Source: a bacterium (GTDB taxonomy: Bacteria > Patescibacteriota > Patescibacteriia > Magasanikbacterales > GWA2-37-8). Taken from it: a stretch of DNA of 64,000 bases. The notes beneath the pieces were generated by a model. That model saw nothing but the letters and a program-made list of their open reading frames with translations. It was not told the DNA's origin and did not search any database. Location: the NCBI GenBank assembly GCA_043810165.1, contig JBDROJ010000030.1, positions 866-64,865 on the forward strand. Reading direction: 5' to 3'. Positions 1 through 64,000 of the stretch are shown here, in pieces (position 1 is the stretch's first letter; every line of letters starts with the position of its first letter). The position numbers and the translations under genes are program-made.

Positions 1-2
1 AA

Positions 3-824
3 GATTACTTTGATATGTATATTGCCACTACAAGCGGACACTTTACTGCTGTTGGTGTAGATTCTGGTGAAACCTTTACCTTCGATGCCACTACTATCGG
101 TACTGCAGAAGCTGGTGAAATAGTCTTTGACAAGGATTTGAACGGTACTTTTGCTGAAGCTGCCGATGAAGGTGGTACAGCTTCTACCAGCAATTTCTAT
201 GTGGCCGGTTCAAGAATTAGCAATGTAGAATTGGTAAGCAGTTATGGCGGTGAAACCGTATCAACTGCTATCAATGGCACAGGTGTGGTTACCTTAGCCA
301 TATTAGCTATCACTACTGAAGCTAATAATAATACTGATGCTAATGGAGATGCATTAAAGCTTGCGTTGAATGAATTAAGATTTGACTTAACCAAGTTTGC
401 TTCCACTACATTAGGTGGTACAGCCACAGCTACTATCAAGAGAATAGGTAGTACTGCAAGTGCTTCTAACTTGACATATAATACCGCCTCTAGCACTACT
501 GAGACAACTGATACTTTATACTTGACTGCTGCAACTACGACTCTTGGTAACGATGCTTTGATTGAAGCAAATAAAACAGTTTACTTTGTGGTCAAGGGTG
601 AAATCAATAGTCTATCTGCTACAGCTAATATTATAAACTGGATTCAAGTTGGTCTTAGCGATATTAAAGGTACGGCTGGTTCAGCTGATGCCGATAATAA
701 TATTGACTGGTTTGATGGTTATGATAATATAAATACTGCTGCAGTAACCTTAGATTATGACTATTTATTGCTTGACACCACAAGTATCTCTGGTACTAAG
801 ATCTCTGCCCCAATTAACAACTAG
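3..824 (+). CDS. C-terminal part of a Thr/Ala/Gly-rich secreted or surface protein. It is 5'-partial: the frame is open to the window edge.
   Basis: ORF 15..824 with no in-frame stop upstream to nt 3. Low-complexity T/A/S/G-rich composition typical of surface proteins. No recognisable catalytic motif. Confidence 0.4.
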   Translation, partial: DYFDMYIATTSGHFTAVGVDSGETFTFDATTIGTAEAGEIVFDKDLNGTFAEAADEGGTASTSNFYVAGSRISNVELVSSYGGETVSTAINGTGVVTLAILAITTEANNNTDANGDALKLALNELRFDLTKFASTTLGGTATATIKRIGSTASASNLTYNTASSTTETTDTLYLTAATTTLGNDALIEANKTVYFVVKGEINSLSATANIINWIQVGLSDIKGTAGSADADNNIDWFDGYDNINTAAVTLDYDYLLLDTTSISGTKISAPINN

Positions 825-874
825 TATTAGTTGTTAATACCCCACGTTTTTCGATTGAACGCCAAAATCGAAAA

Positions 875-908
875 GACCCTCGGGCTTCGGCCTGGGGGTC
901 TTTGTTTT
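875..908 (+). terminator. Rho-independent terminator-like hairpin after the surface-protein gene
   Basis: aaaagaCCCTCGGGCttcgGCCTGGGGGTCtttgtttt: a GC-rich imperfect stem followed by a T-run. Confidence 0.5.
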
Positions 909-910
909 CT

Positions 911-1083
911 GTCATTGCAAGCGATTCACTGTCATTGCGAGGAAAACTCCTCCGCTCGCAATGACAATTATATTGACTTTTTAGGTAAAAAGCATTATAA
1001 TTTTTTTATGTCGTTGTGAATCTGTTCGTCAGAACAATCTTATCATTGCGAGGAGGAGCGAAGCGACGACGTGGCAATCTCGT
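911..1083. repeat. GTCATTGCGAG-family nested palindromic repeat (copy A, variant). It contains a promoter and an RBS that feed the GIY-YIG gene.
   Basis: gtcattgcaag(911), gtcattgcgagg(931), ctcgcaatgacaa(955) and atcattgcgaggaggagcgaagcgacgacgtggcaatctcgtgg(1042-1083). These share the core with copies at 1418, 22057, 26432, 35212, 40551, 55750, 57276 and 59304. Confidence 0.7.
973..1001 (+). promoter_or_regulatory. Near-consensus sigma70-type promoter inside the repeat element, upstream of the GIY-YIG gene
   Basis: TTGACT(973-978), a 17-nt spacer, then TATAAT(996-1001). An AGGAGG RBS follows at ~1088-1093, 9 nt before the ATG at 1103. Confidence 0.5.
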
Positions 1084-1102
1084 GGATTAAGGAGGGGTGA
1101 TT

Positions 1103-1408
1103 ATGAAAAAATACGAATACCATGTTTATATAATGACCAATAAACGTCATACCGTTTTATATACCGGAGTTACAGGTAATTTGTGTAGAAGGGGATTTGA
1201 GCACAAAAGTGGGGATAGCGATCATGAAAGTTTTACCAAAAGATACAATGTTTGTAAACTAGTTTATTATGAGAAATATGATGACATATACGATGCAATT
1301 GCTAGAGAAAAACAAATAAAAGCAGGTTCTAGAAAGAAAAAGATAGATTTGATACGCGGTATCAATCCACAGTGGGAAGATTTGTATGACGAGCTATTAC
1401 CTTTTTAA
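1103..1408 (+). CDS. Small stand-alone GIY-YIG nuclease (UPF0213/YhbQ-like)
   Basis: Motif YEYHVYIMTNKRHTVLYTGVTGNLCRRGFEHKSG matches the GIY-YIG core (Y..Y..YTG, R, E). About 100 aa. The ATG at 1103 is preferred over the GTG at 1097 because of the AGGAGG spacing. Confidence 0.7.
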   Translation: MKKYEYHVYIMTNKRHTVLYTGVTGNLCRRGFEHKSGDSDHESFTKRYNVCKLVYYEKYDDIYDAIAREKQIKAGSRKKKIDLIRGINPQWEDLYDELLPF

Positions 1409-1417
1409 GCTATATAC

Positions 1418-1570
1418 ATCATTGCGAGCGTAAGCGTGTTTGTCATTGCGAGGAGCGAAGCGACGAAGCAATCTCGTCTTTACAGAACCAACGAGATTGC
1501 GGAGTTTATCCTGAGCATAGCGAAGGACCTCTCGCAATGACAGGAACAGCACGCTTCTCGCAATGACAGG
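1418..1570. repeat. GTCATTGCGAG-family nested palindromic repeat (copy B)
   Basis: catcattgcgagcg, gtcattgcgaggagcgaagcgacgaagcaatctcgt, a central hairpin gcaatctcgtctttacagaaccaacgagattgc, then ctcgcaatgacagg twice. Confidence 0.8.
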
Positions 1571-1587
1571 AACAACAACAAAGTATT

Positions 1588-1659
1588 GGCCCGTTCGTCT
1601 AGTGGTTAGGACTTCGGCTTCTCAAGCCGGAAACAGGGGTTCAATTCCCCTACGGGCTA
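1588..1659 (+). tRNA. tRNA-Glu (anticodon CUC)
   Basis: Hand-folded cloverleaf. Acceptor GGCCCGT/ACGGGCT, D-stem GTCT/GGAC, anticodon stem TCGGC/GCCGG with loop TTCTCAA, T-arm AGGGG-TTCAATT-CCCCT, discriminator A. CCA is not encoded. Confidence 0.8.
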
Positions 1660-1669
1660 CAAATTTTAT

Positions 1670-1740
1670 TCGGGGATCGTCTAATGGTAGGACACCAGGT
1701 TCTGGTCCTGGGTATCGGGGTTCAAATCCTCGTCCCCGAG
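1670..1740 (+). tRNA. tRNA-Gln (anticodon CUG)
   Basis: Acceptor TCGGGGA/TCCCCGA, D-stem GTCT/GGAC, anticodon stem CCAGG/CCTGG with loop TTCTGGT, T-arm CGGGG-TTCAAAT-CCTCG, discriminator G. Confidence 0.8.
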
Positions 1741-3315
1741 CAAACAAGGATGAGCAGGCTCTAACAGGCCTGTTTTCCTGTAAGTAGAGCCATTTTTCAG
1801 GAGTTCTGAAGTTGCGTTTAGCTTGGGCATCCACTCAGAAAGAAAAGCAAAAGATTCTGTATATTCAACATTCAATTTTCCCTCAGTATTGATTGTCATT
1901 TCCTTGAAAATTCGTTGTATAAGGATTCTTTTTTCGTCAGTGGTAGCTTTTCTGCTGTTATACTTTTCTCGGGCTGTAAACGCCAAATTATGTATCTCAA
2001 CGCCTATCTTATAGAAGTTTCTAACCCTTTTATTTAACTTTTTTAGCTTGTCAGTGATTTCTTTTTGTTGTTTTGTAAATAGCTTAAATTTCTTATTATA
2101 ATATTCTTCGGATATTTTCTTATCCAATTTATCGTCATACATTGAATCTAGTCTATTTTCTAGTTTCTCAAATTCTTTATTAAGAGATTCTCTCGTCATT
2201 TTAGTATAGTCTTTTTTACCTTTTTTACTTTTTTTTAAAACATTTGTTATCCAATCCAAAACCTCCTTATTTAAAGGTTTTATTTTTTTCATCATTTCAT
2301 TTAATTTTTCCTCAATCTTTTCTTCTTTAATATATCCTTTACGGGAACACTCTTTATAACCACGGCAAGAGCCGTAATGGTGGCCTTTTTGTGTTTGCCA
2401 ACTAATAAGACAACCACACTCCTCACAACGGATTAAGCCTTTAAAAGTATGAAATTTTTTTCTATATTGTCCCGCTTTAAGTGGTCGGTCTAATTGTGAT
2501 TGAACTTTGTTAAATAAAGTTTCACTTACTATCGGTTCTTGTTTTCCTTTGTATTCTTCATTATTCCAAATAATATATCCGCAATAAAAAGGATCACGGA
2601 GTAAACGATGTACGACAGAATTCATTACTCTTTTACCATTAACACTTCTAAAACCGTCTTTATATAATTTTTCGGCTATTCTTTTGACAGTATAATTTCC
2701 TGTACTATAAAGCTTAAAAGCTTCTTTTATATAAGGGGTTACTTTAGTATCTTGTATATGGGTCTTATGTCCTTTTTCGCCGGTGGTAATATAACCAAAC
2801 TTATTTCCACAAGGTATCCAACCAGATTCAATTTTTGCTTTTTGTCCTTTTTTAACTTCCTCGCTTAAATTATTTGTATAGAACCGTGCAATAGCGACTT
2901 TCATATCCCAAACTAAATTTTCATGAGCCCTTGTGTTTCTACTTACAACAAAGTTTTCTTTTACAAAATGAACCTCTCTTTTTTCATCGCCATTTACCCA
3001 ATCACTAATAACAGCACCGTCTTTCAAGTTTCTTGTTAAACGATCTATTTTTTCACAAAGAATAAGATTAATTTTTCTTTTCTTAACATAGCCTAGCATT
3101 TCATTAAAAGTTTTTCTTATCTGTTTACCACTCGCACTTTCAGAAATTTTAAATATTTTAGAAATCACAAGATCATTTCGCATAGCATAACTACGCAAAA
3201 GTTTTTCTTGTGCTTCTAGAGAATACCCTCGGTCTTCCTGTTCTTTGCTTGAAACACGACAGTATAAAATACATCGATTGTCTTTTTCTTTTTCCATATT
3301 ATTTTTTGTTATCAT
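1681..3315 (-). CDS. Large serine recombinase (integrase) with N-terminal resolvase domain, recombinase domain, zinc ribbon and coiled coil. Its 3' end overlaps tRNA-Gln by ~60 nt.
   Basis: N-terminal CILYCRVSSKEQ (catalytic Ser of the resolvase fold) and ...DRLTRN. The zinc-ribbon CEECGC...HYGSC is followed by a Lys/Glu-rich coiled coil. The 544-aa size fits the large-serine-recombinase class. Position next to a tRNA is the classic integration signature. Confidence 0.85.
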   Translation of the reverse strand: MITKNNMEKEKDNRCILYCRVSSKEQEDRGYSLEAQEKLLRSYAMRNDLVISKIFKISESASGKQIRKTFNEMLGYVKKRKINLILCEKIDRLTRNLKDGAVISDWVNGDEKREVHFVKENFVVSRNTRAHENLVWDMKVAIARFYTNNLSEEVKKGQKAKIESGWIPCGNKFGYITTGEKGHKTHIQDTKVTPYIKEAFKLYSTGNYTVKRIAEKLYKDGFRSVNGKRVMNSVVHRLLRDPFYCGYIIWNNEEYKGKQEPIVSETLFNKVQSQLDRPLKAGQYRKKFHTFKGLIRCEECGCLISWQTQKGHHYGSCRGYKECSRKGYIKEEKIEEKLNEMMKKIKPLNKEVLDWITNVLKKSKKGKKDYTKMTRESLNKEFEKLENRLDSMYDDKLDKKISEEYYNKKFKLFTKQQKEITDKLKKLNKRVRNFYKIGVEIHNLAFTAREKYNSRKATTDEKRILIQRIFKEMTINTEGKLNVEYTESFAFLSEWMPKLNATSELLKNGSTYRKTGLLEPAHPCLLGDEDLNPDTQDQNLVSYH

Positions 3316-3466
3316 CTTGCATATTTTTTATACGCAATTCTTTAAGTATGGAGAAATAATCAACTAAGCCATTTGCTATTTCGGAAGCATTTTTAAAAGT
3401 TAATTCTTCCCCGTATTCCTCCTTTACAATTTGTTGAAATTCTTTGATTGATTCTTCGCTAAGCAT
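3299..3466 (-). CDS. Small hypothetical protein (~55 aa), paralog of 3634..3798. Possible regulator or recombination-directionality factor.
   Basis: The track ORF 3299..3520 trimmed to the internal Met MLSEESIKEFQQIVKEEYGEELTFKNASEIANGLVDYF. It aligns with MISEQDILKLQDIIKRNYGVELSFEETSKVANDWIAVF encoded at 3634..3798. Confidence 0.4.
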   Translation of the reverse strand: MLSEESIKEFQQIVKEEYGEELTFKNASEIANGLVDYFSILKELRIKNMQDDNKK

Positions 3467-3633
3467 ATAATTATATTTAAATACAAAAAGGGACGGTCGT
3501 TGCTTACCCAATTCAAACACTCAAAGAGTATTTTTATCGGAACGAACCGCCCCTTTCTGGCGACAAAATAATAAACTCCTTGAGTTAATTATTGAATTGA
3601 GTAAGCATATAAATTATAACACAAAACGGAATT

Positions 3634-3798
3634 TAATCAATTTTTTTCAAATTTCTCTCTGTAATCAATTTCAGCCAATACTTCAAAAACAGCAATCCAA
3701 TCATTTGCCACTTTTGAGGTTTCTTCAAAACTTAATTCAACACCATAGTTTCTTTTTATAATGTCTTGAAGTTTTAGGATGTCTTGTTCGCTTATCAT
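3634..3798 (-). CDS. Small hypothetical protein (~55 aa), not in the ORF track. Its start codon overlaps the Rep stop (ATGA).
   Basis: Manual translation of the minus strand gives MISEQDILKLQDIIKRNYGVELSFEETSKVANDWIAVFEVLAEIDYREKFEKN. It is paralogous to the 3299..3466 product. The Rep TGA and this ATG share bases, which implies translational coupling. Confidence 0.4.
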
Positions 3799-4577
3799 AT
3801 TGGCTTGAATAAGAGCGAACGATTAAGCACGCCGGTTTTAAATATTAGATCATCTAATCTGTATGCTTTATATTCAACTTCGCCGACCCACTCACTCTCA
3901 AAAGTTTTTTCAAAAGACGGTGTAAGTAAAGACAAAAACCTTTCAATAAATTTAGTGGCAAGCCAGCCCAATATTTCAATTGGATCTTTGAGTGTTTGTG
4001 AACGAAAGAATTTCTTTTTTCCAAAAGTTCTTTCGTCAAACATATCTTTACTAAGATATTTACAAACATAAGCCCCGATGTTGTCTACATCTTTTAAAGT
4101 TTTAATGTCTATATTTCCATGTCCCCAAGTTTCGTGTATCACACTAAAGTGAATAAAAGGCATATCACAAAGCAAGTGATAGTGAACTGCACCACGCTTT
4201 TGAAATTCGGGAATGGCTAAATATCTAAAATTAGGATATTTATAAGTCATCCTTTTTATAAACTGATTAAATAGATAATTAGCTTGTTTAAGATCTGTGA
4301 TGTTCTCGGCAAAGGTTAAAGTCATAAATTTGGTTAATTGCGGATTTGAGTTTATCAACCGTCGTATTTCTGTTCGTGTTCGATTGACTGAATATAATTG
4401 TTTTTGCTGTTGTTTTTTTATTCTTTCGAATATATCTAATTGTTTCGGCTCTTCATGAGTTTTTTCTTTTACGCTTTCTTGCGTCCTTTCAAAGTCCCGC
4501 CAGACGTTTTTCTTGTACTTGTAAACTTCAACATACTTGCCCGACACCACAACTCTTGTGTTGTAGGTAAAGGCCAT
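3795..4577 (-). CDS. Rolling-circle replication initiator (HUH endonuclease, Rep_trans/gpII-like)
   Basis: HUH motif GAVHYHLLCDMPF and a downstream catalytic-Tyr motif GAYVCKYLSKD (YxxK). About 260 aa, as expected for phage or plasmid RCR Rep proteins. Confidence 0.7.
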   Translation of the reverse strand: MAFTYNTRVVVSGKYVEVYKYKKNVWRDFERTQESVKEKTHEEPKQLDIFERIKKQQQKQLYSVNRTRTEIRRLINSNPQLTKFMTLTFAENITDLKQANYLFNQFIKRMTYKYPNFRYLAIPEFQKRGAVHYHLLCDMPFIHFSVIHETWGHGNIDIKTLKDVDNIGAYVCKYLSKDMFDERTFGKKKFFRSQTLKDPIEILGWLATKFIERFLSLLTPSFEKTFESEWVGEVEYKAYRLDDLIFKTGVLNRSLLFKPI

Positions 4578-4663
4578 AACAATTTTTCGTTAGATGTGTG
4601 GATATAATCAAGATTAATATGTAAGACTGTATTTTTGTTTCAAATTCCCTGTGCCAAGCAATC

Positions 4664-4698
4664 TTTTTTTCGTCGTCAGGCAGGCCGACGAAAAAAAA
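4664..4698. promoter_or_regulatory. Perfect hairpin flanked by a T7 run and an A8 run in the Rep-upstream intergenic region. Candidate origin or packaging hairpin, or a bidirectional terminator.
   Basis: tttttttCGTCGtcaggcaggcCGACGaaaaaaaa, lying between the divergent Rep gene (minus) and the ArdC-N-like gene (plus). Confidence 0.45.
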
Positions 4699-4879
4699 GA
4701 TATGCTTGCCTATCCAAGAAATTTAATTAACAAAGATTACCAGTAGTTTTTACCGTATCAGGGCTATTTAGTTTAGCGTCAGCTTTTCCCGAGTAAAGGT
4801 AGTTCAAAGACTCCACCTTGACTAAGGCAAGCTATCAGACGCTCATATTTAGCCTTGTCTAATACGGCGATAAACAGCC

Positions 4880-5227
4880 TTGTCGTATTGGTTTATTTAT
4901 TGGCTGTTTTTTAATTATATGGAAAAAATAATTTCCAATTGGACGGGTTCAGAATTTACTTCTGAGTATGTCCGTCGTCAGATTCTTACTCGCTGGGGCG
5001 AGGAAGAAGCGAACAATTACGATCCTAAGAGTAATTGTTTAACTTTTAACCGTTGGCTTAAAAACGGTTTTAAAGTTAAGAAAGGCGAAAAAGCCTTAAA
5101 GTCCTTTATTGTTATTGAACAAAAGGATCAATATGGCAAAGTTATTCGCCAATTACCGAAAAGAATAAGTCTTTTCTATGCTTGCCAAGTCGAGAAAATC
5201 GGCGAGGCAAAAAGTAGTGAATCCTAA
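4880..5227 (+). CDS. ArdC N-terminal-like ssDNA-binding domain protein (possible anti-restriction function). The real start may be the Met at ~4920.
   Basis: The segment ...LTFNRWLKNGFKVKKGEKALKSF... matches the conserved (F/W)xxWxxxGxxVxKGEK signature of the ArdC_N/DUF1738 family. It is the only plus-strand gene inside the prophage. Confidence 0.4.
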   Translation: MSYWFIYWLFFNYMEKIISNWTGSEFTSEYVRRQILTRWGEEEANNYDPKSNCLTFNRWLKNGFKVKKGEKALKSFIVIEQKDQYGKVIRQLPKRISLFYACQVEKIGEAKSSES

Positions 5228-5235
5228 CGGGTTCA

Positions 5236-5934
5236 CTACTTTTTTTGCTGTTTATGATACGGAGGGATGTTTTCATCCTTTGGAAGTAGTCCAGTATTGT
5301 CGTTTGAGTGTTCTTTAATATATTCTCGGTAATATGGAAATTCAGGGTACTTAATAAAGTTCACGGCTTCGTGCGTGTTGTAGCAATTGGCTTTAGTTTT
5401 GTTAAACAAAAATAATTTACGCTTTACCGCTCGTCGTCTTAGGTTGTCATCTTTTAAATCTTGCAATTCAAAATATGAAGCCATAAAGATAAAACGAAAT
5501 AGGTTTTTAACTTCTAAAAAGTGTTGTCCTAAATCTCGTATTCTTTTATCTATATTGCTTGTGTGTTGAACCCCTGCCCAAATATCAAGCGGGATAATAT
5601 TACCGTCTTTGTCTTTTTTAACATCATGTCTATGGGCGGAAAATTTTTGTTTTGCACTCGGAGGCATTTCTTGCCACTCACGAGAATCAAAATATCCCTG
5701 TGCCTCATCAATAAAAATCTGTCCGCCTTTGATAGATAACAGTTCGGGAATTTCAGACCAAAAATATACTTTACCTAAGTTTTCTTTTTTAAGTTTTTTC
5801 TTTTCTATGTATCCGCTAAAGTCTAGCTTCCAATTTGCATATACATCATAACCTTTCAAAAACATTTCAAGTGCCTTGTAAGTCATAAACAAAGTTTTGC
5901 CAGCTCCGGGTTTTCCTGTGATAATTGTGATCAT
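5236..5934 (-). CDS. Zot/pI-like P-loop ATPase (filamentous-phage assembly protein)
   Basis: N-terminal Walker A MITIITGKPGAGKTLFMTY and IFIDEAQ (Walker B-like). The Zot family is the hallmark inovirus morphogenesis ATPase. Position after pIII/pVI is as in the Ff phages. Confidence 0.65.
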   Translation of the reverse strand: MITIITGKPGAGKTLFMTYKALEMFLKGYDVYANWKLDFSGYIEKKKLKKENLGKVYFWSEIPELLSIKGGQIFIDEAQGYFDSREWQEMPPSAKQKFSAHRHDVKKDKDGNIIPLDIWAGVQHTSNIDKRIRDLGQHFLEVKNLFRFIFMASYFELQDLKDDNLRRRAVKRKLFLFNKTKANCYNTHEAVNFIKYPEFPYYREYIKEHSNDNTGLLPKDENIPPYHKQQKK

Positions 5935-5938
5935 ATTT

Positions 5939-6184
5939 TTAAGGCTTTAAAAATGTTACCATTTTGAGAACTAATGTAATGAGAAATAATGTCATTTCAA
6001 CAAAGAGAACTAAAAGAAGAATTTTGAATAATGAGAATAAAGGGAATATCAAATCTATCTTAGCAAGTGTAGGTGTCATAGTTGCAAACGCATTATTAAC
6101 GGCAGTTATAACCGAGTTATTAGGATCAGCTTCGGGTAAAAGTGAGAATATTTTTACCAAGATTGTTTCAATTAAACTAAGCAT
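5939..6184 (-). CDS. pVI-like small hydrophobic minor coat protein
   Basis: 81 aa and strongly hydrophobic (multiple TM). It lies between the pIII-like and Zot-like genes, the same order as gIII-gVI-gI in Ff. Confidence 0.4.
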   Translation of the reverse strand: MLSLIETILVKIFSLLPEADPNNSVITAVNNAFATMTPTLAKIDLIFPLFSLFKILLLVLFVEMTLFLITLVLKMVTFLKP

Positions 6185-6189
6185 AGTGG

Positions 6190-7932
6190 TTATTCGTTAT
6201 CGCTGAATAAATGAGTAATTCTAAATATCACATACACGGCGAAGATGAGCCACAAAATCGCCACAATATATGGTCTAATACCACTAGCAAAATATTTAAC
6301 CCTGCTATCGCTTGCCGAGAATATCTTAATGTCTAAGTCATACTCGCCGTCGCCTGATACAGATTTAAAAGTTATGTCTAAGTCATCATCATCGGGAGCA
6401 GTATATGTGCCGTTAAACATGTTATAAAATCCGTCGTGGAAAGCAAAGTAATAATTAAATACAATTTTACTTCTGAGTAATTCAACTAAACGAGGAAAGA
6501 AAAAATCAAAGTCATCGGAATTATAAATAAAATCAAGGTCTGATACATAAAGTCCGAATGGGTATTGTCTTGTCATTTCGCCGTCATCTGTAAGTTGTAC
6601 TACATAGTGAATTGAATCTGTTGAAGAAGCGGTTAAGTTTACTTGATAATTCCAAGTGTCTGCCATTTGGTCTAAAGCAATACTGTGATAACTACCATTA
6701 AGCAAATCGCCGTCGGAGTTATATTGTTTAATTGTGAAATTTAAGTTTGAGAGGGTTGAAGATGTTGGATATATAAAACCAAAAGTAAATAGACTTGAAG
6801 TTGTACCAGAGGGCAAAGTCAAAGCTGTGTCAAAAACTGGTGATTTAATTTTTATATCGTAATCGTCGTAATAATCAAAATTAAAATACCAGTCGTCGGG
6901 ATAACCCTCTATAATTTCAAGCGGTGATAAAGTTATATAGTCCATTAAGTCATCATAGTCCACGCAGTCGCCTGATACACTAGATATTTCTCGAGCAATA
7001 AGTCGGTGGTTTGTTGCTTCATGATAAAACTGACCGGAAAATTCATTATCTATGCAATCAACATTATAAGTAATATTTTCATAGCCTAGACAATCATTTG
7101 TAAAACCAATTCTATTTTCGCCCACAATCGGACAAGTTCCCGTTACAGTAATGTAGCTGTCATTTATTGCCGGACTATCATTATCATGGCTTGTTATCTC
7201 AAATGGAATAGTAATTGGATCAGCACTAAAAACTTTTACAAATATATCTGTTGATTCGCCACTGGTATATCTAGTCGCACCTTTGTAGTAATAAGCTTGA
7301 CCGTATGGGTAATTTTCACTTGAACCTAAATAATTTGAATTGTTATACATCGTTCTTAATACTGAGCCGGGTTCTCTGTCGTCGTTAGAGGAAATATTTA
7401 AAAGAGCAAAATAATTAGTGTTTGGAGAAACTGAAACAGGTTCGTCAAAGCTAAAATATGCCCATTTGTAATACAATCCGTCGTCTGTTCCACCCTCATC
7501 ACTTGCATAACAATTAACATCATAGTTAATCAATGCGTTTAATTCTTCGGCGGTAAATTCTTTTGAGGCTAAAGGACTTGAGCAACCAGAATACCAACCG
7601 TTTGTCGCTGAATCACACAAAGTTAAAGTTTTTGGTTCGGTAAAGTCGGTAAGACGACAAAGTTTAAATGCCACTGTACTAATTGCTTCCGTGTCGGCCG
7701 TGGTTATAAATTTTTGTCCGTGTCCCGTTTCGTTGCTCACTCGGATAAACCATGTATACCAATTTGAAGCCGGACCAAAATCTACGATGTCGCCTGTATA
7801 ACTATCTTCTGCCTTAGTTATTTGAGCAAACAACAACGATGTGAATAGAGATACTACTAACAATAATATTATTTTTAGTTTATTGTATTTTTTCATAGAC
7901 ATATCTGATTTTGGTACTAGTTTTTTCTTCAT
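6190..7932 (-). CDS. pIII-like adsorption or minor coat protein (secreted, with C-terminal membrane anchor)
   Basis: N-terminal signal peptide KIILLLVVSLFTSLLFAQITKA. Long Asp/Ser/Thr/Tyr-rich ectodomain. Single C-terminal TM PYIVAILWLIFAVYVIF followed by a short tail. Topology and position match g3p. Confidence 0.5.
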   Translation of the reverse strand: MKKKLVPKSDMSMKKYNKLKIILLLVVSLFTSLLFAQITKAEDSYTGDIVDFGPASNWYTWFIRVSNETGHGQKFITTADTEAISTVAFKLCRLTDFTEPKTLTLCDSATNGWYSGCSSPLASKEFTAEELNALINYDVNCYASDEGGTDDGLYYKWAYFSFDEPVSVSPNTNYFALLNISSNDDREPGSVLRTMYNNSNYLGSSENYPYGQAYYYKGATRYTSGESTDIFVKVFSADPITIPFEITSHDNDSPAINDSYITVTGTCPIVGENRIGFTNDCLGYENITYNVDCIDNEFSGQFYHEATNHRLIAREISSVSGDCVDYDDLMDYITLSPLEIIEGYPDDWYFNFDYYDDYDIKIKSPVFDTALTLPSGTTSSLFTFGFIYPTSSTLSNLNFTIKQYNSDGDLLNGSYHSIALDQMADTWNYQVNLTASSTDSIHYVVQLTDDGEMTRQYPFGLYVSDLDFIYNSDDFDFFFPRLVELLRSKIVFNYYFAFHDGFYNMFNGTYTAPDDDDLDITFKSVSGDGEYDLDIKIFSASDSRVKYFASGIRPYIVAILWLIFAVYVIFRITHLFSDNE

Positions 7933-8092
7933 CGTTGCTTAATTTTTTGAATAAAGAATTGATTACTTCAATTTCTTCCGGTTCTTCACGATATTCTTCA
8001 CTAAATTGCTGATCTGCCATAAAATCTTCTATACATTCGTAGAGAAAATTAAGTATAAAATTTCTTTCTTCTTGATTTATGTATATGCGCAT
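7880..8092 (-). CDS. Hypothetical acidic 70-aa protein. It overlaps the pIII-like start.
   Basis: ORF track only. Glu-rich. No motif recognised. Confidence 0.25.
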   Translation of the reverse strand: MRIYINQEERNFILNFLYECIEDFMADQQFSEEYREEPEEIEVINSLFKKLSNDEEKTSTKIRYVYEKIQ

Positions 8093-8190
8093 ATGTTTTA
8101 TTTTATTAGTTTAGATTTAAGAATTTTAATTCGTTATGCCTGTTAGCGGGGGCTTAGGCCATTTGAAAGCCAGCCCCCGCCAGACAAGTT

Positions 8191-8460
8191 CTATTTCATG
8201 AATCTGCGAGCTAAACGCCAAACGAAACCAATTGAAAAGATGATCACACCAACGATTACGATGTTTGCGATGTTAGCGGTTATTACACCGACAACATTTT
8301 CTTTCATCGTATCAACTACCATACCGGTAGTAGAGGCGACATCTGAATCCACGGCTGCGAAAGCATTAGTTCCAGCCAATAATCCACCGGCAACAGCTAG
8401 GCTGAAAGCGGTAATTTTGGCTTTAGATCCAGTCAATAAACTTTTGATTTTGCTAATCAT
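8191..8460 (-). CDS. Major coat protein (g8p-like)
   Basis: 89 aa. Signal peptide ...LLAGTNAFA|AVDSD. The mature ~52-aa peptide has an acidic N-terminus, a hydrophobic core IVIVGVIIFSIGFV and a basic C-terminus WRLARRFMK. This is the canonical inovirus coat architecture. Confidence 0.7.
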   Translation of the reverse strand: MISKIKSLLTGSKAKITAFSLAVAGGLLAGTNAFAAVDSDVASTTGMVVDTMKENVVGVITANIANIVIVGVIIFSIGFVWRLARRFMK

Positions 8461-8471
8461 AGTCTTATTGA

Positions 8472-8618
8472 TTAAATTTTCTTAATGAATAACAATAATA
8501 TGCCGACCACTGCTCCCAGAATAAGACCCAAAACAATCGCTTTAGCAAAGACTATTCCAATAAGTTGGAAATCATCTAAGTAGCACGAATTGTTGAGTAA
8601 GATATATTGAGAACACAT
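8472..8618 (-). CDS. Tiny TM protein (48 aa; g7p/g9p-like), not in the ORF track
   Basis: Manual translation gives MCSQYILLNNSCYLDDFQLIGIVFAKAIVLGLILGAVVGILLLFIKKI. Its ATG lies 1 nt after the upstream ORF's TAA. Confidence 0.45.
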   Translation of the reverse strand: MCSQYILLNNSCYLDDFQLIGIVFAKAIVLGLILGAVVGILLLFIKKI

Positions 8619-8619
8619 A

Positions 8620-8730
8620 TTACTTGCCTGTGGTTATTGCAAAGAAAATACTCAAGACCGTTAATAGCGAGAGAGGAAGAATGAGGCTCAACCCGAGACC
8701 GGCAAATATGTTGTTTATTAGTCCTGTCAT
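8620..8730 (-). CDS. Tiny TM protein (36 aa; g7p/g9p-like), not in the ORF track
   Basis: Manual translation gives MTGLINNIFAGLGLSLILPLSLLTVLSIFFAITTGK. It is tightly packed between neighbouring ORFs. Confidence 0.45.
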   Translation of the reverse strand: MTGLINNIFAGLGLSLILPLSLLTVLSIFFAITTGK

Positions 8731-8734
8731 AAAT

Positions 8735-8887
8735 TTAAGGTTTAAAGATGAGTAAAACGATTACTACCGTAAGCAAGCCAAACAATAGTCCAAACGAAAC
8801 TGTAATAAGTTGGCTGAAAAAGTTAATCAGATCCAACGCTTCGCTGGTTAAGGCATAAGTTGTACTGGCTGTGGTTAGGAGGTTCAT
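8735..8887 (-). CDS. Tiny TM protein (50 aa), not in the ORF track
   Basis: Manual translation gives MNLLTTASTTYALTSEALDLINFFSQLITVSFGLLFGLLTVVIVLLIFKP. It starts 2 nt after the ssb stop. Confidence 0.45.
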   Translation of the reverse strand: MNLLTTASTTYALTSEALDLINFFSQLITVSFGLLFGLLTVVIVLLIFKP

Positions 8888-8889
8888 AA

Positions 8890-9153
8890 CTATTTTTTGT
8901 TAGGAATGTAGTAATCGGCAAAAGCCCTCTTTCTCTTTTTATCAACAATGTGATAAGGGTAAATTTCAATATCTAATGTTATTGTTTCACCCTGTTTGCC
9001 GACTTTTAGATCCATATCGGATACATTTACCTTTATTGGGTAAATACTCCCGACTGGTTCTATGAATAAAGTTCGGCTTTTCCCGGGCGTACCGTCTTTA
9101 CATGTATATTCCCGGAGTTCCTCCTTTTTGAGGACACCTGTTAATTTAAACAT
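8890..9153 (-). CDS. ssDNA-binding protein (gVp-like)
   Basis: 87 aa. Beta-rich and Lys/Gly-rich, as expected for an OB-like fold. It sits immediately upstream of the small-TM and coat genes, which is the g5p position. Confidence 0.45.
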   Translation of the reverse strand: MFKLTGVLKKEELREYTCKDGTPGKSRTLFIEPVGSIYPIKVNVSDMDLKVGKQGETITLDIEIYPYHIVDKKRKRAFADYYIPNKK

Positions 9154-9262
9154 AATGGTATATTCTTTAGATTTTGAATTAAATCCGCAATCGACCTTTT
9201 ATTTTGCGTGCTTGTATTGTAAGTGAACAAGGTTCTGAAAAGTTCTTGTACAAGTTTTCAGA

Positions 9263-9292
9263 ATAATCAAAAAAGCCCCAAGTTATGGGACT
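9263..9292. terminator. Hairpin plus T/A runs downstream of the 9317 gene
   Basis: aaaaAGCCCCAagttaTGGGACTtttt, an imperfect stem with flanking A and T runs. Confidence 0.35.
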
Positions 9293-9316
9293 TTTTGCCG
9301 TTATTTTTTCAGAACT

Positions 9317-10192
9317 TTAGAGGTATTTCTTATTTAATTTTACTTTTCCTTTTCTACCAGTATTAAATTTTAAAAAGTCTTTGTGTTTTGTTTCTTTTTC
9401 TATTTTTTTGCTTAACTCAAAACAAATATTATGATATCTTTTCCAATTATTTTTATCTTTTGTATAGTCTAAATCATAAAATTCATCCTCAGCTATTTCG
9501 GCATAGTAAAAATCGTCTTTTAGATTATCTTTATTGGTAATAAAAATATGATGTAATAATTTGTGGGCATTAGTAATTTTATCTTGTTTGGATATTTTTA
9601 CTTTCACTCCTTGAACATACAAAACACTCTTTTTGTCGTCAAAGTAGGTTTTATTATCCTCGTCATCGCAAGCAAAAAAGCACTTTTTGTCTAATCTATC
9701 AAATACTTCGCTATTTACAACCTCAAAAGATAGTTCTAACATTTGTTTGGAATATGGCTTTGAAAATAATTTGCAAAAATCATCAAAGTCGTCCTTATCT
9801 TGAACACAACATTTTTTAAGTTTTTTCATTTTCTTGTGAACAAGCTCTAAATTAGAGTAGTAAGTCCAAAACTCTTTTGAAAACAAAACATCGCCCTTGA
9901 TTTTTAAGAATTCGTCCTCGTCCCCATACCCATCAGAGCTTTCGCCCATTAGCTTTATGTGGTCGTCAAAAATACCCTGCATGATATTTTTGGCAAGAGG
10001 ATCTGAGTGCAAGAAGTAAATATACTTGTAAATTATGACGAACCGTTGGAATATACTTGTCTCAATACAAAAAAGTCGAGTAAACTCGAGCATTTTTTCC
10101 TTGATTTTGCAAGCATACTGAAGCATGGGTTTTGGTGGAAAATAAGCATATTTTAGTTTATTTATTATACAGGAAAAAATCGGGGTGGACAA
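9317..10192 (-). CDS. Hypothetical Asp/Lys-rich protein at the right edge of the prophage
   Basis: ORF track only. No motif recognised. The true start may be an internal Met. Confidence 0.3.
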   Translation of the reverse strand: MSTPIFSCIINKLKYAYFPPKPMLQYACKIKEKMLEFTRLFCIETSIFQRFVIIYKYIYFLHSDPLAKNIMQGIFDDHIKLMGESSDGYGDEDEFLKIKGDVLFSKEFWTYYSNLELVHKKMKKLKKCCVQDKDDFDDFCKLFSKPYSKQMLELSFEVVNSEVFDRLDKKCFFACDDEDNKTYFDDKKSVLYVQGVKVKISKQDKITNAHKLLHHIFITNKDNLKDDFYYAEIAEDEFYDLDYTKDKNNWKRYHNICFELSKKIEKETKHKDFLKFNTGRKGKVKLNKKYL

Positions 10193-10292
10193 ATTTTGCT
10201 AAATATGCCTAAATTTGGACAAAAATATCAAATTGTTGTAAAATAAGGGAAGAAAAATACTTCTATTTAAATAAAAAATTCATTATAAAAAT

Positions 10293-12209
10293 ATGGTAAA
10301 TTTTAAAGACAAATTAGAAAATCTATTAAAGAAAGAAAAAGATTTTTTAGATGAAAATGGTGTTATTGATTATATTAAAATAAAAGACTTAGCAGATAAG
10401 ATTGATAGTAGATTAATAGAACTTTTGATTACAAATAATGAAATAAAGAAAAAGTTTTTTTCAAAAATAAAAGATGTTTATGTTTTTAACATCAATCATT
10501 TTAAATTTTTCTTAGATGAAAATAAAGTAAATAATTCATACACTCAATATAAAAATAGAATTGGTTTATCCGACGGAAAAGAATTTATAAATGATAGAAA
10601 TGATACTGTTTTAGATTTTCCTTTTAAGGATTGTATATTGGAAGGTGGACAAAGCACAGAAGAAGGCATTGATACTTATTTTGAATATTCTGATAAAACT
10701 GAAAAATATGAAGAAAAGACAGCAAAAAGAAATGAAGTATTCTTTAATCAAGTACTTGCACATGATGAAATAGATAGACTTTGTGATAGAAAAGCTCTTG
10801 TAAATTGGAAACGATTTACTAAAGATAGCAAGAAAGATGGTGAAATTGTAAAAGAAATAAAACGAGATAAAAAAGGTTTAATACAAGAGAATTTAATTAT
10901 AAAAGGTAATAACTTACTTGCTTTACATAGTCTAAAATCTGAATTTGCAGGGAATATAAAACTTATTTATATTGATCCTCCTTATAATACAAAAACAGAC
11001 AGTTTTGTTTATAATGATAACTTTAATCATAGTACATGGCTAACCTTTATGAAAAACAGGTTGGAGTTAGCTAATGAATTATTAAGGGATGACGGAATAC
11101 TTTTTGTGCAATGTGATGATAATGAACAATCTTATTTAAAAGTATTAATGGATGAAATATTTGATAGGGAAAATTTTGTAGGAACCTTGATTCATCAAAG
11201 AGCAAAAGGAGGCGGAAATGCAAAACATATCGTAAAAGGACATGATTATATTACCATCTTTGCAAAAAAACTAAGTAAAAACCATAAATTTATTAGAGAA
11301 AAAGTCATTCAAGCAAAAGTCATTGAAATAGATGGTGTTTTCTACTTAAGAAATGATGATGTTGTTAGAAAAGTTTTTGGTAAATATGATACATCTTTAG
11401 GAGATAGAAGATGTTTTTATGAAGAACTTGAAAAATATAAAAATGAAAAACAAATTAAAGAAATCAAAGAAAAAATTAAAAATAAAGATTATGTTTTAGA
11501 AAACTTTGGTAATGGAATGCAAGTGATAGTAAAATATACACCCATAGAAGAATCCTATTCAAAGTTGTATTCAATAGTCAAAGCATTATCTGAAGATGGT
11601 AATAATGAAATAAGTGAGCTTGGATTAGATTTTAGTAATCCAAAACCAGAACAAATTATAAAATTTTTAATTGAAGCGGTTACTAAACCTACAGATATTG
11701 TTTTAGATTATCATCTTGGATCAGGAACTACCTGTGCAGTTGCTCACAAAATGAATAGACAATATATTGGGATTGAACAAATGGATTATATTGAAACTGT
11801 TGCTGTAGAAAGAATGAAAAAAGTTATTAAAGGTGAACAAGGAGGAATTTCAAAATCAGTTGATTGGAAAGGTGGTGGCGAATTTATTTATTGTGAGCTT
11901 GCAAAATGGAACGAACAAGCAAAAGAAGAAATACAAAACGTAAAAGATTTATCTGCTTTCGTAAAGCTCTTTGATACTTTGTATAAAAAATATTTCCTAA
12001 ATTACAATGTTAAAATTAAGGATTTTAAAGAAAATATAATGAAAGAAGAAAACTTTAAAAAACTTACTCTTATACAACAAAAGAAAATGTTTTTGGCTAT
12101 GCTTGATTTAAATCAAATGTATGTTAATGAAAGCGAAATGGCAGATAAAAAATATGGGATTAGCGTTGAAGATCAAAAACTAACAAATACTTTCTATAGT
12201 AAAAAATAA
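10293..12209 (+). CDS. mod: Type III restriction-modification methyltransferase (Mod), N6-adenine beta-class
   Basis: Motif IV IYIDPPYN comes before motif I DYHLGSGTT. That order defines beta-class N6A/N4C MTases. 638 aa. Directly followed by a Res-type helicase. Confidence 0.8.
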   Translation: MVNFKDKLENLLKKEKDFLDENGVIDYIKIKDLADKIDSRLIELLITNNEIKKKFFSKIKDVYVFNINHFKFFLDENKVNNSYTQYKNRIGLSDGKEFINDRNDTVLDFPFKDCILEGGQSTEEGIDTYFEYSDKTEKYEEKTAKRNEVFFNQVLAHDEIDRLCDRKALVNWKRFTKDSKKDGEIVKEIKRDKKGLIQENLIIKGNNLLALHSLKSEFAGNIKLIYIDPPYNTKTDSFVYNDNFNHSTWLTFMKNRLELANELLRDDGILFVQCDDNEQSYLKVLMDEIFDRENFVGTLIHQRAKGGGNAKHIVKGHDYITIFAKKLSKNHKFIREKVIQAKVIEIDGVFYLRNDDVVRKVFGKYDTSLGDRRCFYEELEKYKNEKQIKEIKEKIKNKDYVLENFGNGMQVIVKYTPIEESYSKLYSIVKALSEDGNNEISELGLDFSNPKPEQIIKFLIEAVTKPTDIVLDYHLGSGTTCAVAHKMNRQYIGIEQMDYIETVAVERMKKVIKGEQGGISKSVDWKGGGEFIYCELAKWNEQAKEEIQNVKDLSAFVKLFDTLYKKYFLNYNVKIKDFKENIMKEENFKKLTLIQQKKMFLAMLDLNQMYVNESEMADKKYGISVEDQKLTNTFYSKK

Positions 12210-12210
12210 T

Positions 12211-14958
12211 ATGGAAGAATTGTATCAACAAATAAATACAGAAAAAAATACACTTAAAAAATATGCTCCGGAAGTCATTGAGATTCCTAAATATATTTTA
12301 AATAATATTAAATATGATTTATTTGAGTGGCAAAAAGAAGCATTGGAAAATTTTTTTGTGTATGAAAAAGATCATAAACAAAACCCCACCCATTTAATGT
12401 TTAATATGGCTACGGGAACAGGTAAAACCTTAGTCATGGCCTCTCTTATTTTGTTTTATTATCAAAAAGGTTATAGAAATTTTATATTTTTTGTAAATCA
12501 AAATAATATTGTGGATAAAACAGAAAATAATTTTATTAATAATACTCACAATAAATATTTATTTACAGATAAAATTACTATTGACGGGAAAATTATAAAT
12601 ATTAAAAAAGTTAATAACTTTTCTGACAATTCTTCTGACATACAAATAAAATTTACTACCATACAAAAACTATACAATGATATACATTTAGAAAAAGAAA
12701 ACAATATTACATTGGAAGAACTTTATAAAAAAGATATTATAATGTTAGCTGATGAAGCACATCATCTTAATACAAATACAAACAAAAAGCAGAAAGAGTT
12801 AGATCTAAATTTGGAATTAAAAGATAATGCAAGCAAAGAAGATATTGAAAGAAAAGGCTGGGAACATACCGTTATTGAATTGATTTTAAAAAAGAATGGA
12901 AAAGAAAGTAATAATATTTTATTAGAGTTTACTGCGACTATTCCGACAGAGCCTAATGTTGTAAAAAAATATAAAGATAAGACAATTTATAAATTTAGTC
13001 TAAAAGATTTTTTAAAGAAAGGTTATACAAAAGAAATCAATTTGATTGGTTCAACCTTTAGTAAAAAAGAAAGAATTTTACATGCCTTGCTTTTTAATTG
13101 GTATAGACATGAAGTTGCTTTAAAAAACAATATACATAATTTTAAACCTGTTATCCTTTTCAGAAGTAAAACTATTGAAGAATCAGAAAAAGATTATCAA
13201 GTTTTTTTGAATTTGATAAATAATTTAAATATTAAAGATTTTGCATTTTTTAATAAAATAAAAGATAAAATTACAGAAAACGATAATCCCTATGAACAAG
13301 GAAGATCTCGCACAGAAGATGTTTTAAATTTTGTAGAAAATACAAAAGGTAGATATTCTGAAGTGGTAAATTTTATAAAAGAAAATTTTCAAGAAAAAAA
13401 CTTGATAATTACTAACTCAAAAGATAAAGATGCTAAAGGTGAAAAAGGCGGTGAAAAAACAACAGAAAAACAGAATGATCTTCTAAATAATTTAGAAGAT
13501 ATAAATAATCACATAAGAGGTATTTTTACAGTAAAACGATTAACAGAGGGTTGGGATGTATTAAATTTGTTTGACATAGTCCGTCTTTATAAGGGGCAGA
13601 ATGTTGGAGGAACACACAAAGGAAAAACACCCGAAACGACAATACAAGAAAAGCAATTAATTGGTAGAGGTGTTAGATATTGTCCTTTTACTTACAAAGA
13701 TGAACAAAGAAATAAAAGAAAGTTTAATAATAATTTGAAAAATGAGCTAAGAGTATTGGAAGAACTTTATTATTATACTTACGATGACCCAAACAATAAA
13801 GCAGAACACAACTATATTATAGAATTGAAAGCCGAACTAAGAAAAGACGGCTATATTGATGATAATAAAATTGTTAAAAAATTTGACTTAAAAAAAGAAT
13901 TTAAAGATATTCCTTTTTATAAAAAAATTAAAATTTGGAAAAATAATCAAATTGACAATCCAGATAGACAAAAAGAAAACTTGAATACTTTAGCTAAAGA
14001 TTTTTTTAGCTCATATACAATTAGTGGTATTTCTTTGTCAGAAGACTGGATGAAAAATTTAGATGATGAAGATGAAATGCAAAGATTAATCTTATCAGAA
14101 CAAAATTTAAAAGTAATTAATGATAAAACTTTTAAAGATTTTGAATATAATATCTTTAGAAAAGCGATACACATAAAATCACAAAAGGAAAATTCTTTTT
14201 ATAGATTTGATAATTTGAAAGATAATTTGAAAATAAATAGTATAGATGATTTGTTAGGAAAAGATTTTTTTGGTTCTTTTAAAATTAATATTATTGTAGA
14301 AAAGAAAACAAATTTTGAAGATATTGATAATGAAGAAAAATTAAAGATTATTTCTAAATTTCTTAATGATATTGAAAATAAACTTAAATCATATATAAAA
14401 CCAAAGATAGGAACGCCTGAATTTAAAGCTTATAAATTTTCAGATATTTTTGATAAACCTAAAACAAAAAGCGTTGATAAAAAAACAGTAGAAGATTCAG
14501 AAAATTTAGCTGATGTGTTAAAAAATGAAGAATGGTATATTTTGAATGATTTTGTTGGTACTGATCAAGAAATAGAGCTTATTAAATTTATACAAGAAAG
14601 AGTTGGTAATTTAGATGAAAAGTATAAAGAATATTATCTTTTAAGAAATGAAGAAGTTTATAAAATATATGACTTTGAAGAAGGTCGTGGATTTCAGCCG
14701 GATTTCTTATTGTTTTTAAAAGGCAAAAAAGACAAAGTTTACTATCAAATTTTTATTGAACCAAAACAAAAAAAATACATGACTTCGGAAAATGAAATAT
14801 GGAAAGAAAATTTCTTAGAGCAAATTAGTGAAAAATTTGGAGATAAAAAAATATTAAAGGAAGAAAATGAAAATTATAAATTATTTGGGTTGCCTTTCTT
14901 TAATAATGAAGAGGAATATAGAAATAATTTTGAAGAAAACTTTGGTAAATTAATTTAA
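12211..14958 (+). CDS. res: Type III restriction enzyme Res subunit (SF2 helicase plus endonuclease)
   Basis: Walker A MATGTGKT and DEAH box IIMLADEAHHLN. 915 aa. Starts 2 nt after the mod stop. Confidence 0.8.
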   Translation: MEELYQQINTEKNTLKKYAPEVIEIPKYILNNIKYDLFEWQKEALENFFVYEKDHKQNPTHLMFNMATGTGKTLVMASLILFYYQKGYRNFIFFVNQNNIVDKTENNFINNTHNKYLFTDKITIDGKIINIKKVNNFSDNSSDIQIKFTTIQKLYNDIHLEKENNITLEELYKKDIIMLADEAHHLNTNTNKKQKELDLNLELKDNASKEDIERKGWEHTVIELILKKNGKESNNILLEFTATIPTEPNVVKKYKDKTIYKFSLKDFLKKGYTKEINLIGSTFSKKERILHALLFNWYRHEVALKNNIHNFKPVILFRSKTIEESEKDYQVFLNLINNLNIKDFAFFNKIKDKITENDNPYEQGRSRTEDVLNFVENTKGRYSEVVNFIKENFQEKNLIITNSKDKDAKGEKGGEKTTEKQNDLLNNLEDINNHIRGIFTVKRLTEGWDVLNLFDIVRLYKGQNVGGTHKGKTPETTIQEKQLIGRGVRYCPFTYKDEQRNKRKFNNNLKNELRVLEELYYYTYDDPNNKAEHNYIIELKAELRKDGYIDDNKIVKKFDLKKEFKDIPFYKKIKIWKNNQIDNPDRQKENLNTLAKDFFSSYTISGISLSEDWMKNLDDEDEMQRLILSEQNLKVINDKTFKDFEYNIFRKAIHIKSQKENSFYRFDNLKDNLKINSIDDLLGKDFFGSFKINIIVEKKTNFEDIDNEEKLKIISKFLNDIENKLKSYIKPKIGTPEFKAYKFSDIFDKPKTKSVDKKTVEDSENLADVLKNEEWYILNDFVGTDQEIELIKFIQERVGNLDEKYKEYYLLRNEEVYKIYDFEEGRGFQPDFLLFLKGKKDKVYYQIFIEPKQKKYMTSENEIWKENFLEQISEKFGDKKILKEENENYKLFGLPFFNNEEEYRNNFEENFGKLI

Positions 14959-14969
14959 TATATCTTAAT

Positions 14970-16442
14970 GTGAATTTATATTTTTCTGATTTTTTTAAAG
15001 TAGATCCTAAGATTATTGAAGAATATGGTGCTTTTGACATATCGCTAATTTTTGATTTACCTCTGTTTATCGATCCTTTTTTATTGTTTAATAGTAAAAA
15101 AGATGATTATAAAGAACTTCATGAAAAGATAATTGATTATTTAAAATTTTTAAAAGATAAGTCTGTAAATGGTAGTCTAGACAGCGGTGCTTTAAAAACT
15201 TGGTATTTATTTCAAGAGGTTGAACAAAATTGGTTTGGTTTCTCGTTAAAAGGTAATAAAGGTAGTGGTTTGGGCATGGATTTTGCCACAGCTTTAAATG
15301 AAAATCTATATAAAATATTTAGTAAATTTGGAGAAGAAGATATTACTAAAGGAAGTCATCTTGAAAAGTTATGCTTAATAAAAGATGGTATAGGTAAAGA
15401 TAATATTAGTGATTTTGCTACAAATTTGATTAAAGATTTTTTGTTGGAATATACAGAGACATTTACAAAAAAATATATAGACCCTGCATTAACAAAAAAA
15501 TTTAGAGTAAAAAAAGCAAAATTTAATTATAAAACCGAGACATGGGAAGAAGGAATATATCAATTACCTAAACATGAAGATAATTTTGTTTTATTAACTC
15601 CTAAAGAATTGCTTACAAAAGATGATACGTGGATTAACAAGACTGATTTAATAAAAGATTTTGAAAATATACCAGATTCTATCTCGGATGATCAACTTAG
15701 ATTTCAAATTAATAATTATTTTAAAAGTCAATTAACTAATGAACCAAATAAAGAACCAACAAAAAAAGAAAAAATAAAGGCTACTTTTGCAACACTCCAA
15801 GAATTTCCTGACTTAATAGATTTTTTTATAAAATATAAAGAAGATAATGGTGAGAGAGCAGAAAGTATTAGTGATGAAAAAGTTAAATTTTCATCAAATG
15901 TATATGTAGAAAATGTAAAAAAAATAATTCCTGAATTATCCAAAATAGGTTTTTATACATCTTATAAAGAATTTAGTTATGACGAGGCTCATACCCAAAT
16001 TTTAAATTTAAAAGATTTTATTGAAAATAATGACGGTTATAGACTGTTTTATGATAATAACGATAATGTTATAAGATCGGAAAAAGAATTACAATTACTT
16101 TTCGCTTTGGTGTGTAAAAATTCTATTTTTGATGTCAACAGAGAGCCAAATAATGGTCGTGGTCCTGTTGATTTTGCAATTTCAATGGGTCGTTCTGACA
16201 AGACACTTATCGAATTTAAACTGGCTAAAAATACCAGTTTAAAGAAAAATTTACAAAAACAAGTTGAAATATATCAAAATGCCAATGGAACAGATAAAGC
16301 TTTTAAAGTGATTATCTATTTTACAGAAAAAGAACAAGAACGAGTATATAAAATTTTAAGAGTGCTTAATTTAAACAATGAATCTAATATAGTTTTAATT
16401 GACGCTAGAATTGATAATAAGCCGTCAGCCTCGAACGCTTAA
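14970..16442 (+). CDS. Hypothetical 490-aa protein with a C-terminal PD-(D/E)xK nuclease-like motif. Candidate defence effector co-transcribed with the Type III R-M.
   Basis: The C-terminal NGRGPVDFAISMGRSDKTLIEFKLAK carries D...E-x-K with the spacing of the restriction-endonuclease fold. The ORF starts 11 nt after the res stop. Confidence 0.45.
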   Translation: MNLYFSDFFKVDPKIIEEYGAFDISLIFDLPLFIDPFLLFNSKKDDYKELHEKIIDYLKFLKDKSVNGSLDSGALKTWYLFQEVEQNWFGFSLKGNKGSGLGMDFATALNENLYKIFSKFGEEDITKGSHLEKLCLIKDGIGKDNISDFATNLIKDFLLEYTETFTKKYIDPALTKKFRVKKAKFNYKTETWEEGIYQLPKHEDNFVLLTPKELLTKDDTWINKTDLIKDFENIPDSISDDQLRFQINNYFKSQLTNEPNKEPTKKEKIKATFATLQEFPDLIDFFIKYKEDNGERAESISDEKVKFSSNVYVENVKKIIPELSKIGFYTSYKEFSYDEAHTQILNLKDFIENNDGYRLFYDNNDNVIRSEKELQLLFALVCKNSIFDVNREPNNGRGPVDFAISMGRSDKTLIEFKLAKNTSLKKNLQKQVEIYQNANGTDKAFKVIIYFTEKEQERVYKILRVLNLNNESNIVLIDARIDNKPSASNA

Positions 16443-16455
16443 TTTATAATATAAT

Positions 16456-16833
16456 ATGAATTCTAAATATAGAATTACACCTCAAACAACTAATCTTTAT
16501 AATGCCTTAATGGATAAGGGTATTAAATGCAAGATTGAAGATAACGACGGTTATAAAACGGTTGACATTTCTATACCGGAAGCAAGAATAAATATTGAAG
16601 TTGACGGATTACAACATTTTACCAATCCGGATCAAATATATGCTGATTTTGACAGAAGTTATTGGTCATATAAAAGAAATAACCGTGATACATTTCATAT
16701 CCCCAATACTATTATAGATAGTCATTTAGAAGAAGTTGCTAATGCTTTAACTACAGTAGCAAAAAGATGTATAAAAGAAATTGAGGAAAATAACAAGGGA
16801 TTTTACAGTTGGATTAAAAAAATATTCAAATAA
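16456..16833 (+). CDS. DUF559/Vsr-like endonuclease-domain protein
   Basis: ARINIEVDGLQHF matches the DUF559 VIEVDGxxH signature, followed by DFDRSYW. 125 aa. It starts 13 nt after the previous stop. Confidence 0.45.
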   Translation: MNSKYRITPQTTNLYNALMDKGIKCKIEDNDGYKTVDISIPEARINIEVDGLQHFTNPDQIYADFDRSYWSYKRNNRDTFHIPNTIIDSHLEEVANALTTVAKRCIKEIEENNKGFYSWIKKIFK

Positions 16834-16868
16834 AGAAGTTGTAGTGAAAAATAGCAAAAATAATTTAT

Positions 16869-17072
16869 ATGCAATTTACCGATAAACAATTAGATAGTTT
16901 CATCGCTTTATATAAAAAAGAGTTTGGCGACGAATTAAGCAAAGGTGAGGCTCTCCAAAAAGCAACCTCTTTGGTTTCTATGGTAAAATTGACATATGTA
17001 CCCATGACAGAAAAAGATTTTAAAGAAAGTATGGAAGCTTGTATTAAAAGTCAAAAAACACAAATTAATTAA
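16869..17072 (+). CDS. Hypothetical 67-aa protein
   Basis: ORF track only. Confidence 0.25.
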   Translation: MQFTDKQLDSFIALYKKEFGDELSKGEALQKATSLVSMVKLTYVPMTEKDFKESMEACIKSQKTQIN

Positions 17073-18423
17073 AATTTAGCTCAACCTTGCTAAAAAAAGT
17101 TCTGAACCCGTCCGCGTATGCGAGCCAAGAGAGATTGAGCGAGGTCAAAGCCTCGTTTTTTCTTTTTGTTGAGCCAAAATCAAGCGGTTCTAACCCTCTC
17201 ATTTTAGCATTAAAATTTTGAGCGTTGTCGTAAATAGGAAGCAACCAATTATTGACTGTAATTAGCACTTTTTTGTCTTCAATTACTCGGTTCGAACCTA
17301 GATTATTAAGTACCTGTTTTTTCTTGGTGTTATCACCCTCTTTGAATTTTTTTAAAGCATAAGCAGAAAAAATAAACTTTTCTTTGGTCAGTTCAATAAT
17401 TTCTTCCTCGGTTTTTTGTTTGCTATCTTTACCATTAAATTTTTCAACTTGTTTTTTAAGATTGTTTTTTTCTTTCAAAAATTCGTCATCATCCAATAAT
17501 CCTCTGGCTCTCATCATAGTTAATTCAGATAAATTGCTTTCTAACTCTTTAACTTTATCATCTCGGCTATTATCAATTACTTTGTTTTCTTGTTTCACCT
17601 TACCTTTTTGTTTATCTAAATAATCTAAACTCCACTGTAAAAACAATGGGTGCATTTCTAATTTTTCCAGTTTTTTAGTAATATTTTTGGTTATTTCTTT
17701 TTCTTCCACTGATCCTTGTTTACAAACAATAGTTTTTTTCTTATGAGTACAGTGATAATAGTCATAACCTTTGACTTTATTTTTAGCCTTAATATATTTA
17801 GTATGATGTTCTGCTGTAATACCACAACCACAATAATTACATTTAAACATACCTGCATAAGTAAAGTCATGCTTTTTAGGCTTTCTTTTGCAACCTCGTT
17901 TGCCTAATATTTCTTGGATACGATTAAACTCATCTAAATTGAGCAATGGTTTATGCTTACCTTTGCTCTCAAGGCCATTATATACGTTTATACCAGCGTA
18001 AAAGGGGTTAGCTAGTATTTTATACCAACTAGACCGAGATAAAGCCTTACCGCCTGATTTTTTCTTTTTTCTCGTTATATATCCCCAGTCATTATTTAAT
18101 ATATTTAAAACCTCTTGAGCGGTATATGAATTTGTCAGCATTAAATCAAAAGCCTTTCTAAGTAAGACTGATCTTTTTTTATCAACAATAATAGTTCTTT
18201 GCCCTTTTTCTAGCCTAACATCATTCAAATACCCCTCGGGAGCAATACCAGGTCGCCAACCTAAAGATATTTTTTTCTCTAATCCACGTTTAACATCTTT
18301 ACCTAGTTTAGATGAAAAGTATTGAGATTGAGAAAGGGCTAATTGCAACATCATTATACCCTCGGGGGAATTATCAAAATTATATGAGGCAAACTTTAAA
18401 TCATGGATAATCCCTGTTCGCAC
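17065..18423 (-). pseudogene. 5'-truncated large serine recombinase (resolvase catalytic domain missing). The 3' end overlaps a tRNA-3'-like sequence.
   Basis: It contains the recombinase-domain zinc ribbon (CNYCGCGITAEHH...YYHCTHKK) and a coiled coil. The frame is closed immediately upstream of 18423, where the IS fragment starts. The C-terminus ...LSWLAYADGFRT is encoded over aGTTCTGAACCcgtccgcgtatgcgagCCA, which is T-loop-like. Confidence 0.65.
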
Positions 18424-18437
18424 TAAGTAAGTAATAG

Positions 18438-19028
18438 TTGAAGTTTTATCTGGTGGCCATAATGGACTGGTATTCCAGATATGTCATAAGTTGGAAATTA
18501 TCATCTAGCTTAAAATCAGACTTTTGTATTGATTGTTTAAAACAAGCCTTAAAACTGGCTATACCAAATATTCACAATTCAGATCAAGGCGTTCAATTTA
18601 CGGACAAGGAATATATTGCTATACTACAATCAGAACCGACTATTAAAATCAGTATGGACGGGCGCGGGCGGTGCTTTGACAACATATTTACTGAAAGGCT
18701 TTGGCGGAACGTCAAATACGAAGAGGTCTATTTAAATGATTACGAGCCATTTGACGAGGCCAAGGAATCTTTAAATGATTATTTTCATAAATACAACTAC
18801 GAGCGCATTCATGAAAGTCTAAATTACCAAACTCCAGCTGAAGTGTATTTTAGACAAAAAAATCAAAAAAACAACAATGGACAAAAAAACGAAAGCCTAG
18901 AATGGCTTCTAAGCCCCGAGGCCGAAGCCAGACGATATCTGATGCCAAATAATCCAAAAGATTTTATTATTAATAACCAAATAATTCAATTAAATCCAAA
19001 GGTCGAGAAAATCACATTAAATTGTTAA
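18438..19028 (+). mobile_element. IS3-family transposase OrfB fragment (rve/DDE integrase core, N-terminally truncated; TTG start in the ORF track)
   Basis: HNSDQGVQFT ... ISMDGRGRCFDNIFTERLWRNVKYEEVYL ... YNYERIHESLNYQTPAEVY matches the IS3/rve catalytic core. The HTH or OrfA part and the first catalytic Asp are absent. It abuts the truncated recombinase. Confidence 0.7.
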
Positions 19029-19094
19029 TTCGCTGTCCAAAGATTGGGGGGAGGTATATTAATCAATAGTAAATTAAATAATTTCTACTAAAAA

Positions 19095-20783
19095 ATGGAA
19101 CAAAAAAATGCATTTGAAATTTTAAAAACAGGAAGAAATGTTTTTTTAACTGGTTCGGCTGGAACAGGTAAAACATACCTTTTAAATCAATATGTTCAAT
19201 ATCTAAAAAACCATGGTATTGCTCCAGCGATTGTAGCGCCAACAGGTATAGCGGCTTCCCATATCGGAGGAATGACAATCCACTCTTTTTTCGGGATAGG
19301 AATTCAGGAAAACATAAATGAATATATGATTGACAGTCTAATGCAAAAGAAATATGTGTATAAACGCATGGAGAAATTAAAAATTTTGATAATAGATGAA
19401 ATATCCATGGTTTCTCCTGAACTTTTTACTTCAATAGATAAGATACTGCGGGCTTTTAAATTTTCAACAAAACCGTTCGGTGGCGTACAACTAGTATTAT
19501 CCGGAGATTTTTTTCAATTGCCACCAATTAGTAAAAAAAATAAAAAGACCAAATTTGCTTGGCAAATCACCTCATGGGATGAAGCCAATTTGAAAATTTG
19601 TTATCTCAAAGAAAAATTTCGGCAGAGTGGTGGAGTTTTGATTGATATTCTTGATGAAATTCGTTCTAATTCAGTCTCTGAAAATTCCATGAAGGTTTTT
19701 CGTTCTTGTTACAAAAAAGAATTATTGAACGATTTCAAGGTAACCAAACTTTATACTCATAATATAGATGTCGATCGCATAAACAAGGCTAATTTAGAAG
19801 CTCTTTTGGGTGAAATGAAAATTTACCTATCTAAAAATCGTGGATCAAAGAAAAATATTGAAAGAATTTTTAAATCATCGTTGGTAAAGGAGAAATTGAG
19901 TTTAAAAAAAGATGCTGTCGTTATATTTATAAAAAATAATTATGAGCAAGGGTATATTAATGGTACATTAGGTAAGATAGTTGGTTTTAGTAAAATAACT
20001 GGTACACCGATTGTTAAGGTTTTTTCTGGACGTGAAATTACCACTGATTATGAAGATTGGAATTTTGAAAATAAAAAAGGCGATGTAGTTGCAACAGTCA
20101 AACAGATCCCTCTAAGACTTGCTTGGGCTTTAACCATTCATAAATCGCAGGGAATGACTTTAGATGCCGCAGAGATTGACCTCTCTAAAACATTTGAGGT
20201 TGGCCAAGGATATGTAGCGCTAAGTAGAATAAAATCAATTGATGGGCTAAGGTTGATGGGATTAAATAAAATTGCTCTTCAGGTTGATGAACAAGTATTA
20301 AACATCGATCAAAAAATGATGAGACTTTCCAGGTTAAATATACTTAAGTTCAAGTCTTTTTCAAAAAAAGAAAAAGATGAAATGTACAATAACTGTATTA
20401 TACAACATGGCGGTTCAATTGAAAAAAAGATAATTGCTAAATCTGCGATAAAAGAAAATACATTAGAAATGACAAAAAAATTATTGGTAAAGAAAAAAAA
20501 CATCACAGAAATTGCTAAAAAAAGAAAGCTAAGTAGAAATACAATTATTAATCATATTACAAAAATCCATCGTCTCCACCCAAGTTTGGACATATCGTAT
20601 TTGATGCCAAAAGAAAAGATACTGATGAAAGTTTCCAAAGCAATTGATAAAATTAGAATAAAAGAAAATCCTGATAATCTTTCGGAAAAAAGTCAAATTA
20701 AACTAAAGCCTATTTTTGAGTATCTAAACAAAAAGATGATCTATGACGATATTAGGTTGGCACTGGTTTTTTTGTTAAAATAA
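19095..20783 (+). CDS. Pif1/RecD-family SF1 DNA helicase with a C-terminal HTH-like region
   Basis: Walker A LTGSAGTGKT and DEISMV (Walker B). ...IHKSQGMTLD is the Pif1/RecD motif V region. 562 aa. Confidence 0.7.
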   Translation: MEQKNAFEILKTGRNVFLTGSAGTGKTYLLNQYVQYLKNHGIAPAIVAPTGIAASHIGGMTIHSFFGIGIQENINEYMIDSLMQKKYVYKRMEKLKILIIDEISMVSPELFTSIDKILRAFKFSTKPFGGVQLVLSGDFFQLPPISKKNKKTKFAWQITSWDEANLKICYLKEKFRQSGGVLIDILDEIRSNSVSENSMKVFRSCYKKELLNDFKVTKLYTHNIDVDRINKANLEALLGEMKIYLSKNRGSKKNIERIFKSSLVKEKLSLKKDAVVIFIKNNYEQGYINGTLGKIVGFSKITGTPIVKVFSGREITTDYEDWNFENKKGDVVATVKQIPLRLAWALTIHKSQGMTLDAAEIDLSKTFEVGQGYVALSRIKSIDGLRLMGLNKIALQVDEQVLNIDQKMMRLSRLNILKFKSFSKKEKDEMYNNCIIQHGGSIEKKIIAKSAIKENTLEMTKKLLVKKKNITEIAKKRKLSRNTIINHITKIHRLHPSLDISYLMPKEKILMKVSKAIDKIRIKENPDNLSEKSQIKLKPIFEYLNKKMIYDDIRLALVFLLK

Positions 20784-20811
20784 TGAGGTTCAAAAGACAT
20801 TAACTTAGACC

Positions 20812-20841
20812 AAAAAAGCTAGTCTCATGGATTAGCTTTTT
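20812..20841. terminator. Bidirectional rho-independent terminator
   Basis: aaaaAGCTAgtctcatggatTAGCTtttt lies between convergent genes (helicase on plus, 20870 ORF on minus). Confidence 0.55.
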
Positions 20842-20869
20842 AAATATATATAATATCGTTTACACCTAA

Positions 20870-21220
20870 CTACGTTTTCTTAAAATTTACACTAAAAACT
20901 GGTTCATATTCGTTGTCATACTCGTCCTTTACTTGTACGGTTTGTCCTTTCATTAATGTTGTAAGTGCGACGTCATTTAGTACTTCTTTATCAGTTTTTA
21001 TATCAAGTTTTATACTTTCTAGTTTATCAAGTTCTGAAGTAAAACCTTGTTTGATTTCTCCTTCCAAGCTTCTTTTTTTATCTCTTAATACTTTTAGTTC
21101 TTCTGTAATTTCTTGATATTGTTGTGAACTGGCCAAGGCATCTCTGTATATGCTGTTTATCTCTTTTTGTTTTTTCTGTGTTTCTTTAATGCGATTAAAA
21201 ACTTCTTGTAGATTTGACAT
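20870..21220 (-). CDS. Hypothetical coiled-coil protein (116 aa)
   Basis: ORF track only. Charged and heptad-like. Confidence 0.3.
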   Translation of the reverse strand: MSNLQEVFNRIKETQKKQKEINSIYRDALASSQQYQEITEELKVLRDKKRSLEGEIKQGFTSELDKLESIKLDIKTDKEVLNDVALTTLMKGQTVQVKDEYDNEYEPVFSVNFKKT

Positions 21221-21229
21221 AGGTATGTG

Positions 21230-21925
21230 TTATTTCTTTTCTAATTTTATACTATTAATTATCACGCCATTTATTGGGTTGTCGCGTTGATCAACCCGTA
21301 AGTTTTCAATTTTTTCAACCACACCCATGCCGTTGACAACCTCCCCGAAGTTAGTATGTTTTCCATCTAGCCAAGGCGTGGCTTGCGCAGTTACAATAAA
21401 GAATTGGGATCCATTAGTGTCGGGACCGGAATTGGCCATTGCCATACTGCCTTTAACTAATTTATGTTGATTTATCTCATCAGCAAATTTATAACCTGGT
21501 CCGCCGGTGCCGTGCCTGGATCGGTCGTCTTGTTTGCTCAAAGGATCTCCGCCTTGGATCATGAAGTCTTTAATAACACGATGGAATTTTGTGTCATTGT
21601 AAAAACCTTTTTCAGCTAAATCAAGAAAGTTTTTTACAGTGTTGGGTGAATCTTGATTATATAATTTAATGGTGATATCACCCATATTTGTTTTCAAAAC
21701 AACTTGATTGTATTTCTCTAAAATATTATCTGTCGGTGAGGCGATATTTGAATTAGCTTCTTTGCCTTGGTCGTCTGTTGTGGAGATGTCCATAGTGCTT
21801 GTGTTTAATTTAGTTATTTCATTTGAAGGAGTGGTGAAAGTTATTTTAGGCTGATCATTTTGTTGTTTGGCGCACCCGGCGCCTGTCAAAAATAGTATTG
21901 CAATGGCCAGTATTATTTTCTTCAT
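21230..21925 (-). CDS. ppiB: Peptidyl-prolyl cis-trans isomerase, cyclophilin type (lipoprotein)
   Basis: FHRVIKDFMIQGGDP, GTGGPGYKFADE and MANSGPDTNGSQFFI are cyclophilin signatures. N-terminal lipobox LTGAGC. Confidence 0.85.
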   Translation of the reverse strand: MKKIILAIAILFLTGAGCAKQQNDQPKITFTTPSNEITKLNTSTMDISTTDDQGKEANSNIASPTDNILEKYNQVVLKTNMGDITIKLYNQDSPNTVKNFLDLAEKGFYNDTKFHRVIKDFMIQGGDPLSKQDDRSRHGTGGPGYKFADEINQHKLVKGSMAMANSGPDTNGSQFFIVTAQATPWLDGKHTNFGEVVNGMGVVEKIENLRVDQRDNPINGVIINSIKLEKK

Positions 21926-22030
21926 ATTTTGCAGGTTAAGTTTTAAGTTAAATCATTATATCACAAAAAGTTTATTTAACAAAGTCTTTCGAATTGTCTT
22001 TCGAATTGACTTCCTATTCATGAAATTAAA

Positions 22031-22055
22031 AAAACCCACTTGGTGCGGGTTTTTA
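22031..22055 (-). terminator. Terminator-like hairpin downstream of the 1080-aa gene, abutting a repeat copy
   Basis: aaaaaCCCACttggtGCGGGttttt. Confidence 0.45.
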
Positions 22056-22056
22056 C

Positions 22057-22110
22057 GAGATTGCTTCGCTTACGCTCGCAATGACAGATAAGCTCCGATC
22101 GCAATGACAA
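22057..22110. repeat. GTCATTGCGAG-family repeat (half copy C)
   Basis: gagattgcttcgcttacgctcgcaatgacag ... gatcgcaatgacaa. Confidence 0.7.
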
Positions 22111-22114
22111 TAAT

Positions 22115-25100
22115 TTATTCAACAAACTTCCAACCATCATCAGTCTTTACAAAATACCATGCTTCTTTAAGCAGGACAGCGCCCTCGGTTTCATTAAAAC
22201 CTTTATGAACAAAATTAACTTTGGCTACTTGAGTGTATGTTTTTCCAATTTTATCAGCTTTGTATTTGGCTAATATTTCAATCTGCGGTTCAAAGCTTCC
22301 GTCAACTATACTGTATTTTCTTATTTTTTCTGATAGTAATTGATTTTTATCATCCACAAATTTATTGACGCTTAGTCTATTTTTTAATTCTTGGCTAGCA
22401 AATTGATGTACCTTGCTGAATTTACGTTGTTTGTAGTAAGTTTCAATGTTAGCTAGACCCTGTAATAATTGCGGATTGATATGATATATATTTTGTTTTT
22501 TATTTCCAAGCTCAAGATAAAGTACCTTGTTGAATCCAGATCCGGTTATTTTTAATTTATCAGTGGAATAAACATCTACTAATTCAAATTTGCCATCTTG
22601 ATCAACTTCAACTTTTTTATCATTCAATTTAACCACCAAGCCGTCCAAAGCTTTATAATTAATAGGGTCAATAATTTGTCCATTGAATTTATCCAGCTTG
22701 GTCTTAATTTGTTCTTTAAGGATTTGATATTTTTCTTGCTCTGTAATCGTTTGTGTTTTTTCAGCAATGGCTTCTGACAAGCTAAGCTGAATCGTGGTTT
22801 TTGGCACGGTCTCTGTCCCAAGCAAGGTAATTACTATTCCGGCTATGGTCAAGACTGCAATTGTGCTTGAACCGATGCCAACCATGGTGGTCCGAGCGAG
22901 CACGGCCACTATTAGGGCTGTTAAAAATATTAATATATAAATAAATACTGCAAAAGAGCGCGATTCCGAATAAACTTTTTCAGTGGTTTGGTTTAGCTTT
23001 TTAGCCAACTGCAGTCCTTCACTCTTTTTTTCAATTTCAAAACTGCCGAGCTTCACCTCTTTACTTTTTAATTTATCGTCGCTGATAAAGCTTGTTATTT
23101 TATATCTATCAGAAACAAAAATATTTTTTAATTTTAGATTAAACAAGCCGTCTTTGTCCACTTTGGTTTGGAATATTAGAGGAGAACCTTGTTCAGGATA
23201 GATTAATAATTGAATAATGGTGTTTTCTTGAGCATCAGTACCGCCTGCGAGTTCCACATTTTTTTGATTTTCAAGCAACCGCAAGAATTTTGTGAGTTTG
23301 GGCAGGGTTTTTCCGTTGATTTTATCCAAAGTTATTTTACTTGGCAGTTGATTAGCATTCATGCTGACGCCTTGGCCAGTCCAATTGGAAGTTTGATCTC
23401 CGGTTTGCCTATCGTCTATTTCTACAAAGCAATTGTCAACAGCCTGCTGGGTTTGTCCAGTGCTTGTGGTGATGTAAATAATTTTTGTATCAGTTTTTAT
23501 GTCAGTTTTAATTTCTGGGCAGGCTTTGGGTGCTTCACAAACCGGGGCAGTTGGGCAGGTAAGGGTAGGCGGGCATTCTTTTTCTACAAAAATATATGGC
23601 CCGCCACCACCACCGCAGGAAGGACAAGCCGGGCAGTCAGTTGTTATTGTTGTAGTAACTGTGGTGGTAGTATTTTGAGTAACAGTTGTGGTGGTTAAAC
23701 CGACTATAAAAGTGAATAGAGTAGGATTGGGTGAAACGTAGTTTTGACTTGGCGCCATATCACGTGCAGTTATTCTGGTAACCACGGAACGATCTTCTGT
23801 AAAATTAGTCGGTGGATTAATTGTAATTGTGTAGTCGCTGGAATCTCCAGAATAGGTAAATTCAGGATCGGTTTCAGTATAAGAATCATTGTCCACATAA
23901 ACCACCATGCTGTCCAAATGCACACCGGCTCCACTATCAACAACATGAAAAACGATATTAGTAGAAGATGCGTTGCCAGTGGAATAGGCTGTTGGCGTAA
24001 ATCCGCTGATGGTTGGCGGGGCTGTGTCTTCAGTGGTGAAGGAAAAGGTTTCAGCTGGCATGACATTTGGCGTTCCGTTTAAGTCGCTGGCATTAATTTG
24101 TACAGTTACTTCTTCATTTTCAGCAAAATTAGTGCCTGGATCTAATGTTACTAAAATATTGTTAATATTACTGGTATCACAAGTAATTTCACCTGAACTG
24201 CAAGTATAGTTATTTTCTCCTGTGCTGGCGCTGGTGACTCTTACAGTAATAGTACCGCTATTTACACCTTTGCCGGGGATAGAACCGCCATCGTCCTTGT
24301 AATCTTTGACGCGAAAAGTAATATTGGTACTTGTGCTAATATTAGTGGCTGCATCAGCCGGGCTTTTGTTGGTTATATAAGGATCATCATCATCGCTCTC
24401 AGTGGCAAAAGACCATTCTTCAACTACTTGGTGTGCACCAGCATCAGCCAAATCAGATACGGTTACTTCCACTGTATAGGTAGTATCGTATTCATAATAT
24501 CCACCATTTGTTTTAATATTACTATTAGGGTTAACTGTTCCGGAATATTGATAATAACGATTTTGATTGGTTGTTTGTTGCGATCCGGCGGAAGTTGATT
24601 GAGAATACCAAGTACCGCCTGATACTTTCATGCGCGTACTTGCACTTCCGCTGTTGATTCCAGACATTGCGTCATATAAATTAAAAGTTACGTTGCTGTT
24701 AACGGCTATACCAGTAGCACCGCTGACAGGGACAGTGCTGGTAACAATTGGATCGTCAGTATCGGCTAGTAGTTTTAGGCTTAAATTATCTATATCTTGT
24801 AAAATATCAGTGCCTGACCCGCCCGTTTCAGCCAAGTTAGTATCAGTAGTTAGATCTTGCGTGTATTCAAAGGCAGAGCTAAAACTCGAAGATGCAGTTA
24901 AAACTTTCAAATAATAATGTCCGTATAAGCCATTGGAATTGTTAGTAGAAACTCCAGGATTATTATATGCACTTAAATAAAGTTTGCCCAGCGTAGTTGA
25001 TACGCTGTTCCCCTGGCTTGGATAAGTATTGTATAAGCCATCAGTATAAAGTACAGTAGCAACTGTGGAACAGTCGCTTTGTACTACCTGCACAACTGAA

Positions 25101-25357
25101 GTGTCGTAATTGATTTCTACATCGGCGGCATTTGTGTTATATCCGCCAGTATTCACATAAATATTTACTTTAAAACAACGGCCTACATAAAATTCATCGC
25201 TACCATCGCCTTGGCCTTGGGATGCAGAAATACGAAAATACGGGGCAGTGGTTGAAAAAGCCTGTTCAATATATAATGAAATACCAATTATCGCACTTAG
25301 GAAAAATACAAGTAAAATTCCAATAATTTTAAAACGTTTTATCATGTTAATCACCAA
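22115..25357 (-). CDS. Very large (1080 aa) Thr/Ser-rich cell-surface protein with a Cys/Pro-rich knot and internal TM segments
   Basis: N-terminal TM or signal sequence. Long T/S/N-rich beta-rich region. CPACPSCGGGGGPYIFVEKECPPTLTCPTAPVCEAPKACPE. Hydrophobic block FAVFIYILIFLTALIVAVLA... Confidence 0.5.
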   Translation of the reverse strand: MVINMIKRFKIIGILLVFFLSAIIGISLYIEQAFSTTAPYFRISASQGQGDGSDEFYVGRCFKVNIYVNTGGYNTNAADVEINYDTSVVQVVQSDCSTVATVLYTDGLYNTYPSQGNSVSTTLGKLYLSAYNNPGVSTNNSNGLYGHYYLKVLTASSSFSSAFEYTQDLTTDTNLAETGGSGTDILQDIDNLSLKLLADTDDPIVTSTVPVSGATGIAVNSNVTFNLYDAMSGINSGSASTRMKVSGGTWYSQSTSAGSQQTTNQNRYYQYSGTVNPNSNIKTNGGYYEYDTTYTVEVTVSDLADAGAHQVVEEWSFATESDDDDPYITNKSPADAATNISTSTNITFRVKDYKDDGGSIPGKGVNSGTITVRVTSASTGENNYTCSSGEITCDTSNINNILVTLDPGTNFAENEEVTVQINASDLNGTPNVMPAETFSFTTEDTAPPTISGFTPTAYSTGNASSTNIVFHVVDSGAGVHLDSMVVYVDNDSYTETDPEFTYSGDSSDYTITINPPTNFTEDRSVVTRITARDMAPSQNYVSPNPTLFTFIVGLTTTTVTQNTTTTVTTTITTDCPACPSCGGGGGPYIFVEKECPPTLTCPTAPVCEAPKACPEIKTDIKTDTKIIYITTSTGQTQQAVDNCFVEIDDRQTGDQTSNWTGQGVSMNANQLPSKITLDKINGKTLPKLTKFLRLLENQKNVELAGGTDAQENTIIQLLIYPEQGSPLIFQTKVDKDGLFNLKLKNIFVSDRYKITSFISDDKLKSKEVKLGSFEIEKKSEGLQLAKKLNQTTEKVYSESRSFAVFIYILIFLTALIVAVLARTTMVGIGSSTIAVLTIAGIVITLLGTETVPKTTIQLSLSEAIAEKTQTITEQEKYQILKEQIKTKLDKFNGQIIDPINYKALDGLVVKLNDKKVEVDQDGKFELVDVYSTDKLKITGSGFNKVLYLELGNKKQNIYHINPQLLQGLANIETYYKQRKFSKVHQFASQELKNRLSVNKFVDDKNQLLSEKIRKYSIVDGSFEPQIEILAKYKADKIGKTYTQVAKVNFVHKGFNETEGAVLLKEAWYFVKTDDGWKFVE

Positions 25358-26000
25358 TTGAATTAAAGTTAGCTAGTAAATTTGAAATATCAATTGCATT
25401 TACTTCATTGTCTTGATTGAGATCAGCTCGTTCATTATCAGTGCCCCAAGCATCTACTAGTATTGATACATCCAAAGCATTGATTTTATCATCACCGGCT
25501 GTCATGTTAATGTCCCCAGATAGTAAAGGCACTGTACTGCTGTACGTAAAATCCAATGTTGCATTATATCCTAATATTACATTGCTAATTAATCTAGTCA
25601 GATGAGAATATCCTTTGACTGTGATATCATAGGCGTTAGAAGGCGACATGGAAGTAAACAATAAATCATATGAGACGCCAGTGTCTGAACTTGTAGCATT
25701 TGTTTCAAATAAAATGTTATCGGGATTACTTCTATCCGATCCGGCCAAGTAAAGTCTTAAGACCAAGCTAGTGCTTCTATTATAAACGGTGTCATCAACA
25801 TTGGGGATTCTTTTTTCCGGTATTGCTGTTAATACGCCAGTAGGACCAGCTGGGTTAATAACCCCTACGCTAGCTGTTATTGTTTCCGTGTCTGCAAAAA
25901 CATACCTAACAACTGCCAGACTGGATAATATAGCAACAATAACCAATATTAAAATTAATTTGGAATATTTTCTAAACATGCTAAGTATATTATAGCACAT
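25347..26000 (-). CDS. Secreted protein with a C-terminal dockerin-like repeat. It overlaps the 5' end of the 1080-aa gene.
   Basis: N-terminal signal peptide. The C-terminal DLNQDNEVNAIDISNLLANF matches the dockerin DxNxDGxVNxxDxxxL repeat. A weaker first repeat KINALDVSILVDAW precedes it. Confidence 0.45.
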   Translation of the reverse strand: MCYNILSMFRKYSKLILILVIVAILSSLAVVRYVFADTETITASVGVINPAGPTGVLTAIPEKRIPNVDDTVYNRSTSLVLRLYLAGSDRSNPDNILFETNATSSDTGVSYDLLFTSMSPSNAYDITVKGYSHLTRLISNVILGYNATLDFTYSSTVPLLSGDINMTAGDDKINALDVSILVDAWGTDNERADLNQDNEVNAIDISNLLANFNSIGD

Positions 26001-26003
26001 TTT

Positions 26004-26414
26004 TTATTGGGATAGTAGTCTTTTATCCAGAGTCTGATTTACCAGTTTATCAGCTTCTTTGTTCTTTTCCCTATAAATATGATGATAAGATATTTTTTTA
26101 AAAGCACTAGCCGTGTTATAAGCTTTAATAAACAATTTTTGCAGAGCAGGTTCTTTTACTTTGTATTGTCTATTCATCTGTTTGACCACCAGATCGCTAT
26201 CCAAATAGCATGCGACTTCATCAGCGCTCATTTGTTTGGCTTTTTCCAAGCCGGAAATCAGAGCCGAATATTCAGCATAATTATTGGTCTGCTCTCCAAT
26301 ATATTTTCCATAACTGTCCAGAGTTTTTCCGTCTTGGTTTTTGACAACCACGCCAATGGCCGAAGGTCCCGGGTTGTTGCGCGCTCCGCCGTCAGTATAG
26401 ATATTTAATTTCAT
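26004..26414 (-). CDS. rnhA: Ribonuclease HI
   Basis: IYTDGGARNNPGPSAIGVV, ...TNNYAEY..., ...DSDLVV... are the RNase H catalytic D, E, D motifs. 136 aa. Confidence 0.8.
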   Translation of the reverse strand: MKLNIYTDGGARNNPGPSAIGVVVKNQDGKTLDSYGKYIGEQTNNYAEYSALISGLEKAKQMSADEVACYLDSDLVVKQMNRQYKVKEPALQKLFIKAYNTASAFKKISYHHIYREKNKEADKLVNQTLDKRLLSQ

Positions 26415-26431
26415 AGTTTGAATTGAGTTAG

Positions 26432-26488
26432 GTTGTCATTGCTTCGTGGCTTCGCCTGCCTAGCGGGCAGGCTCCTCGCAATGATAGG
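26432..26488. repeat. GTCATTGC-family repeat variant (copy D) with GCCTGCCtagcGGGCAGGC hairpin
   Basis: gtcattgcttcgtggcttcgcctgcctagcgggcaggctcctcgcaatgatagg. The same hairpin recurs at 57290-57310. Confidence 0.65.
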
Positions 26489-26519
26489 TTAATTTAAAAA
26501 ACCTGATATGAATTTATAG

Positions 26520-27875
26520 TTAGTAATTCAAAACCCACAATCCTTTTTTATTATATGGAGTATGATACAATTTGCGGTTTTTGCTGTCTGTGGCCACTTG
26601 TCTGGCGCCTGTGTCAAGTAAATTATGAGTAACCAGGTAATATGGATATAGAACAGTTACTTTGTCATTCCATGCTAATGCCAAGGCATTGTATTCATCA
26701 AGAGGCGCTACTTGGCCAAGTCCGGCTCCAGATCGGTTTTGCAATTCTGGTAATTCGTTTTCAATATAAGTCCATAGTTCCCAAGGGCTCCAGATAAGCC
26801 ACCAATCATTGTGCGGAGAAATCAAGAGGTTCTCGCCATTTAAATTATGTGTTCTTTGATTGTTGATAATCGTCATCTCGGATTCGTTTTTTTTAATCAA
26901 TACATTATCATCTTTGCAGATTAACAATTGGTAATTTGTTTGATTTTCATCTAACTCTTTTTCTTTTAGAGTAATTTCGGTAAATTTGGAACTAAATCCA
27001 AGCCTGTCTTTAATCACCTCTATTTTTTTGCTGGTGGTATTATATTCCATTACCCAGAGCCGGTTGTCTTCCATATACCAGTCAACAAATTGATTACCAC
27101 TGATTTTTTTGGTATTTCCGGTGGCCGGAATAAAAGAAAATATGCCTTGTTCGGTGCTATAAAATAACTCGGGTTGTGTTCCTTGCTTCCATTGCGTCTT
27201 TTGCAGCGTGCCCGTACTAATTGGCAGGCTAGCCAATTCAGGCGTTTTATCTATGCAAAGCAAAGTAGGTTTTATTTTTTTTTCTGATAAATTGATTGTC
27301 GCGCAGTTGTATTTTGGCGCCCATTCGGCCAGCATTGAATAAGTAGAAGTAGATTTGAATAATAGATTTTCTTTTTGCTGTTCTTGATCCAATAGCCAAA
27401 TTTCAGTTTGTTGATTATTTTTTGCTTGATAAATTAAAAATTGATTGTCCGAAGAAAGAGAAAATGATATTATTTCTTTGTCTATTAGCAGTTCGGGCAA
27501 GTTTTTTTTGATTAGATTAATTTCTTTAATATATACTGTTTGCTTGCTTTTAATTTCTATTTCTTTTTGCCAGTCATAGTACCCTTCAGTTTTTATAGAT
27601 AGAAGATACTTGCCCTGTTCCACATTTTTTAATTTAATTTTTTTATCCAAAGTATTTTTTTTAAGTTCTACCTGATTCAAAAATACTTGTCCATTTTTTG
27701 GTTGTATATCCACGCTTAAAGAACCGGTTTCATAAGGCTTGTGCATGCTCCAGTCATAGCGATAGCCAATTGTGTACATAATAATCAGCGGTGAAATTAC
27801 AAAAAAGCAAAATACGAAGAAAGTTAGCAAAGCTATACGAAATGGCTTGGTAAATTTTGTTCCCGGGTATTCCAT
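26520..27875 (-). CDS. Hypothetical membrane-anchored protein (451 aa)
   Basis: N-terminal TM LLTFFVFCFFVISPLIIMY. Nothing else recognised. Confidence 0.3.
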   Translation of the reverse strand: MEYPGTKFTKPFRIALLTFFVFCFFVISPLIIMYTIGYRYDWSMHKPYETGSLSVDIQPKNGQVFLNQVELKKNTLDKKIKLKNVEQGKYLLSIKTEGYYDWQKEIEIKSKQTVYIKEINLIKKNLPELLIDKEIISFSLSSDNQFLIYQAKNNQQTEIWLLDQEQQKENLLFKSTSTYSMLAEWAPKYNCATINLSEKKIKPTLLCIDKTPELASLPISTGTLQKTQWKQGTQPELFYSTEQGIFSFIPATGNTKKISGNQFVDWYMEDNRLWVMEYNTTSKKIEVIKDRLGFSSKFTEITLKEKELDENQTNYQLLICKDDNVLIKKNESEMTIINNQRTHNLNGENLLISPHNDWWLIWSPWELWTYIENELPELQNRSGAGLGQVAPLDEYNALALAWNDKVTVLYPYYLVTHNLLDTGARQVATDSKNRKLYHTPYNKKGLWVLNY

Positions 27876-27973
27876 ATAGATGGGTTTGCAAAACTATGTT
27901 ATTTATAATATACTGTAATGTACATAATAGCCTAGTTTGGGTGAAATATCAAATCATGAAATATCAAATTACT

Positions 27974-29293
27974 ATGTCCAATCTAATCATCAATGGTGGA
28001 AAAAAATTAAAAGGCAATATAATCAATCAGACAGCCAAAAATTCAGCTGTGGCAATTTTGTGTGCCTGCTTGCTGGTTAAAAAAGGCAGGACCCTATTGT
28101 CTGATGTTCCTCAAATTGAAGAAGTTAACCGCATTTTAGAATTATTGGCCAGTATTGGCGTTAAAATAGAAAAAATTGGCCAAAATCAACTACAGGTAGA
28201 TGCCAGCCATGAATTGAATATGGAAAATATGGACAAGCATGCCTGTTGCGTTACCCGTTCATCTTTGATGCTAATCGGCGCTTTGGCATGTCGTACCGCA
28301 AAATATAAATTATATAAATCAGGCGGATGCAGGCTTGGCCAGCGCACTGTTCGCCCTCATATTTTTGCTTTAAGTGATTTTGGCGTTAGCATTAATTCTA
28401 AAAAGTCATGTTATGAAATAGGGAATAGTCCTTTGCGGTCAGCAGATATAGTTATGTATGAATCTGGCGATACTGCCACTGAAAATGCCATTATGACGGC
28501 CGTTTTGTCGCCGGGAGTCAGCCATATCAAAATGGCCTCGGCCAATTATATGGTTCAAGACTTATGTTATTTTTTACAGAAAGCTGGCGCTAAGATTCAA
28601 GGCATTGGCACAACCAATTTAACAATAGAGGGAGTGGATAGTCTGGATCCGGTGCAAGATTATTCCATTATGCCAGATCCGATTGTGGCCATGACTTACT
28701 TATCTGTTGCCATTGTGACCGGATCGCAATTAATAGTTGAAAATTGTCCTTTAGATTTTCTGGAGTTGGAATTATATAAATTAAAGGTAATGGGGCAAAA
28801 GTTTGAATTTAAGAACAAGAGGCTTTCAAAAAACGGTCAATTTACGATTGTGGATATAGAAGTTATTCCAAGTCAGTTATCCGCTTTGCCTGATAAAATT
28901 TACGGCAGGCCGTTTCCGGGCTTGAATATTGATAACCTGCCTTTGTTTGTGCCGATTTTAACTCAAGCAAAAGGCAGAACCCTTGTGCATGATTGGGCTT
29001 ATGAAAATCGGTCGGTTTATTATTTGGAATTGGTAAAGTTGGGCGCTAATATCACAATGCTGGATTCGCATCGCGTATGGGTGGAAGGCCCCACTGAATT
29101 TAATCCAAATAATTTAAAATGTCCGCCGGCCTTGCGCTTAGCCATTAATTTATTGATTTGCATGCTGGCGGCTGGCGGTAAATCAGTTCTGCGCAACACG
29201 TATCCAATTGATAGAGGGTATGAAGACCTGTATCATGTCTTAAATTCAGTTGGCGCTGACATAACAGTTAAAAAATCTAATACAAAATCATGA
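27974..29293 (+). CDS. murA: UDP-N-acetylglucosamine 1-carboxyvinyltransferase
   Basis: MSNLIINGGKKLKGNI..., ...KNSAVAILCA and length match MurA. The start is set at ATG 27974. The track's longer ORF would overlap the divergent neighbour. Confidence 0.8.
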   Translation: MSNLIINGGKKLKGNIINQTAKNSAVAILCACLLVKKGRTLLSDVPQIEEVNRILELLASIGVKIEKIGQNQLQVDASHELNMENMDKHACCVTRSSLMLIGALACRTAKYKLYKSGGCRLGQRTVRPHIFALSDFGVSINSKKSCYEIGNSPLRSADIVMYESGDTATENAIMTAVLSPGVSHIKMASANYMVQDLCYFLQKAGAKIQGIGTTNLTIEGVDSLDPVQDYSIMPDPIVAMTYLSVAIVTGSQLIVENCPLDFLELELYKLKVMGQKFEFKNKRLSKNGQFTIVDIEVIPSQLSALPDKIYGRPFPGLNIDNLPLFVPILTQAKGRTLVHDWAYENRSVYYLELVKLGANITMLDSHRVWVEGPTEFNPNNLKCPPALRLAINLLICMLAAGGKSVLRNTYPIDRGYEDLYHVLNSVGADITVKKSNTKS

Positions 29294-30558
29294 ATATTGA
29301 TTCACCGGCTAAAATAAGAGCAAAAAAATACGCAGGCATTTATCTGTCCGTTATTTTATTTATTATTTCTTTTGGATTAGGCCTGGTAATAGGAAAGACT
29401 TGGTTTGTTAAAGAGCAGATCAGCAACGATAGGGGCGAGGTTGAAATTTCCAAAGTAGTTGGATTGAATAGATCTTTAAATAAATCAGATAGCGTGGACT
29501 TTGAGTTATTTTGGGATGTATGGGATAAGATTAATAAAAAATATGCAAAAGAAGAGTTCAAAGAAGTCGATATGTTTTATGGTGCATTGCAGGGAATGGT
29601 AATGTCTTTGGGCGATCCATACTCTATTTTTATGCCACCAAAAATGGCTTTGGAATTTTCCAAGGATATTTCCGGGGAATTAGAAGGGATTGGCTGTGAG
29701 ATGGGCATAAAAGAAGGCCAGCTGGTTGTTATTTCGCCTTTGCCTGATTCTCCGGCTGAAAAAGCCGGATTAAGGCCGGGCGACAAGGTATTGTCTATTA
29801 ATGGAACTTCTACTTTTGGCATGGGCATAATGCAGGCAGTTAATTTAATACGGGGCAAGGCTGATACAGAAGTGGTTTTGGGCGTCAGAAGAAATGGAGA
29901 TAGCAAGACTCAAGACATTAAAATAATACGAGCTAAAATAGATATTCCGGCTATTTTGTATTCAGTCAAAAATAATAATGTTGCATATTTAAGGGTTATG
30001 CAATTTAATGGCAGTACCGCAAGCGAACTTGACAAATATGCCAAGCAAATTAGCAATAATAAATTCAAAAGCGTGATTTTAGATTTGCGTGGCAATCCTG
30101 GCGGATATCTGCAATCAGCGGTAAGCGTATCAGGCCAGTGGGTTGACAAAGATCAGATCGTGGTAAGTCAGAAGAATAAGAATCAAGATACAGGTAATTT
30201 GAAAAGCCAAGGCCCGAGTCGTTTAAAGGGTTTGAAAACAATTGTTTTGGTCAATCGCGGTTCGGCTTCAGCTTCAGAAATTGTGGCAGGCGCTTTGCAG
30301 GATTATGGTTTGGCCGTGATTATGGGTGAAACAACATTTGGCAAAGGTTCTGTGCAAGATTTTCAGACATTTACTGATGGTTCTGCCTTAAAATTGACGG
30401 TGGCCGAATGGTTTACGCCCAATGGCAAGAATATAAACGAATCAGGAGTGATGCCCGATATTGAAATAAAAGAAGATTGGATCAAACAAGATGTCGGAGA
30501 AGATGAAATGTTGGACCAAGCTTTAAAATTATTTGCAAGTAGTACGTTTAAATGGTAA
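29290..30558 (+). CDS. ctpA: Carboxy-terminal processing protease (S41, PDZ-containing)
   Basis: A PDZ region, then VLVNRGSASASEIVAGALQD (S41 catalytic-Ser region) and ...TFGKGSVQ. Its start overlaps the murA stop (ATGA). Confidence 0.8.
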   Translation: MNIDSPAKIRAKKYAGIYLSVILFIISFGLGLVIGKTWFVKEQISNDRGEVEISKVVGLNRSLNKSDSVDFELFWDVWDKINKKYAKEEFKEVDMFYGALQGMVMSLGDPYSIFMPPKMALEFSKDISGELEGIGCEMGIKEGQLVVISPLPDSPAEKAGLRPGDKVLSINGTSTFGMGIMQAVNLIRGKADTEVVLGVRRNGDSKTQDIKIIRAKIDIPAILYSVKNNNVAYLRVMQFNGSTASELDKYAKQISNNKFKSVILDLRGNPGGYLQSAVSVSGQWVDKDQIVVSQKNKNQDTGNLKSQGPSRLKGLKTIVLVNRGSASASEIVAGALQDYGLAVIMGETTFGKGSVQDFQTFTDGSALKLTVAEWFTPNGKNINESGVMPDIEIKEDWIKQDVGEDEMLDQALKLFASSTFKW

Positions 30559-30591
30559 AATGCCAATTAATTATTTTTAATAATAAAGAAT

Positions 30592-30882
30592 ATGTTATCA
30601 GACAAAATTCTTTCATCAGAACGTCCCGAGGATTATCCCGAAGGTTCTGATTATCCTAGAACCGGAGATGGTCCAGTGCTTGAAAAGTCAGATGTAGTAT
30701 ATAAGAATTATGGGGGCAGATCTAAAAAAGCAGAAGCCTATAAATTTGGACAGAAGCTTACTAATGATTCGGGCTATGTTAAAACAGAAGATATACCCTC
30801 TGATGATAGCGGTATGAGCATGGAAGAAGCTTTAGATGAAAAGCGCAGATTAGAAAAAGAGCAAGATTATAAAGAATTATAA
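30592..30882 (+). CDS. Hypothetical acidic 96-aa protein
   Basis: ORF track only. Confidence 0.25.
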   Translation: MLSDKILSSERPEDYPEGSDYPRTGDGPVLEKSDVVYKNYGGRSKKAEAYKFGQKLTNDSGYVKTEDIPSDDSGMSMEEALDEKRRLEKEQDYKEL

Positions 30883-30900
30883 TATAATTGAACACAAATC

Positions 30901-30937
30901 AAACCCGCCATCATATACATTAATGCGGGTTTTTTAT
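30901..30937 (+). terminator. Rho-independent terminator
   Basis: AACCCGCcatcatatacattaatGCGGGTTtttt. Confidence 0.6.
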
Positions 30938-31019
30938 AATTATTTGGTTTTGTAAAAGACTTGTATTAAGTGAAAATATAGTATAGGATAAGAACATATT
31001 AATTAATATAACCAATTAT

Positions 31020-31214
31020 ATGCGTATATTATTTGAAGTATTATTAATAATTATCATAGCCGGGTTTGCTTTTAAAGCATTTGGCTGGATATTTCCCAAA
31101 AAAGGATGTGAAAAAGGTCGAAATGAAGAACAAAGTAAACCAGGAGAAGTTAAGCCTGAAGTTGTGGAGGGCCAAGTTGTGGAGGATCAAGAGGGGTCTA
31201 ATTCAGTAGAATAA
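31020..31214 (+). CDS. Small membrane protein preceding the SPFH gene
   Basis: N-terminal TM LLIIIIAGFAFKAFGWIF and an acidic tail. Confidence 0.3.
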   Translation: MRILFEVLLIIIIAGFAFKAFGWIFPKKGCEKGRNEEQSKPGEVKPEVVEGQVVEDQEGSNSVE

Positions 31215-31219
31215 AATTT

Positions 31220-32023
31220 ATGGACAATTTGAAGAATAAGAAATATATCGTGGGGGCGATAATTTTTTTGTTTGCTTTAAGTGCTTTTTCAATTCTTAAT
31301 CCCATGGTAAAAATTACTGCGGGTCAGCGCGGAGTAGTCTTAAAATGGGGAGCAGTATCAGGCAGAATTTTAGACGAAGGGATACATTGGCTAATGCCGG
31401 TTATGGATGAGGTAGTTAAAATGGATGTTAAAGTTCAGAAAGAAGAAAAAGGAGCCACGGCTTCTTCCAAAGACCTGCAAACAGTTACCTCCAAGGTAGC
31501 AATTAATTATCATCTGGATTCCAAGAAAGTTGATAAATTATGGCAGGAAGTTGGTAAAGATTATAGCAATAGGGTAATTGCTCCGGCCATTGAGGAATTT
31601 GTCAAAAAAACCACAGCCAAATACACGGCCGAACAATTGATTACCAAAAGAGAAGATGTGAAAGCTGATCTAAAAAGCGCTCTTACAGAAAATTTGGCCA
31701 AGAATAATATTATCGTTGATGATATCTTTATTACTGATTTTAAGTTTTCTGATACTTTTAATGCAGCCATTGAAGCCAAGGTAACAGCTGAACAAAGAGC
31801 CTTAGAATCCAAGAATAAATTAGAACAGGTTAAGTATGAAGCTGAACAAAGAGTAGCAAAAGCCACAGCAGATGCTCAAGCAATTAAAATTCAAGCTCAA
31901 GCCATTACTCAACAAGGTGGCAAGGATTATGTGCAATTAAAAGCCATTGAAAAATGGGATGGCAAATTACCAATGCAGATGATACCCAATGCTTCTGTGC
32001 CTTTTCTAGATTTGACCAAATAG
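31220..32023 (+). CDS. SPFH/band-7 (prohibitin/HflK-like) membrane protein
   Basis: N-terminal TM, then an SPFH core (...ITAGQRGVVLKWGAV..., with an Ala/Glu/Gln-rich coiled-coil C-terminus). Confidence 0.65.
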   Translation: MDNLKNKKYIVGAIIFLFALSAFSILNPMVKITAGQRGVVLKWGAVSGRILDEGIHWLMPVMDEVVKMDVKVQKEEKGATASSKDLQTVTSKVAINYHLDSKKVDKLWQEVGKDYSNRVIAPAIEEFVKKTTAKYTAEQLITKREDVKADLKSALTENLAKNNIIVDDIFITDFKFSDTFNAAIEAKVTAEQRALESKNKLEQVKYEAEQRVAKATADAQAIKIQAQAITQQGGKDYVQLKAIEKWDGKLPMQMIPNASVPFLDLTK

Positions 32024-32056
32024 AAAAATGTCATCCCGAGAGAAATCCAAGGATCT

Positions 32057-32086
32057 AAAAAATACTGATTTAAATCAGTATTTTTT
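32057..32086. terminator. Bidirectional terminator between the SPFH gene (plus) and era (minus)
   Basis: aaaaaATACTGATTtaAATCAGTATttttt. Confidence 0.6.
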
Positions 32087-32099
32087 AAACTTATGGATT

Positions 32100-32984
32100 T
32101 TATACCCGTTCTACCCAATGCTTGTCTGTTTCAACTTCCAATTTAAGAAAGATCTTTTTATTTAAAGCGATTTCAAGCTCCTTTCGCGCCATAGTGCCTA
32201 TTTGTTTTATGGTGGCGCCACCATGCCCGATTATCATCTTTTTGTATTGGCTTTCTGAAGTAAAGATGGTGGCCATGATTTTAATAATGTCAGGATGGTC
32301 TTCAATTTCATCCACATTCACATGAGTGGAATATGGAAGTTCCTGGCGTAAAGTATTAAATACTTTTTCTCTGATTATTTCGGCTATCCATTGTTCCTCG
32401 CTCAAATTGGTTATCTGGTTATGAGGATAAGACGGCTGGCCAACTGGCAACATCTCAAAGATTTTTTTCCGCAAAGGCTTGATGTGCTTGTCTTTTAGAG
32501 CAGAAACTTCAAAGATAAATTTGAAATCTTCGTCAAGTTCTTTGTATTCGCTTAAATATTCTTTAACTTGTTCTGGCAAGTCTGATTTGTTAATAACTAA
32601 TATTTTAGGAATATCTAATTTACGAACCAATGACAATGTATATTTTTCTTCTTCCCCAAGGCTTTTGCTTGGATCAACCACATATATTATGAGATCAATA
32701 TCCTGCAATGCTTCACGCACTCGTTTTAACATTTTGCCTGACATGGCGCTTTTTTTATGCTTAAGCACGCCAGGAGTGTCAACAAACACAGCCTGTCCTT
32801 GCGCATCATTAAGAACTCCATGAATCACATCTCTGGTTGTTTGTGGTTTTTTGGTTACGGCCGCGATTTTAGTGCCAACCAAAGTGTTCATTAAAGTGGA
32901 TTTGCCCACATTTGATCGGCCTATCAGCGTAACAAAGCCGGATTTGCCTAATTGTTCATCACCCATATTTTTAGCTCTTGCCAT
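32100..32984 (-). CDS. era: GTPase Era
   Basis: G1 GRSNVGKST, G3 DTPG, G4 NKSD, and a C-terminal KH domain. Confidence 0.85.
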   Translation of the reverse strand: MARAKNMGDEQLGKSGFVTLIGRSNVGKSTLMNTLVGTKIAAVTKKPQTTRDVIHGVLNDAQGQAVFVDTPGVLKHKKSAMSGKMLKRVREALQDIDLIIYVVDPSKSLGEEEKYTLSLVRKLDIPKILVINKSDLPEQVKEYLSEYKELDEDFKFIFEVSALKDKHIKPLRKKIFEMLPVGQPSYPHNQITNLSEEQWIAEIIREKVFNTLRQELPYSTHVNVDEIEDHPDIIKIMATIFTSESQYKKMIIGHGGATIKQIGTMARKELEIALNKKIFLKLEVETDKHWVERV

Positions 32985-33055
32985 TTAAATAATAGTATTG
33001 TAGTATAATATAAGATAATGAGATAATAATCAAGTCTTAATACTATAAACTATCT

Positions 33056-33496
33056 ATGAAAATTGTTTTAATACAAAATGTACATGGTTTGGGCAAAATT
33101 GATGAAATAAAAGAAGTGGCTGACGGATATGCTAATAATTACCTGTTTACTAAAAATCTAGCCATTCCTGCTTCCAAAAAGATGCTTGCGGATTTGCAAA
33201 TGAAAAGGGATAAACAGAAAAAGGATGTGGCCAAAGATCTACAAAACAAGCAGGCTGTGGCAACTCGTTTGGATGGCTACGAGTTAGAAATAAAAGAGAA
33301 GGTCAGCAAAACAGGCTCTTTGTATGCATCTATGAGCACGCAAAAATTAGTTAAAGCCTTGCAAAAGAAAGGATTTAGCGTTGATCAAAGCCAGATAGAA
33401 ATGCCCCATATAAAAGAGGTTGGTGTTTATCAAATAAAGATTAAGTTTGACCACGGCCTTGAAGCCAAAGTCAGCTTGACTGTACTCGCTGAATAA
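33056..33496 (+). CDS. rplI: 50S ribosomal protein L9
   Basis: MKIVLIQNVHGLGKIDEIKEVADGYANNYL... is the classic L9 N-terminal domain. 146 aa. Confidence 0.8.
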   Translation: MKIVLIQNVHGLGKIDEIKEVADGYANNYLFTKNLAIPASKKMLADLQMKRDKQKKDVAKDLQNKQAVATRLDGYELEIKEKVSKTGSLYASMSTQKLVKALQKKGFSVDQSQIEMPHIKEVGVYQIKIKFDHGLEAKVSLTVLAE

Positions 33497-33503
33497 TTTA
33501 AGT

Positions 33504-33527
33504 CTCCCCTAAAAAGGGAGATTTTTT
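33504..33527 (+). terminator. Rho-independent terminator after rplI
   Basis: TCTCCCctaaaaaGGGAGAtttttt. Confidence 0.6.
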
Positions 33528-33581
33528 AATTTACAATTTTGTGGTATAATATTAACAGTTTGAAATTAATTTTGTACATTT

Positions 33582-35210
33582 ATGAATACAAAGTATATTT
33601 TTGTTATTGGCGGAGTCTTAAGCGGGGTTGGCAAAGGCGTGACCACTGCTTCAATTGGTCGTATTTTTAAAAATCATGGTTTGAATGTTTCGGCCATTAA
33701 AATTGATCCATACATCAATATTGATGCAGGTACAATGAATCCGGTGGAGCATGGAGAGGTTTTTGTGACTGATGATGGAGATGAAACTGATCAAGATATT
33801 GGTAATTACGAGCGTTTTCTGGAAACTGATATTTATTCTGTAAATTATATGACCACCGGCAGAGTTTATAGGACTGTAATTGAACAAGAGCGCGCTATGT
33901 ATTACAAAGGTCGTTGCGTTGAAGTGGTTCCTCATATACCTTTGGAAGTAATAGGGCGTATTGAATTAGCTGCCAAAAAAGTAAAGGCTGATGTGATGAT
34001 AATAGAGGTGGGCGGAACAGTTGGAGAATATCAAAACATATTATTTTTGGAAGCTGCGCGCATGATGAAGCTTAAACAGCCTGATGATGTCAGTTTTGTA
34101 TTGGTTAGCTTTTTGCCAGTGCCAAGGCATCTTGGCGAGATGAAGACCAAGCCGACCCAGCATGCGGCTCGCACTTTGAATAGCAGTGGAATTCAAGCTG
34201 ATTTTATTGTGGCGCGCGGACAGTATAAATTAGACAAGCCAAGAAGAGAAAAGTTGGCCTTGCTTTGCGGTTTGCGTTCTGAAGAAGAAATTATTTCAGC
34301 TCCTGATGTGGACAGTATTTACGAAATTCCGGCCGTTTTAGAAAAACAAAAGCTTTATGAATTATTGTGCAAACGATTAAAATTGAAAACAACGGCTGTG
34401 CGCAGTAAAAAATGGGACAGTTTTGTGAGAAAGATGAAGCAATCCGGCAAAAGCGTTAAAATAGCCGTGGTGGGCAAATATTTTGGCACCGGCGATTTTA
34501 CTTTGGCTGATTCATATATTTCCGTAATTGAAGCAACCAAACATGCGGCTTGGGATAACGGAGCCACGCCAGAGATGACATGGATAGATTCCGAACAGTA
34601 TGAGGCCAATCCGAAAAAGATTAAAGAGCTAGACAAGTATGATGCTGTGATAGTTCCTGGCGGATTTGGTACGCGCGGGGTAGAAGGTATAATTATGGCC
34701 ATTAAATATGCGCGCGAGAATAAAATTCCTTATCTTGGATTATGTTATGGCATGCAATTGGCTTCAGTAGAATTTGCCCGCAATGTGTTGGGTTTGAAAG
34801 ATGTTCATACAATAGAATTTAATCCAGATAGTCCTGATTTGATTATTCATATTAATGAGACACAAGCTAAAAATGTGGCCAAGCATCGTTATGGCGGTAC
34901 CATGCGTTTGGGAGCTTATGATTGTACTTTGAAAGAGGGGACAAAGGTAAGGAAATTATATGGCAAGAAAAATATAAGCGAACGCCATCGCCATCGTTAT
35001 GAGTTTAACAATAAATACCGAGCTGATTTGGAAAAGGCTGGCATGCATATAGCCGGTGTCAATGAAAAAGCCAACCTGGTTGAAATAATTGAATTAAAAG
35101 ATCATCCATATTTTGTCGGAACTCAATTTCATCCTGAATTTAAATCACGGCCATTGCAACCGCACCCATTATTTGTCGGGTTGATTAAAGCTGGTTTGAA
35201 GAAGAAATAA
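33582..35210 (+). CDS. pyrG: CTP synthase
   Basis: KYIFVIGGVLSGVGKG N-terminus and a C-terminal glutamine amidotransferase domain GLCYGMQ. 542 aa. Confidence 0.9.
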   Translation: MNTKYIFVIGGVLSGVGKGVTTASIGRIFKNHGLNVSAIKIDPYINIDAGTMNPVEHGEVFVTDDGDETDQDIGNYERFLETDIYSVNYMTTGRVYRTVIEQERAMYYKGRCVEVVPHIPLEVIGRIELAAKKVKADVMIIEVGGTVGEYQNILFLEAARMMKLKQPDDVSFVLVSFLPVPRHLGEMKTKPTQHAARTLNSSGIQADFIVARGQYKLDKPRREKLALLCGLRSEEEIISAPDVDSIYEIPAVLEKQKLYELLCKRLKLKTTAVRSKKWDSFVRKMKQSGKSVKIAVVGKYFGTGDFTLADSYISVIEATKHAAWDNGATPEMTWIDSEQYEANPKKIKELDKYDAVIVPGGFGTRGVEGIIMAIKYARENKIPYLGLCYGMQLASVEFARNVLGLKDVHTIEFNPDSPDLIIHINETQAKNVAKHRYGGTMRLGAYDCTLKEGTKVRKLYGKKNISERHRHRYEFNNKYRADLEKAGMHIAGVNEKANLVEIIELKDHPYFVGTQFHPEFKSRPLQPHPLFVGLIKAGLKKK

Positions 35211-35211
35211 T

Positions 35212-35337
35212 GTCATTGCGAGCGAAGCATCACTGTCATTGCGAGGAGCGGAGCGACGAAGCAATCTCGTTATTACTAGAACCAACGAGATTGCTTCGCT
35301 TACGCTCGCAATGACAGCAGAGACGCTCGCAATGACT
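35212..35337. repeat. GTCATTGCGAG-family nested palindromic repeat (full copy F) in a convergent intergenic region
   Basis: gtcattgcgagcgaagcatcactgtcattgcgaggagcggagcgacGAAGCAATCTCGTTattactagaaccAACGAGATTGCTTCgcttacgctcgcaatgacagcagagacgctcgcaatgac. Confidence 0.85.
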
Positions 35338-35353
35338 GGTTTTGGCAGTTTTG

Positions 35354-36727
35354 TTATCTCCCAGCCATTCTCACTACTATATTTATGGTCCTCAAAATTA
35401 TTCCGATATCCAATAGAGGACCTCGATTTTTTATATAATATAAATCATATTCAAGCTTGCGCAGGTTTTCATCCAGACTGCCTGTATACCCATGCCTAAT
35501 CTGCGCCCAGCCGGTTACGCCCGGCTTAACAAGATGGCGCAGAGCATAATATGGCATCTGCTGTATAATAGGATCTACAAATTCAGGACGTTCAGGCCGT
35601 GGCCCGATAATGGACATCTCGCCTTTAAGTATATTAATGAACTGCGGAATTTCGTCCAAGCGGGTTTTACGCAATATTGAACCTACTTTAGTGATACGGG
35701 CGTCTTTTTTGTCAGCAAATTGAGGGCCGTGAATTTCAGCACTGCCATCGGCTGACAATACTTTCATGGTTCGTAATTTATATAAATAAAAAGTTTTTCC
35801 AAGCTTGCCAACGCGTTTTTGCTTAAAAAACAAGGGTCCGTGTGAATTTAATTTTATGGCCAAGGCAACCGGTGCCAGAACAATTAAAAAGAAAGCACCG
35901 ATAATCAAAGCCGACAGATAATCAACTATCAACCATAAGCGGTCATATATTTTTTTCTTTTGTTCCTGCAAGTTGCCTATAAACCAGCCTTCTGAAAAAG
36001 TGAAAGGAGGAATCCTGCCCATTATTTCTTCGTAAAAATTAGCCAGGCTTACAACGCTTATCTGTTGAAACAACCCGTTGTATAGATCTTTTAATATGGC
36101 CACTTTATCCTCCATGGTTGGAGACAAGACGATGACATTAGGAGTGCTGACGCTGGCAGAATTAATTTCTGCCAAAGAGCTTCCTATATAAATATCAGGA
36201 AATTCTTGAGTGATTGAGAAATCGTCAGTTATTATGCCTTTTACTTTATAGCCAAATTGAGGTTCTTTTCTAATTATTTTTATTAACTCTTTTATCTCCG
36301 GAGTTATGCCGGCAAACACCACATTTAATTGCCAGACAGAGGCTGATATAAAACGGTTGTAAGTATAGCGCCATACAGCAACCAGGCTAAAACCAATAAC
36401 TGTGGTCAATACAAGTATGGTTTTTGGGGATACTTTTTCATCAGGATTAATATAAAAATAAAGCATGCCCATAACCAGCCAAATTAAGGCGGTTAATAAT
36501 ATGCGCTGGTATAATTTTTTGTCGTTTTTACTGGGTCCAACATCATAAAGCCCGGCAATGAACATGAGCAGGCCGGCAAATAAGAATAATATGGTCATCG
36601 GAGCTATTAGATTGGTCATGACTTGTTTATGCAGTTCTAAATGCCGAAGAGCCAAGGCAAAGAGCAGGCCTAGATACATAGCTGATAAATCTCCTAATAA
36701 TAAAGTAAGTTGTTTTAAGCGGTACAT
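35354..36727 (-). CDS. Polyprenyl-phosphate sugar phosphotransferase (WbaP/exopolysaccharide 'bacterial sugar transferase' family)
   Basis: C-terminal ...DEIPQFINILKGEMSIIGPRPERPEF... and an N-terminal multi-TM domain. Confidence 0.8.
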   Translation of the reverse strand: MYRLKQLTLLLGDLSAMYLGLLFALALRHLELHKQVMTNLIAPMTILFLFAGLLMFIAGLYDVGPSKNDKKLYQRILLTALIWLVMGMLYFYINPDEKVSPKTILVLTTVIGFSLVAVWRYTYNRFISASVWQLNVVFAGITPEIKELIKIIRKEPQFGYKVKGIITDDFSITQEFPDIYIGSSLAEINSASVSTPNVIVLSPTMEDKVAILKDLYNGLFQQISVVSLANFYEEIMGRIPPFTFSEGWFIGNLQEQKKKIYDRLWLIVDYLSALIIGAFFLIVLAPVALAIKLNSHGPLFFKQKRVGKLGKTFYLYKLRTMKVLSADGSAEIHGPQFADKKDARITKVGSILRKTRLDEIPQFINILKGEMSIIGPRPERPEFVDPIIQQMPYYALRHLVKPGVTGWAQIRHGYTGSLDENLRKLEYDLYYIKNRGPLLDIGIILRTINIVVRMAGR

Positions 36728-36823
36728 GTTGAATTGAAATTAAGTTTAAGATGACACCATGCTTATTGTATAGTATAATACCAATATCTGTAAGTCTAAT
36801 TTAAAGCTCGGTATAAGTTAATT

Positions 36824-38788
36824 ATGCTTAAACCCTATCATATTGTCTTAAAAAAATCAATACATTGGCTAATAGTAGCTGTTTTTTTATTTTCGGCTTT
36901 TCCGGCCCAAGCTAGAGTTCCCATTGATGAGAATTACAATGCCCAGAAGCTCTTTTATGAACAAATTAAAATGCCACAGGCTTGGGATTTAAGTATAGGT
37001 TCAAATGAAGTTGTTGTTGCCGTTATTGATGTTGGCGTGGATGTTAGGCATCAAGACCTGTATGAAAATATCTGGAAAAATTTGGATGAAATATCAGGTA
37101 ATGGCATTGACGATGATCATAACGGATATATTGACGATTATTATGGATGGAATTTTGTGGAAGATAATAATCTGGTGACCGTGCCTGACGCGGTAGAAAT
37201 AGAAGATTTGGGAGTGGCAAGCCATGGAACTATTTCGGCCGGACTAATCGGCGCTGTTGGTAATAATAGTATTGATGGAGCCGGCATGAACTGGAAAATT
37301 AAGATAATGCCTTTGCGTGCAATAAATAATTCCGGTTCGGGCGCGTTTATTGATGTTGCAAAAGCCATTGATTATGCGGTTGATAATGGCGCTGATATTA
37401 TCAATTTTAGCATAGTGGGGGATTCATCTAATAGTGCTTTAACGAAAAGTTTGCAAAGAGCTTATGACCATGGCGTGCTTGTTGTAGCGGCCGCCGGAAA
37501 CGAGCGCAATTCTGGCAAGGGCAATCTTGATTCTTATCCCAATTATCCTGTTTGTTCTGATAAAGGAGAAAACACAAATATTGTTTTAGGAGTTACTTCG
37601 GTTAATAAAAATGATCAGTTAAGTAATTTTGCCAATTATGGCAGTTGCGTGGATTTGTCAGCACCAGGGGAGGCTATAAATAGCACTTTGTATTTTGAAC
37701 CCAATTCCGGGCTTAATAAAACATTTGGTGGAAATATTTATGGCACATCTTTTTCCGCGCCTTTGGTATCTGGCGCCGCCGCTTTGGTAAAATCAATGAT
37801 GCCAGCATGGCAAGCCAAAGACCTGGTTAAGAATTTATTGGAAAATGCTGACCCAATTGATAATTTGAATTCCGGTTTTGCCGGGAAAATAGGCTCTGGC
37901 AGATTGAATGTATATAAGTCATTGCAGTCTGCCAAAGATGATGATAGTTATTTATCCCAAGGCCTTGACAATCTGTATTATTTTTCTGAAACAGAAGTAT
38001 TTAAATATAATACTCGCAAGCAGGAGAATACTATGTTAAGGAGGCTTTATAGCGCCAGTATACGCGCTATGGTCGTGGGTGATGTCAATGACAACAATAG
38101 TAAGGAAATAATTCTTTTAATCAGCCGTGGGCCTTTTAATTACATACATATATTAGATCAAGATGGACAGTTATGGCATGAGTTTGCCTTGGAAGGTCGA
38201 ATAGATCAAGGCGTGGATTATAGGTCTTTAAAAGTAATGCCAGATATTCAAGGCAACAAGATAGTTATTGAACAGATTAAGAATAACTTGCGCTCGCTTG
38301 AACAATATAATTCTCAGGGGATCAAGCTGACTAAAGTTTCAATTCCAAGTGGCTTTAAATGGGCGGTTGATTCAAGATTGGGCGTGGTCCTAGCCGGACA
38401 ACAAAATAGCAGTTTGGTATTGAAGAGTTTTAATTGGGATGGAAAAATAGAAAAAAGTTGGAGCATTCCAGGGATTGAACAATTTTATGATTTTAAAATG
38501 GGAGACATCTGGCCAGGAGGACGGCGTGAACAAGCGTTACTGATAGTACGGAATGGACGCATGGAAATGTTGATTATTGATCTTGCGAGCCAGAGTTCCA
38601 TGGCCAATTATATAACGGGTTATGAATATCCACAATCCGATGACTGGTATTTATTGATTGGAATCCATGACAGAATATCAATGCCTTATCAGCTCAAAGG
38701 AGGAAAGTTTGATTTTTTTAAGGGTGGATATAAATGGTTAGGCGAACTGGTTCTGCCAAAAATGATGACCGAATTCATATCCGGTTAA
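36824..38788 (+). CDS. Secreted subtilisin-like serine protease (S8)
   Basis: Signal peptide. D VAVIDVGVD, H HGTISAGLIG, S GTSFSAPLVSGAAAL form the catalytic triad motifs. Confidence 0.8.
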   Translation: MLKPYHIVLKKSIHWLIVAVFLFSAFPAQARVPIDENYNAQKLFYEQIKMPQAWDLSIGSNEVVVAVIDVGVDVRHQDLYENIWKNLDEISGNGIDDDHNGYIDDYYGWNFVEDNNLVTVPDAVEIEDLGVASHGTISAGLIGAVGNNSIDGAGMNWKIKIMPLRAINNSGSGAFIDVAKAIDYAVDNGADIINFSIVGDSSNSALTKSLQRAYDHGVLVVAAAGNERNSGKGNLDSYPNYPVCSDKGENTNIVLGVTSVNKNDQLSNFANYGSCVDLSAPGEAINSTLYFEPNSGLNKTFGGNIYGTSFSAPLVSGAAALVKSMMPAWQAKDLVKNLLENADPIDNLNSGFAGKIGSGRLNVYKSLQSAKDDDSYLSQGLDNLYYFSETEVFKYNTRKQENTMLRRLYSASIRAMVVGDVNDNNSKEIILLISRGPFNYIHILDQDGQLWHEFALEGRIDQGVDYRSLKVMPDIQGNKIVIEQIKNNLRSLEQYNSQGIKLTKVSIPSGFKWAVDSRLGVVLAGQQNSSLVLKSFNWDGKIEKSWSIPGIEQFYDFKMGDIWPGGRREQALLIVRNGRMEMLIIDLASQSSMANYITGYEYPQSDDWYLLIGIHDRISMPYQLKGGKFDFFKGGYKWLGELVLPKMMTEFISG

Positions 38789-38862
38789 AGTCGGATTCAT
38801 TATTGAAATCTTTAACAAAGAATGCTAGAATATTTATATCTTTTAAATTAATTACAAAGTTT

Positions 38863-39885
38863 ATGGAAATGCCAATTTTTGAAAAAAAGAATGTAGTCAT
38901 AACCGGAGGCGCCGGTTTTATAGGCTCTCATCTATGCGAGAGGCTTTTAAAAGAAGCCAAAGTAATTTGCTTGGATGATTTTTCTCATTCTCATCCAAGC
39001 AATATTAATCATCTGCTACAGTATCCGGATTTTGAGTTCATCAAATGCGACGTCAATCATCCAGTAGATTTAGAAAACAGTGAAGAATTAAAGAAATTTA
39101 AGATTAAATTTCAAGGCATACAGGAAATATATCACTTGGCTTGCCCAACAAGCCCAAAATCTTTTGAAGAATTGAAAATGAAATCTTTGTGGGCGAATTC
39201 TTCGTCCATGGTTAATACACTGGATATGGCTGCTAAATATCATGCCAAATATGTTTTTGCTTCCAGTTCAGTGATTTATGGCGATACTGATCATAAAAAG
39301 CAGGTTTTTAAAGAGATAGATGAAGGAATAGTACATCATTTATCTCCGCGCGGTTGTTATGATGAAGGCAAGCGTTTCGCTGAAACTTGCGTGGAAACAT
39401 ATCGGCAAGTACATGGAATTGATGCTAAAATAGCCAGGATTTTTACCACATACGGTCCGCATATGAAGCTATTCAGCGGTTTTTTAATTCCTGATTTTAT
39501 AGTAAGTGCTCTAGACGGAAAAGACTTGGTAATTTACGGAGATAAAAATTTTACCACCACTTTATGCTATGTCAGCGACATGGTAGATGGATTGGTGCGT
39601 TTGATGGCATCTGAACCAGAAGTCAAGGTAGTTAATTTAGGAGATGATCATATTGTAAGCTTAGTTGATGTGGCCAATTCCATTATTAAGATGACAAATT
39701 CATCTTCTAAAATAAATTTTGAGGATCCTTTGGTATTTTTAACGCGGAAAGGCGCGCCTGATTTGACTTATGTTAAAGAAACTCTGGGATGGATGCCTTT
39801 AGTGCGCTTAGAAGACGGTTTGACTAAAACTATTGATTATACAATTGCTAACAAAGAGGCCCTGCTATTTGACCAGGCGTTATAG
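38863..39885 (+). CDS. NAD-dependent sugar-nucleotide epimerase or dehydratase (UXS/UDP-glucuronate decarboxylase-like SDR)
   Basis: VVITGGAGFIGSHL Rossmann motif and YxxxK in ...YDEGKR.... The start is set at ATG 38863. Confidence 0.7.
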   Translation: MEMPIFEKKNVVITGGAGFIGSHLCERLLKEAKVICLDDFSHSHPSNINHLLQYPDFEFIKCDVNHPVDLENSEELKKFKIKFQGIQEIYHLACPTSPKSFEELKMKSLWANSSSMVNTLDMAAKYHAKYVFASSSVIYGDTDHKKQVFKEIDEGIVHHLSPRGCYDEGKRFAETCVETYRQVHGIDAKIARIFTTYGPHMKLFSGFLIPDFIVSALDGKDLVIYGDKNFTTTLCYVSDMVDGLVRLMASEPEVKVVNLGDDHIVSLVDVANSIIKMTNSSSKINFEDPLVFLTRKGAPDLTYVKETLGWMPLVRLEDGLTKTIDYTIANKEALLFDQAL

Positions 39886-39890
39886 CATAT

Positions 39891-40553
39891 ATGTTGTACA
39901 TTATAATTCCTGCATACAATGAAGCTAAAAAAATAGGCCGTGTGATTGACGGCCTTTTTAAGCAAGGCTTTCAAAATATTATAGTGATAGATGACGGTTC
40001 AACTGATAATACATTTGAAATAGCAAAGCAAGCTGGAGCAGTTGTGTTGAAGCATGAGCTAAATAGGGGACAAGGCGCTGGTTTGCAGACCGGGCATGAA
40101 TATGCCTTGAAACAGGGTGCTGAATTGGTGGTTGATTTTGATGGCGATGGCCAGTTTAATCCAGCTGATATTAATCCGACTTTACAGGCTATGGAACGAT
40201 CAGGTGCCCAAGTTGCCATGGGTTCTCGCTTTTTAGATAATAGATCCAATATACCTTGGCTTAAAAAGAAATTAATTTTGCCGGTTAGTCGTTGGATAAA
40301 TTTAGTGTTCACAGGTTTGAAGCTTACAGATGTGCATAATGGCTTTAGAATTTTATCACGCCAGGCTTTGGAAAAAATTAATATCAGCCAGGATGGAATG
40401 GCTCATAATACCGAGATAGTTAGACAAATTAAAAAACACAGATTAAAATATATAGAGGTGCCTGTGGAAGTTAGATATTCGGAATATGGGCAGGGAATAT
40501 TTGGCGGTTTACGGATTTTGAAGGATCTTTTATTTGGATTTTTATCAGACTGA
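39891..40553 (+). CDS. GT2 glycosyltransferase (polyprenyl-phosphate sugar synthase, DPM1/ArnC-like)
   Basis: IIIPAYNEA ... VIDDGSTDNT, then a DxD-type region. Confidence 0.75.
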   Translation: MLYIIIPAYNEAKKIGRVIDGLFKQGFQNIIVIDDGSTDNTFEIAKQAGAVVLKHELNRGQGAGLQTGHEYALKQGAELVVDFDGDGQFNPADINPTLQAMERSGAQVAMGSRFLDNRSNIPWLKKKLILPVSRWINLVFTGLKLTDVHNGFRILSRQALEKINISQDGMAHNTEIVRQIKKHRLKYIEVPVEVRYSEYGQGIFGGLRILKDLLFGFLSD

Positions 40554-40587
40554 TTTAATGACAATGAACCCACCCTCGCAATGACGG
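40551..40587. repeat. GTCATTGCGAG-family repeat (half copy G)
   Basis: tgatttaatgacaatgaacccaccctcgcaatgacgg. Confidence 0.6.
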
Positions 40588-40637
40588 ATTCAATTAATTT
40601 AAGTTAAATATTGATGGTGACTTAATACTGATTCATT

Positions 40638-40967
40638 ATGTATATAATTCAAACATTATTAGTGGTGATCTTCCTAATAGCCATAATAAACGTGATCTGT
40701 CGTTATCATACCGGCGATCTGCGCTTGGAAGGCATGGTAATCTGGGTTTTGTTCTGGCTAATAGCCGGGGTAGTAGTGGTTTTGCCTGACACAAGTTCAT
40801 ATTTTGCAGAGCTATTAGGCATAGGCAGAGGTGCTGACCTGGTTGTTTATATGGCCTTAGTTTTATTATTTTTTATAGTATTTAAGTTAATGGTTAGAAT
40901 TGAACATTTAAATAAACAGATAACTAAATTAACTAGAAAAAATGCCTTGGAAGACCATGACAAATAA
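40638..40967 (+). CDS. DUF2304-family small membrane protein (frequent GT2 partner)
   Basis: 109 aa with 3 TM. Composition and placement after GT2 and before GT-C. Confidence 0.5.
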   Translation: MYIIQTLLVVIFLIAIINVICRYHTGDLRLEGMVIWVLFWLIAGVVVVLPDTSSYFAELLGIGRGADLVVYMALVLLFFIVFKLMVRIEHLNKQITKLTRKNALEDHDK

Positions 40968-42771
40968 GTATATACTTTTTGCCTTTTTAGCCTGCCTATT
41001 TTTTTTGATAATCGGTTTTTTATCAGTTTCAGGCTTTAACTGGAAAAATTTGAAATACAGTGGCAGTGCCATTACCGGTGATGAAGTTGCATATATTTCC
41101 AGTGGTTATTATAGTATTAAAACCGGCAAGAATTTTCTTAATCCAGAACACCCGCCTTTAATTAAAAATGTGGTTGCCTTGCCTCTGCTGTTTATTAACC
41201 CTTCTTTGCCACAGATATTGGATATCCCGATAGCCAAGTATGGTCTTGGCAATTATCCTTATGAACATTTTGCTTTTTCTCATCAAGCAGAGATAGAAAA
41301 TAACCAATGGGATTGGGGCCGATTATTTTTGTTTGGGAGCAATAATGATTCTGATCGGATATTATTTTGGTCCAGACTGGCCATGATGTTATTTAACGGC
41401 TTGTTATTATTATTTTTGTTTTTTTCTTTGAGTAAATTTTGGTGTAAAAGATCTGCTTTTTTGGGCTTGCTTTTAATTTGTATTCTGCCTTTGAGCCTAT
41501 CGCATGGTTCATTAGTTATTTTAGATTTTGCAACTGCCTTATTGCAGATATTGGCCATTATATGGTTTTCAGCTTTTATCTGGCAAATAACTAACAAAAA
41601 AAGCTCTATCAGCGGGTTTTTACTAGCTACTTTATTTTTGAGCTTATCTTTATTGGCCAAATCATCTTCTTTGGTTTTGTTGCCAGTTTTATTCACTGGT
41701 GGATTGATATATATATTAAGTAAAAAGTTTTGCCGTCCGCTATGGTGGAATTATCTTTTGTCCATAGCCATCATGTCATTGGTTAGCATCTCAATAATTT
41801 CAATTTATTATATTCCACACGTACATGGAATGGATAGAATTGATACCATCAGACAGGTCATTCATCTTTTGCCTGGTAATAGTGATTATGAAAAAGTAAG
41901 CCGTCATTTTATTTTACAATTAAACCAAGGCAATTTATTTTCCAGAGCCACAGCTCAATATTTATTAGGAGTAAGCATGAGCATCAGAAGAGCCGGGTTG
42001 TCAGAACAGCAACAGTTGTATTTTATGGGAGATGTTTATGGCTTGCAGGGAGCGGGTTGGAAATATTATCCGATTTTGATTTTAACTAAAATACCTTTGG
42101 CCGTGTTGTGTTTAATTTTGTTGGGATTGATCGGGCTGATAGCTGATTGTGTTAAAAAGAAACTGCCAGATTTATTGTTTGTTTTGTTTTTTGTTTATGC
42201 TTTGTTTTTTATGGCTCTGGCTTGGTATTTTAATTTGCAGATGGGCTTGCGCTATATTTTACCAAGCATTTTTATTATCTTATTACTAAGCGCCAAATTA
42301 TTGTCTGATAGATGGCAGGATCGCGCGCCAGGCCTGCTTCAAGTTAGCCAGGTTATGGTCAGTTTAATTATAATTGGTGTATTAGTTAGCTTATTAAGTT
42401 TTCCTTATTATATTAGTTATTATAATATTCTAGCCGGTGGCAGTAAGTATGGTTATGTTGTTGCGGTTGATTCCAATTATGATTGGGGTGGGCAAGATAT
42501 TAAAAGATTGGCGCAATGGAGGCAGGAAAATCATGTTGGTATTATTTATGCTGATTTGTTTACCAATGCTCCGCCAGCCTACTACCTGGGCAATGCATAT
42601 CGGGCTTATCTTGTTGATAAGGACAATCTGCCTGCTTCAGGATCTTATGTGGCCATTTCAGCACATATTTATCAAACCAGGGTTTCAGTGAAACAAAAAG
42701 AAAAATATTTTAACAAGAATAATTTGGTGGATCGAGCAGGGCAGTCAATATTTATTTATCGCATGCCTTGA
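40942..42771 (+). CDS. GT-C family glycosyltransferase (PMT/ArnT-like, GT39/GT83)
   Basis: First-loop DEVAY motif and EHPPLIK (the ExPPL signature of PMT/ArnT). More than 10 TM segments. Confidence 0.65.
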   Translation: MPWKTMTNKYILFAFLACLFFLIIGFLSVSGFNWKNLKYSGSAITGDEVAYISSGYYSIKTGKNFLNPEHPPLIKNVVALPLLFINPSLPQILDIPIAKYGLGNYPYEHFAFSHQAEIENNQWDWGRLFLFGSNNDSDRILFWSRLAMMLFNGLLLLFLFFSLSKFWCKRSAFLGLLLICILPLSLSHGSLVILDFATALLQILAIIWFSAFIWQITNKKSSISGFLLATLFLSLSLLAKSSSLVLLPVLFTGGLIYILSKKFCRPLWWNYLLSIAIMSLVSISIISIYYIPHVHGMDRIDTIRQVIHLLPGNSDYEKVSRHFILQLNQGNLFSRATAQYLLGVSMSIRRAGLSEQQQLYFMGDVYGLQGAGWKYYPILILTKIPLAVLCLILLGLIGLIADCVKKKLPDLLFVLFFVYALFFMALAWYFNLQMGLRYILPSIFIILLLSAKLLSDRWQDRAPGLLQVSQVMVSLIIIGVLVSLLSFPYYISYYNILAGGSKYGYVVAVDSNYDWGGQDIKRLAQWRQENHVGIIYADLFTNAPPAYYLGNAYRAYLVDKDNLPASGSYVAISAHIYQTRVSVKQKEKYFNKNNLVDRAGQSIFIYRMP

Positions 42772-42777
42772 TTAGAA

Positions 42778-43617
42778 TTAGTTATTGTCCAATATATTGT
42801 CCAATAGAAAAAAGTTAATTTTATTGGAATTTAGCAAATGGGCTATGGTTTTTATGTAGGGTTTTAAGAAGTTCGAATCCCGGTGCCCGAGCCAAGAGAG
42901 ATTGAGCGAGGTTAAAGCCTCGTTTTTTCTTTTTGTTAAGCCAAAATTCAACGGTTCTAACCCTCTCATTTTAGCATTTAACTTTTGAGCGTTGTCATAA
43001 ATAGGAAGCAACCAATTATTGACTGTAATTAGCACTTTTTTGTCTTCAATTACTCGGTTCGAACCTAGATTATTAAGTACCTGTTTTTTCTTAGTTTTAT
43101 CACCGTCTTTAAACTTTTTCAGAGCATAAGCAGAAAAAATAAACTTTTCTTTAGTTAGTTCAATAATTTCTTCCTCGGTTTTTTGTTTACTATCTTTACT
43201 ATTAAATTTTTCAACTTGTTTTTTAAGATTCTTTTTTTCTTTCAAAAATTCGTCATCATCCAATAATCCTCTGGCTCTCATCATAGTTAATTCAGATAAA
43301 TTGCTTTCTAACTCTTTAACTTTATCATCTCGGCTATTATCAATTACTTTGTTTTCTTGTTTTGTTTTACTTTTTTGACTATCCAAATAATCCAAACTCC
43401 ACTGTAAAAATAGTGGGTGCATTTCTAACTTTTCCAGTTTTTTAGTAATATTTTTGGTTATCTCCTTTTCTTCTACTGATCCTTGTCTGCAAACAATAGT
43501 TTTTTTCTTATGGGTACAGTGGTAATAATCATAACCTTTAACTTTGTTTTTAGCCTTAATATATTTAGTATGATGTTCTGCTGTGATACCACAACCACAA
43601 TAATTACATTTAAACAT
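42778..43617 (-). pseudogene. Second truncated large-serine-recombinase fragment (C-terminal ~280 aa only). It is ~95% identical to 17080-17910 and ends in a tRNA-3'-like sequence.
   Basis: It starts at the zinc ribbon MFKCNYCGCGITAEHH. The nucleotide repeat spans 42880-43630. The C-terminus ...SWLGHRDSN is encoded over aGTTCGAATCCcggtgcccgagCCA (T-loop consensus GTTCGAATCC). Confidence 0.65.
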
Positions 43618-43759
43618 ACCTGCATAAGTAAAATTGACACATCCTAACTACAGTACCATGTTTTAGTTATGCACCACCATTAATATTATAGAGCCTTTTT
43701 CTGTTTGACCAAAGCCTTTTTTTATGGTTTTATATTATTAGTGTAATAATTAGATTTTT

Positions 43760-44890
43760 ATGAAAATAGCGCATATGGTATCCACTTTTCCTCCTCGCGT
43801 AGGAGGGACGGGGCAGGTATGTTTTGAGGAGGCGCAAAGGCTGTCTATCAAGGGGCACGATGTAACCGTGTTCACGCCTCAGTATCAGGATAGCCGTTTT
43901 GATATTGATTGTAATTTTAAGCTCGTTTATATACGTCCATATTTAAAGTCTGCCAATTCGGCTTGGATGCCGCAATTGCTATGGAAATTAAAAGGTTTTG
44001 ATGTTGTTCATCTGCATTTTCCTTTTTATGGCAGTGCACATTTAGCTTGGCTGGCTAGTAAATTATTTAAACAAAAATACGTTATTACTTATCATATGGA
44101 TGTGCAAGTAAGTGGATGGCAGAGCTATATAAAATCAGTTTGCGATTTGGTTTGGGCTAGAAAGATTCTGGCCGGAGCCGAGCAGGTTATCTGCGTGGAC
44201 AAAGATCATTTTAATCAAACTGAATTCAAAATTCATGTCAAGAAGGAAAAATTAGTGGAAATATATAATAGCGTGGATACTCAAGTATTTAAACCGCGCG
44301 CAGTTGAGGACTGTGATTTTGATAATAAAATACCGGATAGATTTAAGTACAAGCCCAAGATTTTATTTGTTGGCAATTTATTGCCCTTTAAGCGTTTTGA
44401 TTTATTACTGCATGCTCTGATTAAAATTAAAGATGAACAGCCAATAGTTCTTGTGGTTGGAGGAGGTTATGATTTGGAGAAATATAAAAAAATGGCCAAG
44501 GAATTAAATATTCAAGATAGAATTTTATTTTGCGGTTTTTGCAATGATCGTGAACAATTATCAAAGTATTATTCATTGGCTGACTGCTTGGTTGTTAGTT
44601 CAGACAGTGGCGAATCATTTTCATTGGTGGCGATTGAAGCTTTATCCTGTTCTTGTCCTGTGGTGGCCAGTGATATTCCTGGAGTGCGCGAGCGAGTGCA
44701 AGATGGACATACGGGTTTTATATTTAAATCAGGTTCGGTTGAGGATTTGGCAGAAAAATTAGAGAAATTTCTATCTTTGCCAGATGAACAAAAGCAAATA
44801 ATGGGACAGCGTGGAAGAGAAGACGCTATCCGCAAGTATAGTTGGCAGGGGCATATTGGCAAGCTTGAAGATGTTTATAAAAAGGTTTAA
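43760..44890 (+). CDS. GT4 glycosyltransferase
   Basis: N-terminal MKIAHMVSTFPP and C-terminal ...EALSCSCPVVASDIPGVRERVQDGHTGF (the GT4 E-x7-E region). Confidence 0.75.
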   Translation: MKIAHMVSTFPPRVGGTGQVCFEEAQRLSIKGHDVTVFTPQYQDSRFDIDCNFKLVYIRPYLKSANSAWMPQLLWKLKGFDVVHLHFPFYGSAHLAWLASKLFKQKYVITYHMDVQVSGWQSYIKSVCDLVWARKILAGAEQVICVDKDHFNQTEFKIHVKKEKLVEIYNSVDTQVFKPRAVEDCDFDNKIPDRFKYKPKILFVGNLLPFKRFDLLLHALIKIKDEQPIVLVVGGGYDLEKYKKMAKELNIQDRILFCGFCNDREQLSKYYSLADCLVVSSDSGESFSLVAIEALSCSCPVVASDIPGVRERVQDGHTGFIFKSGSVEDLAEKLEKFLSLPDEQKQIMGQRGREDAIRKYSWQGHIGKLEDVYKKV

Positions 44891-44900
44891 AATATAGGGG

Positions 44901-45734
44901 ATGTCTTTTGACTACGAACAATCAATTTGGGGGCAGGGAACTGCCAAAAAGAGGTGGACAGATTCCACTAGTTTTCGTTTACATCAGGCGCTATCAGCCT
45001 TGTCGCATTTGAAAGCAGGGGATATGGTATTGGAAATTGGATGCGGAGCCGGGCAGTTTATTAGAGCCATCAAAAAATATAGATCTGATTTGCAATATAG
45101 CGGCTGTGATATCAGCACTTCAGCTTTGTCCAGAGCGGATCAATACAGAGACGGCGTGCAATATGACCTGTCCCAAGCGCAGAGCCTTCCCTATGAAGAT
45201 AATTATTTTCAAGCCGTATTGATTTTTGATGTATTAGAACATGTTGAAGATCCGAGGACCATGCTTGCTCAGGCCAAGCGCATATTAAAAAAAGACGGGA
45301 TCTTGCATTGTTTTGTCCCTTGCGAAGCAGACAAATTGTCATTGTGGTATTGGCTGAAGAAAATAAAAATAAAATCTGATTTGACTGAAAGATACGCTGG
45401 CCATATTCATAAATTTTCCAGACAAAGCCTGAAAGATCTTTTGATCAATCATGGTTTTGAGATTATACAGTCTAGATATAGTAGTCATTGTTTAGGGCAG
45501 TGGCTGGACTTGGTTGTTTTTTTGGCCATGGATAGATCATGCAGGCGGACCAGACAAGATCAAATGAATAACGAACAATTTTTTAAGGAATATGATAAAG
45601 ATCGTGGTCGGATTTTTTTTATTTTTAAAAGATTGATTAATTGGCTGATCAATTTGGAAAATTGGTTATTCAGCCGTTTGCCATCATCAAATGTGCACAT
45701 TACAAGCATGGTTTTGAAAGAAAATATAAAATAA
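44901..45734 (+). CDS. Class I SAM-dependent methyltransferase
   Basis: VLEIGCGAGQF (motif I) and IFDVLEHVEDP (motif II/post-I). Confidence 0.7.
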   Translation: MSFDYEQSIWGQGTAKKRWTDSTSFRLHQALSALSHLKAGDMVLEIGCGAGQFIRAIKKYRSDLQYSGCDISTSALSRADQYRDGVQYDLSQAQSLPYEDNYFQAVLIFDVLEHVEDPRTMLAQAKRILKKDGILHCFVPCEADKLSLWYWLKKIKIKSDLTERYAGHIHKFSRQSLKDLLINHGFEIIQSRYSSHCLGQWLDLVVFLAMDRSCRRTRQDQMNNEQFFKEYDKDRGRIFFIFKRLINWLINLENWLFSRLPSSNVHITSMVLKENIK

Positions 45735-45746
45735 ACCGTATTTCTA

Positions 45747-46396
45747 TGAGAATAGCTCACATTGTTCCTTCAACTTTTGAATATTTTGATGATATTAAAA
45801 TGGATGCTTTTGAAACAGTAGAGCAATTGAGCAAGTATGGAATTGAATCAATCATCACCACTCTGCAATATAGCCAAGCCAAGCGCAGGGAAAAAGAAAA
45901 AATAAGCGGAAAGGCAGGAGGCCCTGCCGGCAAAGCGCCTTCATATAAATACCAAGGCATGCAGAGCATTATCCAGGCCATAGAGAATTTTAGCAGTTAT
46001 GACTTGGTGCATTTGCATTGTCCTTTTTTGGGAGCAGGTGGCAAGATACTTGAATGGAAAAGGAAAAATCCGGACACGCCTTTGGCTGTTACTTATTACC
46101 GGCCTGTTGAGCTAGTAGACTTTTTAAGTTATTTTATCAGGCTGTATAATAGCTATTATTTGTCTAAAATTATGCGCCTGGCAGAAGTGGTAATGTTTTT
46201 TCCACAGACCTATCCAAAGTCAAGATTTTCATTTTTAGATCAAAAAAAAATGGTTGATATAACGCCGACAGATCATGATGAACACAGTTTAACAGTGGAC
46301 TTGACTAATATTTGCAATAAGGTAAAATTAGATAACGCTATTATTGATAAACTATCAATTAGCAAGTTAGTATATGTTTATTCTTTGTTAATTTAA
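45747..46396 (+). CDS. GT4 N-terminal-domain-like protein (paralog of the first half of 43760..44890, without the catalytic C-terminal half)
   Basis: MRIAHIVPSTF...SYDLVHLHCPFLGAGG parallels MKIAHMVSTFP...GFDVVHLHFPFYGSAH. The start is set at ATG 45747. Confidence 0.4.
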
Positions 46397-46407
46397 TAAT
46401 AAGCACT

Positions 46408-47247
46408 ATGAGTGAGAAAAAAACTTTTTTTGCAAGTTTGCAACCAAGGAGCGCTTTGTTAGTGGGGGCCGTGGCCGGGATTTTGGCTATTTGTACAATT
46501 GGTTTTATTATAATGGGAGTGATTTACCTGCGTGGTGATTCAGATGATGCCGGCAGTAATACAAGCACTTCAACCGCTACTGCTACCAATATTGTTGACC
46601 AACAACAACCTGTGGCTGTTGAGGTTACGAAAACTGATAAGCCTAAAGTTGAATTGTTTATTATGTCATATTGTCCATACGGCTTGCAAATGCAAAAAGC
46701 ATTTTTACCGGTAATGGAACTATTAAAATCAAAAGCTGACATGGATGTTAAGTGGGTTTCATACATAATGCATGGTAAAAAAGAGATTGATGAAAATGAT
46801 CGCCAATATTGTATTCAAAAAGAACAAAATGATAAATACCTGGCTTATGCTACTTGTTTTACAGGCAAAGATGATTATAGCGCGTGTTTAAAAACCGCTC
46901 AAATTGATGAAAGTAAAATGAATGCCTGCATTAAGGCAACTGACAGTCAGTACAAAACCACGGAAAAATACAATGACAAATCAACTTGGTTAAGCGGTAA
47001 CTATCCGGTATATTTGGTTCATGGTGAAGCAAATACAAATTACCAAGTGGGCGGTTCGCCAACTTTGGTAATTAATGGTACCCAAGTCCAAGTTTCTCGA
47101 ACTCCGGAAGCTGTTAAGTCAGCAGTTTGTAGTAGCTTTACAACAACTCCTGATGAATGCGCAAAAACTTTAAGTACTAGCGCAGCTGTTCCAGGTTTTG
47201 GAACAGAAGTCGGAACTGATACGGCCGGTGTTGATTGTGAGGGCTAA
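46408..47247 (+). CDS. Membrane-anchored thioredoxin-fold protein (DsbA-like thiol-disulfide oxidoreductase)
   Basis: N-terminal TM and CPYG active-site motif (CxxC-type) in ELFIMSYCPYGLQ. Confidence 0.55.
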   Translation: MSEKKTFFASLQPRSALLVGAVAGILAICTIGFIIMGVIYLRGDSDDAGSNTSTSTATATNIVDQQQPVAVEVTKTDKPKVELFIMSYCPYGLQMQKAFLPVMELLKSKADMDVKWVSYIMHGKKEIDENDRQYCIQKEQNDKYLAYATCFTGKDDYSACLKTAQIDESKMNACIKATDSQYKTTEKYNDKSTWLSGNYPVYLVHGEANTNYQVGGSPTLVINGTQVQVSRTPEAVKSAVCSSFTTTPDECAKTLSTSAAVPGFGTEVGTDTAGVDCEG

Positions 47248-47310
47248 ATAGTATACAATAGATGGTGTTGAATCAAGGGTACATAAATAGTCCCAGTTAA
47301 ACAAAAATCT

Positions 47311-47616
47311 ATGGGTAAATTTAAAAAAGGTCTTGTTTTAGGCGGGGCCTTGGGTGCATTATTAATGTGGCTGAACGCCACTCCAAAGGGAAAAGAAATG
47401 CGCGAAAAATTATTAAGCCATGCCGATGTTTTGTTTAAGGAATTAAAGGACAGCCTTGAACAATTAGACGGGCCTACCAGGGAAATGTATGATGCTTTGG
47501 TAGAGAGAGCCGTGGCCGAATATGCAGGCAAAAAAGAAATGGCCGTGGATATGAAGGCCAAATTGATCAAGGAATTGAAGAAAAGATGGTGTAAGCTGGA
47601 AAAAGAATTGAAATAA
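47311..47616 (+). CDS. YtxH-like small protein
   Basis: MGKFKKGLVLGGALGALLMWL N-terminus followed by a coiled-coil region. Confidence 0.4.
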   Translation: MGKFKKGLVLGGALGALLMWLNATPKGKEMREKLLSHADVLFKELKDSLEQLDGPTREMYDALVERAVAEYAGKKEMAVDMKAKLIKELKKRWCKLEKELK

Positions 47617-47653
47617 CGTCAATAACACTGATTAAACACGAATAGTATTAATA

Positions 47654-49423
47654 CTATTCGTGTTTTTTAATATCTTCTATTGTAAGTTGCAGTTCACGAT
47701 TGCCATTCCACTCGTTTACGCCGATAGTGAATACCATATCAATTTTATCGCCAGGCTTTAAATTTTTTTTCCAATCAGACGGATGGCGTGTGCAATCGCC
47801 CAAGCCGAAGCCGATCGTCTTGCGCACAGTATGCGAATTATGTTTAACCATTAAGCGCAGATGCTTGCCATCTTGTCCAACCGGTTCAACGCCAGTTATG
47901 GTTAATTCACTGGCAGTATATTTAGGCTCTTCATTGGCTTGGCCAAACGGTTCAAATTTTTGTAGGAGATCGTATAAATTCCAGTCAACTTCTTCTAAGC
48001 TGACTTGGGCATCAATCATAATTTCAGGAATTATTTTTTTATTTCCAATAATTTTTTGAGCTTTTTTAACCATTGCCTGTTTAAATTCTTCCAATTGTTG
48101 GCTGTCTTTTAAAGTTAATCCGCACGCCTGTGGATGACCGCCGAATTTATCAAAAAATTCAGGCATGGATTGCAAAGCTTCTATCATATTAAATTCTGCA
48201 ATGCTTCGGCCCGAAGCGATGATTTCGTCTGTCATGGACATGGCCAAGACCGGCCGGTAGTAGCAGTCTTTTAGCCGGCTGGCTACCAGGCCCAGAATGC
48301 CTGTGGGCCAATCATTACCGCTAATAAAAATCATAGCACTATCTGTTTGTCCGGTTTCAATTATCTGTTGTTTTGCTTGAGTTACTAATTTTTCAGTAAG
48401 TTTTTGTCGATCCAGATTATTTTGATTTAATTGTCCAGCCAGGTCAATAGCTTGTTCTTGGGTTTGGGCCATGAGCAAGGCAAAAGCTGTGTTGGCGTGA
48501 TCCATTCGCCCGGCCGCATTTAAGCGCGGTATGACTTGAAAGCCAAGCCTTCTGGTATCCAATTTTCTTTTTAATTTTCGTTTTTCGTCAGATAGACTAG
48601 CTGTTTTAAACAATTCAAGCAATCCGATATTCTGTGTTTTATTCAGAACAATAAGTCCGTAGTGTACTAATGTGCGGGATTCTCCCAACAAGGGAACCAT
48701 ATCGCCAACAGTGGCTAGGGCGACCAGATCCAGCAACCATTTTTCAAAGCCTTCGTGCAAGTCTCCATCAGGTAGAGTTTGATTTTTTTCTTTATCATAT
48801 TTGAGCAAAGCTTGAATTAGCTTAAAAGCCACGCCTCCACCGGCAAGCCCTTTGTCAGGATATTTTTCTTTGGGCATCTTAGGATGGATAATAGCGTCAG
48901 CTTTGGGTATCTTATCCGGAATAGAATGATGGTCCGTAATGATTACTTGCAAACTAGCTTGTTTAATAGCTTTGATTTCATCATAATTGCTGATTCCGCA
49001 GTCGCAGGTTATAATCAAATCGGTTTTTTGCTTAATTAATTCTTCTACCGTATTAAGATTAATTCCATAGCCGTCAATTTCTCGATGCGGAAGAAATACG
49101 CTTACGTTTTTTGCTCCAAGTTTTTTTAAGCAGTTAATAATTATTGCGGCCGCGCATACTCCATCTGCATCATAATCGCCATGCACTACAATATTTTTTT
49201 GTTTTTTAATGGCTTCAAAAATAATTTTAACTGTTTTTTTCATGTCATTAAATAAAAAAGGATCATGCAGATCTTGCAAATAATCAGGATTTAAGAATTC
49301 ATCAATTTGAGATTGCTCCCGCAGTCCGCGATTCCAAAGAAGCCTGGCCACAATCGGTGGGAGTTCGGGATGTTGATTGTAGAATTCTGCTGGCGCGTCC
49401 GACAGAATATTCCATGTGGTCAT
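47654..49423 (-). CDS. recJ: Single-stranded-DNA-specific exonuclease RecJ
   Basis: DHH motifs VHGDYDADGVCAAAI, ...TCDCGI... and ITDHH, with a DHHA1 C-terminal domain. Confidence 0.85.
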   Translation of the reverse strand: MTTWNILSDAPAEFYNQHPELPPIVARLLWNRGLREQSQIDEFLNPDYLQDLHDPFLFNDMKKTVKIIFEAIKKQKNIVVHGDYDADGVCAAAIIINCLKKLGAKNVSVFLPHREIDGYGINLNTVEELIKQKTDLIITCDCGISNYDEIKAIKQASLQVIITDHHSIPDKIPKADAIIHPKMPKEKYPDKGLAGGGVAFKLIQALLKYDKEKNQTLPDGDLHEGFEKWLLDLVALATVGDMVPLLGESRTLVHYGLIVLNKTQNIGLLELFKTASLSDEKRKLKRKLDTRRLGFQVIPRLNAAGRMDHANTAFALLMAQTQEQAIDLAGQLNQNNLDRQKLTEKLVTQAKQQIIETGQTDSAMIFISGNDWPTGILGLVASRLKDCYYRPVLAMSMTDEIIASGRSIAEFNMIEALQSMPEFFDKFGGHPQACGLTLKDSQQLEEFKQAMVKKAQKIIGNKKIIPEIMIDAQVSLEEVDWNLYDLLQKFEPFGQANEEPKYTASELTITGVEPVGQDGKHLRLMVKHNSHTVRKTIGFGLGDCTRHPSDWKKNLKPGDKIDMVFTIGVNEWNGNRELQLTIEDIKKHE

Positions 49424-49848
49424 AAAGATTTTTTTAGTTTTATGTCTTTAAAATCCCAATATGAATCAGCCAATAATAAGGTAAAAGCCAGGAAGAACGC
49501 ATTAACTGACCAATAATCGCGAGCAGAAATTGGAGTGGCATAACTATTAAATAAAGCTACGCCTAAAATTATCCAATAGACCAGGCTTTTGCCAGTTAAA
49601 TTTTTTCGTTCTGATAATTTGATTTTTGCGCGCATGCACAGAGAGAATATTAAATAAAACAGTAAGAGCGGTCCGGAAACAAGCCATTCATAGTCATGCG
49701 GATCTTGTCCCAAATTTTTTAAGATGTAAAAAACAGTCCAGACTATTAAAATTAAGGCAAAAAATAAAAATATAATATCTAGTTGATATTTTTTTAATAA
49801 TTTCATAAATTTATTCTTATAATTTTGGTCGGGATGATAATGAAACAA
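49420..49848 (-). CDS. Hypothetical 4-TM membrane protein
   Basis: ORF track only. Hydrophobic segments. Confidence 0.3.
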   Translation of the reverse strand: MFHYHPDQNYKNKFMKLLKKYQLDIIFLFFALILIVWTVFYILKNLGQDPHDYEWLVSGPLLLFYLIFSLCMRAKIKLSERKNLTGKSLVYWIILGVALFNSYATPISARDYWSVNAFFLAFTLLLADSYWDFKDIKLKKSL

Positions 49849-49995
49849 TGCTACGTTAGATCCCGGACCGTGGAGTGAATGTTCAGAAATTAATAAAAAG
49901 CAGGAAGGATTGTAAAGAAGATCATGGCTATTATTGCCAATAAGGAGATTACAATCCAGATTTTTTTAAATGTTTTTGGTTTCATGATAATGTTG

Positions 49996-51783
49996 TTATC
50001 TTTTTAATACAGCCATATAAGTACTATTGGGTATGTCGACCTTGCCCTTGCCAATGGACAGCATTTTTTTCTTGCCTTTTTTTTGTTTTTCCAATAGTTT
50101 TCTTTTGCGAGTAACATCACCGCCGTATAATTTGGCAGTCACATCTTTACGCATGGCAGATAGTCTTTCGGAGGCAATTATTTTTCCGCCAACAGCGGCT
50201 TGGATTTTTAAAACGAATTGTTGGCGCGGTAAAGTTTTTTTAAGGGTTTCTACAATTTTTTTACCAATTTTAAAGGCATCATCACGCCAAACCAGTGTGG
50301 CTAATGCCTCAACCTGGTCTTCGGCCACCAAAATATCCAGCTTAACCACGTCTGTCTTTTCGTACTGATTAAATTCATAGTTCATTGAGCCATATCCGGA
50401 GGTCGTAGTTTTTAGTTTATCATAAAAATCGGTTATAAGCGAGGCTAGAGGAATTTCATAATGCAACATGGCTCGCTGGTCATTGCCAGTGCTCAAATAC
50501 TCAGTATTTAAGTAGCGTCCTTTTTTATCAATTACCAAGTTCATAATATTGCCTATATATTCTTTTGGAGTAATAAGGTCAAGTTTCATCCATGGTTCCA
50601 TTATCTCGCCAACTCGGCTGGCATCGGGCAGTTCTTGAGGACTATGTATGACTTTTTTTTGTCCATTAGTTTCGGTTATATTGTAGGCCACGCTAGGCAC
50701 AGTTACAATTATATTTAAGCCATGCTCACGGCGCAATCGTTCTTGGAAAATATCCAAGTGTAGAAGGCCTAAAAAACCGCAACGAAAGCCAAAGCCCAGA
50801 GCCAGAGAATTTTCTGGTTCATAAGCCAGAGAAGAGTCACTTAATTTTAATTTGTCCAAAGCTTCGCGCAGTTGTTCATAATCACCGCCTTCTTTTGGAA
50901 AGATTCCAGCATAAACCATGGGTTTTACTTCTCGGTATCCTGGTAGGGCTTTGGCTCCGGAGCCGGAGGCTGCGATAGTATCTCCAACACGGCATTGTTT
51001 TAAGTCTTTAAGGCCGGTAACAACATATCCGATTTCACCATTTAATATCTTTTCACTGGGTTTAAACTTAGGAGTATAATATCCAATCTCTAAAATTTCA
51101 GCATCTTTTTGCGTACCAAAAAAATTGATTTTATCTCCCTTGCACAATTCTCCGTCAAATACTCTGACCGAGGCAATCACGCCACGGTAATCATCATAAT
51201 GAGAATCAAAAATCATGGCTCGGCTAGTACGGCCTGTATTGTCAGGCGGAGCAGGTATTTGTTTAATAATCGCTTCCAATAACTGTTCCACGCCTTGGCC
51301 GGTTTTGGCTGAACATAACAAGATGTCTTGTTCCCTGCATCCGATCAAGTGGATTATTTCTTGTTTTACCTTATCAATGTCAGCCGAAGGCATGTCAATT
51401 TTGTTGATCACCGGAATAATGGTCAGATCCTGCTCTATGGCCAAATAAAGATTGCCTATTGTCTGGGCTTGAACGCCTTGGGTTGCATCCACGAGCAGTA
51501 TAGTGCCTTCTACTGCGGCAAGTGATCGGGATACCTCATAATTAAAGTCCACATGGCCCGGAGTATCAATTAAATTCAAAATATAGTTTTGATATTTCAT
51601 TCTTACCGGTGTAAGTTTAATGGTAATTCCGCGTTCTTGCTCAAGCTCCATTGAATCAAGAAGTTGGGATTTCATATTTCTTTTTTCCACTGTATTGGTT
51701 AATTCTAAAAACCTATCAGCCAGCGTGGATTTGCCATGATCAATATGTGCAATTATACAGAAGTTGCGAAGGTTTTTGTTCAT
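49996..51783 (-). CDS. lepA: Translation elongation factor 4 (LepA)
   Basis: NFCIIAHIDHGKSTLADR G1 motif, DTPGHVDF G3 motif, and a LepA C-terminal domain. The start is trimmed to MNKNLRNF (ATG at 51783) so that it does not overlap the upstream gene. Confidence 0.9.
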   Translation of the reverse strand: MNKNLRNFCIIAHIDHGKSTLADRFLELTNTVEKRNMKSQLLDSMELEQERGITIKLTPVRMKYQNYILNLIDTPGHVDFNYEVSRSLAAVEGTILLVDATQGVQAQTIGNLYLAIEQDLTIIPVINKIDMPSADIDKVKQEIIHLIGCREQDILLCSAKTGQGVEQLLEAIIKQIPAPPDNTGRTSRAMIFDSHYDDYRGVIASVRVFDGELCKGDKINFFGTQKDAEILEIGYYTPKFKPSEKILNGEIGYVVTGLKDLKQCRVGDTIAASGSGAKALPGYREVKPMVYAGIFPKEGGDYEQLREALDKLKLSDSSLAYEPENSLALGFGFRCGFLGLLHLDIFQERLRREHGLNIIVTVPSVAYNITETNGQKKVIHSPQELPDASRVGEIMEPWMKLDLITPKEYIGNIMNLVIDKKGRYLNTEYLSTGNDQRAMLHYEIPLASLITDFYDKLKTTTSGYGSMNYEFNQYEKTDVVKLDILVAEDQVEALATLVWRDDAFKIGKKIVETLKKTLPRQQFVLKIQAAVGGKIIASERLSAMRKDVTAKLYGGDVTRKRKLLEKQKKGKKKMLSIGKGKVDIPNSTYMAVLKR

Positions 51784-51791
51784 GTTTTTAA

Positions 51792-53111
51792 TTAAATTGA
51801 TGCCGCAGCAAAGGCAAATAAGGTCATAAAGCCCAATAATACATGCGTGACAATCCACAATACAACTAACGATATTAGTAATTTTTCGTTGGATAATGTT
51901 TTTCTTGGTATGTATGATAGAATTGCCAACAGTAAGAATCCGAGTATGTTTACCAGTAGAATGGACATCCATTTATATGGGATAATAGAAGAAAATGCAT
52001 AAGTACTTCCAAGAATCCAGAGATCGGTAATTCTTAAGCCAAAAATTATTATCGTTTCATATATTGGGGGGGCGGTTTTCGGTACAGTTTTTAAGGCTAA
52101 GTGAAAAATGTCAGGAATTATTTTACACAACAAAGTAATTACCATACTCATTCCAGTTGCTGGAATTAAGAAAAATAGACCTTCTTTTTTTCTGATTGCT
52201 AAATATAGTATATAGAGGGCTATAAGAAAAACCAAATTGACTATGATTTCGTGAATGCTAGTATTGTATCCATCTATCAAGTAATTATATTGTTTTGTTT
52301 TACAATTTTGTTTAAGCCAAAGAGTTTTAATTCGACTACAAAGCTGGTAGTTTTTGGTTTTACTGGATATATAATCATAACAATGGTCTTTTAACAGGTC
52401 ATTTTTTATTAAATTACATTTTTTTTCATCTAATAATAATTTTATACAATAACCAAAATTTTCACTATCAGTTTTAAAATAATAGCAAGGAGTTGGGTCC
52501 TGATTTTTTTGCACTAAAAAATCTATACATCTGGTTTTTTCTTGCTGGGGTAGTATATCTTTGCAGGTGTCATTTGGTAAACTTGTTTTTCTGTCTTTAA
52601 ATAAGGCTTCTATACAATAAAAATTACCTGTTTTAAGACATAGGTCGGTATCCTGGGTAGCAACGGCTACTTTGGCTTTGCAATAAGATCGTTCATCTTT
52701 GAATATATCATCAATTTTGTTGCAACAAGGAGTGGTTTTACATCTTTCTAGATAGCACCACCTTCGATTATTAGAAGATCTTAATTCATCACAGCTATAA
52801 TTTGGTTTTATTATTTTCAAAGCATCATCATAACATCCATCTCTAGTGCCAGTGCTTTGGTCAGAATGAAATTTATTACTTGGATTAAAAGAATAGTCGC
52901 ACAGAGACAAGTCGGCTTTATTTGCAGTAATTATTTTTTCAATGCAATATATATCAACCCAGCTTTCTTTAGTAGTACATTTTATTATATGCTCATCATA
53001 TTCTATTTTGGTTGAGGTGGGGATAATAGCGTTCGGGTCTCTGGCCTGACTAATACCGGGAATCAACAAAATAAAGGCGATAAGGACTAAATAGATTTTG
53101 ATTGATCGCAT
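51792..53111 (-). CDS. Cys-rich secreted domain plus C-terminal multi-TM protein (hypothetical)
   Basis: Signal peptide. About 30 Cys in repeated C...YC / C..D..C spacing across ~280 aa. Then 4-5 TM helices. Confidence 0.35.
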   Translation of the reverse strand: MRSIKIYLVLIAFILLIPGISQARDPNAIIPTSTKIEYDEHIIKCTTKESWVDIYCIEKIITANKADLSLCDYSFNPSNKFHSDQSTGTRDGCYDDALKIIKPNYSCDELRSSNNRRWCYLERCKTTPCCNKIDDIFKDERSYCKAKVAVATQDTDLCLKTGNFYCIEALFKDRKTSLPNDTCKDILPQQEKTRCIDFLVQKNQDPTPCYYFKTDSENFGYCIKLLLDEKKCNLIKNDLLKDHCYDYISSKTKNYQLCSRIKTLWLKQNCKTKQYNYLIDGYNTSIHEIIVNLVFLIALYILYLAIRKKEGLFFLIPATGMSMVITLLCKIIPDIFHLALKTVPKTAPPIYETIIIFGLRITDLWILGSTYAFSSIIPYKWMSILLVNILGFLLLAILSYIPRKTLSNEKLLISLVVLWIVTHVLLGFMTLFAFAAASI

Positions 53112-53225
53112 ATGGTATGGATATTAAAGTTATTAGCCTTATTATAGAGCCAATCCAGGTTTTTGGCAAGGGCATATAGCTTGACAAAACCGCTAAAATG
53201 TGCAATATTGCACGCCCCTAATTTA

Positions 53226-53257
53226 AAAAACATCCCAACAGGATGATTTTTTGTTTG
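53226..53257 (-). terminator. Terminator downstream of murJ (minus strand)
   Basis: Minus strand reads aaaaaaTCATCCtgttgGGATGAttttttaaa (plus strand reads aaaaaaCATCCcaacaGGATGatttttt). Confidence 0.5.
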
Positions 53258-53313
53258 GAAATTTGTAGATTAAATCTGAATATTCCCCGTCAGCTTGTTG
53301 CGGGGTAATTCAT

Positions 53314-54930
53314 TTAATTTTTCAAATCAACGCTCTCTTTGATTTCCACTTTTCGCAGGCGTAACCATTTTCTTTTAAAACTATCTTTAAATTGTAGAAA
53401 TTCAGGCACTCTTAATAAATAGCAAATAAAACAATAAACAAATAGTCCGACTACACCAGCGATCAGGCCTTGTAAAAAAATGCCGATAAAATAATTTTGG
53501 TCAAATTGCAGAGCCAAAGGATATTTTAAGTATTGAACCACAGAAGCCATGACTAATCCTGCAAAAGCAATTCGCCAGAATGAAGAAAATAATTTATGCT
53601 CTTCAAAAGAACCAGTAATGCCACGCAGACTTCCGGCCAGTAAAAATAAGTTTAATATGGCGCCAATGGAAAAAGCCAAAGCAAGACCGGCCACGCCCAA
53701 TGACTTCATTAATAATAGAGCCGCAATAATGGTTACCAGTTCAGAAATAATAGCAATCACAAAAGGAGTTTTAGTGTTTTCCAAAGCATAAAAAGCCCGG
53801 CAGAATAAAGGAATTAAAGATTGAGCGAATAAGCTTAAAACAAAAAAAGCCAGAGTATCAGCCGTATTAATGGTGTCTGACCAAGTAAAAGCTCCGCTTC
53901 CTAATACAACTCTGACAATTTGAGCGCGTAGTAATAAAAAGATCAATGAAATTGGAACCACCAAGAATAATACTTGTCTGATGGATATGGACAAGTGTTT
54001 TATAAATTTTTTTTCATCGTTCTCAGCAACTGCTGCAGATAGAACCGGAAACACAGCCAAAGCAAATGGGATGCCTATTATGCCTGTTGGCACGCCCTGA
54101 AGATTGTTAGCATAGTTGAAAATGGCTATACTGCCCACCGGGAGCAAAGAAGCCATTATTGTAAATATTACAATATTAATTTGGCTGACTGCTAGACTCA
54201 AAGTGCGCGGTATCATTAATTTTCCCACCAATAAAGTTTCTTTGTCTCTGAAATCAAATACTGGTTTCCAACGATAGCCTTGTGCATAAGCGCCATAAGT
54301 CTGCATAATAAGATGAATTAAGGCCCCTAATACAACACCCCAGGCCAAAGCCTTAATTCCAAAATATGGAACAAGCACAACAACGCCAAAAATTATTCCT
54401 ACATTATAGAATATCGGGGCAATGGAAAAAATTAAAAAACTGCGCAAAGATTGTAGTATTGTTCCCATAATCATTGATATGCTTAGCAATAACATGGAAA
54501 TGAACATGATACGGCCGAAGCTAACCGCCAATTGAGTTGTACTTTGATCAAATCCAGGCGCCAAGTATGGGATTAATTTGGGCATATAAATTATGCCTAG
54601 TATGGTTAATAAAAATACCAGACTGCCTAAAATATTTAAAATATTGCTGGCTAACCGCCAAGCCGATTCTTGATTTTGCTTGGTCATCAACTTGGTAAAA
54701 ATCGGTATAAAGCCAGCGCTAATTGCGCCTACAATTAAAAGATTATACACCATATCAGGCATCTTGAAGGCTGTATAATATGCATCCATAATTTCAGAAG
54801 CGCGGAAGTGGTGGGCGAACATACGTTCGCGAAACAGCCCGACCAGACGGCTAGCCAAAGCAGTACATGAAATTAAAATTGCCGCGCCTGTTACGCTTTT
54901 GGATTGTCCGTTTAAGATGCGCGAGAGCAT
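53314..54930 (-). CDS. murJ: Lipid II flippase MurJ (MviN)
   Basis: N-terminal ...ILISCTALASRLVGLFRERMFAHHFRASEIMDAYYTAF... is the MurJ signature. About 14 TM. 538 aa. Confidence 0.85.
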   Translation of the reverse strand: MLSRILNGQSKSVTGAAILISCTALASRLVGLFRERMFAHHFRASEIMDAYYTAFKMPDMVYNLLIVGAISAGFIPIFTKLMTKQNQESAWRLASNILNILGSLVFLLTILGIIYMPKLIPYLAPGFDQSTTQLAVSFGRIMFISMLLLSISMIMGTILQSLRSFLIFSIAPIFYNVGIIFGVVVLVPYFGIKALAWGVVLGALIHLIMQTYGAYAQGYRWKPVFDFRDKETLLVGKLMIPRTLSLAVSQINIVIFTIMASLLPVGSIAIFNYANNLQGVPTGIIGIPFALAVFPVLSAAVAENDEKKFIKHLSISIRQVLFLVVPISLIFLLLRAQIVRVVLGSGAFTWSDTINTADTLAFFVLSLFAQSLIPLFCRAFYALENTKTPFVIAIISELVTIIAALLLMKSLGVAGLALAFSIGAILNLFLLAGSLRGITGSFEEHKLFSSFWRIAFAGLVMASVVQYLKYPLALQFDQNYFIGIFLQGLIAGVVGLFVYCFICYLLRVPEFLQFKDSFKRKWLRLRKVEIKESVDLKN

Positions 54931-54940
54931 GAAGGTTTGA

Positions 54941-55636
54941 TTAATAAGCAGGAGTGCTTGTATTTGTTTGTGGATAATAATTAACTATCAAATTGGCTAC
55001 ATTGGTTCCGGAGTTGTTTTGGTCGGTTTGGGTGTAAAATGATCCAGCTATGCTTTGTTTTTTGAAAGAGAATCCTTTTTGAGTATCAGTATCACTTTCA
55101 GGAGTGATTACATAATCATATCTTAGAAGCATACTTTGATAATATGAATACAGAAATTTTAAATCAGCATTTAAGTTTTTCCATTCTACTTTAATAATAT
55201 TCCGCTTATCACTCACCGGCGAGTTAACTATATTCCACATATTTTTGTAAATGGAAAGTTTGTCCTTGCCTGGCTCAACCATTTGATCTTTTTCCAAAAC
55301 CGAAATTAAAGGAGTTAAAATTAATTTTGGAAAAATAGCCGATACCTCAATTACTCTATTTTTATATTCACCGGATACATAAGTAATTGTTTCAATATGT
55401 TCTTTATCATAAATCGGTATCTCGGCTGGAAAATCGCTTGGTATGGCCGATACTTGTTGAGGGCCCACGCCAAGAGCATATTTTAATAGCAATACAATAA
55501 TTACTATAAAAATAATAAAACAACCGCAACCTCCCACGCAACTGCGTTTTATGACAGAAAAGGCAGTATATTTGCGGGTAATTTCTTCCAAAGGCGGTTC
55601 TTTGATTTCAACGTCTTTTATTATGTCGCGTCTCAT
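54941..55636 (-). CDS. Hypothetical membrane-anchored protein
   Basis: ORF track only. One N-terminal TM. Confidence 0.3.
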   Translation of the reverse strand: MRRDIIKDVEIKEPPLEEITRKYTAFSVIKRSCVGGCGCFIIFIVIIVLLLKYALGVGPQQVSAIPSDFPAEIPIYDKEHIETITYVSGEYKNRVIEVSAIFPKLILTPLISVLEKDQMVEPGKDKLSIYKNMWNIVNSPVSDKRNIIKVEWKNLNADLKFLYSYYQSMLLRYDYVITPESDTDTQKGFSFKKQSIAGSFYTQTDQNNSGTNVANLIVNYYPQTNTSTPAY

Positions 55637-55749
55637 AGTTGAAATTATTGTAGCAAAAAATTGCGGTTTTGTATAGTTGTGCTATACTTTAAAATAATAG
55701 AATTCATACTAAGTTTTTTAAATTAGTGGATATAGATAATAGGCATCTC

Positions 55750-55866
55750 TGTCATTGCGAGCGTAGCGAAGCAATCTCGTTATTACTAGAACCAACGAGA
55801 TTGCCGTGTCGTCGCTCCGCTCCTCCTCGCAATGACAATGTTATCACACTTCTCGCAATGACAGAT
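55750..55866. repeat. GTCATTGCGAG-family nested palindromic repeat (full copy H)
   Basis: gtcattgcgagcgtagcGAAGCAATCTCGTTattactagaaccAACGAGATTGCcgtgtcgtcgctccgctcctcctcgcaatgacaatgttatcacacttctcgcaatgac. Confidence 0.85.
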
Positions 55867-55880
55867 CTGACTAATTTAAG

Positions 55881-57272
55881 TTGAATATAAAAGTATTAAT
55901 ACAAATTTTTATGAAAATATCTTTTCATGGTGCGGCTGGTGAAGTCACCGGATCGTGCAGTTTGGTAAAAACTGAACAAGAAAAATTTTTGATTGATTGC
56001 GGAATGTTTCAGGGTGGTAAAAAAACCGAACAGCAGAATTTGGAGGAATTTAGTTTTAATCCAATGGAATTAGATTGTGTGATTATTACTCATGCCCACC
56101 TTGATCACATTGGTCGTCTGCCATTATTAATTAAAGCCGGTTATCAAGGTCCAATTTATGCTACTACTGCTACTGCCGATTTAGCCAAATTAATTTTAGA
56201 AGACGCTTTGCATGTCATGCAACAAAATTACAAACATCACAGCGATCCGGTTTTGTATGATAGTACAGATGTATCAGCTTGCTTGCAACAGTTTAAGATA
56301 ACTGACTATGGTTCAGCTACTATCATTAAAAACAAAGCAAAGTTTACTTTTCATGATGCAGGACATATTTTTGGATCAGCTTTTGTGGAGATAGAAGCTG
56401 GTGGTAAACATGTAATATTTTCTGGCGACGTGGGCAATTGTGATGTGCCAATTTTAAGAGAGACCGAAAATTTACCCAATGGACTAGACCTGGTGGTCTG
56501 CGAATCAACTTATGGTGGACGTATTCATGAAGCCAAAACCAACCAACAAAGAGAAGAAATAATTGAAGGTATGATTGTTGAAGCCCTTGGTCGTGGTGGT
56601 ACATTAATGATACCTTCTTTTGCTTTAGAACGTACCCAGCAATTATTATATTTATTAAACGAATTAATTGACAGAAAAAAAGTTTTGCCGCGCGTGCCCA
56701 TATTTTTAGACAGCCCGCTCGCAATCAAAGCCACCGAAGTATATCGTCGTTTTCCTAAATATTATGATCAAGAAGCCAGAAAATTATATCAAGCCGATGA
56801 CGACCTATTTAATTTCCCGGGTTTAACTTTTACTGAAACCGTGGAACAATCAAAAAGCATTAATCAGGTGCCTGGCTCAAAAATAATTATTGCCGGAGCC
56901 GGCATGATGAATGGCGGTAGAATTTTGCATCATGCAATGCGCCATTTGTCAGACAACAGCAGTACATTATTATTTATCGGATACCAAGCTAATGGTACAT
57001 TGGGTCGGCAAATATTGGATGGAGTATCGCAAGTAAAAATAATGAAAGAAAAAATACCAGTTAAATGTAAAGTGCGCGCCATCGGTGCTTTGTCAGCTCA
57101 TGCTGATCAATCTAAAATTTTAGATTGGTTGGGTAACACCAAGGTAGCGCCTAAACAAGTGATTTTAAATCATGGAGAAATTGACCAGTCTGAAGTTGTG
57201 TTGCAGAGGATTGAGCATGAATTAGGAATTAAAACAAAGTTGGCAGAAATTGATCGGTGGTTTAAAATTTAA
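55881..57272 (+). CDS. MBL-fold beta-CASP ribonuclease (RNase J/CPSF-like)
   Basis: HAHLDHIGRLP (MBL motif 2, HxHxDH), downstream His and Asp motifs and a beta-CASP region. The start may be the Met at 55911. Confidence 0.7.
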   Translation: MNIKVLIQIFMKISFHGAAGEVTGSCSLVKTEQEKFLIDCGMFQGGKKTEQQNLEEFSFNPMELDCVIITHAHLDHIGRLPLLIKAGYQGPIYATTATADLAKLILEDALHVMQQNYKHHSDPVLYDSTDVSACLQQFKITDYGSATIIKNKAKFTFHDAGHIFGSAFVEIEAGGKHVIFSGDVGNCDVPILRETENLPNGLDLVVCESTYGGRIHEAKTNQQREEIIEGMIVEALGRGGTLMIPSFALERTQQLLYLLNELIDRKKVLPRVPIFLDSPLAIKATEVYRRFPKYYDQEARKLYQADDDLFNFPGLTFTETVEQSKSINQVPGSKIIIAGAGMMNGGRILHHAMRHLSDNSSTLLFIGYQANGTLGRQILDGVSQVKIMKEKIPVKCKVRAIGALSAHADQSKILDWLGNTKVAPKQVILNHGEIDQSEVVLQRIEHELGIKTKLAEIDRWFKI

Positions 57273-57275
57273 GTC

Positions 57276-57325
57276 ATTGTGAATATGCAGGCCTGCCTAG
57301 CGGGCAGGCTACTCCTAGCGATAGC
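57276..57325. repeat. GTCATTG...GCCTGCCtagcGGGCAGGC... repeat variant (copy E)
   Basis: aagtcattgtgaatatgcaggcctgcctagcgggcaggctactcctagcgatagc. It shares the hairpin with copy D at 26450-26470. Confidence 0.6.
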
Positions 57326-57439
57326 AAGAACACCTATTAAGAATCGTCCAAGAATCAAGTCGGGCGATTTTTTTGTTAATTAGATTTAATTACCAAAATC
57401 TGTGGATAACTGTGGCTATTTGTGTTTGACCAGGATGGA

Positions 57440-57482
57440 GAAGTGGTGTAAAATGGATTGTAGTGGGGAAAGGTGGGGAATT
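57440..57482 (+). promoter_or_regulatory. Candidate MraZ operator: direct GTGG(G/T)G repeats upstream of mraZ
   Basis: GTGGTGtaaaatggattgtaGTGGGGaaagGTGGGGaattt. The last two boxes are spaced 10 nt. MraZ is known to bind tandem TGGGN repeats in its own promoter. Confidence 0.45.
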
Positions 57483-57526
57483 TTTAGAAAAACCTCAAAA
57501 TTTTTCCAGTTGTTTAAGCTCTATAC

Positions 57527-57958
57527 ATGTTCATCGGTGAATATAGCCACAACCTAGACAATAAAGGAAGGCTGGCCATACCAGTCAAATTTAGGCGTGA
57601 TTTGGCTAAAGGAGCCGTGGTCACACACGGACTTGATAAGTGCTTGTTTTTATACACTGGAACAGAATGGCAAGTACTGGCCGAAAAGCTAGCTGGCTTG
57701 CCGTTTAGCCAGGCCAAAGCCAGGGCATTTGCCCGCCTAATGCTGGCCGGCGCAATGGATGTAAAATTGGACAAGCAAGGTCGGATCATATTGCCTGAAT
57801 ATTTGCGCAGGTTCGCAGGTTTAAAGAAAAATACAATAGTAGCTGGATTATTCAACCGCTTGGAAATCTGGGATGATGAAATATGGAATAACTATAAAAC
57901 TAAAACCGAGAAACAAAGCAGTGAAATAGCGGAAAGAATGGGGGAGTTAGGAATCTAG
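57527..57958 (+). CDS. mraZ: Transcriptional regulator MraZ
   Basis: MFIGEYSHNLDNKGRLAIP and a second DxxGR repeat LDKQGRIILP. 143 aa. Confidence 0.9.
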   Translation: MFIGEYSHNLDNKGRLAIPVKFRRDLAKGAVVTHGLDKCLFLYTGTEWQVLAEKLAGLPFSQAKARAFARLMLAGAMDVKLDKQGRIILPEYLRRFAGLKKNTIVAGLFNRLEIWDDEIWNNYKTKTEKQSSEIAERMGELGI

Positions 57959-57961
57959 AAT

Positions 57962-58858
57962 ATGAAGCATGAACCTGTACTATTACAACAAGTGATTAGC
58001 AACTTGCAGTTAAAGCCCGGCATGAACGTGGTTGACTGTACCTTGGGCGACGGCGGACATGCCCGTGCTATTTTAGAAAAATTAGGTAAAAAAGGAAAAT
58101 TATTGGGAATTGATGCTGATGTAGAAGCTGTTTTAAGAGCAAAAAGGTTTTTATATGAATTTGAGGATCGATTTATTGCAGTCAGAGATAACTTCGTTAA
58201 TTTAAAAAAAATTGTCCATGGCCAGGACTTTGGTCAGGTGAATGCGATATTGATGGATCTGGGCTGGTCTAGCCAGCAGTTTTCGGAAAGAGACCGCGGA
58301 TTCAGTTTTCAAAATCAAGATGAGGTGCTGGACATGCGTTATGATGTTAATTCAGAGAAAACCGCTCAGAGCGTGCTAAATAATTATTCAAATGAAGATC
58401 TGTCAAATGTGTTAAGGCGTTATGGCGAAGAAAAGTTTTATCAAGATATTGCTGATAATATAGTTATCCACAGAAAAAAACAAACAATTGAAAAAGTAGG
58501 ACAATTAGTAGAAATTATTTTACAGGTATATAGAGAAAAATTAAATACAGACAAGGATATTCCGTATCTGGGCCATATTCATCCGGCCACTAAAGTTTTC
58601 CAAGCCTTGCGCATTGAAGTCAATGACGAGCTTGAAGCATTAAGACAAGCATTGCCTCAAGCATTGGATATATTGGCTCCGGAAGGGCGCCTGGCAGTCA
58701 TAAGCTTTCACTCTTTGGAAGATCGAATTGTCAAACGATTTTTTCAAAAACAGAAAGATGCCAAAATTATAACTAAAAAACCAATTACCGCTTCATTCCA
58801 GGAAGTTAAGAAAAATCCTAGATCCAGAAGCGCCAAATTAAGAATTTTACAAGTATAA
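57962..58858 (+). CDS. rsmH: 16S rRNA (cytosine1402-N4)-methyltransferase RsmH
   Basis: HEPVLL...VDCTLGDGGHA...LGIDAD are RsmH signatures. It follows mraZ. Confidence 0.9.
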   Translation: MKHEPVLLQQVISNLQLKPGMNVVDCTLGDGGHARAILEKLGKKGKLLGIDADVEAVLRAKRFLYEFEDRFIAVRDNFVNLKKIVHGQDFGQVNAILMDLGWSSQQFSERDRGFSFQNQDEVLDMRYDVNSEKTAQSVLNNYSNEDLSNVLRRYGEEKFYQDIADNIVIHRKKQTIEKVGQLVEIILQVYREKLNTDKDIPYLGHIHPATKVFQALRIEVNDELEALRQALPQALDILAPEGRLAVISFHSLEDRIVKRFFQKQKDAKIITKKPITASFQEVKKNPRSRSAKLRILQV

Positions 58859-58862
58859 ACCT

Positions 58863-59222
58863 ATGTCCTTTAAACGCAAAGTACAAATGCAATATCGCTA
58901 TTTTATTCAGTCTTTGTTTTCTTTCCGCTTGCCAAGTTGGCTAAGTTGCATGGCCACGCGCGTGGTTTTGCTTTTAATTATAATTTTATTTGGCTCTGCA
59001 TATATTGTTAAGACTGCTACCACGGCTTCCAGCGGATATAAAATTCAGGACTTGGAAAAGCAAGTTTATGCTTTGCATGAAGACATAACAAGATTGGAAG
59101 TTAATTTGGCAGATTATAGTTCGATGGCCAGTATTCAAGAGCGATTAACAGGCAGTAATATGGTAGTGGTAAGTGAAGTTAAATACCATGATTCGGACAG
59201 GCAAACAGTAACTAAAAAATAA
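58863..59222 (+). CDS. ftsL: Cell division protein FtsL (small bitopic coiled-coil protein)
   Basis: 119 aa. One TM VVLLLIIILFGSAYIV, then a coiled coil. It sits at the ftsL position of the dcw cluster. Confidence 0.6.
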   Translation: MSFKRKVQMQYRYFIQSLFSFRLPSWLSCMATRVVLLLIIILFGSAYIVKTATTASSGYKIQDLEKQVYALHEDITRLEVNLADYSSMASIQERLTGSNMVVVSEVKYHDSDRQTVTKK

Positions 59223-59303
59223 AAGCAAAACAATTAATACGCAACTCTCTTGATGAGAGTTTTTTTATTGTGAATAAATTATTTTTAGTGTATAATATAG
59301 TAT

Positions 59304-59429
59304 GTAATTGCGAGCGCAAGTGTTGCTGTCATTGCGAGCGTAGCCAAGCAATCTCGTCGGTTCTAGTAATAACGAGTTTGCTTCGTCGCTCCGCTCCTCG
59401 CAATGACAGTGAACCGCTCGCAATGACAG
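59304..59429. repeat. GTCATTGCGAG-family nested palindromic repeat (full copy I, central loop inverted)
   Basis: gtaattgcgagcgcaagtgttgctgtcattgcgagcgtagccaAGCAATCTCGTcggttctagtaataACGAGtTTGCTtcgtcgctccgctcctcgcaatgacagtgaaccgctcgcaatgac. Confidence 0.85.
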
Positions 59430-59484
59430 AGAAAGTTAGGCTAAATTAATATAATTATTTAATAAATTATTTAATTAAAATTTT

Positions 59485-59817
59485 ATGGTAGAAGAAAAAC
59501 AACAATTAAATTTTTTAGAATCATATATCTTAGAAGTTTTAAAACAAAATGGTTTTGATGACTTAACTCCGGAAAATCAAGAAGAATTTTTGCCACAATT
59601 TGTGATTGAGGCTCAAAGAAGAATCGGCGCTACACTTATGCCTTTATTAGAAGAGGAAAAGGCTGAAAGCATGATGTCCATGGTTGATAATCCTGACACT
59701 ACAGATGAACAGTGGTGGAATTTTTGGAATCAAGCCGTTCCGAATTTTAAAGAAACAGTGAGTAAGATTTTAGAAAATTATACAAACGATTTAAAAAAAG
59801 TCTTGTCCGGATTATAA
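59485..59817 (+). CDS. Hypothetical acidic 110-aa protein
   Basis: ORF track only. Confidence 0.3.
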   Translation: MVEEKQQLNFLESYILEVLKQNGFDDLTPENQEEFLPQFVIEAQRRIGATLMPLLEEEKAESMMSMVDNPDTTDEQWWNFWNQAVPNFKETVSKILENYTNDLKKVLSGL

Positions 59818-59832
59818 TTAAATAATAAATAT

Positions 59833-62800
59833 ATGATCCGTTTAGCTCCTGGAAATTCAAATCAAGAAAACGATCCTTCTCAACAGCGAGAGGGTTTTAG
59901 GGATTTTAATCCCGGTAATTACGAAAATGGGAATTTAATCACTTATTATCAAGGCGGACAATGGAAACTAGGAAAAGTGTCTTTAGAAGCTACGCCTGCT
60001 GATGATATTAAAGTTGAAGATGGATATATAAAGATGTCCATAAAAGAAGTTGAAGAAGGAATTACTAAAAAACCTGGAAGAGTTATTTTGACTAAAACAC
60101 CTCGCTTAATTAAATTACCCGATACTTATGGTCCTGGCATACCTTATGTTTTGGACAAAGTAACTTATTTTTATGGTGATTTACACTCTGGACCGAGCGG
60201 TGAAGTGTTGGTTGATCTTAAAGCTTTGGATAAAAAGAATAAAGATTTATTAGGAGTGAATATTGACTTGTTAAACAATGTAAGGACAATAGAAAGCCAG
60301 GAAATTGATTTGGTTAAAAAAATTCAAGAGCTGGCCAATGAAGCTCGGCGCGTTTCCGGAGGCAAAACACAGGAAATAATGGATAATTTGATCAAGCTTA
60401 GAAAAACTATTGCCGGAATGCCGGTGCATCTTGGCTTTATAAGCGACTGGTCGGAAATGGCTCATCATAAAGTTGAATCCATTAACGAAAAGATACAAGC
60501 ACAAATGCAAGAGGTTCAAGAATCTCTTAAAGCTTTTGAAGAAAATATCAAACAAGCAGGAGAATCATCTGCGCAGGAAAAAAATCAAGCTGAAAAATCC
60601 AAACTTGCTCGTAAAATTTTAAGAGTCGCCGATCATATTTTGGCGGAAAATGATAACGCAATGAAAAAGAATCCGGAACTTGCGAAATGGCAGGAGTATG
60701 AAAAAAATCTTGAAAAATATAATAAAGACAAGGAAGAATTTGAAAAGAATAATAAGCCGAAAAAAGGCGATAAAGACAAAGATAAGGACAAAGGCGACGA
60801 CAAGAAGCCCGAATTTACTCAAAAGCCTCCTGTCAAACCAAGCGGAGAAAAGCCAAAATTACCAAGTGAAGATCCTGGTGCCAGAGAAAAAATCATGGCT
60901 GAATTGTATGATAAGCTTGATGGCTTAAATGATAAATTGTTGGTAGCTTATAGAGGTGATTTAAAAAATGAAGTTGATTCGCTTAGAAAAAAACATTGTC
61001 AGGAAAATAACTTGTCAGGTTTGGAAGATTATCCTAAAGATGGCGATACATATAAACAAGTAAGCACAGAGAAATTTATTGAAGTATTAGAAAGATGGAA
61101 AGGTTTGGCTCCGGAATCTACGCCTGACCAAGCTCCGGCCGTGGCTGATCCCAATAGTGCGCAAGAACAGCCATCATCGCCAGAAGTCAAAGACTATGCC
61201 AGCCAGCAAATTGAGGATTTAAATCAATTGCAAATAAATTTATTAGAAAAAGCTAAAAAAATAAATGACTTTCATAAGAGAGGTAAATTTGGATTACAAT
61301 TAATGGATATTGATGACAAAGAAATAAAGAGTTTGAACAAGAAAAGTAACAATTTTGAAAACCATGTATTGGAAGTCTATAAACATCTGGACAATATTGA
61401 TCTGGAAATTGAAGCTGAACTGCATACACAGGAAGAGTTCTCTCAAGTTAGGCCAATTGAACACCATGAAAAAAGGCAAGAAACTTTGGATTTAAGTGGG
61501 CTTGATATTATGGAGGTAATGAGAGAAAATAAAGATCGATCCAAAAAAATGCAGGATTTTATGGTTGGCCTGTATAATTCTGAATTGAGCGGAAAAGAAC
61601 CGGATGAAACAAATATCCAAGCTTTTAAGGAGCTATTTAATACGCCAGCCAACCAAGAAATTCTTGGCAAGCTTAAAAAGCGCGGTGTCAGAAGCTGGGA
61701 GCATTTCCAATCATTAATAGACAAACATGCCCAGAAAATGGTTGGAGTTTTGCGTAAAATGATTCAAGATCAGTTGGCACGACAGATAAACATGAAATCC
61801 AGCGTTATTGGCAAGCTTTGGGCACAAAAATGGCGATTGGGCATTCAAGTTGGCGTTACCATATTGGCTGCGGGCAGTATGGCCATTGGTTTTAAAGCTT
61901 TATTGTCAACCGCGGCAATTGGTGTCGTGCTTGGTGCGGCCGCTAGTAAATTAGGCTTGGGCGTGGTTACTGCCGGCGCATTTGGCTCTATTGGCGCTAT
62001 GGCCACTGGAACCGGTAAATTAGTGCATTCAGTTTTTGATAAGCTTGGCTTTAAGGATGCGCGTGAAAAGAAAATAGAAAAATACGAAAGAGAACTTAAA
62101 GTAAAAGTGATTGAAGAACTGCAAGGCAAATGGTTAGATGCCAACGAACTGGAAAATACTACGGCAATGTTTTCTGCCATAATGACAGAAGGCCTAAATA
62201 GCGGTATTGAAGAAGAAAATCAAAAAATTGGCTTGACTCAAGAGCGAATCAAAGATGTGTCTGCGGGTTTATCTGCACAAGAAAAGCAAGAGCTTGACAA
62301 AGAGTTTGCTTCTTTGGGACGTTCTGAAAGAGAAATATACTTGCAAGCCATTGACAAATTAAGAGCACAAGAAAATACCGAACCAACATTTAAACAAAAA
62401 TTAGATTTAATAGTTGCTATTGGCAGGCTAAAAGCCATTGATCCAAGTCATCCCGAACAAATGGCTGAAAAAGAGCCTGGCATGCTGGAAGAAATATATA
62501 AGAGCACTGTCGGAAAAATGGCTATTGGTTTTGTGGTTGGCGCCATGACCACAAATGAATATACTAGATTTGCTTTGGGTGCTGGCGGTGGCGGAATTGC
62601 CAGCATGGTTGCGGTTGACCGTTTGGAAAGTTCTTTAAATGAAAAAAAATCAGAAAAATTATTTCAGAAAAAACTAGATCGATTTAGGAATATTATTAAA
62701 GTATTTGATAATCCTAACTTCACAACTGATAAACAAGATTTAGCTGGTTTACGAACAGTGTACGCCGAATTTAAACTTTTATTAGAAGGCAAAACCAGTG

Positions 62801-64000
62801 GCAAAATTGAAAATGAAAATCTGGTTAAGTATATTCAAGATTATGATATTGTTAAGGCCGAGATTCGTGATTGTTTGAATAAAGTGCAAAGAATAATATT
62901 GAGTGCTGGTTTGGAAGAAATTAAAGATTTGGGAGATCTGGTGGTTGCACAAGCTGAAGAGAAAGTTGGTTGGTTGTCTAAATTCAAGAAAAAAGCCGGA
63001 TGGGGCGCTGTAAAGGTTGGTGCTGGAATTGTCGGCGGTTTTGTCGCAGGCATGGTAGCCGCTGGTATGGGTGAGCGATACCACAGGCATTTGACTATTA
63101 ACAAGCATTCCATTCTGAATTCAACTGGCGCTTCGGGCGTGCAAGAAGCAAAACCCGCAGTTAATTTGGATGCGGTTGTGGATGCTACGCCAAAACCCAG
63201 TGCCAATGAGTTATTGCAAACAAAAAACAGTCCGTTTTTTGCCAAAATGGGTGTTGCACCAACTGAAGTCAACGGCAAATTGCATGTTGAGTTTGAATTG
63301 GGTAAAAATAATGTGCCTTCCACCAGATCCAAATTTTTTCGCCTACTTGCTTTGAATGATATGAAAGAAGATATGATGAGAGATCAATTAATCAAACCGG
63401 CCGAGCAAGCCAAGGTTTTAAATGTATCAGCCAATTTGAGAGCTTTGGCCGCCGGGCATGATATCCCTGGCGCAAATATCAAGGCCAGCGAAGTTAAAGA
63501 TATAATCAGTTTTGACGGCAAAAAGATTATGGTCAAAGATTGGCAAGCTTTGTTTGAAGCAGATAATAATGTAATGGATAGACTGCAAGAGCATGCTTCA
63601 AAAAAATTTGACGGCCCCAATGGAGAATGGGCGGCTGCAGCCGCTAAATCAGGCAAAGCCAATGCTTTGAGGTATGTGGATCTTGTTAATTGGAAAAAAG
63701 ACCTGAATGCCATAGGTTATGATGAAAATCAGATGTCGGATATCCATGTGGAAAAAGGGCATTTTCCTAAACCAGCTCCGACCGAAGTTGATGCTGGCAA
63801 AGCATATTTTGACAAGAATTTTGACCCTTATACTGCTAGTAATGACCCCGCGGACTTTACTTTAAATCCTTTTGATATTCATCCTAAGACTGGTGCTGAA
63901 TCAGTTGTAATTCAAGGTCCTGTTCCAGACCTCAAAAATGTGGTTCCGAACATCTCTAATAATACTACCAGCGGGAGTAGCGGTACATCTACTGGTGGTG
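59833..64000 (+). CDS. Giant (>1389 aa, 3'-partial) hypothetical protein with coiled coils, a KD/KP-rich linker and three glycine-zipper amphipathic or TM segments. It is not in the ORF track because no stop occurs in the window.
   Basis: Manual translation from ATG 59833 stays open to nt 64000. GDKDKDKDKGDDKKPEFTQKPPVKP. Gly/Ala-zipper blocks AIGVVLGAAASKLGLGVVTAGAFGSIGAMATGTG, MAIGFVVGAMTT...ALGAGGGGIASMVAV and VGAGIVGGFVAGMVAAGMG. The minus-strand ORFs across this span are frame shadows. Confidence 0.6.
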   Translation, partial: MIRLAPGNSNQENDPSQQREGFRDFNPGNYENGNLITYYQGGQWKLGKVSLEATPADDIKVEDGYIKMSIKEVEEGITKKPGRVILTKTPRLIKLPDTYGPGIPYVLDKVTYFYGDLHSGPSGEVLVDLKALDKKNKDLLGVNIDLLNNVRTIESQEIDLVKKIQELANEARRVSGGKTQEIMDNLIKLRKTIAGMPVHLGFISDWSEMAHHKVESINEKIQAQMQEVQESLKAFEENIKQAGESSAQEKNQAEKSKLARKILRVADHILAENDNAMKKNPELAKWQEYEKNLEKYNKDKEEFEKNNKPKKGDKDKDKDKGDDKKPEFTQKPPVKPSGEKPKLPSEDPGAREKIMAELYDKLDGLNDKLLVAYRGDLKNEVDSLRKKHCQENNLSGLEDYPKDGDTYKQVSTEKFIEVLERWKGLAPESTPDQAPAVADPNSAQEQPSSPEVKDYASQQIEDLNQLQINLLEKAKKINDFHKRGKFGLQLMDIDDKEIKSLNKKSNNFENHVLEVYKHLDNIDLEIEAELHTQEEFSQVRPIEHHEKRQETLDLSGLDIMEVMRENKDRSKKMQDFMVGLYNSELSGKEPDETNIQAFKELFNTPANQEILGKLKKRGVRSWEHFQSLIDKHAQKMVGVLRKMIQDQLARQINMKSSVIGKLWAQKWRLGIQVGVTILAAGSMAIGFKALLSTAAIGVVLGAAASKLGLGVVTAGAFGSIGAMATGTGKLVHSVFDKLGFKDAREKKIEKYERELKVKVIEELQGKWLDANELENTTAMFSAIMTEGLNSGIEEENQKIGLTQERIKDVSAGLSAQEKQELDKEFASLGRSEREIYLQAIDKLRAQENTEPTFKQKLDLIVAIGRLKAIDPSHPEQMAEKEPGMLEEIYKSTVGKMAIGFVVGAMTTNEYTRFALGAGGGGIASMVAVDRLESSLNEKKSEKLFQKKLDRFRNIIKVFDNPNFTTDKQDLAGLRTVYAEFKLLLEGKTSGKIENENLVKYIQDYDIVKAEIRDCLNKVQRIILSAGLEEIKDLGDLVVAQAEEKVGWLSKFKKKAGWGAVKVGAGIVGGFVAGMVAAGMGERYHRHLTINKHSILNSTGASGVQEAKPAVNLDAVVDATPKPSANELLQTKNSPFFAKMGVAPTEVNGKLHVEFELGKNNVPSTRSKFFRLLALNDMKEDMMRDQLIKPAEQAKVLNVSANLRALAAGHDIPGANIKASEVKDIISFDGKKIMVKDWQALFEADNNVMDRLQEHASKKFDGPNGEWAAAAAKSGKANALRYVDLVNWKKDLNAIGYDENQMSDIHVEKGHFPKPAPTEVDAGKAYFDKNFDPYTASNDPADFTLNPFDIHPKTGAESVVIQGPVPDLKNVVPNISNNTTSGSSGTSTGG

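Follow-up and report, generated by a model that had tools for sequence, protein, structure and literature searches.

The Ssn proteins form a family of single-strand-specific nucleases, described in 2025, that cleave ssDNA just 5' of the GTC-palindrome-C hairpin repeats flanking their own genes (Chenal et al., 2025, Nat Commun 16:2388, PMC11893778). In SsnA of Neisseria meningitidis, mutation of catalytic residues abolishes cleavage, and the Neisseria protein shows no RNA binding (PMC11893778); the main text of that study does not mention Patescibacteria. In the 64,000-nucleotide stretch of patescibacterial DNA analysed here (the window), a nuclease gene and a family of dispersed repeats are laid out as repeat-gene-repeat, which is the published Ssn arrangement. 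We consider it likely that these repeats are Ssn-related hairpin motifs (SRM), serving as the cognate ssDNA recognition sites of an Ssn-family GIY-YIG endonuclease encoded at 1103-1408.

The ssn-like gene at 1103-1408 (plus strand) is present as a single copy in the window, and its predicted product is a 101-aa nuclease with GIY-YIG as its sole domain (Pfam PF01541, E 5e-13). The protein matches an NTS-flanked ssnA-like locus of Neisseria gonorrhoeae (tblastn E 9e-14, 40% identity, 91% coverage), which itself holds eight matches to the published motif in 3.3 kb, and the two products align end to end over 92 residues (pairwise BLASTP E 3e-23). Counting residues from this N. gonorrhoeae alignment, Y9, Y20 and E69 correspond to Y6, Y17 and E64 of N. 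meningitidis SsnA, the three residues at which mutation abolished cleavage. One repeat unit lies upstream of the gene and one mosaic of units downstream, and the repeats are densest in its vicinity. The first-pass annotation had already raised the GIY-YIG protein as a candidate partner of the repeats, a suggestion strengthened by their presence on both sides of the gene and by the homology to the published family.

The dispersed palindromic repeat family proposed in that annotation is confirmed: allowing at most one mismatch, the 11-mer GTCATTGCGAG has 24 matches on both strands of the window against 0.49 expected, with a maximum of 3 in 100 shuffled controls. The family is spread over ten or eleven loci, all outside the predicted ORFs (about 62, covering some 87% of the window). 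The match at 50479 is a chance occurrence within a gene. All coordinates given earlier hold, while a variant unit at 32029-32056 had been missed. As described before, most copies follow the 3' end of a gene or sit between two convergent ones, but the element at 55751 separates the starts of two divergent genes and the unit at 1042 falls within the nuclease gene's leader.

The basic unit is an oriented hairpin of 30-50 nt and not the whole nested palindrome. Its consensus, YGTC-ATTGC-GAG-(variable apical mini-hairpin)-GAA-GCAAT-CYNG, runs from Y-GTC through a 5-bp basal stem (ATTGC/GCAAT) and an internal loop rich in purines (GAG...GAA), which encloses the variable apical mini-hairpin, to C-Y-N-G. 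Units stand alone, pair up as inverted doublets or build larger mosaics; the "full copies", previously read as one long imperfect palindrome each, are two units in inverted orientation with additional outer boxes. Of the features ascribed to every full copy, the perfect inner hairpin is present in 35212 only, the right arm or loop differing in 1418, 55751 and 59304, and the two left boxes are reduced to one in 55751. Two features are shared with the NTS repeat: a pyrimidine precedes GTC in 230 of 251 units, and a C comes right after the stem in 10 of the 12 window units, as it does in 36 of 40 taken from loci that the DNA pattern had not selected. GCAAT-G replaces GCAAT-C in the symmetric hairpin at 931-965 (on either strand) and in the unit at 26437-26487.

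For 149 of 183 distinct units the minimum-energy fold includes the basal stem, which covaries at several independent loci (TGC/GCA, TAC/GTA, TCT/AGA, CCT/AGG, CGC/GCG), with two-sided changes in 58 cells compared to 14 +/- 3.2 in shuffles, none of 500 reaching 58. Folded as single-strand DNA, whole elements form very stable hairpins (dG between -28.6 and -48.5 kcal/mol, z between -6.1 and -10.6; none of 200 shuffles folded as well), while half-units alone are weak (-2.5 to -3.7 kcal/mol with nearest-neighbour DNA energies) and no better than shuffles. In the doublets, the far more stable long A/A' hairpin would pair GTC, unlike the Neisseria substrate. The weak half-units, this pairing and the GCAAT-G ends speak against the Ssn-site reading.

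Around the nuclease gene, the region 911-1083, formerly taken as one copy, consists of two pieces separated by an AT-rich promoter-like stretch. The first, a small mosaic at 911-965 (dG -13.6, z -3.4), lies just after a terminator-like hairpin (872-903) and combines an outer A box at 911-921 (plus strand, GTCATTGCAAG) with the symmetric single hairpin GTCATTGCGAG-GAaaacTCCTCCG-CTCGCAATGAC at 931-965. Between the pieces, a promoter-like site, TTGACT-17 nt-TATAAT at 973-1001 (plus strand), agrees with 11 of 12 consensus positions, a consensus match only, upstream of the gene. The second piece, at 1042-1082, is a complete plus-strand unit (ATC-ATTGC-GAG-GAGGAGCGAAGCGACGAC-GTG-GCAAT-CTCG) directly 5' of the ribosome-binding site AAGGAGG, and is 88% complementary to the minus-strand unit 55795-55836. 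Directly 3' of the gene follows the full mosaic 1418-1567, with an outer box (1418-1428, plus), a unit at 1442-1476 (plus), a unit at 1491-1541 (minus) whose 30-nt insert contains a decayed ATCCT/AGGA-type unit, and an outer box (1557-1567, minus); the segment 1430-1575 folds with dG -38.4 and z -7.6.

Farther along, the half copy at 22056-22108 is confined to the minus strand (outer box 22098-22108, complete unit 22056-22085), is followed on that strand by a terminator-like hairpin with a T run, and shares 33 identical nucleotides with 35285-35317. A variant single unit at 26437-26487 (minus) carries the apical hairpin GCCTGCC-tagc-GGGCAGGC, its ends reading GTCATTGC and GCAATGA, and a decayed copy of this type at 57273-57324 (plus; 85% family match) retains the GCCTGCCtagcGGGCAGGC core with both end boxes degenerate. 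The additional variant unit 32029-32056 (plus; TGTC-ATCC-CGAG...A-GGAT-CT) sits between the stop codon of a Band-7 gene and an intrinsic-terminator-like palindrome flanked by T and A runs, and its stem type resembles the CCT/AGG variants of other phyla. At 40551-40587 (minus) a remnant keeps one A box (40575-40585) with degenerate sequence downstream. The full mosaic 35212-35336, between the convergent pyrG and sugar transferase genes (dG -48.1, z -10.6), consists of an outer box (35212, plus), a long unit (35235-35269, plus), a 12-nt spacer, a short unit (35286-35315, minus) and an outer box (35326, minus). The mosaic 55751-55862 (dG -28.6, z -6.1) has a short unit (55751-55779, plus), a spacer, a long unit (55795-55836, minus) and an outer box (55852-55862, minus). 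In the full mosaic 59304-59427 (dG -38.1, z -7.2), a short unit (59328-59356, plus), a spacer and a long unit (59373-59407, minus) lie between two outer boxes; relative to 35212-35336 the long and short half-units have traded places, and over 71 nt the copy is 96% complementary to 35230-35300. Both orientations occur, as had been suggested, but it is the entire element that is inverted and a flipping loop is unsupported.

The same boxes were found in genomes from more than 15 phyla, and GTCATTGCGAG...GAAGCAATC units flank homologous genes in a cyanobacterium, in MAGs of Chloroflexota (Anaerolineales), Balneolaceae, Ignavibacteriae and Planctomycetota, and on a viral contig. In the 600 nt around nine ssn genes there are 4.76 boxes per kb, compared to 0.24 per kb farther out. 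Among 120 repeat-bearing 8-kb genome loci, just 2 include the nuclease gene, which is expected for dispersed repeats and gives no added support. The top matches of the protein (60-71% identity) come from many phyla, whereas those of PyrG fall almost entirely inside the Patescibacteria, so that the cassette of gene and repeats appears to have spread horizontally. As a point against the Ssn-site reading, the published degenerate SRM pattern failed to match any such unit, both in the window and in four of the other loci (L001-L004); it misses the ATTGC/GCAAT variant.

Within the lineage, no boxes are seen in 49 kb of syntenic relatives (Magasanikbacteria-like Patescibacteria). The pyrG/sugar transferase intergenic site measures 28 nt in one relative (L127) and 40 nt in another (L129), with the element absent, and the GT2-DUF2304 spacer, site of the 40551-40587 remnant, is 84 nt in the window versus 16-18 nt in L128 and L129. 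These short, empty sites indicate that the elements were gained in this lineage. The closest relative available shares 86% PyrG identity, a distance at which exact insertion boundaries are beyond reach.

By homology with SsnA and its NTS repeats, we suggest the following scenario. When DNA becomes single-stranded, during replication, repair, DNA uptake or infection by an ssDNA phage, the hairpin would form; the small monomeric nuclease would bind the stem together with the C that immediately follows, and would cut that strand a few nucleotides before GTC, leaving duplex DNA, RNA and the reverse strand uncut. Cleavage could then fragment or process repeat-bearing ssDNA and thereby modulate recombination of incoming DNA, and the gene-plus-repeats cassette may be a horizontally moving selfish unit that seeds repeats.

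A tentative alternative, overlapping the Ssn-site reading but differing in its claim of active mobilisation, is that the doublets are REPIN- or MITE-like non-autonomous mobile elements which the GIY-YIG nuclease copies or moves via ssDNA hairpin cleavage; that their main "function" would be their own propagation, with host effects secondary, is equally tentative. An IS-like layout was remarked on by the 2025 authors (PMC11893778). The empty orthologous sites fit such mobility, as do the two orientations, the inverted doublets 60-90 nt apart that dominate across phyla, the many viral contigs carrying the motif, and the cassette's unrelated gene contexts in different phyla (in L004, between two ABC permease genes). 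Dispersed copies are moreover near-identical even in parts expected to be unconstrained, as in the 33-nt and 71-nt stretches above and a 12-nt spacer, ATTACTAGAACC, common to three copies. However, neither a target-site duplication, for which the first-pass annotation had proposed a search, nor a conserved target is visible at the ends of the window copies, numerous copies are decayed or partial, and the relatives are too distant to map insertions precisely. The GIY-YIG superfamily comprises hydrolytic nucleases that are not known to use strand-transfer or covalent-intermediate chemistry, so host repair or recombination would need to do the copying. Of the three options offered initially, REP-like comes closest, and MITE-like mobility is plausible, given the empty sites.

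The remaining two options, a terminator or insulator module and a small-RNA family, find little support, and we regard it as improbable that the hairpins act mainly as RNA (terminators, attenuators or mRNA 3'-end stabilisers, a role also proposed for classical REP sequences), the association with the nuclease gene being incidental. Their stability and their frequent position at gene 3' ends would suit this role, but they lack a following T run, separate canonical terminator-like T-run hairpins adjoin 911, 22056 and the 32029 unit, the elements at 55751 and 1042 are placed otherwise, and no Rfam family was matched by the repeats even at E <= 1. More than 15 phyla, with differing neighbour genes, have identical boxes and conserved single-stranded flanks (GTC, C), which points instead to recognition by a mobile protein, and RNA is not bound by the Neisseria nuclease. 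That these are classical REP/BIME repeats, kept up by a RAYT (an IS200-like HUH tyrosine transposase) elsewhere in the genome, is very improbable despite the short extragenic palindromes in BIME-like mosaics of alternating orientation, as no RAYT/IS200-like Y1 transposase was found among about 60 window ORFs, a GIY-YIG gene and not a RAYT lies between the repeats in 8 of 9 loci examined, and the unit ends lack the GTAG or CGTC tetranucleotide that is conserved in REP superfamilies.

Several known systems share parts of this architecture. GIY-YIG homing endonucleases such as I-TevI have the same catalytic domain and a similarly selfish-element-like distribution. These enzymes have separate DNA-binding domains and one long duplex target, and reside in introns or free-standing genes, whereas the window protein has nothing beyond the nuclease domain and is predicted to act at short, dispersed hairpins. 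Correia elements and other bacterial MITEs are likewise palindromic, intergenic, about 120-150 bp long, lineage-specific and present in both orientations; the window elements differ in being modular, built from one repeated hairpin unit, without target-site duplication or terminal inverted repeats matching a DDE-transposase IS. In IS200/IS605 the gene also lies between hairpin ends, and the enzyme recognises subterminal ssDNA hairpins and cuts a short distance away, as we infer for the window, but the catalytic family differs, the window elements show no left-end/right-end asymmetry coupled to a defined target tetranucleotide, and their transposition is conjectural. REP/BIME-RAYT systems and REPINs share extragenic palindromes forming ssDNA hairpins, the inverted doublet as apparent replicating unit, a cognate enzyme gene between its own repeats and the lack of target-site duplication; the window enzyme is a hydrolytic GIY-YIG nuclease and not an HUH/Y1 transposase, and REPIN-RAYT systems are reported to be inherited mainly vertically, unlike the apparently horizontal spread of the cassette. 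The dRS3 repeats of Neisseria, of which NTS repeats are a subset, and NIMEs, which are mosaics of short inverted repeats with spacers, resemble the window in their alternating orientation, short spacers and clustering between genes, but not in sequence or host.

The Ssn/SRM system of N. meningitidis (SsnA and NTS; PMC11893778) shares a protein of about 95-100 aa that consists of one GIY-YIG domain and keeps the catalytic residues (40% identity to the gonococcal product), oriented hairpin repeats on both sides of the gene, GTC 5' of a palindrome that begins with ATT and ends with AAT, followed by C-Y, and dispersal outside predicted ORFs, often as convergent pairs, spaced 81 nt in the N. gonorrhoeae locus and 60-90 nt in the window and other phyla. 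The Neisseria repeat is a simple 28-nt ATTCCCGCG/CGCGGGAAT hairpin, while the window unit, outside the published pattern, combines an ATTGC...GCAAT stem with an internal loop and an apical hairpin that varies, over 30-50 nt, and its host is a Magasanikbacteria-like MAG of the Patescibacteria. While the Ssn family itself is already known, these repeats, as probable Ssn targets, would provide a new example of the system in a candidate-phyla-radiation bacterium.

The dispersed repeat family claimed by the first-pass annotation is real, with copies beginning at 911, 1042, 1418, 22056, 26437, 35212, 40551, 55751, 57273 and 59304. Its A box, GTCATTGCGAG, occurs 24 times with at most one mismatch on the two strands of the window, against an expectation of 0.49 and a maximum of three across 100 dinucleotide-preserving shuffles, and the B box, GAAGCAATCTCG, is found together with A boxes. 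A box match at 50479 lies inside a gene and was rejected as chance. Folded as single-stranded DNA, the stretches 35205-35345, 1430-1575, 59298-59435 and 55745-55870 gave dG values of -48.1, -38.4, -38.1 and -28.6 kcal/mol, respectively, with z scores for the whole-element folds of -6.1 to -10.6 and none of 200 shuffles as stable. Every copy falls outside the 62 non-overlapping ORFs that cover approximately 87% of the window, bearing out the claim that all are intergenic; the usual placement described there, at gene 3' ends or between convergent genes, does not extend to one element between divergent genes and another in a 5' leader.

When the copies are read on both strands, the repeated module is seen to be not the whole palindrome but an oriented unit, which reads Y-GTC-ATTGC-GAG-(variable insert)-GAA-GCAAT-C-T-C-G, and GTC is contained in every box. 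The apical inserts are diverse small hairpins: window units carry a long form (GAGCGAAGCGAC or GAGCGGAGCGAC) or a short form (CGTAGC or CGTAAGC), the unit at 26437-26487 carries GCCTGCCCgctaGGCAGGC, and the minus-strand unit of the element at 1418-1567 has an insert of 30 nt. The sequence GCGAAGC is a DNA mini-hairpin of unusual stability. What had been described as a full copy is a plus-strand unit, a spacer of 12-13 nt and a minus-strand unit (hereafter a doublet), accompanied by outer A boxes located 20-26 nt farther out on each side (a mosaic), and the supposed inner hairpin is two B boxes standing face to face. Several details of the earlier description had to be revised: the inner hairpin is perfect in copy 35212 only and not in each full copy, copy 55751 has one left box rather than two, and 911-1083 is two separate pieces and not a single copy. 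The apparent flipping of the hairpin loop in copy 59304 is instead an inversion of the whole element relative to copy 35212, the two being 96% complementary over 71 nt with short and long units on exchanged sides; an invertible hairpin was rejected, as whole-element inversion accounts for this copy.

Two further units differ in stem type. One (TTTATCCTGAGCATAGCGAAGGACCTC), on the plus strand and apparently decayed, is of the ATCCT/AGGA type and is nested at 1505-1530, within the minus-strand unit that has the 30-nt insert. The other, missed in the first pass (TGTCATCCCGAG...AAGGATCT), lies at 32029-32056, with a stop codon on one side and a terminator-like palindrome on the other, and suggests that a second repeat subfamily has been present in this genome.

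Which part of the element forms the recognised hairpin required comparison across loci. Isolated half-units from the window are weak, with nearest-neighbour energies of -2.5 to -3.7 kcal/mol that are no better than those of shuffles, and in doublets the long hairpin formed by A and its complement A' is far more stable than the half-unit and would pair the GTC. Across all loci fetched, the variable stem triplets are TGC/GCA (233), TAC/GTA (8), TCT/AGA (8), CCT/AGG (5), CGC/GCG (4) and others, each variant type being seen at one to six independent loci; at a Balneolaceae locus, left units read ATTAC...GTAAT and right units ATTGC...GCAAT. Changes on both sides of the stem filled 58 cells, compared with 14 ± 3.2 after shuffling, a value reached by none of 500 shuffles (150 distinct unit ends). 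The stem covariation score was 0.25 versus 0.10, every slid register scored lower, and the basal stem lies within the minimum-energy DNA fold in 149 of 183 distinct units. Among window units, 10 of 12 carry the C after the stem, as do 36 of 40 units at loci selected on grounds other than the DNA pattern; the units at 931-965 and 26437-26487 end in GCAAT-G. This comparative evidence supports the predicted pairing of the half-unit. Our initial reading, in which the A...A' palindrome of the whole element was the recognised hairpin, was therefore dropped: given the cross-phylum covariation and the C conserved behind GCAAT, the A...B half-unit is the better candidate for the homologue of the Neisseria motif described below.

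The unit at 1042-1082 and the mosaic at 1418-1567 enclose an ORF of 101 codons (1103-1408, plus strand) with a good ribosome-binding site and a promoter-like site, TTGACT-17-TATAAT, upstream. Its product matches PF01541 over residues 6-80 (E 5e-13) and no other Pfam domain, while searches of NCBIfam, PDB, PADLOC and PHROGs with the nuclease gave no match. Ssn proteins are single-domain GIY-YIG proteins of approximately 94 aa (CDD cd10448), for which a tblastn E value below 1e-10 served as the criterion of homology (Chenal et al., 2025; PMC11893778). In our tblastn search of a 7.3-Gb database the window protein matched an NTS-flanked ssnA-like locus of N. gonorrhoeae at 40% identity, with 91% coverage and E 9e-14, the direction being reversed with respect to that paper and the target a gonorrhoeae and not a meningitidis sequence; pairwise BLASTP against the N. 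gonorrhoeae translation gave E 3e-23 over 92 residues. Cleavage by SsnA of N. meningitidis needs Y6, Y17 and E64 (PMC11893778), and Y9, Y20 and E69 of the window protein align, via the N. gonorrhoeae translation, with the positions counted as equivalent. The gonococcal locus (NZ_CP119142.1, 1880219-1883488) comes from a plasmid collection that includes, classed as plasmids, two complete N. gonorrhoeae chromosomes of 2.17 Mb; its conserved-protein frame is without a start codon upstream of the GIY motif, a nearby ATG being in another frame, and this copy may be disrupted.

The closest database relatives of the window protein, at 60-71% identity, are from Uhrbacteria, a cyanobacterium, Anaerolineales, Ignavibacteriae, Bacteroidota, KSB3 and Balneolaceae, whereas the best matches of the window CTP synthase (PyrG), at 75-86% identity, are almost all from Patescibacteria, chiefly Candidatus Magasanikbacteria. 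The CTP synthase matches identify the host, and the contrast with the distant lineages of the nuclease relatives indicates horizontal movement of the predicted nuclease gene. Neither of the two window proteins has an identical sequence in the records searched.

The layout of repeat, gene and repeat recurs with these homologues. At four loci from four phyla, spanning a genomic GC of 40 to 54%, hairpins that begin TGTCATTGCGAG...GAAGCAATC and end ...GATTGCTTC...CTCGCAATGAC stand on either side of the gene (4/4), and the same flanking is found in a Planctomycetota MAG (L049), at a locus from the genome scan (L121) and on an IMG/VR viral contig (L250). In all, repeats flank ssn on both sides at eight of the nine loci examined, with 4.76 boxes per kb within 600 nt of the gene versus 0.24 per kb farther away; in the window, eight or nine other loci exist besides the flanking unit and mosaic. 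The viral contig, of 29.5 kb and, like the other IMG/VR contigs considered here, putatively viral, has its ssn gene in the region 2820-3480 with doublets on both sides, in the order doublet-unit-gene-doublet-doublet. Two other homologues show different surroundings. That on a Planktothrix agardhii plasmid (NZ_LR882964.1, 18847-19131; 56% identity) lies between an MmeI-type restriction-modification gene and DISARM drmA, a defence-island context, and is flanked by a third box variant, GTCATTCTGAG, which recurs in tandem downstream. On another IMG/VR contig (L251, 3001-3273; 48% identity), the 3 kb to each side of the gene are free of GTCATTGCGAG-type boxes, and this homologue may use another repeat variant.

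The pattern GTCATTGCGAG-N(8-30)-GAAGCAATC, with 20 specified bases, occurs on at least 120 stretches in the species-representative genome collection, and the matches listed include Alpha- and Gammaproteobacteria (many of them Bradyrhizobium), Chloroflexota, Cyanobacteria, Bacteroidota and Patescibacteria as well as Zixibacteria, Planctomycetota, Omnitrophota, Desulfobacterota, Armatimonadota, Spirochaetota, Helicobacter, Latescibacterota, Ignavibacteriota and Myxococcota. It is also present on at least 120 IMG/VR viral contigs (L130-L249). Across phyla, boxes are most often arranged convergently in pairs spaced by 60-90 nt, which matches the doublets of the window. Only 2 of the 120 listed genomic stretches of 8 kb carry an ssn gene, so the repeats are mostly dispersed away from it, as in Neisseria. 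None of the loci fetched belongs to the genome of the window.

Three Patescibacteria relatives (PyrG identity to the window 86, 82 and 80%) share with the window the order L9 - pyrG - sugar transferase (convergent) - subtilase - epimerase - GT2 - DUF2304. The spacer between pyrG and the transferase is 28 nt in one of them (L127) and 40 nt in another (L129), with no element, compared to 143 nt in the window, of which about 125 are the element; that between GT2 and DUF2304 is 16-18 nt in the relatives and 84 nt in the window, where it holds a remnant unit. The A box is absent from the relatives' 49 kb. From these empty sites and the lack of A boxes, the elements were acquired after the lineages split. 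No target-site duplication is visible at the window elements, and the intergenic DNA of these closest relatives (80-86% PyrG identity) is not alignable to the window.

The ssn cassette adjoins an integrated element resembling an inovirus, that is, an ssDNA phage of the filamentous type (1670-8100). This element encodes a rolling-circle replication initiator (3798-4577; PF23343, phrog_3419), a Zot/pI-like assembly ATPase (5239-5934) and a large serine recombinase (1684-3315, minus strand) that overlaps a tRNA-Gln at its end. A link of the repeats to this prophage or its recombinase was rejected, as no boxes lie inside the island, and it may be by chance that the gene of an ssDNA-specific nuclease stands next to an ssDNA prophage. 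Elsewhere in the window, Mod (10293-12206) and Res (12211-14955) form a type III restriction-modification pair within an island of very low GC, at 24-30% compared with approximately 36% in the rest. Two serine-recombinase-like gene fragments on the minus strand (17068-18423 and 42781-43617) share an internal 300-nt direct repeat of 94% identity (17121-17420 and 42888-43187), the first fragment being beside a Pif1-like helicase (19095-20780) and an rve integrase fragment (18438-19025), which is the only DDE transposase seen and is unrelated to the repeat ends. From 59818 a plus-strand frame stays open to the window end (at least 1394 codons), and the short ORFs listed at 59818-64000 have no Pfam match; probably a very large gene here extends beyond the end of the window.

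The system to which these observations point is that of the ssn genes, flanked by hairpin repeats termed Ssn-related motifs (SRM); in Neisseria this repeat is the NTS (CGTCATTCCCGCGMAVGCGGGAATCYRG), which forms a subset of dRS3 (Chenal et al., 2025; PMC11893778). When purified, SsnA binds the hairpin as single-stranded DNA only and cuts a few nucleotides upstream of it, without action on duplex DNA, RNA or the reverse strand; the GTC formed by the three bases preceding the palindrome weighs most for cutting, the C right after the palindrome weighs most for binding, and in N. meningitidis the enzyme reduces transformation by NTS-bearing DNA (PMC11893778). Given the protein homology, the layout, the conserved determinants, the stem covariation and the lineage-specific gain, the best-supported interpretation is that the window units would be ssDNA recognition hairpins of the adjacent Ssn nuclease. 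By analogy with the Neisseria work, the nuclease would bind the folded single strand and cut 5' of the GTC, and such cutting could affect recombination of repeat-bearing ssDNA.

These data are compatible with the nuclease actively mobilising the doublets. The empty orthologous sites in relatives, the near-identical spacers of three copies, the occurrence of elements in both orientations and the varied gene contexts in other phyla all speak for it, but a nuclease of this sort is without known chemistry for such a reaction. Chenal et al. (2025; PMC11893778) remarked on the IS-like and REP/RAYT-like layout of the system, mobility not being demonstrated there. In its boldest form, this proposal would make the GTCATTGCGAG/GAAGCAATC doublets and the nuclease a single selfish element that spreads horizontally, with a hydrolytic GIY-YIG ssDNA nuclease driving the copying of REPIN-like doublets into new intergenic sites. 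We consider this rather improbable; if true, it would represent a mobilisation route distinct from HUH, DDE and recombinase transposition, the element would have been carried into more than 15 phyla among the matches listed, into bacteria of the candidate phyla radiation and onto viral contigs, and the published motif search would have missed a whole lineage of elements.

Recognition by the nuclease is also preferred over a role of the hairpins as terminators at the RNA level, which is unlikely. The elements lack T runs and give way to mixed sequence, a scan of 800-1800 picked up terminator-like sites next to the elements but not on them, and one copy lies between divergent starts. Canonical terminator-like hairpins at 872-903 and about 22025-22050 adjoin the repeats, as does a palindrome with flanking T and A runs at about 32057-32090. 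At the gathering threshold and at E ≤ 1, Rfam returned only two tRNAs and two chance miRNA matches in the window, with no match to the elements. A REP family driven by a RAYT is not supported: the RAYT/IS200-like TnpA that the first pass named as one possible cognate transposase has no counterpart among approximately 60 window ORFs, none of which encodes a Y1 (PF01797-type) transposase.

A dense and puzzling repeat family of a small-genome Patescibacteria MAG is thus placed in a system characterised only in 2025, and as that published system accounts for it, the novelty here is modest. What is new is an extremely widespread repeat variant missed by the published motif, its modular unit structure, the presence of predicted Ssn-type repeats in a Patescibacteria genome and on viral contigs, and comparative evidence for the gain of the elements. 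Our follow-up literature search found no later paper on Ssn, and a full-text search for the box sequences returned unrelated PCR primers only; broader literature searches mostly brought up work on fungal mitochondria and on REP/RAYT. The empty orthologous sites, together with the cross-phylum protein similarity, make this a good system for testing the mobility of Ssn cassettes and for asking what role an ssDNA-specific nuclease plays in bacteria thought to depend on DNA uptake. It also offers a candidate pair of enzyme and site for ssDNA-cutting tools, in which the predicted recognition hairpin is longer and modular with a freely variable apical part. We further presume that these repeats probably lie behind many of the spurious short "hypothetical proteins" with recurring peptide motifs in metagenome annotations.

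Among known systems, MITEs differ in that the window elements have no surrounding direct repeats and no DDE transposase goes with their ends, and intrinsic terminators differ in the T run that does not follow these hairpins. In the REP/BIME families with RAYT (REPINs), short palindromes likewise repeat as an inverted doublet, as in the convergent pairs of the window, but here the flanked gene encodes a GIY-YIG protein and not an HUH/Y1 transposase. Compared with Ssn/SRM, the repeat falls outside the published search pattern, HGTCWYN(0-2)YYVSBRHN(0-5)WNVSBRGN(0-2)RNCYNB, which has no match in the window or on the elements of the four homologue loci from four phyla, whereas the same script finds eight in the 3.3 kb of the N. 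gonorrhoeae locus, one of them right after the stop codon; the pattern fails on the window units because their stem reads TGCGAG instead of the pyrimidine-rich YYVSBR. In other respects the likeness is close: the window protein is single-domain, near the published size and without an extra DNA-binding domain, its gene lies between hairpin repeats that are also dispersed elsewhere, and the units have GTC before a covarying stem that starts with ATT and ends with AAT, followed by C. Based on this protein homology, layout and set of recognition features, and as judged from sequence, we class the repeats and their gene as Ssn/SRM, in a variant whose repeat the published pattern does not cover.

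What the first reader, a model, noticed from the sequence alone, without database searches (positions are those of the whole stretch)
905..1575. GIY-YIG nuclease gene flanked by two repeat copies; the left repeat supplies a consensus promoter and RBS
The 102-aa GIY-YIG ORF (1103-1408) is bracketed by repeat copy A on the left and copy B on the right. Copy A contains TTGACT-17-TATAAT at 973-1001 and AGGAGG nine nt before the ATG. Copy B abuts tRNA-Glu. The GIY-YIG protein could be the mobilising nuclease of the repeat family, as in a homing-endonuclease plus MITE relationship. Alternatively the repeats could be promoter- or terminator-bearing cassettes that captured the gene. The location next to a tRNA pair and the integration hotspot fits a mobile origin.
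Basis: partly seen in the sequence, partly recalled or inferred. Interest (0 to 1): 0.6.

Follow-up and report, generated by a model that had tools for sequence, protein, structure and literature searches.

The report
Ssn nuclease gene with hairpin repeats
This small GIY-YIG gene and the palindromic repeats around it are a new example of the Ssn system described in 2025, in which a single-strand DNA nuclease gene sits among the hairpin repeats the enzyme recognises; the repeat sequence is a variant that the published search motif misses.

Summary
ORF 1103-1408 is a GIY-YIG protein. The repeat core is far over-represented in the window (25 hits against 3.3 expected).

"Copy A" is a composite of three parts: a degenerate mini-palindrome (910-966), a unique 73-bp spacer that holds the TTGACT-17-TATAAT promoter, and one 42-nt repeat arm (1041-1082). 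Neither the promoter nor the AGGAGG lies in repeat sequence.

In 80 homologous loci from many phyla, the same oriented arm, (T/C)GTC-ATTGC-GAG…GAA-GCAAT-C, flanks the gene about 40-60 times more often than background. ATTGC and GCAAT covary as a stem.

This matches the published Ssn family (Chenal et al. 2025). Its single-domain GIY-YIG nucleases bind flanking hairpin repeats (SRM/NTS) as single-stranded DNA and cut just upstream. The window protein is 40% identical to a Neisseria gonorrhoeae protein (E=4e-23) that I take to be the SsnA orthologue, and it keeps the catalytic residues.

The published SRM search string hits none of these arms, so they are an uncatalogued variant. A mobilising or homing role is unproven. 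The tRNA adjacency is incidental.

Verdict: new member of a known kind, modest interest.

The parts
872..903 (+). Terminator-like hairpin of the upstream gene (15-824). Not part of the system; it marks the left limit of the intergenic region.
   Evidence: 14-bp stem followed by a T-run
910..966 (.). Degenerate mini-palindrome made of repeat ends only. It has two forward box1 copies (910-921 TGTCATTGCAAG, 930-941 TGTCATTGCGAG) and one reverse box1 (955-966). Box2 is absent.
   Evidence: As single-stranded DNA it folds at -13.6 kcal/mol, z=-3.4.
967..1039 (+). Unique AT-rich spacer holding the sigma-70-like promoter (-35 at 973-978, -10 at 996-1001). It is not repeat sequence.
   Evidence: 11/12 match.: no similarity to any other repeat copy in the window.
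1041..1082 (+). Gene-proximal repeat arm, a variant of the published Ssn-related motif (SRM). It reads tATC-ATTGC-GAG…GTG-GCAAT-CTCG. The trinucleotide before the stem is ATC rather than the usual GTC.
   Evidence: The consensus comes from 405 arms.
1090..1095 (+). Shine-Dalgarno AGGAGG, 7 nt before the ATG and outside the arm.
1103..1408 (+). Ssn-family GIY-YIG nuclease gene, 101 aa, single domain.
   Evidence: PF01541. 40% identity to a Neisseria gonorrhoeae protein that I take to be the SsnA orthologue, E=4e-23. AlphaFold2 pLDDT 88.8. Nearest solved folds are UPF0213 and Slx1. Y20, R30, H34, E69 and N88 are invariant and Y9 nearly so.
1418..1430 (+). Truncated outer box1 (ATC-ATTGC-GAGCG) with no box2.
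1441..1476 (+). Complete arm, TGTC-ATTGC-GAGGAGCGAAGCGACGAA-GCAAT-CTCG. It is the left half of the gene-less doublet.
1493..1542 (-). Complete arm on the minus strand, the right half of the doublet, with a longer variable insert.
   Evidence: The stretch 1436-1575, which holds the doublet and its right outer box1, folds as a long hairpin at -38.4 kcal/mol, z=-7.7.
1557..1568 (-). Truncated outer box1 on the minus strand.
22055..22109 (-). Half element: one arm plus an outer box1, directly after a terminator-like hairpin.
26434..26486 (.). Short, divergent palindrome built from repeat ends.
35211..35336 (.). Complete gene-less doublet with outer truncated ends, starting 1 nt after the stop codon of the upstream ORF.
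   Evidence: Folds at -48.1 kcal/mol, z=-10.5.
40575..40587 (-). Solitary box1 fragment.
55750..55863 (.). Complete gene-less doublet in an intergenic region.
59303..59428 (.). Complete gene-less doublet in an intergenic region. Its central loop is inverted relative to the copy at 35211.

Best explanation
The locus is an Ssn-type system. It consists of a 101-aa single-domain GIY-YIG nuclease gene (1103-1408) embedded among its cognate hairpin repeats, the Ssn-related motifs (SRM).

Each repeat arm reads, 5' to 3' toward the inside of the element, (T/C)GTC – ATTGC – GAG – variable GC-rich segment – GAA – GCAAT – C. ATTGC and GCAAT form the base of a stem. Arms mostly occur as inverted doublets scattered in intergenic DNA.

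By homology with the characterised SsnA enzymes, the protein should bind the arm only when it is single-stranded and folded. It should read both sequence and structure, with the GTC 5' of the stem and the C 3' of it as key contacts. It should cut one strand a few nucleotides 5' of the motif, using Mg2+.

Shown here:
- the homology to a Neisseria gonorrhoeae protein that I take to be the SsnA orthologue, and the conserved catalytic residues;
- the gene-repeat association across phyla;
- the stem covariation and the sharp outer boundary of the arm.

Inferred:
- the single-strand cutting activity and the cut position;
- the biological role. It could be restriction of incoming or replicating single-stranded DNA that carries the motif, as in Neisseria transformation, and/or maintenance and spread of the repeat population, as with REP sequences and their associated RAYT transposases.

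In this window, the gene has its own sigma-70-like promoter in unique DNA upstream of the arm. The transcript would therefore carry the left arm in its 5' UTR and the doublet in its 3' end.
For: Protein:
- Pfam GIY-YIG.
- 40% identity, E=4e-23, to a 94-aa ORF of N. gonorrhoeae. I took this ORF as the SsnA orthologue because it is flanked by 7-8 canonical NTS repeats.
- Y9, Y20 and E69 align with the published catalytic Y6, Y17 and E64.
- The fold is nearest to UPF0213 and Slx1.

Repeats:
- A strict arm lies within 150 nt upstream in 42 of 80 loci. Its mirror lies within 250 nt downstream in 62 of 80. Both are present in 33 of 80. Background is 0.08-0.09 per kb.
- Degenerate variants explain most of the loci that miss the strict motif.
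- The gene-flanking architectures (arm-gene-mirror arm, or doublet-gene-doublet) are the same as those around the Neisseria and alpha-proteobacterial homologues.
- Those alpha-proteobacterial homologues carry canonical published SRMs.
- Stem covariation: 28 cells are changed on both sides against 4.1±1.9 in shuffles, and 0 of 500 shuffles reach 28. All 5 pairs show compensatory changes. Further variants are ATTCT/AGAAT and ATCCC/GGGAT.
- The outer boundary is sharp. G and T of the GTC are 97% conserved and there is no information beyond position -4. [quoted passage not shown]

Published biochemistry and architecture: PMC11893778.
Against: - No arm in the window or in the 80 loci fits the published SRM search string. 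The stem is only 5 bp and the loop region is much longer than in NTS.
- Single arms of this window do not fold better than shuffled sequence under nearest-neighbour DNA parameters (z>0). Only the doublets do.
- Covariation of the two pentamers could also arise from a protein that reads the same duplex motif in two orientations.
- The excess of G·T wobble pairs over A·C mismatches, which would favour a strand-specific structure, is only suggestive (30 against 16, p=0.054).
- Membership of CDD family cd10448 was not tested directly.
- No biochemistry exists for this clade.
Confidence: 0.82

Rival explanations
1. Active selfish element. The unit arm-gene-arm is an autonomous mobile element. The GIY-YIG enzyme is its mobilising or homing nuclease, and the gene-less doublets are its MITE-like non-autonomous derivatives that it copies around the genome.
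For: - The architecture is IS-like, with inverted arms bracketing the gene.
- The element end is sharp.
- Gene-less copies are dispersed in intergenic DNA.
- Near-identical strains differ by one 43-nt arm unit.
- Arms occur in at least 120 IMG/VR contigs without the gene, once in frame inside a portal-like ORF.
- Protein and motif are conserved across phyla.
- The authors of PMC11893778 raise an IS-like origin.
Against: - The gene is single-copy in the window.
- Identical proteins occur in one genomic context only.
- Both flanks are syntenic across Nostocales genera.
- No target-site duplication is detectable.
- GIY-YIG enzymes hydrolyse DNA and form no covalent intermediate, so they cannot do strand transfer on their own (established knowledge).
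- The published activity is a single-strand nick, and no mobilisation has been shown.
Confidence: 0.12
2. Regulatory cassettes. The repeats are host promoter- or terminator-bearing elements that happened to capture or flank the gene, with no enzyme-substrate relation.
For: - A near-consensus promoter lies between repeat pieces.
- Doublets are strong hairpins placed after genes.
Against: - The promoter segment is not repeat sequence.
- The doublets lack a T-run.
- The same oriented motif flanks homologues in many phyla at fixed short distances.
- The family has a demonstrated enzyme-motif relation (PMC11893778).
Confidence: 0.03
3. Structure-specific housekeeping nuclease. The protein is a general Slx1- or YhbQ-like repair nuclease that resolves hairpins or cruciforms of any sequence. 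The repeats accumulate near it for unrelated reasons.
For: - The fold is closest to UPF0213 and Slx1.
- The doublets can form cruciforms.
Against: - The motif sequence, not just its palindromic character, is conserved and covaries.
- Published SsnA loses activity when the hairpin is kept but its sequence is changed.
- Gene-to-arm spacing is conserved.
Confidence: 0.03

Closest known systems
Ssn nucleases with SRM/NTS repeats (SsnA of Neisseria meningitidis; Chenal et al., Nat Commun 2025, PMC11893778)
   Same: - A single-domain GIY-YIG protein of about 95-100 aa, 40% identical to a Neisseria gonorrhoeae protein that I take to be the SsnA orthologue, with the same catalytic Tyr, Tyr and Glu.
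- The gene is flanked on both sides by oriented hairpin repeats.
- The repeat has GTC 5' of the stem and C 3' of it.
- The repeats are dispersed, mostly intergenic, and often form inverted pairs.
   Different: - The stem is ATTGC/GCAAT (5 bp) rather than ATTCCCGCG/CGCGGGAAT.
- The stem is followed by GAG…GAA and a long variable insert.
- The published SRM search string does not match.
- The host is a 35% GC uncultured bacterium, and the clade is spread over Cyanobacteria, Chloroflexota, Bacteroidota, Patescibacteria and others, rather than mainly Pseudomonadota.
- Activity and role are untested.
REPIN-RAYT systems: REP doublets with their REP-associated tyrosine transposase (TnpA-REP)
   Same: - A single-copy nuclease gene that is largely vertically inherited and flanked by the palindromic repeats it recognises.
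- Dispersed inverted doublets.
- No target-site duplication.
- Recognition of single-stranded DNA hairpins.
   Different: - The enzyme is a GIY-YIG hydrolase, not an HUH/Y1 transposase, so it has no covalent intermediate or strand-transfer chemistry.
- The motif is different.
IS200/IS605 elements (TnpA with subterminal hairpins)
   Same: - Imperfect hairpins at the ends are read as single-stranded DNA.
- Cleavage occurs a few nucleotides outside the hairpin.
- No target-site duplication.
   Different: - The enzyme class is different.
- There is no evidence here for excision or insertion of the gene-carrying unit.
GIY-YIG homing endonucleases (for example I-TevI)
   Same: The GIY-YIG catalytic core.
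   Different: - There is no DNA-binding domain, intron or intein context.
- The target is a repeated hairpin rather than an empty allele.
- The gene is single-copy and syntenic in relatives.
Slx1 and UPF0213 (YhbQ, BH0048, EF2693) GIY-YIG proteins
   Same: The nearest solved folds, and a small URI-type domain.
   Different: Those proteins are structure-selective or uncharacterised, and no cognate flanking repeat is known for them.

Membership tests
Ssn nuclease / SRM system (PMC11893778) | Single-domain GIY-YIG protein of about 94-100 aa with no extra DNA-binding domain | tested here: met
   The protein is 101 aa. The Pfam GIY-YIG domain covers residues 6-80 and nothing else matches. The AlphaFold2 model is one compact domain.
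Ssn nuclease / SRM system (PMC11893778) | Homology to SsnA (the paper's criterion is E<1e-10) | tested here: met
   BLASTP against the N. gonorrhoeae ORF that I take to be the SsnA orthologue gives 40% identity, E=4e-23. tblastn in the 7.3-Gb plasmid collection gives E=1e-12 to 9e-14. The orthologue was recognised by its flanking NTS repeats and its 94-aa length.
Ssn nuclease / SRM system (PMC11893778) | Catalytic Tyr6, Tyr17 and Glu64 of SsnA conserved | tested here: met
   Y9, Y20 and E69 align with them. Y20 and E69 are invariant and Y9 nearly invariant in 30 homologues.
Ssn nuclease / SRM system (PMC11893778) | [quoted passage not shown] | not testable with these tools
   CDD is not available here, and NCBIfam gave no hit.
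Ssn nuclease / SRM system (PMC11893778) | Gene flanked on both sides by oriented hairpin-forming repeats that also occur dispersed in the genome | tested here: met
   Window: an arm at 1041-1082, a doublet at 1441-1542, and three complete doublets plus three fragments elsewhere. In the 80 loci, arms lie upstream in 42, downstream in 62, and on both sides in 33. Stem covariation is supported.
Ssn nuclease / SRM system (PMC11893778) | Repeat matches the published SRM search string HGTCWYN(0-2)YYVSBRHN(0-5)WNVSBRGN(0-2)RNCYNB | tested here: not met
   There are 0 hits in the window and 0 of 80 loci have a hit near the gene. The same pattern does find the repeats around the Neisseria, Rhizobium, Azospirillum and Sphingobium homologues. 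The string is a search heuristic that caught 71% of homologues in the paper. The core layout, GTC-stem…stem'-C, is present.
Ssn nuclease / SRM system (PMC11893778) | Binds and cuts the motif only as single-stranded DNA, in one orientation, a few nucleotides upstream | not testable with these tools
   This needs purified protein. The only indirect support is the 97% conserved GTC, the sharp boundary, and the suggestive G·T over A·C excess.
REPIN-RAYT | Nuclease is an HUH/Y1 (IS200-like) transposase | tested here: not met
   The protein is GIY-YIG.
REPIN-RAYT | Single-copy, vertically inherited gene flanked by its repeats, with dispersed inverted doublets | tested here: met
   One copy in the window. 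One context per identical protein. Synteny across Nostocales. Dispersed doublets.
GIY-YIG homing endonuclease with MITE-like derivatives | Multi-copy or presence/absence-polymorphic gene; an extra DNA-binding domain; a target that is the uninterrupted allele | tested here: not met
   No extra domain. The gene is single-copy and syntenic. Only an arm, not the gene, was seen to be polymorphic.
Classical IS/MITE (DDE-type) | Target-site duplication flanking the terminal inverted repeats | tested here: not met
   For 87 unique simple doublets, direct repeats of 2-8 nt at the ends are no more frequent than in shuffled flank pairs.

The most novel reading that the evidence does not exclude
The ATTGC-type arms and this Ssn clade could form a self-propagating repeat population of the REPIN-RAYT kind, run by a hydrolytic GIY-YIG nickase instead of a tyrosine transposase. 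Nicking of folded single-stranded arms at replication forks or on incoming DNA, followed by host repair or template switching, would copy arms next to or into existing arms. That would explain the nested, truncated outer ends, the strain-level gain of one arm, and the spread into phage genomes and even into ORFs. It would be a repeat-dispersal mechanism without transposase chemistry, spread over ten or more phyla.
Probability: 0.2. Interest if true: 0.6.

Novelty: new member of a known kind. Interest (0 to 1): 0.3.

Why it matters

What this window adds is modest but concrete:
- It defines a distinct recognition-motif class, (T/C)GTC-ATTGC…GCAAT-C with a long variable insert. The published SRM search string misses it, yet it flanks Ssn homologues in Cyanobacteria, Chloroflexota, Bacteroidota, Patescibacteria, Planctomycetota and others.
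- Each new enzyme-motif pair is a candidate site-specific single-stranded DNA cutter, which is the biotechnological point of that family.
- The comparative data bear on the question the paper leaves open, namely how these repeats spread and what the enzyme does outside Neisseria. Those data are the fixed syntenic gene, the absence of target duplications, the nested truncated ends, the strain-level arm gain, and the arms in phage contigs that lack the gene.

Tried and rejected
- Rfam, at gathering threshold on the whole window and at E-value threshold on 800-1600, found only the two tRNAs and chance hits.
- NCBIfam gave no model hit.
- tRNA association: none of 60 homologous loci has an adjacent tRNA, so this was rejected as a general feature.
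- Target-site duplications: none above the shuffled control.
- Single-arm hairpin stability in the window is not better than shuffles. The stem is therefore supported by covariation, not by energy.
- Multi-copy gene: identical proteins P0098 and P0033 each occur in a single context, and a second copy appears in only one of the 80 loci (L029; the extra match in L045 is only 33% identical).
- I tested whether the arm-bearing IMG/VR contigs of 4-6 kb are single-stranded DNA phages (Microviridae). Rejected: the largest ORFs I inspected resemble portal and terminase proteins of tailed phages (reading by eye, no family search run).
- I looked for an att repeat for the neighbouring serine-recombinase element. 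No long direct repeat of the tRNA-Gln 3' end exists in the window.
- Six literature searches on GIY-YIG with MITE, REP, RAYT, COG2827, YhbQ or the motif itself found nothing. The Ssn paper surfaced only on searches. A follow-up search found no later paper.
- The published SRM and NTS patterns give no hit on these arms.

Full report
**1. What is in the sequence**

The ORF 1103-1408 (+) encodes 101 aa. It matches Pfam GIY-YIG (PF01541, E=5e-13) over residues 6-80 and matches nothing else. An identical protein is on record from a 65.9-kb MAG contig labelled only "bacterium". The window has 35% GC.

A sigma-70-like TTGACT-17-TATAAT sits at 973-1001, an 11/12 match. AGGAGG is at 1090-1095, 7 nt before the ATG. 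tRNA-Glu (1588-1660) and tRNA-Gln (1670-1741) follow.

The repeat core TCATTGCGAG, allowing one mismatch, occurs 25 times in the window against 3.3 expected. None of 100 shuffles reaches 25.

**2. Anatomy of the repeat, and corrections to the finding**

The repeat unit is an "arm" of about 35-50 nt. Read inward it is (T/C)GTC-ATTGC-GAG, then a variable GC-rich stretch, then GAA-GCAAT-CTC.

Arms usually occur as inverted doublets. Complete gene-less doublets lie at 1441-1542, 35211-35336, 55750-55863 and 59303-59428. Fragments lie at 22055-22109, 26434-26486 and 40575-40587. The ones I checked for context lie outside long ORFs.

Doublets fold as long hairpins far better than shuffled sequence (z=-7.7 and -10.5). 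Single arms of this window do not (z>0).

- a degenerate mini-palindrome of arm ends (910-966);
- a unique 73-bp AT-rich segment (967-1039) that contains the promoter and matches no other repeat copy;
- one arm (1041-1082).

The Shine-Dalgarno sequence lies beyond the end of the arm. The repeat therefore supplies neither the promoter nor the RBS. "Copy B" is a doublet with truncated outer ends, and it stops 19 nt short of tRNA-Glu.

**3. The gene-repeat association is general**

The protein has thousands of homologues. The best 120 are 59-71% identical and come from many phyla.

I fetched 80 loci from GTDB species genomes. They include Cyanobacteria, Chloroflexota, Bacteroidota, Patescibacteria, Gamma- and Alphaproteobacteria, Planctomycetota, WOR-3, Nitrospirota, Atribacterota and Spirochaetota. 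The counts are:

| Strict arm motif | Loci (of 80) |
|---|---|
| within 150 nt upstream of the gene | 42 |
| mirror image within 250 nt downstream | 62 |
| both | 33 |

The background rate more than 600 nt from the gene is 0.08-0.09 per kb. Most loci that miss the strict motif carry degenerate variants such as CGTTGC, CACTGC/GCAGTC, CATTAC/GTAATC and CTTTGC.

Two architectures recur:
- arm-gene-mirror arm, so that the gene sits in the loop of a doublet;
- doublet-gene-doublet, or arm-gene-doublet. The window is of the arm-gene-doublet kind.

In 405 unique arms the outer boundary is sharp. G and T of the GTC are 97% conserved, and there is no information beyond position -4.

The pentamers ATTGC and GCAAT covary:
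- 28 cells are changed on both sides against 4.1±1.9 in shuffles; 0 of 500 shuffles reach 28.
- All five pairs show compensatory changes.
- Controls in which the 3' partner is slid by 1 to 3 columns give much lower scores.

Planktothrix (ATTCT/AGAAT) and Spirosoma (ATCCC/GGGAT) add further compensated variants.

**4. What it is: a member of the Ssn family**

Six literature searches found nothing. Two later ones surfaced Chenal et al. 2025 (PMC11893778). That paper reports the following:
- Single-domain GIY-YIG proteins of CDD family cd10448 are site-specific single-stranded DNA nucleases, named Ssn.
- Their genes are flanked by hairpin repeats. In Neisseria the repeat is the NTS, CGTCATTCCCGCGMAVGCGGGAATCYRG. 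The general class is the SRM.
- SsnA binds the hairpin only as single-stranded DNA and in one orientation, and cuts a few nucleotides upstream.
- The three nucleotides 5' of the palindrome control cutting. The C 3' of the palindrome controls binding.
- In N. meningitidis the system lowers transformation by DNA that carries NTS repeats.
- The authors note the IS-like arrangement NTS-ssnA-NTS and the parallel with REP sequences, RAYT transposases and IS200/IS605.

The link to the window is direct:
- A tblastn search hit two N. gonorrhoeae chromosomes that are filed as plasmids in PLSDB.
- That locus encodes a 94-aa protein flanked by 7-8 canonical NTS repeats, which I take to be the SsnA orthologue.
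- It is 40% identical to the window protein (E=4e-23). Y9, Y20 and E69 align with the published catalytic Y6, Y17 and E64.
- Alpha-proteobacterial plasmid homologues, 38-46% identical, are flanked by canonical SRMs in the same two architectures.
- The AlphaFold2 model (pLDDT 88.8) is closest to UPF0213 proteins and Slx1 (sequence level).

The window arms share the SRM layout of GTC, stem, loop, stem', C. They differ in having a 5-bp stem followed by GAG…GAA and a long variable insert. The published SRM search string matches none of them (0 hits in the window, 0 of 80 loci), although it does find the repeats of the proteobacterial homologues. The arms are therefore an SRM variant that is not captured by the published string.

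**5. How it most likely works**

Shown: the homology, the conserved active site, the conserved and covarying oriented motif, and the gene-motif linkage.

Inferred from the family: the protein binds the folded single-stranded arm and nicks a few nucleotides 5' of (T/C)GTC.

The biological role here is unknown. Candidates are restriction of motif-bearing single-stranded DNA, and upkeep or spread of the repeat population.

The window's promoter would give a transcript that carries the left arm in its 5' UTR. This is a locus-specific feature. In the closest relatives the left arm directly follows the stop codon of pilD.

**6. Is the nuclease the mobiliser?**

This is not shown.

Against an actively jumping gene unit:
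- There is one copy in the window.
- Identical proteins seen on many contigs always sit in one context.
- Both flanks are syntenic across Calothrix and Nostoc.
- There are no target-site duplications.
- GIY-YIG chemistry lacks strand transfer (established knowledge).

For dynamic arms:
- Strains that are otherwise identical over about 850 nt differ by one 43-nt arm unit next to the gene.
- Truncated outer ends suggest nested events.
- The arm pattern occurs in at least 120 IMG/VR contigs. There are 178 arms in 80 loci, and none of those loci has the gene.
- One arm doublet sits in frame inside a portal-like ORF.

None of 60 loci has a tRNA next to the gene. The tRNA and "integration hotspot" context of the window is therefore incidental. 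It belongs to a separate element carrying a serine recombinase and a Rep protein.

**7. Verdict**

The locus is a new member of a known kind, with an uncatalogued motif variant. Interest is modest.

Noticed in passing
window 1681-4577 (- strand): A large serine recombinase (Resolvase + Recombinase + Zn-ribbon domains) whose ORF end overlaps the 3' end of tRNA-Gln, followed by a rolling-circle Rep protein (PF23343). This looks like a small integrated element at tRNA-Gln, unrelated to the GIY-YIG/repeat system. No long att direct repeat was found in the window.
   Followed up: partly
window 1042-1044 and 1418-1420: The two box1 copies nearest the nuclease gene read ATC-ATTGC rather than GTC-ATTGC, which is 97% conserved. 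In SsnA the three bases before the palindrome govern cutting, so the gene-proximal sites may be bound but not cut.
   Followed up: no
window 912/932, 1419/1443, 35213/35236, 59305/59329; right sides 1531/1557, 22075/22098, 35305/35326, 55826/55852, 59397/59417; L223: Most arms of the complete doublets carry an extra truncated outer end (box1 only) 20-26 nt outside them; the left end of the 55750 doublet has none. A Planktothrix plasmid locus has three such truncated units in tandem on each side. This is unexplained. It may reflect nested insertion or slippage at arm ends.
   Followed up: partly
L091:2855-2925 compared with L092-L094: Metagenomic strains that are identical over about 850 nt differ by a 43-nt insertion, which is one extra arm plus 11 nt just downstream of the nuclease gene. 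They also differ by two units of a 17-nt tandem repeat.
   Followed up: partly
L102-L181 (IMG/VR contigs); L121:4709-4741: The arm pattern occurs in at least 120 viral contigs, and none of the 80 fetched carries the nuclease gene. In L121 an arm doublet encodes a 19-aa in-frame insertion (RNDSPFVSLRGAEHRSNLV) in a portal-like protein, relative to its 66%-identical homologue in L102.
   Followed up: partly
L223 (Planktothrix plasmid NZ_LR882964.1), L081-L090: Some homologues sit in defence-type neighbourhoods. One lies between an MmeI-type restriction-modification enzyme and DISARM drmA. Another lies between an N6/N4 methyltransferase and a ResIII helicase.
   Followed up: no
PLSDB records NZ_CP119140.1 and NZ_CP119142.1: Two 2.17-Mb Neisseria gonorrhoeae chromosomes are filed as plasmids in the plasmid collection. 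This was what made the SsnA orthologue reachable.
   Followed up: no
P0003, P0033: Database gene calls for several homologues start too early and translate the upstream arm into spurious N-terminal extensions (…VIARSRSDAAIP…, …CHCEASAAGRSNP…). This is a recurrent annotation artefact caused by these repeats.
   Followed up: no

Follow-up and report, generated by a model that had tools for sequence, protein, structure and literature searches.

Inoviruses of the CPR bacteria were reported by Roux et al. (2019, Nat Microbiol; IMG/VR UViGs), and the family to which the element described here belongs is already catalogued, so a CPR inovirus, which the initial annotation foresaw if the host were CPR-like, is not new. 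One of their example contigs, Ga0076004_106 (Magasanikbacteria GW2011_GWA2_56_11), carries a homologue of the element with the same gene order, which runs from the 269-aa protein, ssDNA-binding protein, tiny ORFs, coat, pIII-like, pVI-like and Zot genes through an antisense ArdC-like gene and Rep to a serine recombinase, with protein identities of 53-82%. It too lies at a tRNA with a type III-like restriction-modification (RM) system adjoining, but its integrase is of another type, its tRNA is Glu, and it has a LexA-like repressor. Its published IMG/VR borders begin at the repressor gene, so that neither the true att sites nor the cargo fall inside them. Roux et al. (2019) required direct repeats of 10 bp or more for att sites, whereas the shared core of the present element is 4-5 nt.

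The Ff phages (M13, fd, f1) share with the element the order gene V-like, VII/IX-like, VIII, III, VI, I, as well as a structured intergenic region with hairpins, replication by rolling circle and a genome of flexible length. Unlike them, it has a Rep of the PF23343 type located after gene I, a Zot/pI protein without the membrane segment of Ff pI, one opposite-strand gene, its own integrase, an apparently temperate life cycle and 6.9 kb of defence cargo; it also lacks a pIV secretin, as expected since the host has no outer membrane. Ralstonia phages phiRSM1 and phiRSM3 have a homologous Rep (26% identity, E 1e-10) and reportedly insert into a tRNA-Ser gene at its 3′ end. Their recombinase is small and resolvase-like with a 13-bp core, in contrast to the three-domain large serine recombinase (LSR), 4-5-nt core and attP/attB half-site logic of this element; a passage in PMC7192596 cites Askora et al. 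(2011) as a case of a serine-recombinase integrase. The LSRs of tailed phages (Listeria A118/LI, phiC31, Bxb1) have the same Resolvase, Recombinase and Zn ribbon domains, a short crossover core and quasi-symmetric att sites whose outer motif lies 5 bp nearer the center in attB than in attP (PMC3783163). The present element differs from these in having an attP that lies within the integrase 3′ coding end and bears a tRNA terminator, and in targeting tRNA 3′ ends, which according to Mageeney et al. (2020) had not previously been reported for large serine integrases. Finally, CTX-type inoviruses of Vibrio (Commun Biol 2025, PMC12715192) also have a fixed slot with swappable anti-phage systems, including RM, but they infect another host phylum and use XerCD at dif rather than their own serine integrase; in the present family the slot is bounded by the P′ arm and the lysogeny promoter and holds a methyltransferase or RM system in every locus examined.

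We consider it likely (probability about 0.8) that positions 1742-17121 of the window, the whole 64,000-nucleotide stretch analysed here, are a 15.4-kb temperate filamentous (inovirus-type) phage lysogenised in a Patescibacteria (CPR) chromosome (Table 1). The prophage is nearly twice its first-estimated length because it carries an RM defence cassette. The host is a Patescibacterium, as had been supposed: related prophages lie on contigs named Candidatus Falkowbacteria, Komeilibacteria and Magasanikbacteria, and the best named homologues of the MurJ encoded in the window are from Magasanikbacteria and Patescibacteria.

Table 1. Features of the prophage and its borders in the window
Feature	Coordinates	Strand	Basis or remark
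tRNA-Gln(ctg); host half of attL (B′ arm)	1670-1741	+	ARAGORN; Rfam 56.5 bits; crossover core GAGC at 1738-1741
P arm of attL	1742-1790	+	Inside integrase 3′ coding end
LSR (integrase), 544 aa	1681-3315	-	Pfam Resolvase, Recombinase, Zn_ribbon_recom
p73, small helical protein	3299-3520	-	tblastn conservation; probable start near 3466
p53, small helical protein, p73 paralogue	3637-3798	-	Conservation in relatives
HUH rolling-circle replication initiator (Rep), 260 aa	3795-4577	-	PF23343 7e-20; phrog_3419 (rolling circle) 1.4e-32
Conserved intergenic region	4578-4879	-	Alignment of 14 loci
ArdC N-terminal-domain-like protein, 115 aa	4880-5227	+	PF08401 23.3 bits (cut-off 22.6)
Zot/pI-like assembly ATPase, 232 aa	5236-5934	-	PF05707 35.8 bits (cut-off 20.3); phrog_197 5e-19; phrog_1675
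pVI-like hydrophobic protein, 81 aa	5939-6184	-	Hydropathy and synteny
pIII-like adsorption protein, 580 aa	6190-7932	-	Hydropathy
Acidic ORF, 70 aa	7880-8092	-	tblastn matches only in L001, L038, L044
Putative major coat protein precursor, 89 aa	8191-8460	-	Sequence features
p48, tiny ORF, pVII/pIX-like position	8472-8618	-	One hydrophobic segment
p36, tiny ORF, pVII/pIX-like position	8620-8730	-	One hydrophobic segment
p50, tiny ORF, pVII/pIX-like position	8735-8887	-	One hydrophobic segment
OB-fold protein, 87 aa, gene V position	8890-9153	-	Structure model
Conserved 269-aa protein	9317-10126	-	Homologues align from residue 20-30
Divergent promoter region, phage core vs cargo	10127-10292	.	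Two TTTGTCCA motifs
Mod, type III RM	10293-12209	+	Pfam N6_N4_Mtase, TypeIII_RM_meth; PADLOC MTase_III 1e-200
Res, type III RM	12211-14958	+	Pfam ResIII; PADLOC REase_III 5e-109
p490	14970-16442	+	Resembles PADLOC candidate PDC-M36A, 1.3e-22; phrog_30194 1.9e-31
p125, no assigned function	16456-16833	+	
p67, paralogue of p53/p73	16869-17072	+	Homology
Prophage right end: P′ arm 17099-17121, core GAGC 17122-17125 (plus strand)	17099-17125	-	P′ consensus match
Outside prophage: 5′-truncated LSR of second inovirus type (SR452)	17065-18443	-	Recombinase and Zn ribbon
Outside prophage: 5′-truncated rve-family transposase	18438-19028	+	Pfam rve, rve_3, rve_2; profile matched only from position 23

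The inovirus core

A full inovirus module occupies 1.7-10.2 kb of the window on the minus strand, with every ORF of the initial annotation at the coordinates given there. Profile matches, a structure model, synteny in ~100 loci and comparative att reconstruction all agree with that annotation in making it an inovirus-type prophage at tRNA-Gln. The core module (1742-10192) comprises genes for an HUH Rep, a probable ssDNA-binding protein with an OB fold, three tiny proteins of the membrane, a coat protein with a signal peptide, pIII-like and pVI-like proteins and a Zot/pI ATPase without membrane anchor, together with a structured intergenic region and an antisense ArdC-N-like gene. Sequence comparison establishes both these gene identities and their synteny, which is kept in ~100 related loci (19 from IMG/VR, where the element has at least that many relatives, 16 from GTDB and ~60 from metagenomes) and extends to the three tiny membrane ORFs and to the coat, pIII-like and pVI-like genes.

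The Zot assignment held, its PF05707 score lying above the cut-off; the protein has a Walker A motif (GKPGAGKT), is 77-96% identical across relatives and has no transmembrane segment by hydropathy. The Rep call is likewise confirmed by PF23343 and phrog_3419, and both expected motifs are present (HYH at residue 132, YxxK at 170/174); Reps from Ralstonia RSM1 and Spiroplasma SVGII3 are among its tblastn matches. The rep gene follows gene I and is not ahead of the ssDNA-binding gene, and the 269-aa protein gene occupies the gene II position; the Ff-like order proposed earlier stands from ssb through gene I, while the placement of Rep differs. The 87-aa gene V-position protein, described at first as gVp-like, is modelled as an OB fold and is probably the ssDNA-binding protein.

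Profile searches gave no significant family matches for the coat, pVI-like, pIII-like or tiny ORFs, and their putative roles are drawn from sequence features and position. The coat precursor has a signal-like N-terminus ending AFA/A, which predicts a mature peptide of 54 aa (cleavage site placed by eye) with an acidic start, hydrophobic core and basic tail in the g8p pattern; it matches the TrbC/VirB2 pilin family and phrog_34573 weakly and is 64-99% identical among relatives. The pIII-like protein has hydrophobic segments at both ends, a signal-like one at the N-terminus and a C-terminal anchor, and its N-terminal ~240 residues are variable, most relatives aligning only from ~residue 240. The three tiny transmembrane ORFs (50, 36 and 48 aa) are separated by gaps of 1-11 nt, and their order is kept in dozens of loci. 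It is uncertain whether the 70-aa acidic ORF, kept in the closest relatives only, is a real gene.

The intergenic region contains a long imperfect hairpin at 4775-4843, a second near 4659-4704 and an invariant block directly upstream of rep. The alignment of 14 loci has pairing in 95.5% of cells and compensatory changes at 17 pairs; none of 500 shuffles reached the observed values, and slid controls were 40-54% paired. The region is probably the ssDNA origin and/or packaging signal. The ArdC-N-like gene keeps its antisense position in nearly all relatives; ArdC N-terminal domains are of the ssDNA-binding, anti-restriction type.

The p73, p53 and p67 proteins are paralogues; p73, always directly upstream of the integrase, matches no Pfam or PHROGs family and is a candidate directionality factor or regulator. 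The 269-aa protein starts at M23 of a 291-aa ORF, and a promoter/terminator scan gives its gene a separate promoter (10192-10164) and terminator (9296-9270); the protein has no match in Pfam, PHROGs, NCBIfam, PADLOC or PDB. About 25 relatives have a LexA-like S24 repressor gene at the adjacent promoter region.

Integrase, tRNA-Gln and attachment sites

Integration by an LSR rather than XerCD, as initially annotated, is upheld by the three Pfam domains, by the match to phrog_95 integrases (5.7e-78) and by comparison of att sites. Crossover takes place at the very 3′ end of tRNA-Gln, and for this reason the integrase ORF runs antisense across 61 nt of the tRNA (~60 nt had been estimated) and draws its last 20 codons from host tRNA read antisense. 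The ORF is 544 aa long in the integrated and the reconstructed circular forms alike. Comparative att reconstruction found no long tRNA-derived repeat at the att sites, which share a core of 4-5 nt.

The att architecture is established by comparison among relatives. Near-identical phages lie beside different tRNAs, and in two such pairs (L059/L061, L026/L055) the sequences part directly after GCTC. The integrase 3′ end enters a tRNA gene (Gln, Asn, Trp, Glu or Ser) in every sufficiently flanked locus except three or four (L040, L072, L077, L086/87). In all seven site pairs compared, the T-loop motif of the tRNA has a counterpart in the P′ arm whose distance from the core is 5 bp greater (end at nt 22 of the tRNA arm, nt 27 of the P′ arm). 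This matches the 5-bp shift of the ZD motif between attB and attP of serine integrases (PMC3783163), and we infer that the attB half-site recognised by the integrase is formed by the tRNA acceptor end and T-loop. The LSR would have recombined the phage attP, predicted to be ...CATCCTTGTTT GCTC GCATACGCGGACGGGTTCAGAAC..., with the extreme 3′ end of tRNA-Gln through the shared core GAGC/GCTC.

Read in the tRNA direction, the P arm forms a hairpin at ~1752-1776 (-18.3 kcal/mol) followed by a T-run, and so is a phage-supplied terminator for the tRNA gene; hairpin and T-run are kept in all SR544-type relatives whichever tRNA is used. Integration leaves tRNA-Gln intact and gives it this terminator, embedded in the integrase 3′ coding end.

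The far junction and the cargo

The initial annotation placed the element at 1670-10250 and proposed a search for att sites near 10.2 or 17.1 kb. Its left side at tRNA-Gln stands, but the right end is at 17121: a P′ consensus built from four other loci has a single match in the window, where the P′ arm and core lie (17099-17125; 0.00 matches expected by chance). Far junctions in relatives (L049, L029, L047, L028/71, L059, L061, L062) consist of a host terminator hairpin, GCTC and the conserved P′ arm, with the RM cargo enclosed. Here, the 3′ end of another inovirus integrase, now decayed, has taken the place of the host-side arm. This second integrase is 58-78% identical to full-length integrases of related inoviruses and has no Resolvase domain in profile searches; its P arm, which has a separate hairpin (17137-17158), is fused to the prophage P′ arm. 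Two prophages were therefore probably once stacked at tRNA-Gln. Integrase homology ends at 18443, and the junction with the transposase at 18443/18444 looks like a deletion scar.

This foreign arm makes excision competence uncertain, and it is among the reasons to weigh a grounded or domesticated remnant, whose inoviral genes would no longer support excision or virions and would be kept by RM acting as an addiction module. The decayed integrase and IS fragment in place of the host B arm, the lack of a LexA-like repressor gene in the window and the failure to find a circular contig of the family among those of the relatives examined fit such a remnant, to which we give a minor share of the probability. 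Against it, all 15 core ORFs are intact, and two other contigs (L001, L038) have the same core, with protein identities of 85-100% (68-69% for p53 and p70), which suggests a circulating population. Moreover, the B arms of relatives have no conserved sequence in the far-junction comparison, so a foreign arm may not matter for excision. The prophage may be active and form filamentous virions.

It is unlikely that the prophage stops near 10.2 kb with the type III RM genes at 10.3-17.1 kb forming a separate defence island or host DNA, even though tRNA flanks are island hot spots and an independent island could lie beside a prophage. Nucleotide homology of the core to relatives ends near 10.13-10.2 kb, which taken alone would point to a boundary there; G+C falls from 0.34 in the core to 0.25 in the cargo, and IMG/VR borders of relatives begin at the LexA gene and exclude cargo. 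These points are outweighed by the unique P′ match beyond the RM genes, by the same order of host terminator, GCTC and P′ arm beyond RM genes in the seven other loci, and by the methyltransferase gene, which abuts the same phage promoter in constant orientation across tRNAs and hosts. In addition, L026 and L054/55 have at least 6 kb of cargo flank in common beside different tRNAs.

A non-viral integrative plasmid-like or conjugative element that uses a Zot-like ATPase and a small protein resembling pilins is very improbable: the best Pfam match of the coat is weakly to the TrbC/VirB2 pilins (E 0.002) and ArdC-N-like genes are typical of conjugative plasmids, but profile searches turned up neither a relaxase or coupling protein nor genes for type IV secretion, the order ssb, tiny transmembrane ORFs, coat, pIII-like, pVI-like, pI is that of Ff, the nearest named relatives of Rep and Zot are inoviruses and plectroviruses, and Roux et al. 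classed relatives of the element as inoviruses.

In the temperate inovirus favored here, inclusion of the cargo is shown by sequence comparison. The cargo slot runs from the P′ arm to the lysogeny/regulatory end and is occupied in this element by the type III RM genes together with a PDC-M36-like gene and two small ones. Each relative examined has a different methyltransferase or RM system at the same promoter region, and phage L053 has, at the corresponding position, a type III cassette that is 87% identical to this one. Core and cargo vary separately: L029 and L030 have 89.6% identical cores and different cargo, and L049 and L057 have common cargo and different integrases. Such cargo would protect the lysogen and help to keep the prophage.

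The inovirus core and its relatives

From 1.7 to 10.2 kb the minus strand of the window is taken up by a compact run of ORFs, which encodes three of the elements by which inovirus-type (Tubulavirales) genomes are operationally defined (Roux et al. 2019), namely a pI/Zot ATPase, a short coat protein and an HUH Rep. The 232-aa pI/Zot-like ATPase matches PF05707 at 35.8 bits (cut-off 20.3) as well as phrog_197 (5e-19) and phrog_1675, which is protein I of M13 (2e-8); it has a Walker A motif and no membrane segment, and its nearest named phage relatives are Dulem and bajarodino viruses and a Thermus inovirus. The 260-aa Rep matches the ORF2/G2P replication family PF23343 (7e-20) and the rolling-circle family phrog_3419 (1.4e-32), carries HYH (HUH) and YxxK motifs, and is nearest among named phages to faecal bajarodino viruses, Spiroplasma SVGII3 and Ralstonia RSM1. 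The coat candidate, which lies among the short ORFs upstream of pI and is kept in relatives, has no significant match in protein family searches; it is an 89-aa precursor whose signal-like N-terminus ends AFA-A (hyphen at the putative cleavage site), followed by a mature part of 54 aa with an acidic start, a single transmembrane segment and a basic tail. The tiny proteins p50, p36 and p48 have one hydrophobic segment apiece, and the 580-aa pIII-like protein has one at its N- and one at its C-terminal end, as the initial annotation had described.

The 544-aa serine recombinase has the catalytic resolvase (PF00239, 2e-23), recombinase (PF07508, 1e-16) and zinc-ribbon (PF13408, 4e-6) domains of a large serine recombinase (LSR), matches the integrase family phrog_95 (5.7e-78), and shows similarity to CcrC, CcrB and XisF in NCBIfam, all below the cut-offs. 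In having its own serine recombinase beside a tRNA gene, the prophage is unlike the XerCD/dif inoviruses of the CTXphi type, which lack an integrase, carry a dif-like attP and insert at the chromosomal dif site. It also differs from the phiRSM type, whose small resolvase-like serine recombinase has a catalytic domain and HTH only, and with which it has only Rep in common. Given the HMM support for Zot and Rep, the coat features and the domain results, none of the three grounds for doubting an inovirus-like prophage (lack of Zot or Rep matches, a coat candidate without a signal peptide, or genes that are ordinary chromosomal ones) holds, and the initial observation is correct and well resolved. 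We infer activity, a virion form and a role in defence for the prophage; no circular contig of its family was found among about 100 loci.

Searches with Zot and Rep gave 19 IMG/VR, 16 GTDB-genome and 80 metagenome contigs (related loci are designated by L and a number), and tblastn with every window protein shows a single conserved gene order in about 80 related contigs: a 269-aa protein, an OB-fold protein, p50, p36, p48, coat, pIII-like, pVI-like, Zot, an antisense ArdC-N-like gene, Rep, one or two small helical proteins and the serine recombinase. Scans of viral contigs with the integrase and the 269-aa protein yielded nothing further. The named hosts of these relatives are Candidatus Falkowbacteria, Komeilibacteria and Magasanikbacteria, and the best named homologs of the window's MurJ (58–63% identity) are from Magasanikbacteria and Patescibacteria; thus the host is a CPR bacterium, as had been considered possible. 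Some MAG records, among them titles in the L020–L035 set, label family contigs Gammaproteobacteria, Omnitrophota, Micrarchaeota, Bacteroidales or Cloacimonas, for which mis-binning or bulk labelling is a more likely explanation than a broad host range. Inoviruses had already been extended to the Candidate Phyla Radiation, and serine recombinases noted among their integration genes, by Roux et al. (2019), whose CPR example (contig Ga0076004_106 of Magasanikbacteria GW2011_GWA2_56_11, in their Supplementary Table 4) is our L051 (L017 in IMG/VR). It carries a homolog of the prophage (Zot 82% and Rep 75% identical), so the existence of such a CPR prophage is not new. Seven other contigs of 4.3–8.2 kb (L100, L101, L104, L106, L108, L109 and L116) have terminal direct repeats of 55–127 nt and Zot proteins only 24–29% identical to that of the window, and probably represent other inovirus lineages in the form of complete circular genomes.

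The 302 nt separating the ArdC-like gene from rep match the coding sequence in conservation. There the phage-sense strand forms a long hairpin. In an alignment of 14 loci its paired cells amount to 95.5% and compensatory changes occur at 17 pairs, values attained by no shuffle, and slid controls are 40–54% paired. A second hairpin lies nearby. By analogy with the Ff intergenic region, this segment may serve as origin and/or in packaging. At the other end of the core, the 269-aa protein gene has its own promoter and terminator; its product gave no match in a PDB profile search and no usable model in single-sequence AlphaFold (pLDDT 37). About 25 relatives encode a LexA-like S24 peptidase repressor (199 aa) between the cargo and the 269-aa gene. 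The repressor gene is absent in the window, where a 166-nt promoter region with two TTTGTCCA motifs takes the position compared with L053:5319–5918 and L026:5357–5956.

Features of the window discussed in the text, in window coordinates
Feature	Position	Remark
GIY-YIG domain ORF	1097–1408	
19-nt direct repeat TCTCGCAATGACAGGAACA	1530–1548, 1556–1574	two copies, 26 nt apart, after the GIY-YIG ORF and just upstream of tRNA-Glu
tRNA-Glu	1588–1660	adjoins tRNA-Gln
tRNA-Gln(ctg)	1670–1741	
Prophage	1742–17121	15,380 bp
Large serine recombinase	1681–3315	544 aa, minus strand
P arm	1742–1790	
Second hairpin	near 4659–4704	
Long hairpin	4775–4843	
Promoter region	10127–10292	no LexA-like gene
P' arm with core	17099–17125	core GAGC at 17122–17125
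Truncated second serine recombinase	17065–18443	lacks the catalytic domain
Junction with 5'-truncated rve transposase	18443/18444	within region 17065–19028
PIF1/RecD-like helicase	19095–20783	C-terminal HTH_40
Large surface-type proteins	22115–27875	host genes adjoining the island

Attachment sites at tRNA 3' ends and the extent of the prophage

In almost every locus with enough flanking sequence, the integrase gene extends at its 3' end into a tRNA gene (Gln, Asn, Trp, Glu or Ser) on the opposite strand. Several seeming exceptions are tRNA-Asn genes split by an insert, which at L044:14077–14413 is a group I intron (RF00028, 86.9 bits) in the anticodon loop; ARAGORN missed these genes because the intron splits that loop. 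A tRNA-Asn gene is similarly split near the integrase 3' end in L045, L053 and L071/L028, with the insert sequence conserved in four unrelated contigs, and Rfam gave no match to it in L053, L071 or L045, whose contigs end too soon. In L086 (positions 14155–16281) and L087, an integrase of the prophage's type (SR544) is followed by GCAGGCCATAGCAAAGGATGTTGGAAC and then host-like genes with no tRNA, which may be an alternative attachment site; a circular or attP form of L086 was rejected on account of the host-like genes beyond the site.

Two pairs of nearly identical phages at different tRNA genes (L059 at Asn and L061 at Gln; L026 at Gln and L055 at Asn) locate the crossover. Both pairs diverge directly after GCTC, the complement of the last bases of the tRNA, and hence recombination takes place at its extreme 3' end and leaves the tRNA whole. 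The P arm of the phage lies within the 3' coding end of the integrase and, read in the direction of the tRNA, consists of a hairpin and then a T-run, so that the phage supplies the tRNA with a new terminator; the integrase ORF has the same length, 544 aa, in the prophage as integrated and in its reconstructed circle. The far junctions, seen initially in L059 and L061 and subsequently in L049, L029, L047, L028/L071 and L062, all consist of a host terminator hairpin followed by GCTC (GCAC at tRNA-Trp) and a conserved P' arm, and the attB rebuilt from them is a tRNA followed by its own terminator, like the expected unoccupied site. The GCTC core is common to both junctions. All seven pairs have a T-loop-like motif (..TTCxGAAC) whose end falls at nucleotide 22 of the tRNA arm, counted from the core, and at nucleotide 27 of the P' arm. 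Published serine-integrase attB sites have the zinc-ribbon-domain motif 5 bp nearer the center than in attP (PMC3783163), and the matching 5-bp shift is strong support for these being true att sites. To judge from this shift, the integrase appears to read the acceptor end and T-loop of the tRNA. The predicted attP is ...GAGCCTGCTCATCCTTGTTT-GCTC-GCATACGCGGACGGGTTCAGAACTTTTTTT... (hyphens mark the core). According to a 2020 survey (PMC7192596), the use of tRNA genes as LSR targets had not been reported.

The consensus P' arm of four other loci matches a single site in the whole 64-kb window (chance expectation 0.00) and thereby gives the prophage its full length; the right end had been placed at 10250 and belongs instead at 17121. 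An attachment site near 10.2 or 17.1 kb had also been suggested, as a repeat of the tRNA-Gln 3' end. An att arm does lie at the second location, but no such direct repeat was found above background by repeat finding, exact 12-mers (12 loci), Smith-Waterman comparison of the attL region with candidate right ends, or local alignment of the tRNA arm, which is expected given a common core of only 4–5 nt. Common 11-mers among the upstream flanks of SR544-type loci were likewise of no use, and the P' arm was discovered only once the L059/L061 pair served as template.

Restriction-modification cargo and probable stacked elements

Between the P' arm and the core lie genes for p67 (a paralog of the small helical proteins p53 and p73), a 125-aa protein, a 490-aa protein resembling PADLOC candidate PDC-M36A (about 1e-22) and a type III Res-Mod pair. 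Mod (PF01555 and PF12564; PADLOC MTase_III, 1e-200) has the type III N-terminal region and precedes Res (PF04851; REase_III, 5e-109) in one operon, as in type III restriction-modification (RM) systems. The proteins p53 and p73 could be guessed, from their position only, to be recombination directionality factors. A methyltransferase gene, divergently oriented, borders the same promoter region of the phage in all relatives examined; as a rule a nuclease gene follows it, and the RM type varies by locus: type III, fused type I/IIG-like, Eco57I-like, Dam with AlwI, N4/N6 with MvaI/BcnI or an EndoVII-like nuclease, and C5 with HNH and MazG. The cassettes lie inside att-bounded prophages in L059 (12.4 kb), L061 (10.6 kb), L029 (13.4 kb) and L049. 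They move independently of the core, since L029 and L030 have cores 89.6% identical and different cargo, L049 and L057 have common cargo and different integrases, and the L053 cassette is 87% identical to that of the window while the rest of that phage is 58–82% related. The IMG/VR borders of L006, L008, L009, L017 and L018 coincide precisely with the start of the LexA-like gene at its first base, so that both the defence cargo and the true att sites are missing from these public records. A hypervariable defence slot has been described in Vibrio inoviruses (PMC12715192), so the principle is known.

Host DNA does not follow directly on the core at the right end; a second serine recombinase, that of another inovirus type (SR452), has its 3' end there and is 58–78% identical to the integrases of other family members. 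Its 5' end meets a 5'-truncated rve transposase, and this junction looks like a deletion scar by which most of an older stacked prophage was removed. The most economical explanation is a stack of two inoviruses at tRNA-Gln, the outer of which was later mostly deleted; excision of the inner one is predicted to leave the SR452 3' end, GCTC and tRNA-Gln in that order. The possibility that the 17.1-kb site is an intact attP of the truncated SR452 was rejected, as its arm is closer to an SR544-type P' arm (that of L049, 4 differences in 27) than to the SR452 type, and inversion scenarios for p67 and SR452 were dropped in favor of stacked prophages. No convincing candidate for a native tRNA-Gln terminator or host B arm was found beyond 17.1 kb. 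Two relatives have what look like stacked or decayed elements at a single tRNA: in L057 an additional full-length serine recombinase (L057:37–1640) and then a P'-like arm lie upstream of the cargo, and L059 has two P' arms 1.4 kb apart (L059:398 and L059:1819). Between the IS fragment and the host genes of the window lies a helicase gene matching PADLOC candidates PDC-S68 and PDC-M16A, which may be left-over cargo of the deleted phage. The adjoining host genes encode large surface-type proteins, one of 1080 aa with Big_5 domains, another with a dockerin domain and a third with a PEGA domain.

Possible consequences for CPR bacteria and their phages

The prophage is one more well-resolved member of a CPR inovirus family already in public catalogues, and what is added here are corrected borders, the tRNA-end sites of serine integrases and an RM slot in every relative examined. 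New are the base-level att sites of these CPR inovirus elements, the finding that catalogued borders cut off 2–7 kb of defence cargo, and a natural set of LSRs directed at the 3' ends of five tRNA species, for which the attP and attB sequences are clear; as tools for genome engineering, LSRs with short, well-defined sites of this kind have practical interest.

We give about even odds (a probability near 0.5) to the general reading that CPR inovirus LSRs are tRNA-end integrases, with an attB half-site made of acceptor end and T-loop and an attP inside the integrase 3' coding end, and that these phages have a dedicated slot that always holds a swappable RM or defence cassette. If so, the integrase ORF would be equally long in both states, the tRNA would gain a new terminator upon integration, and close integrase relatives could hop among at least five tRNA species; each insertion would leave a tRNA-like P' arm usable by a further phage, giving rise to stacked prophages. 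The cassettes suggest that filamentous prophages carry RM systems in small-genome CPR bacteria, and, if the general reading is true, filamentous phages would be a main vehicle of RM traffic among them.
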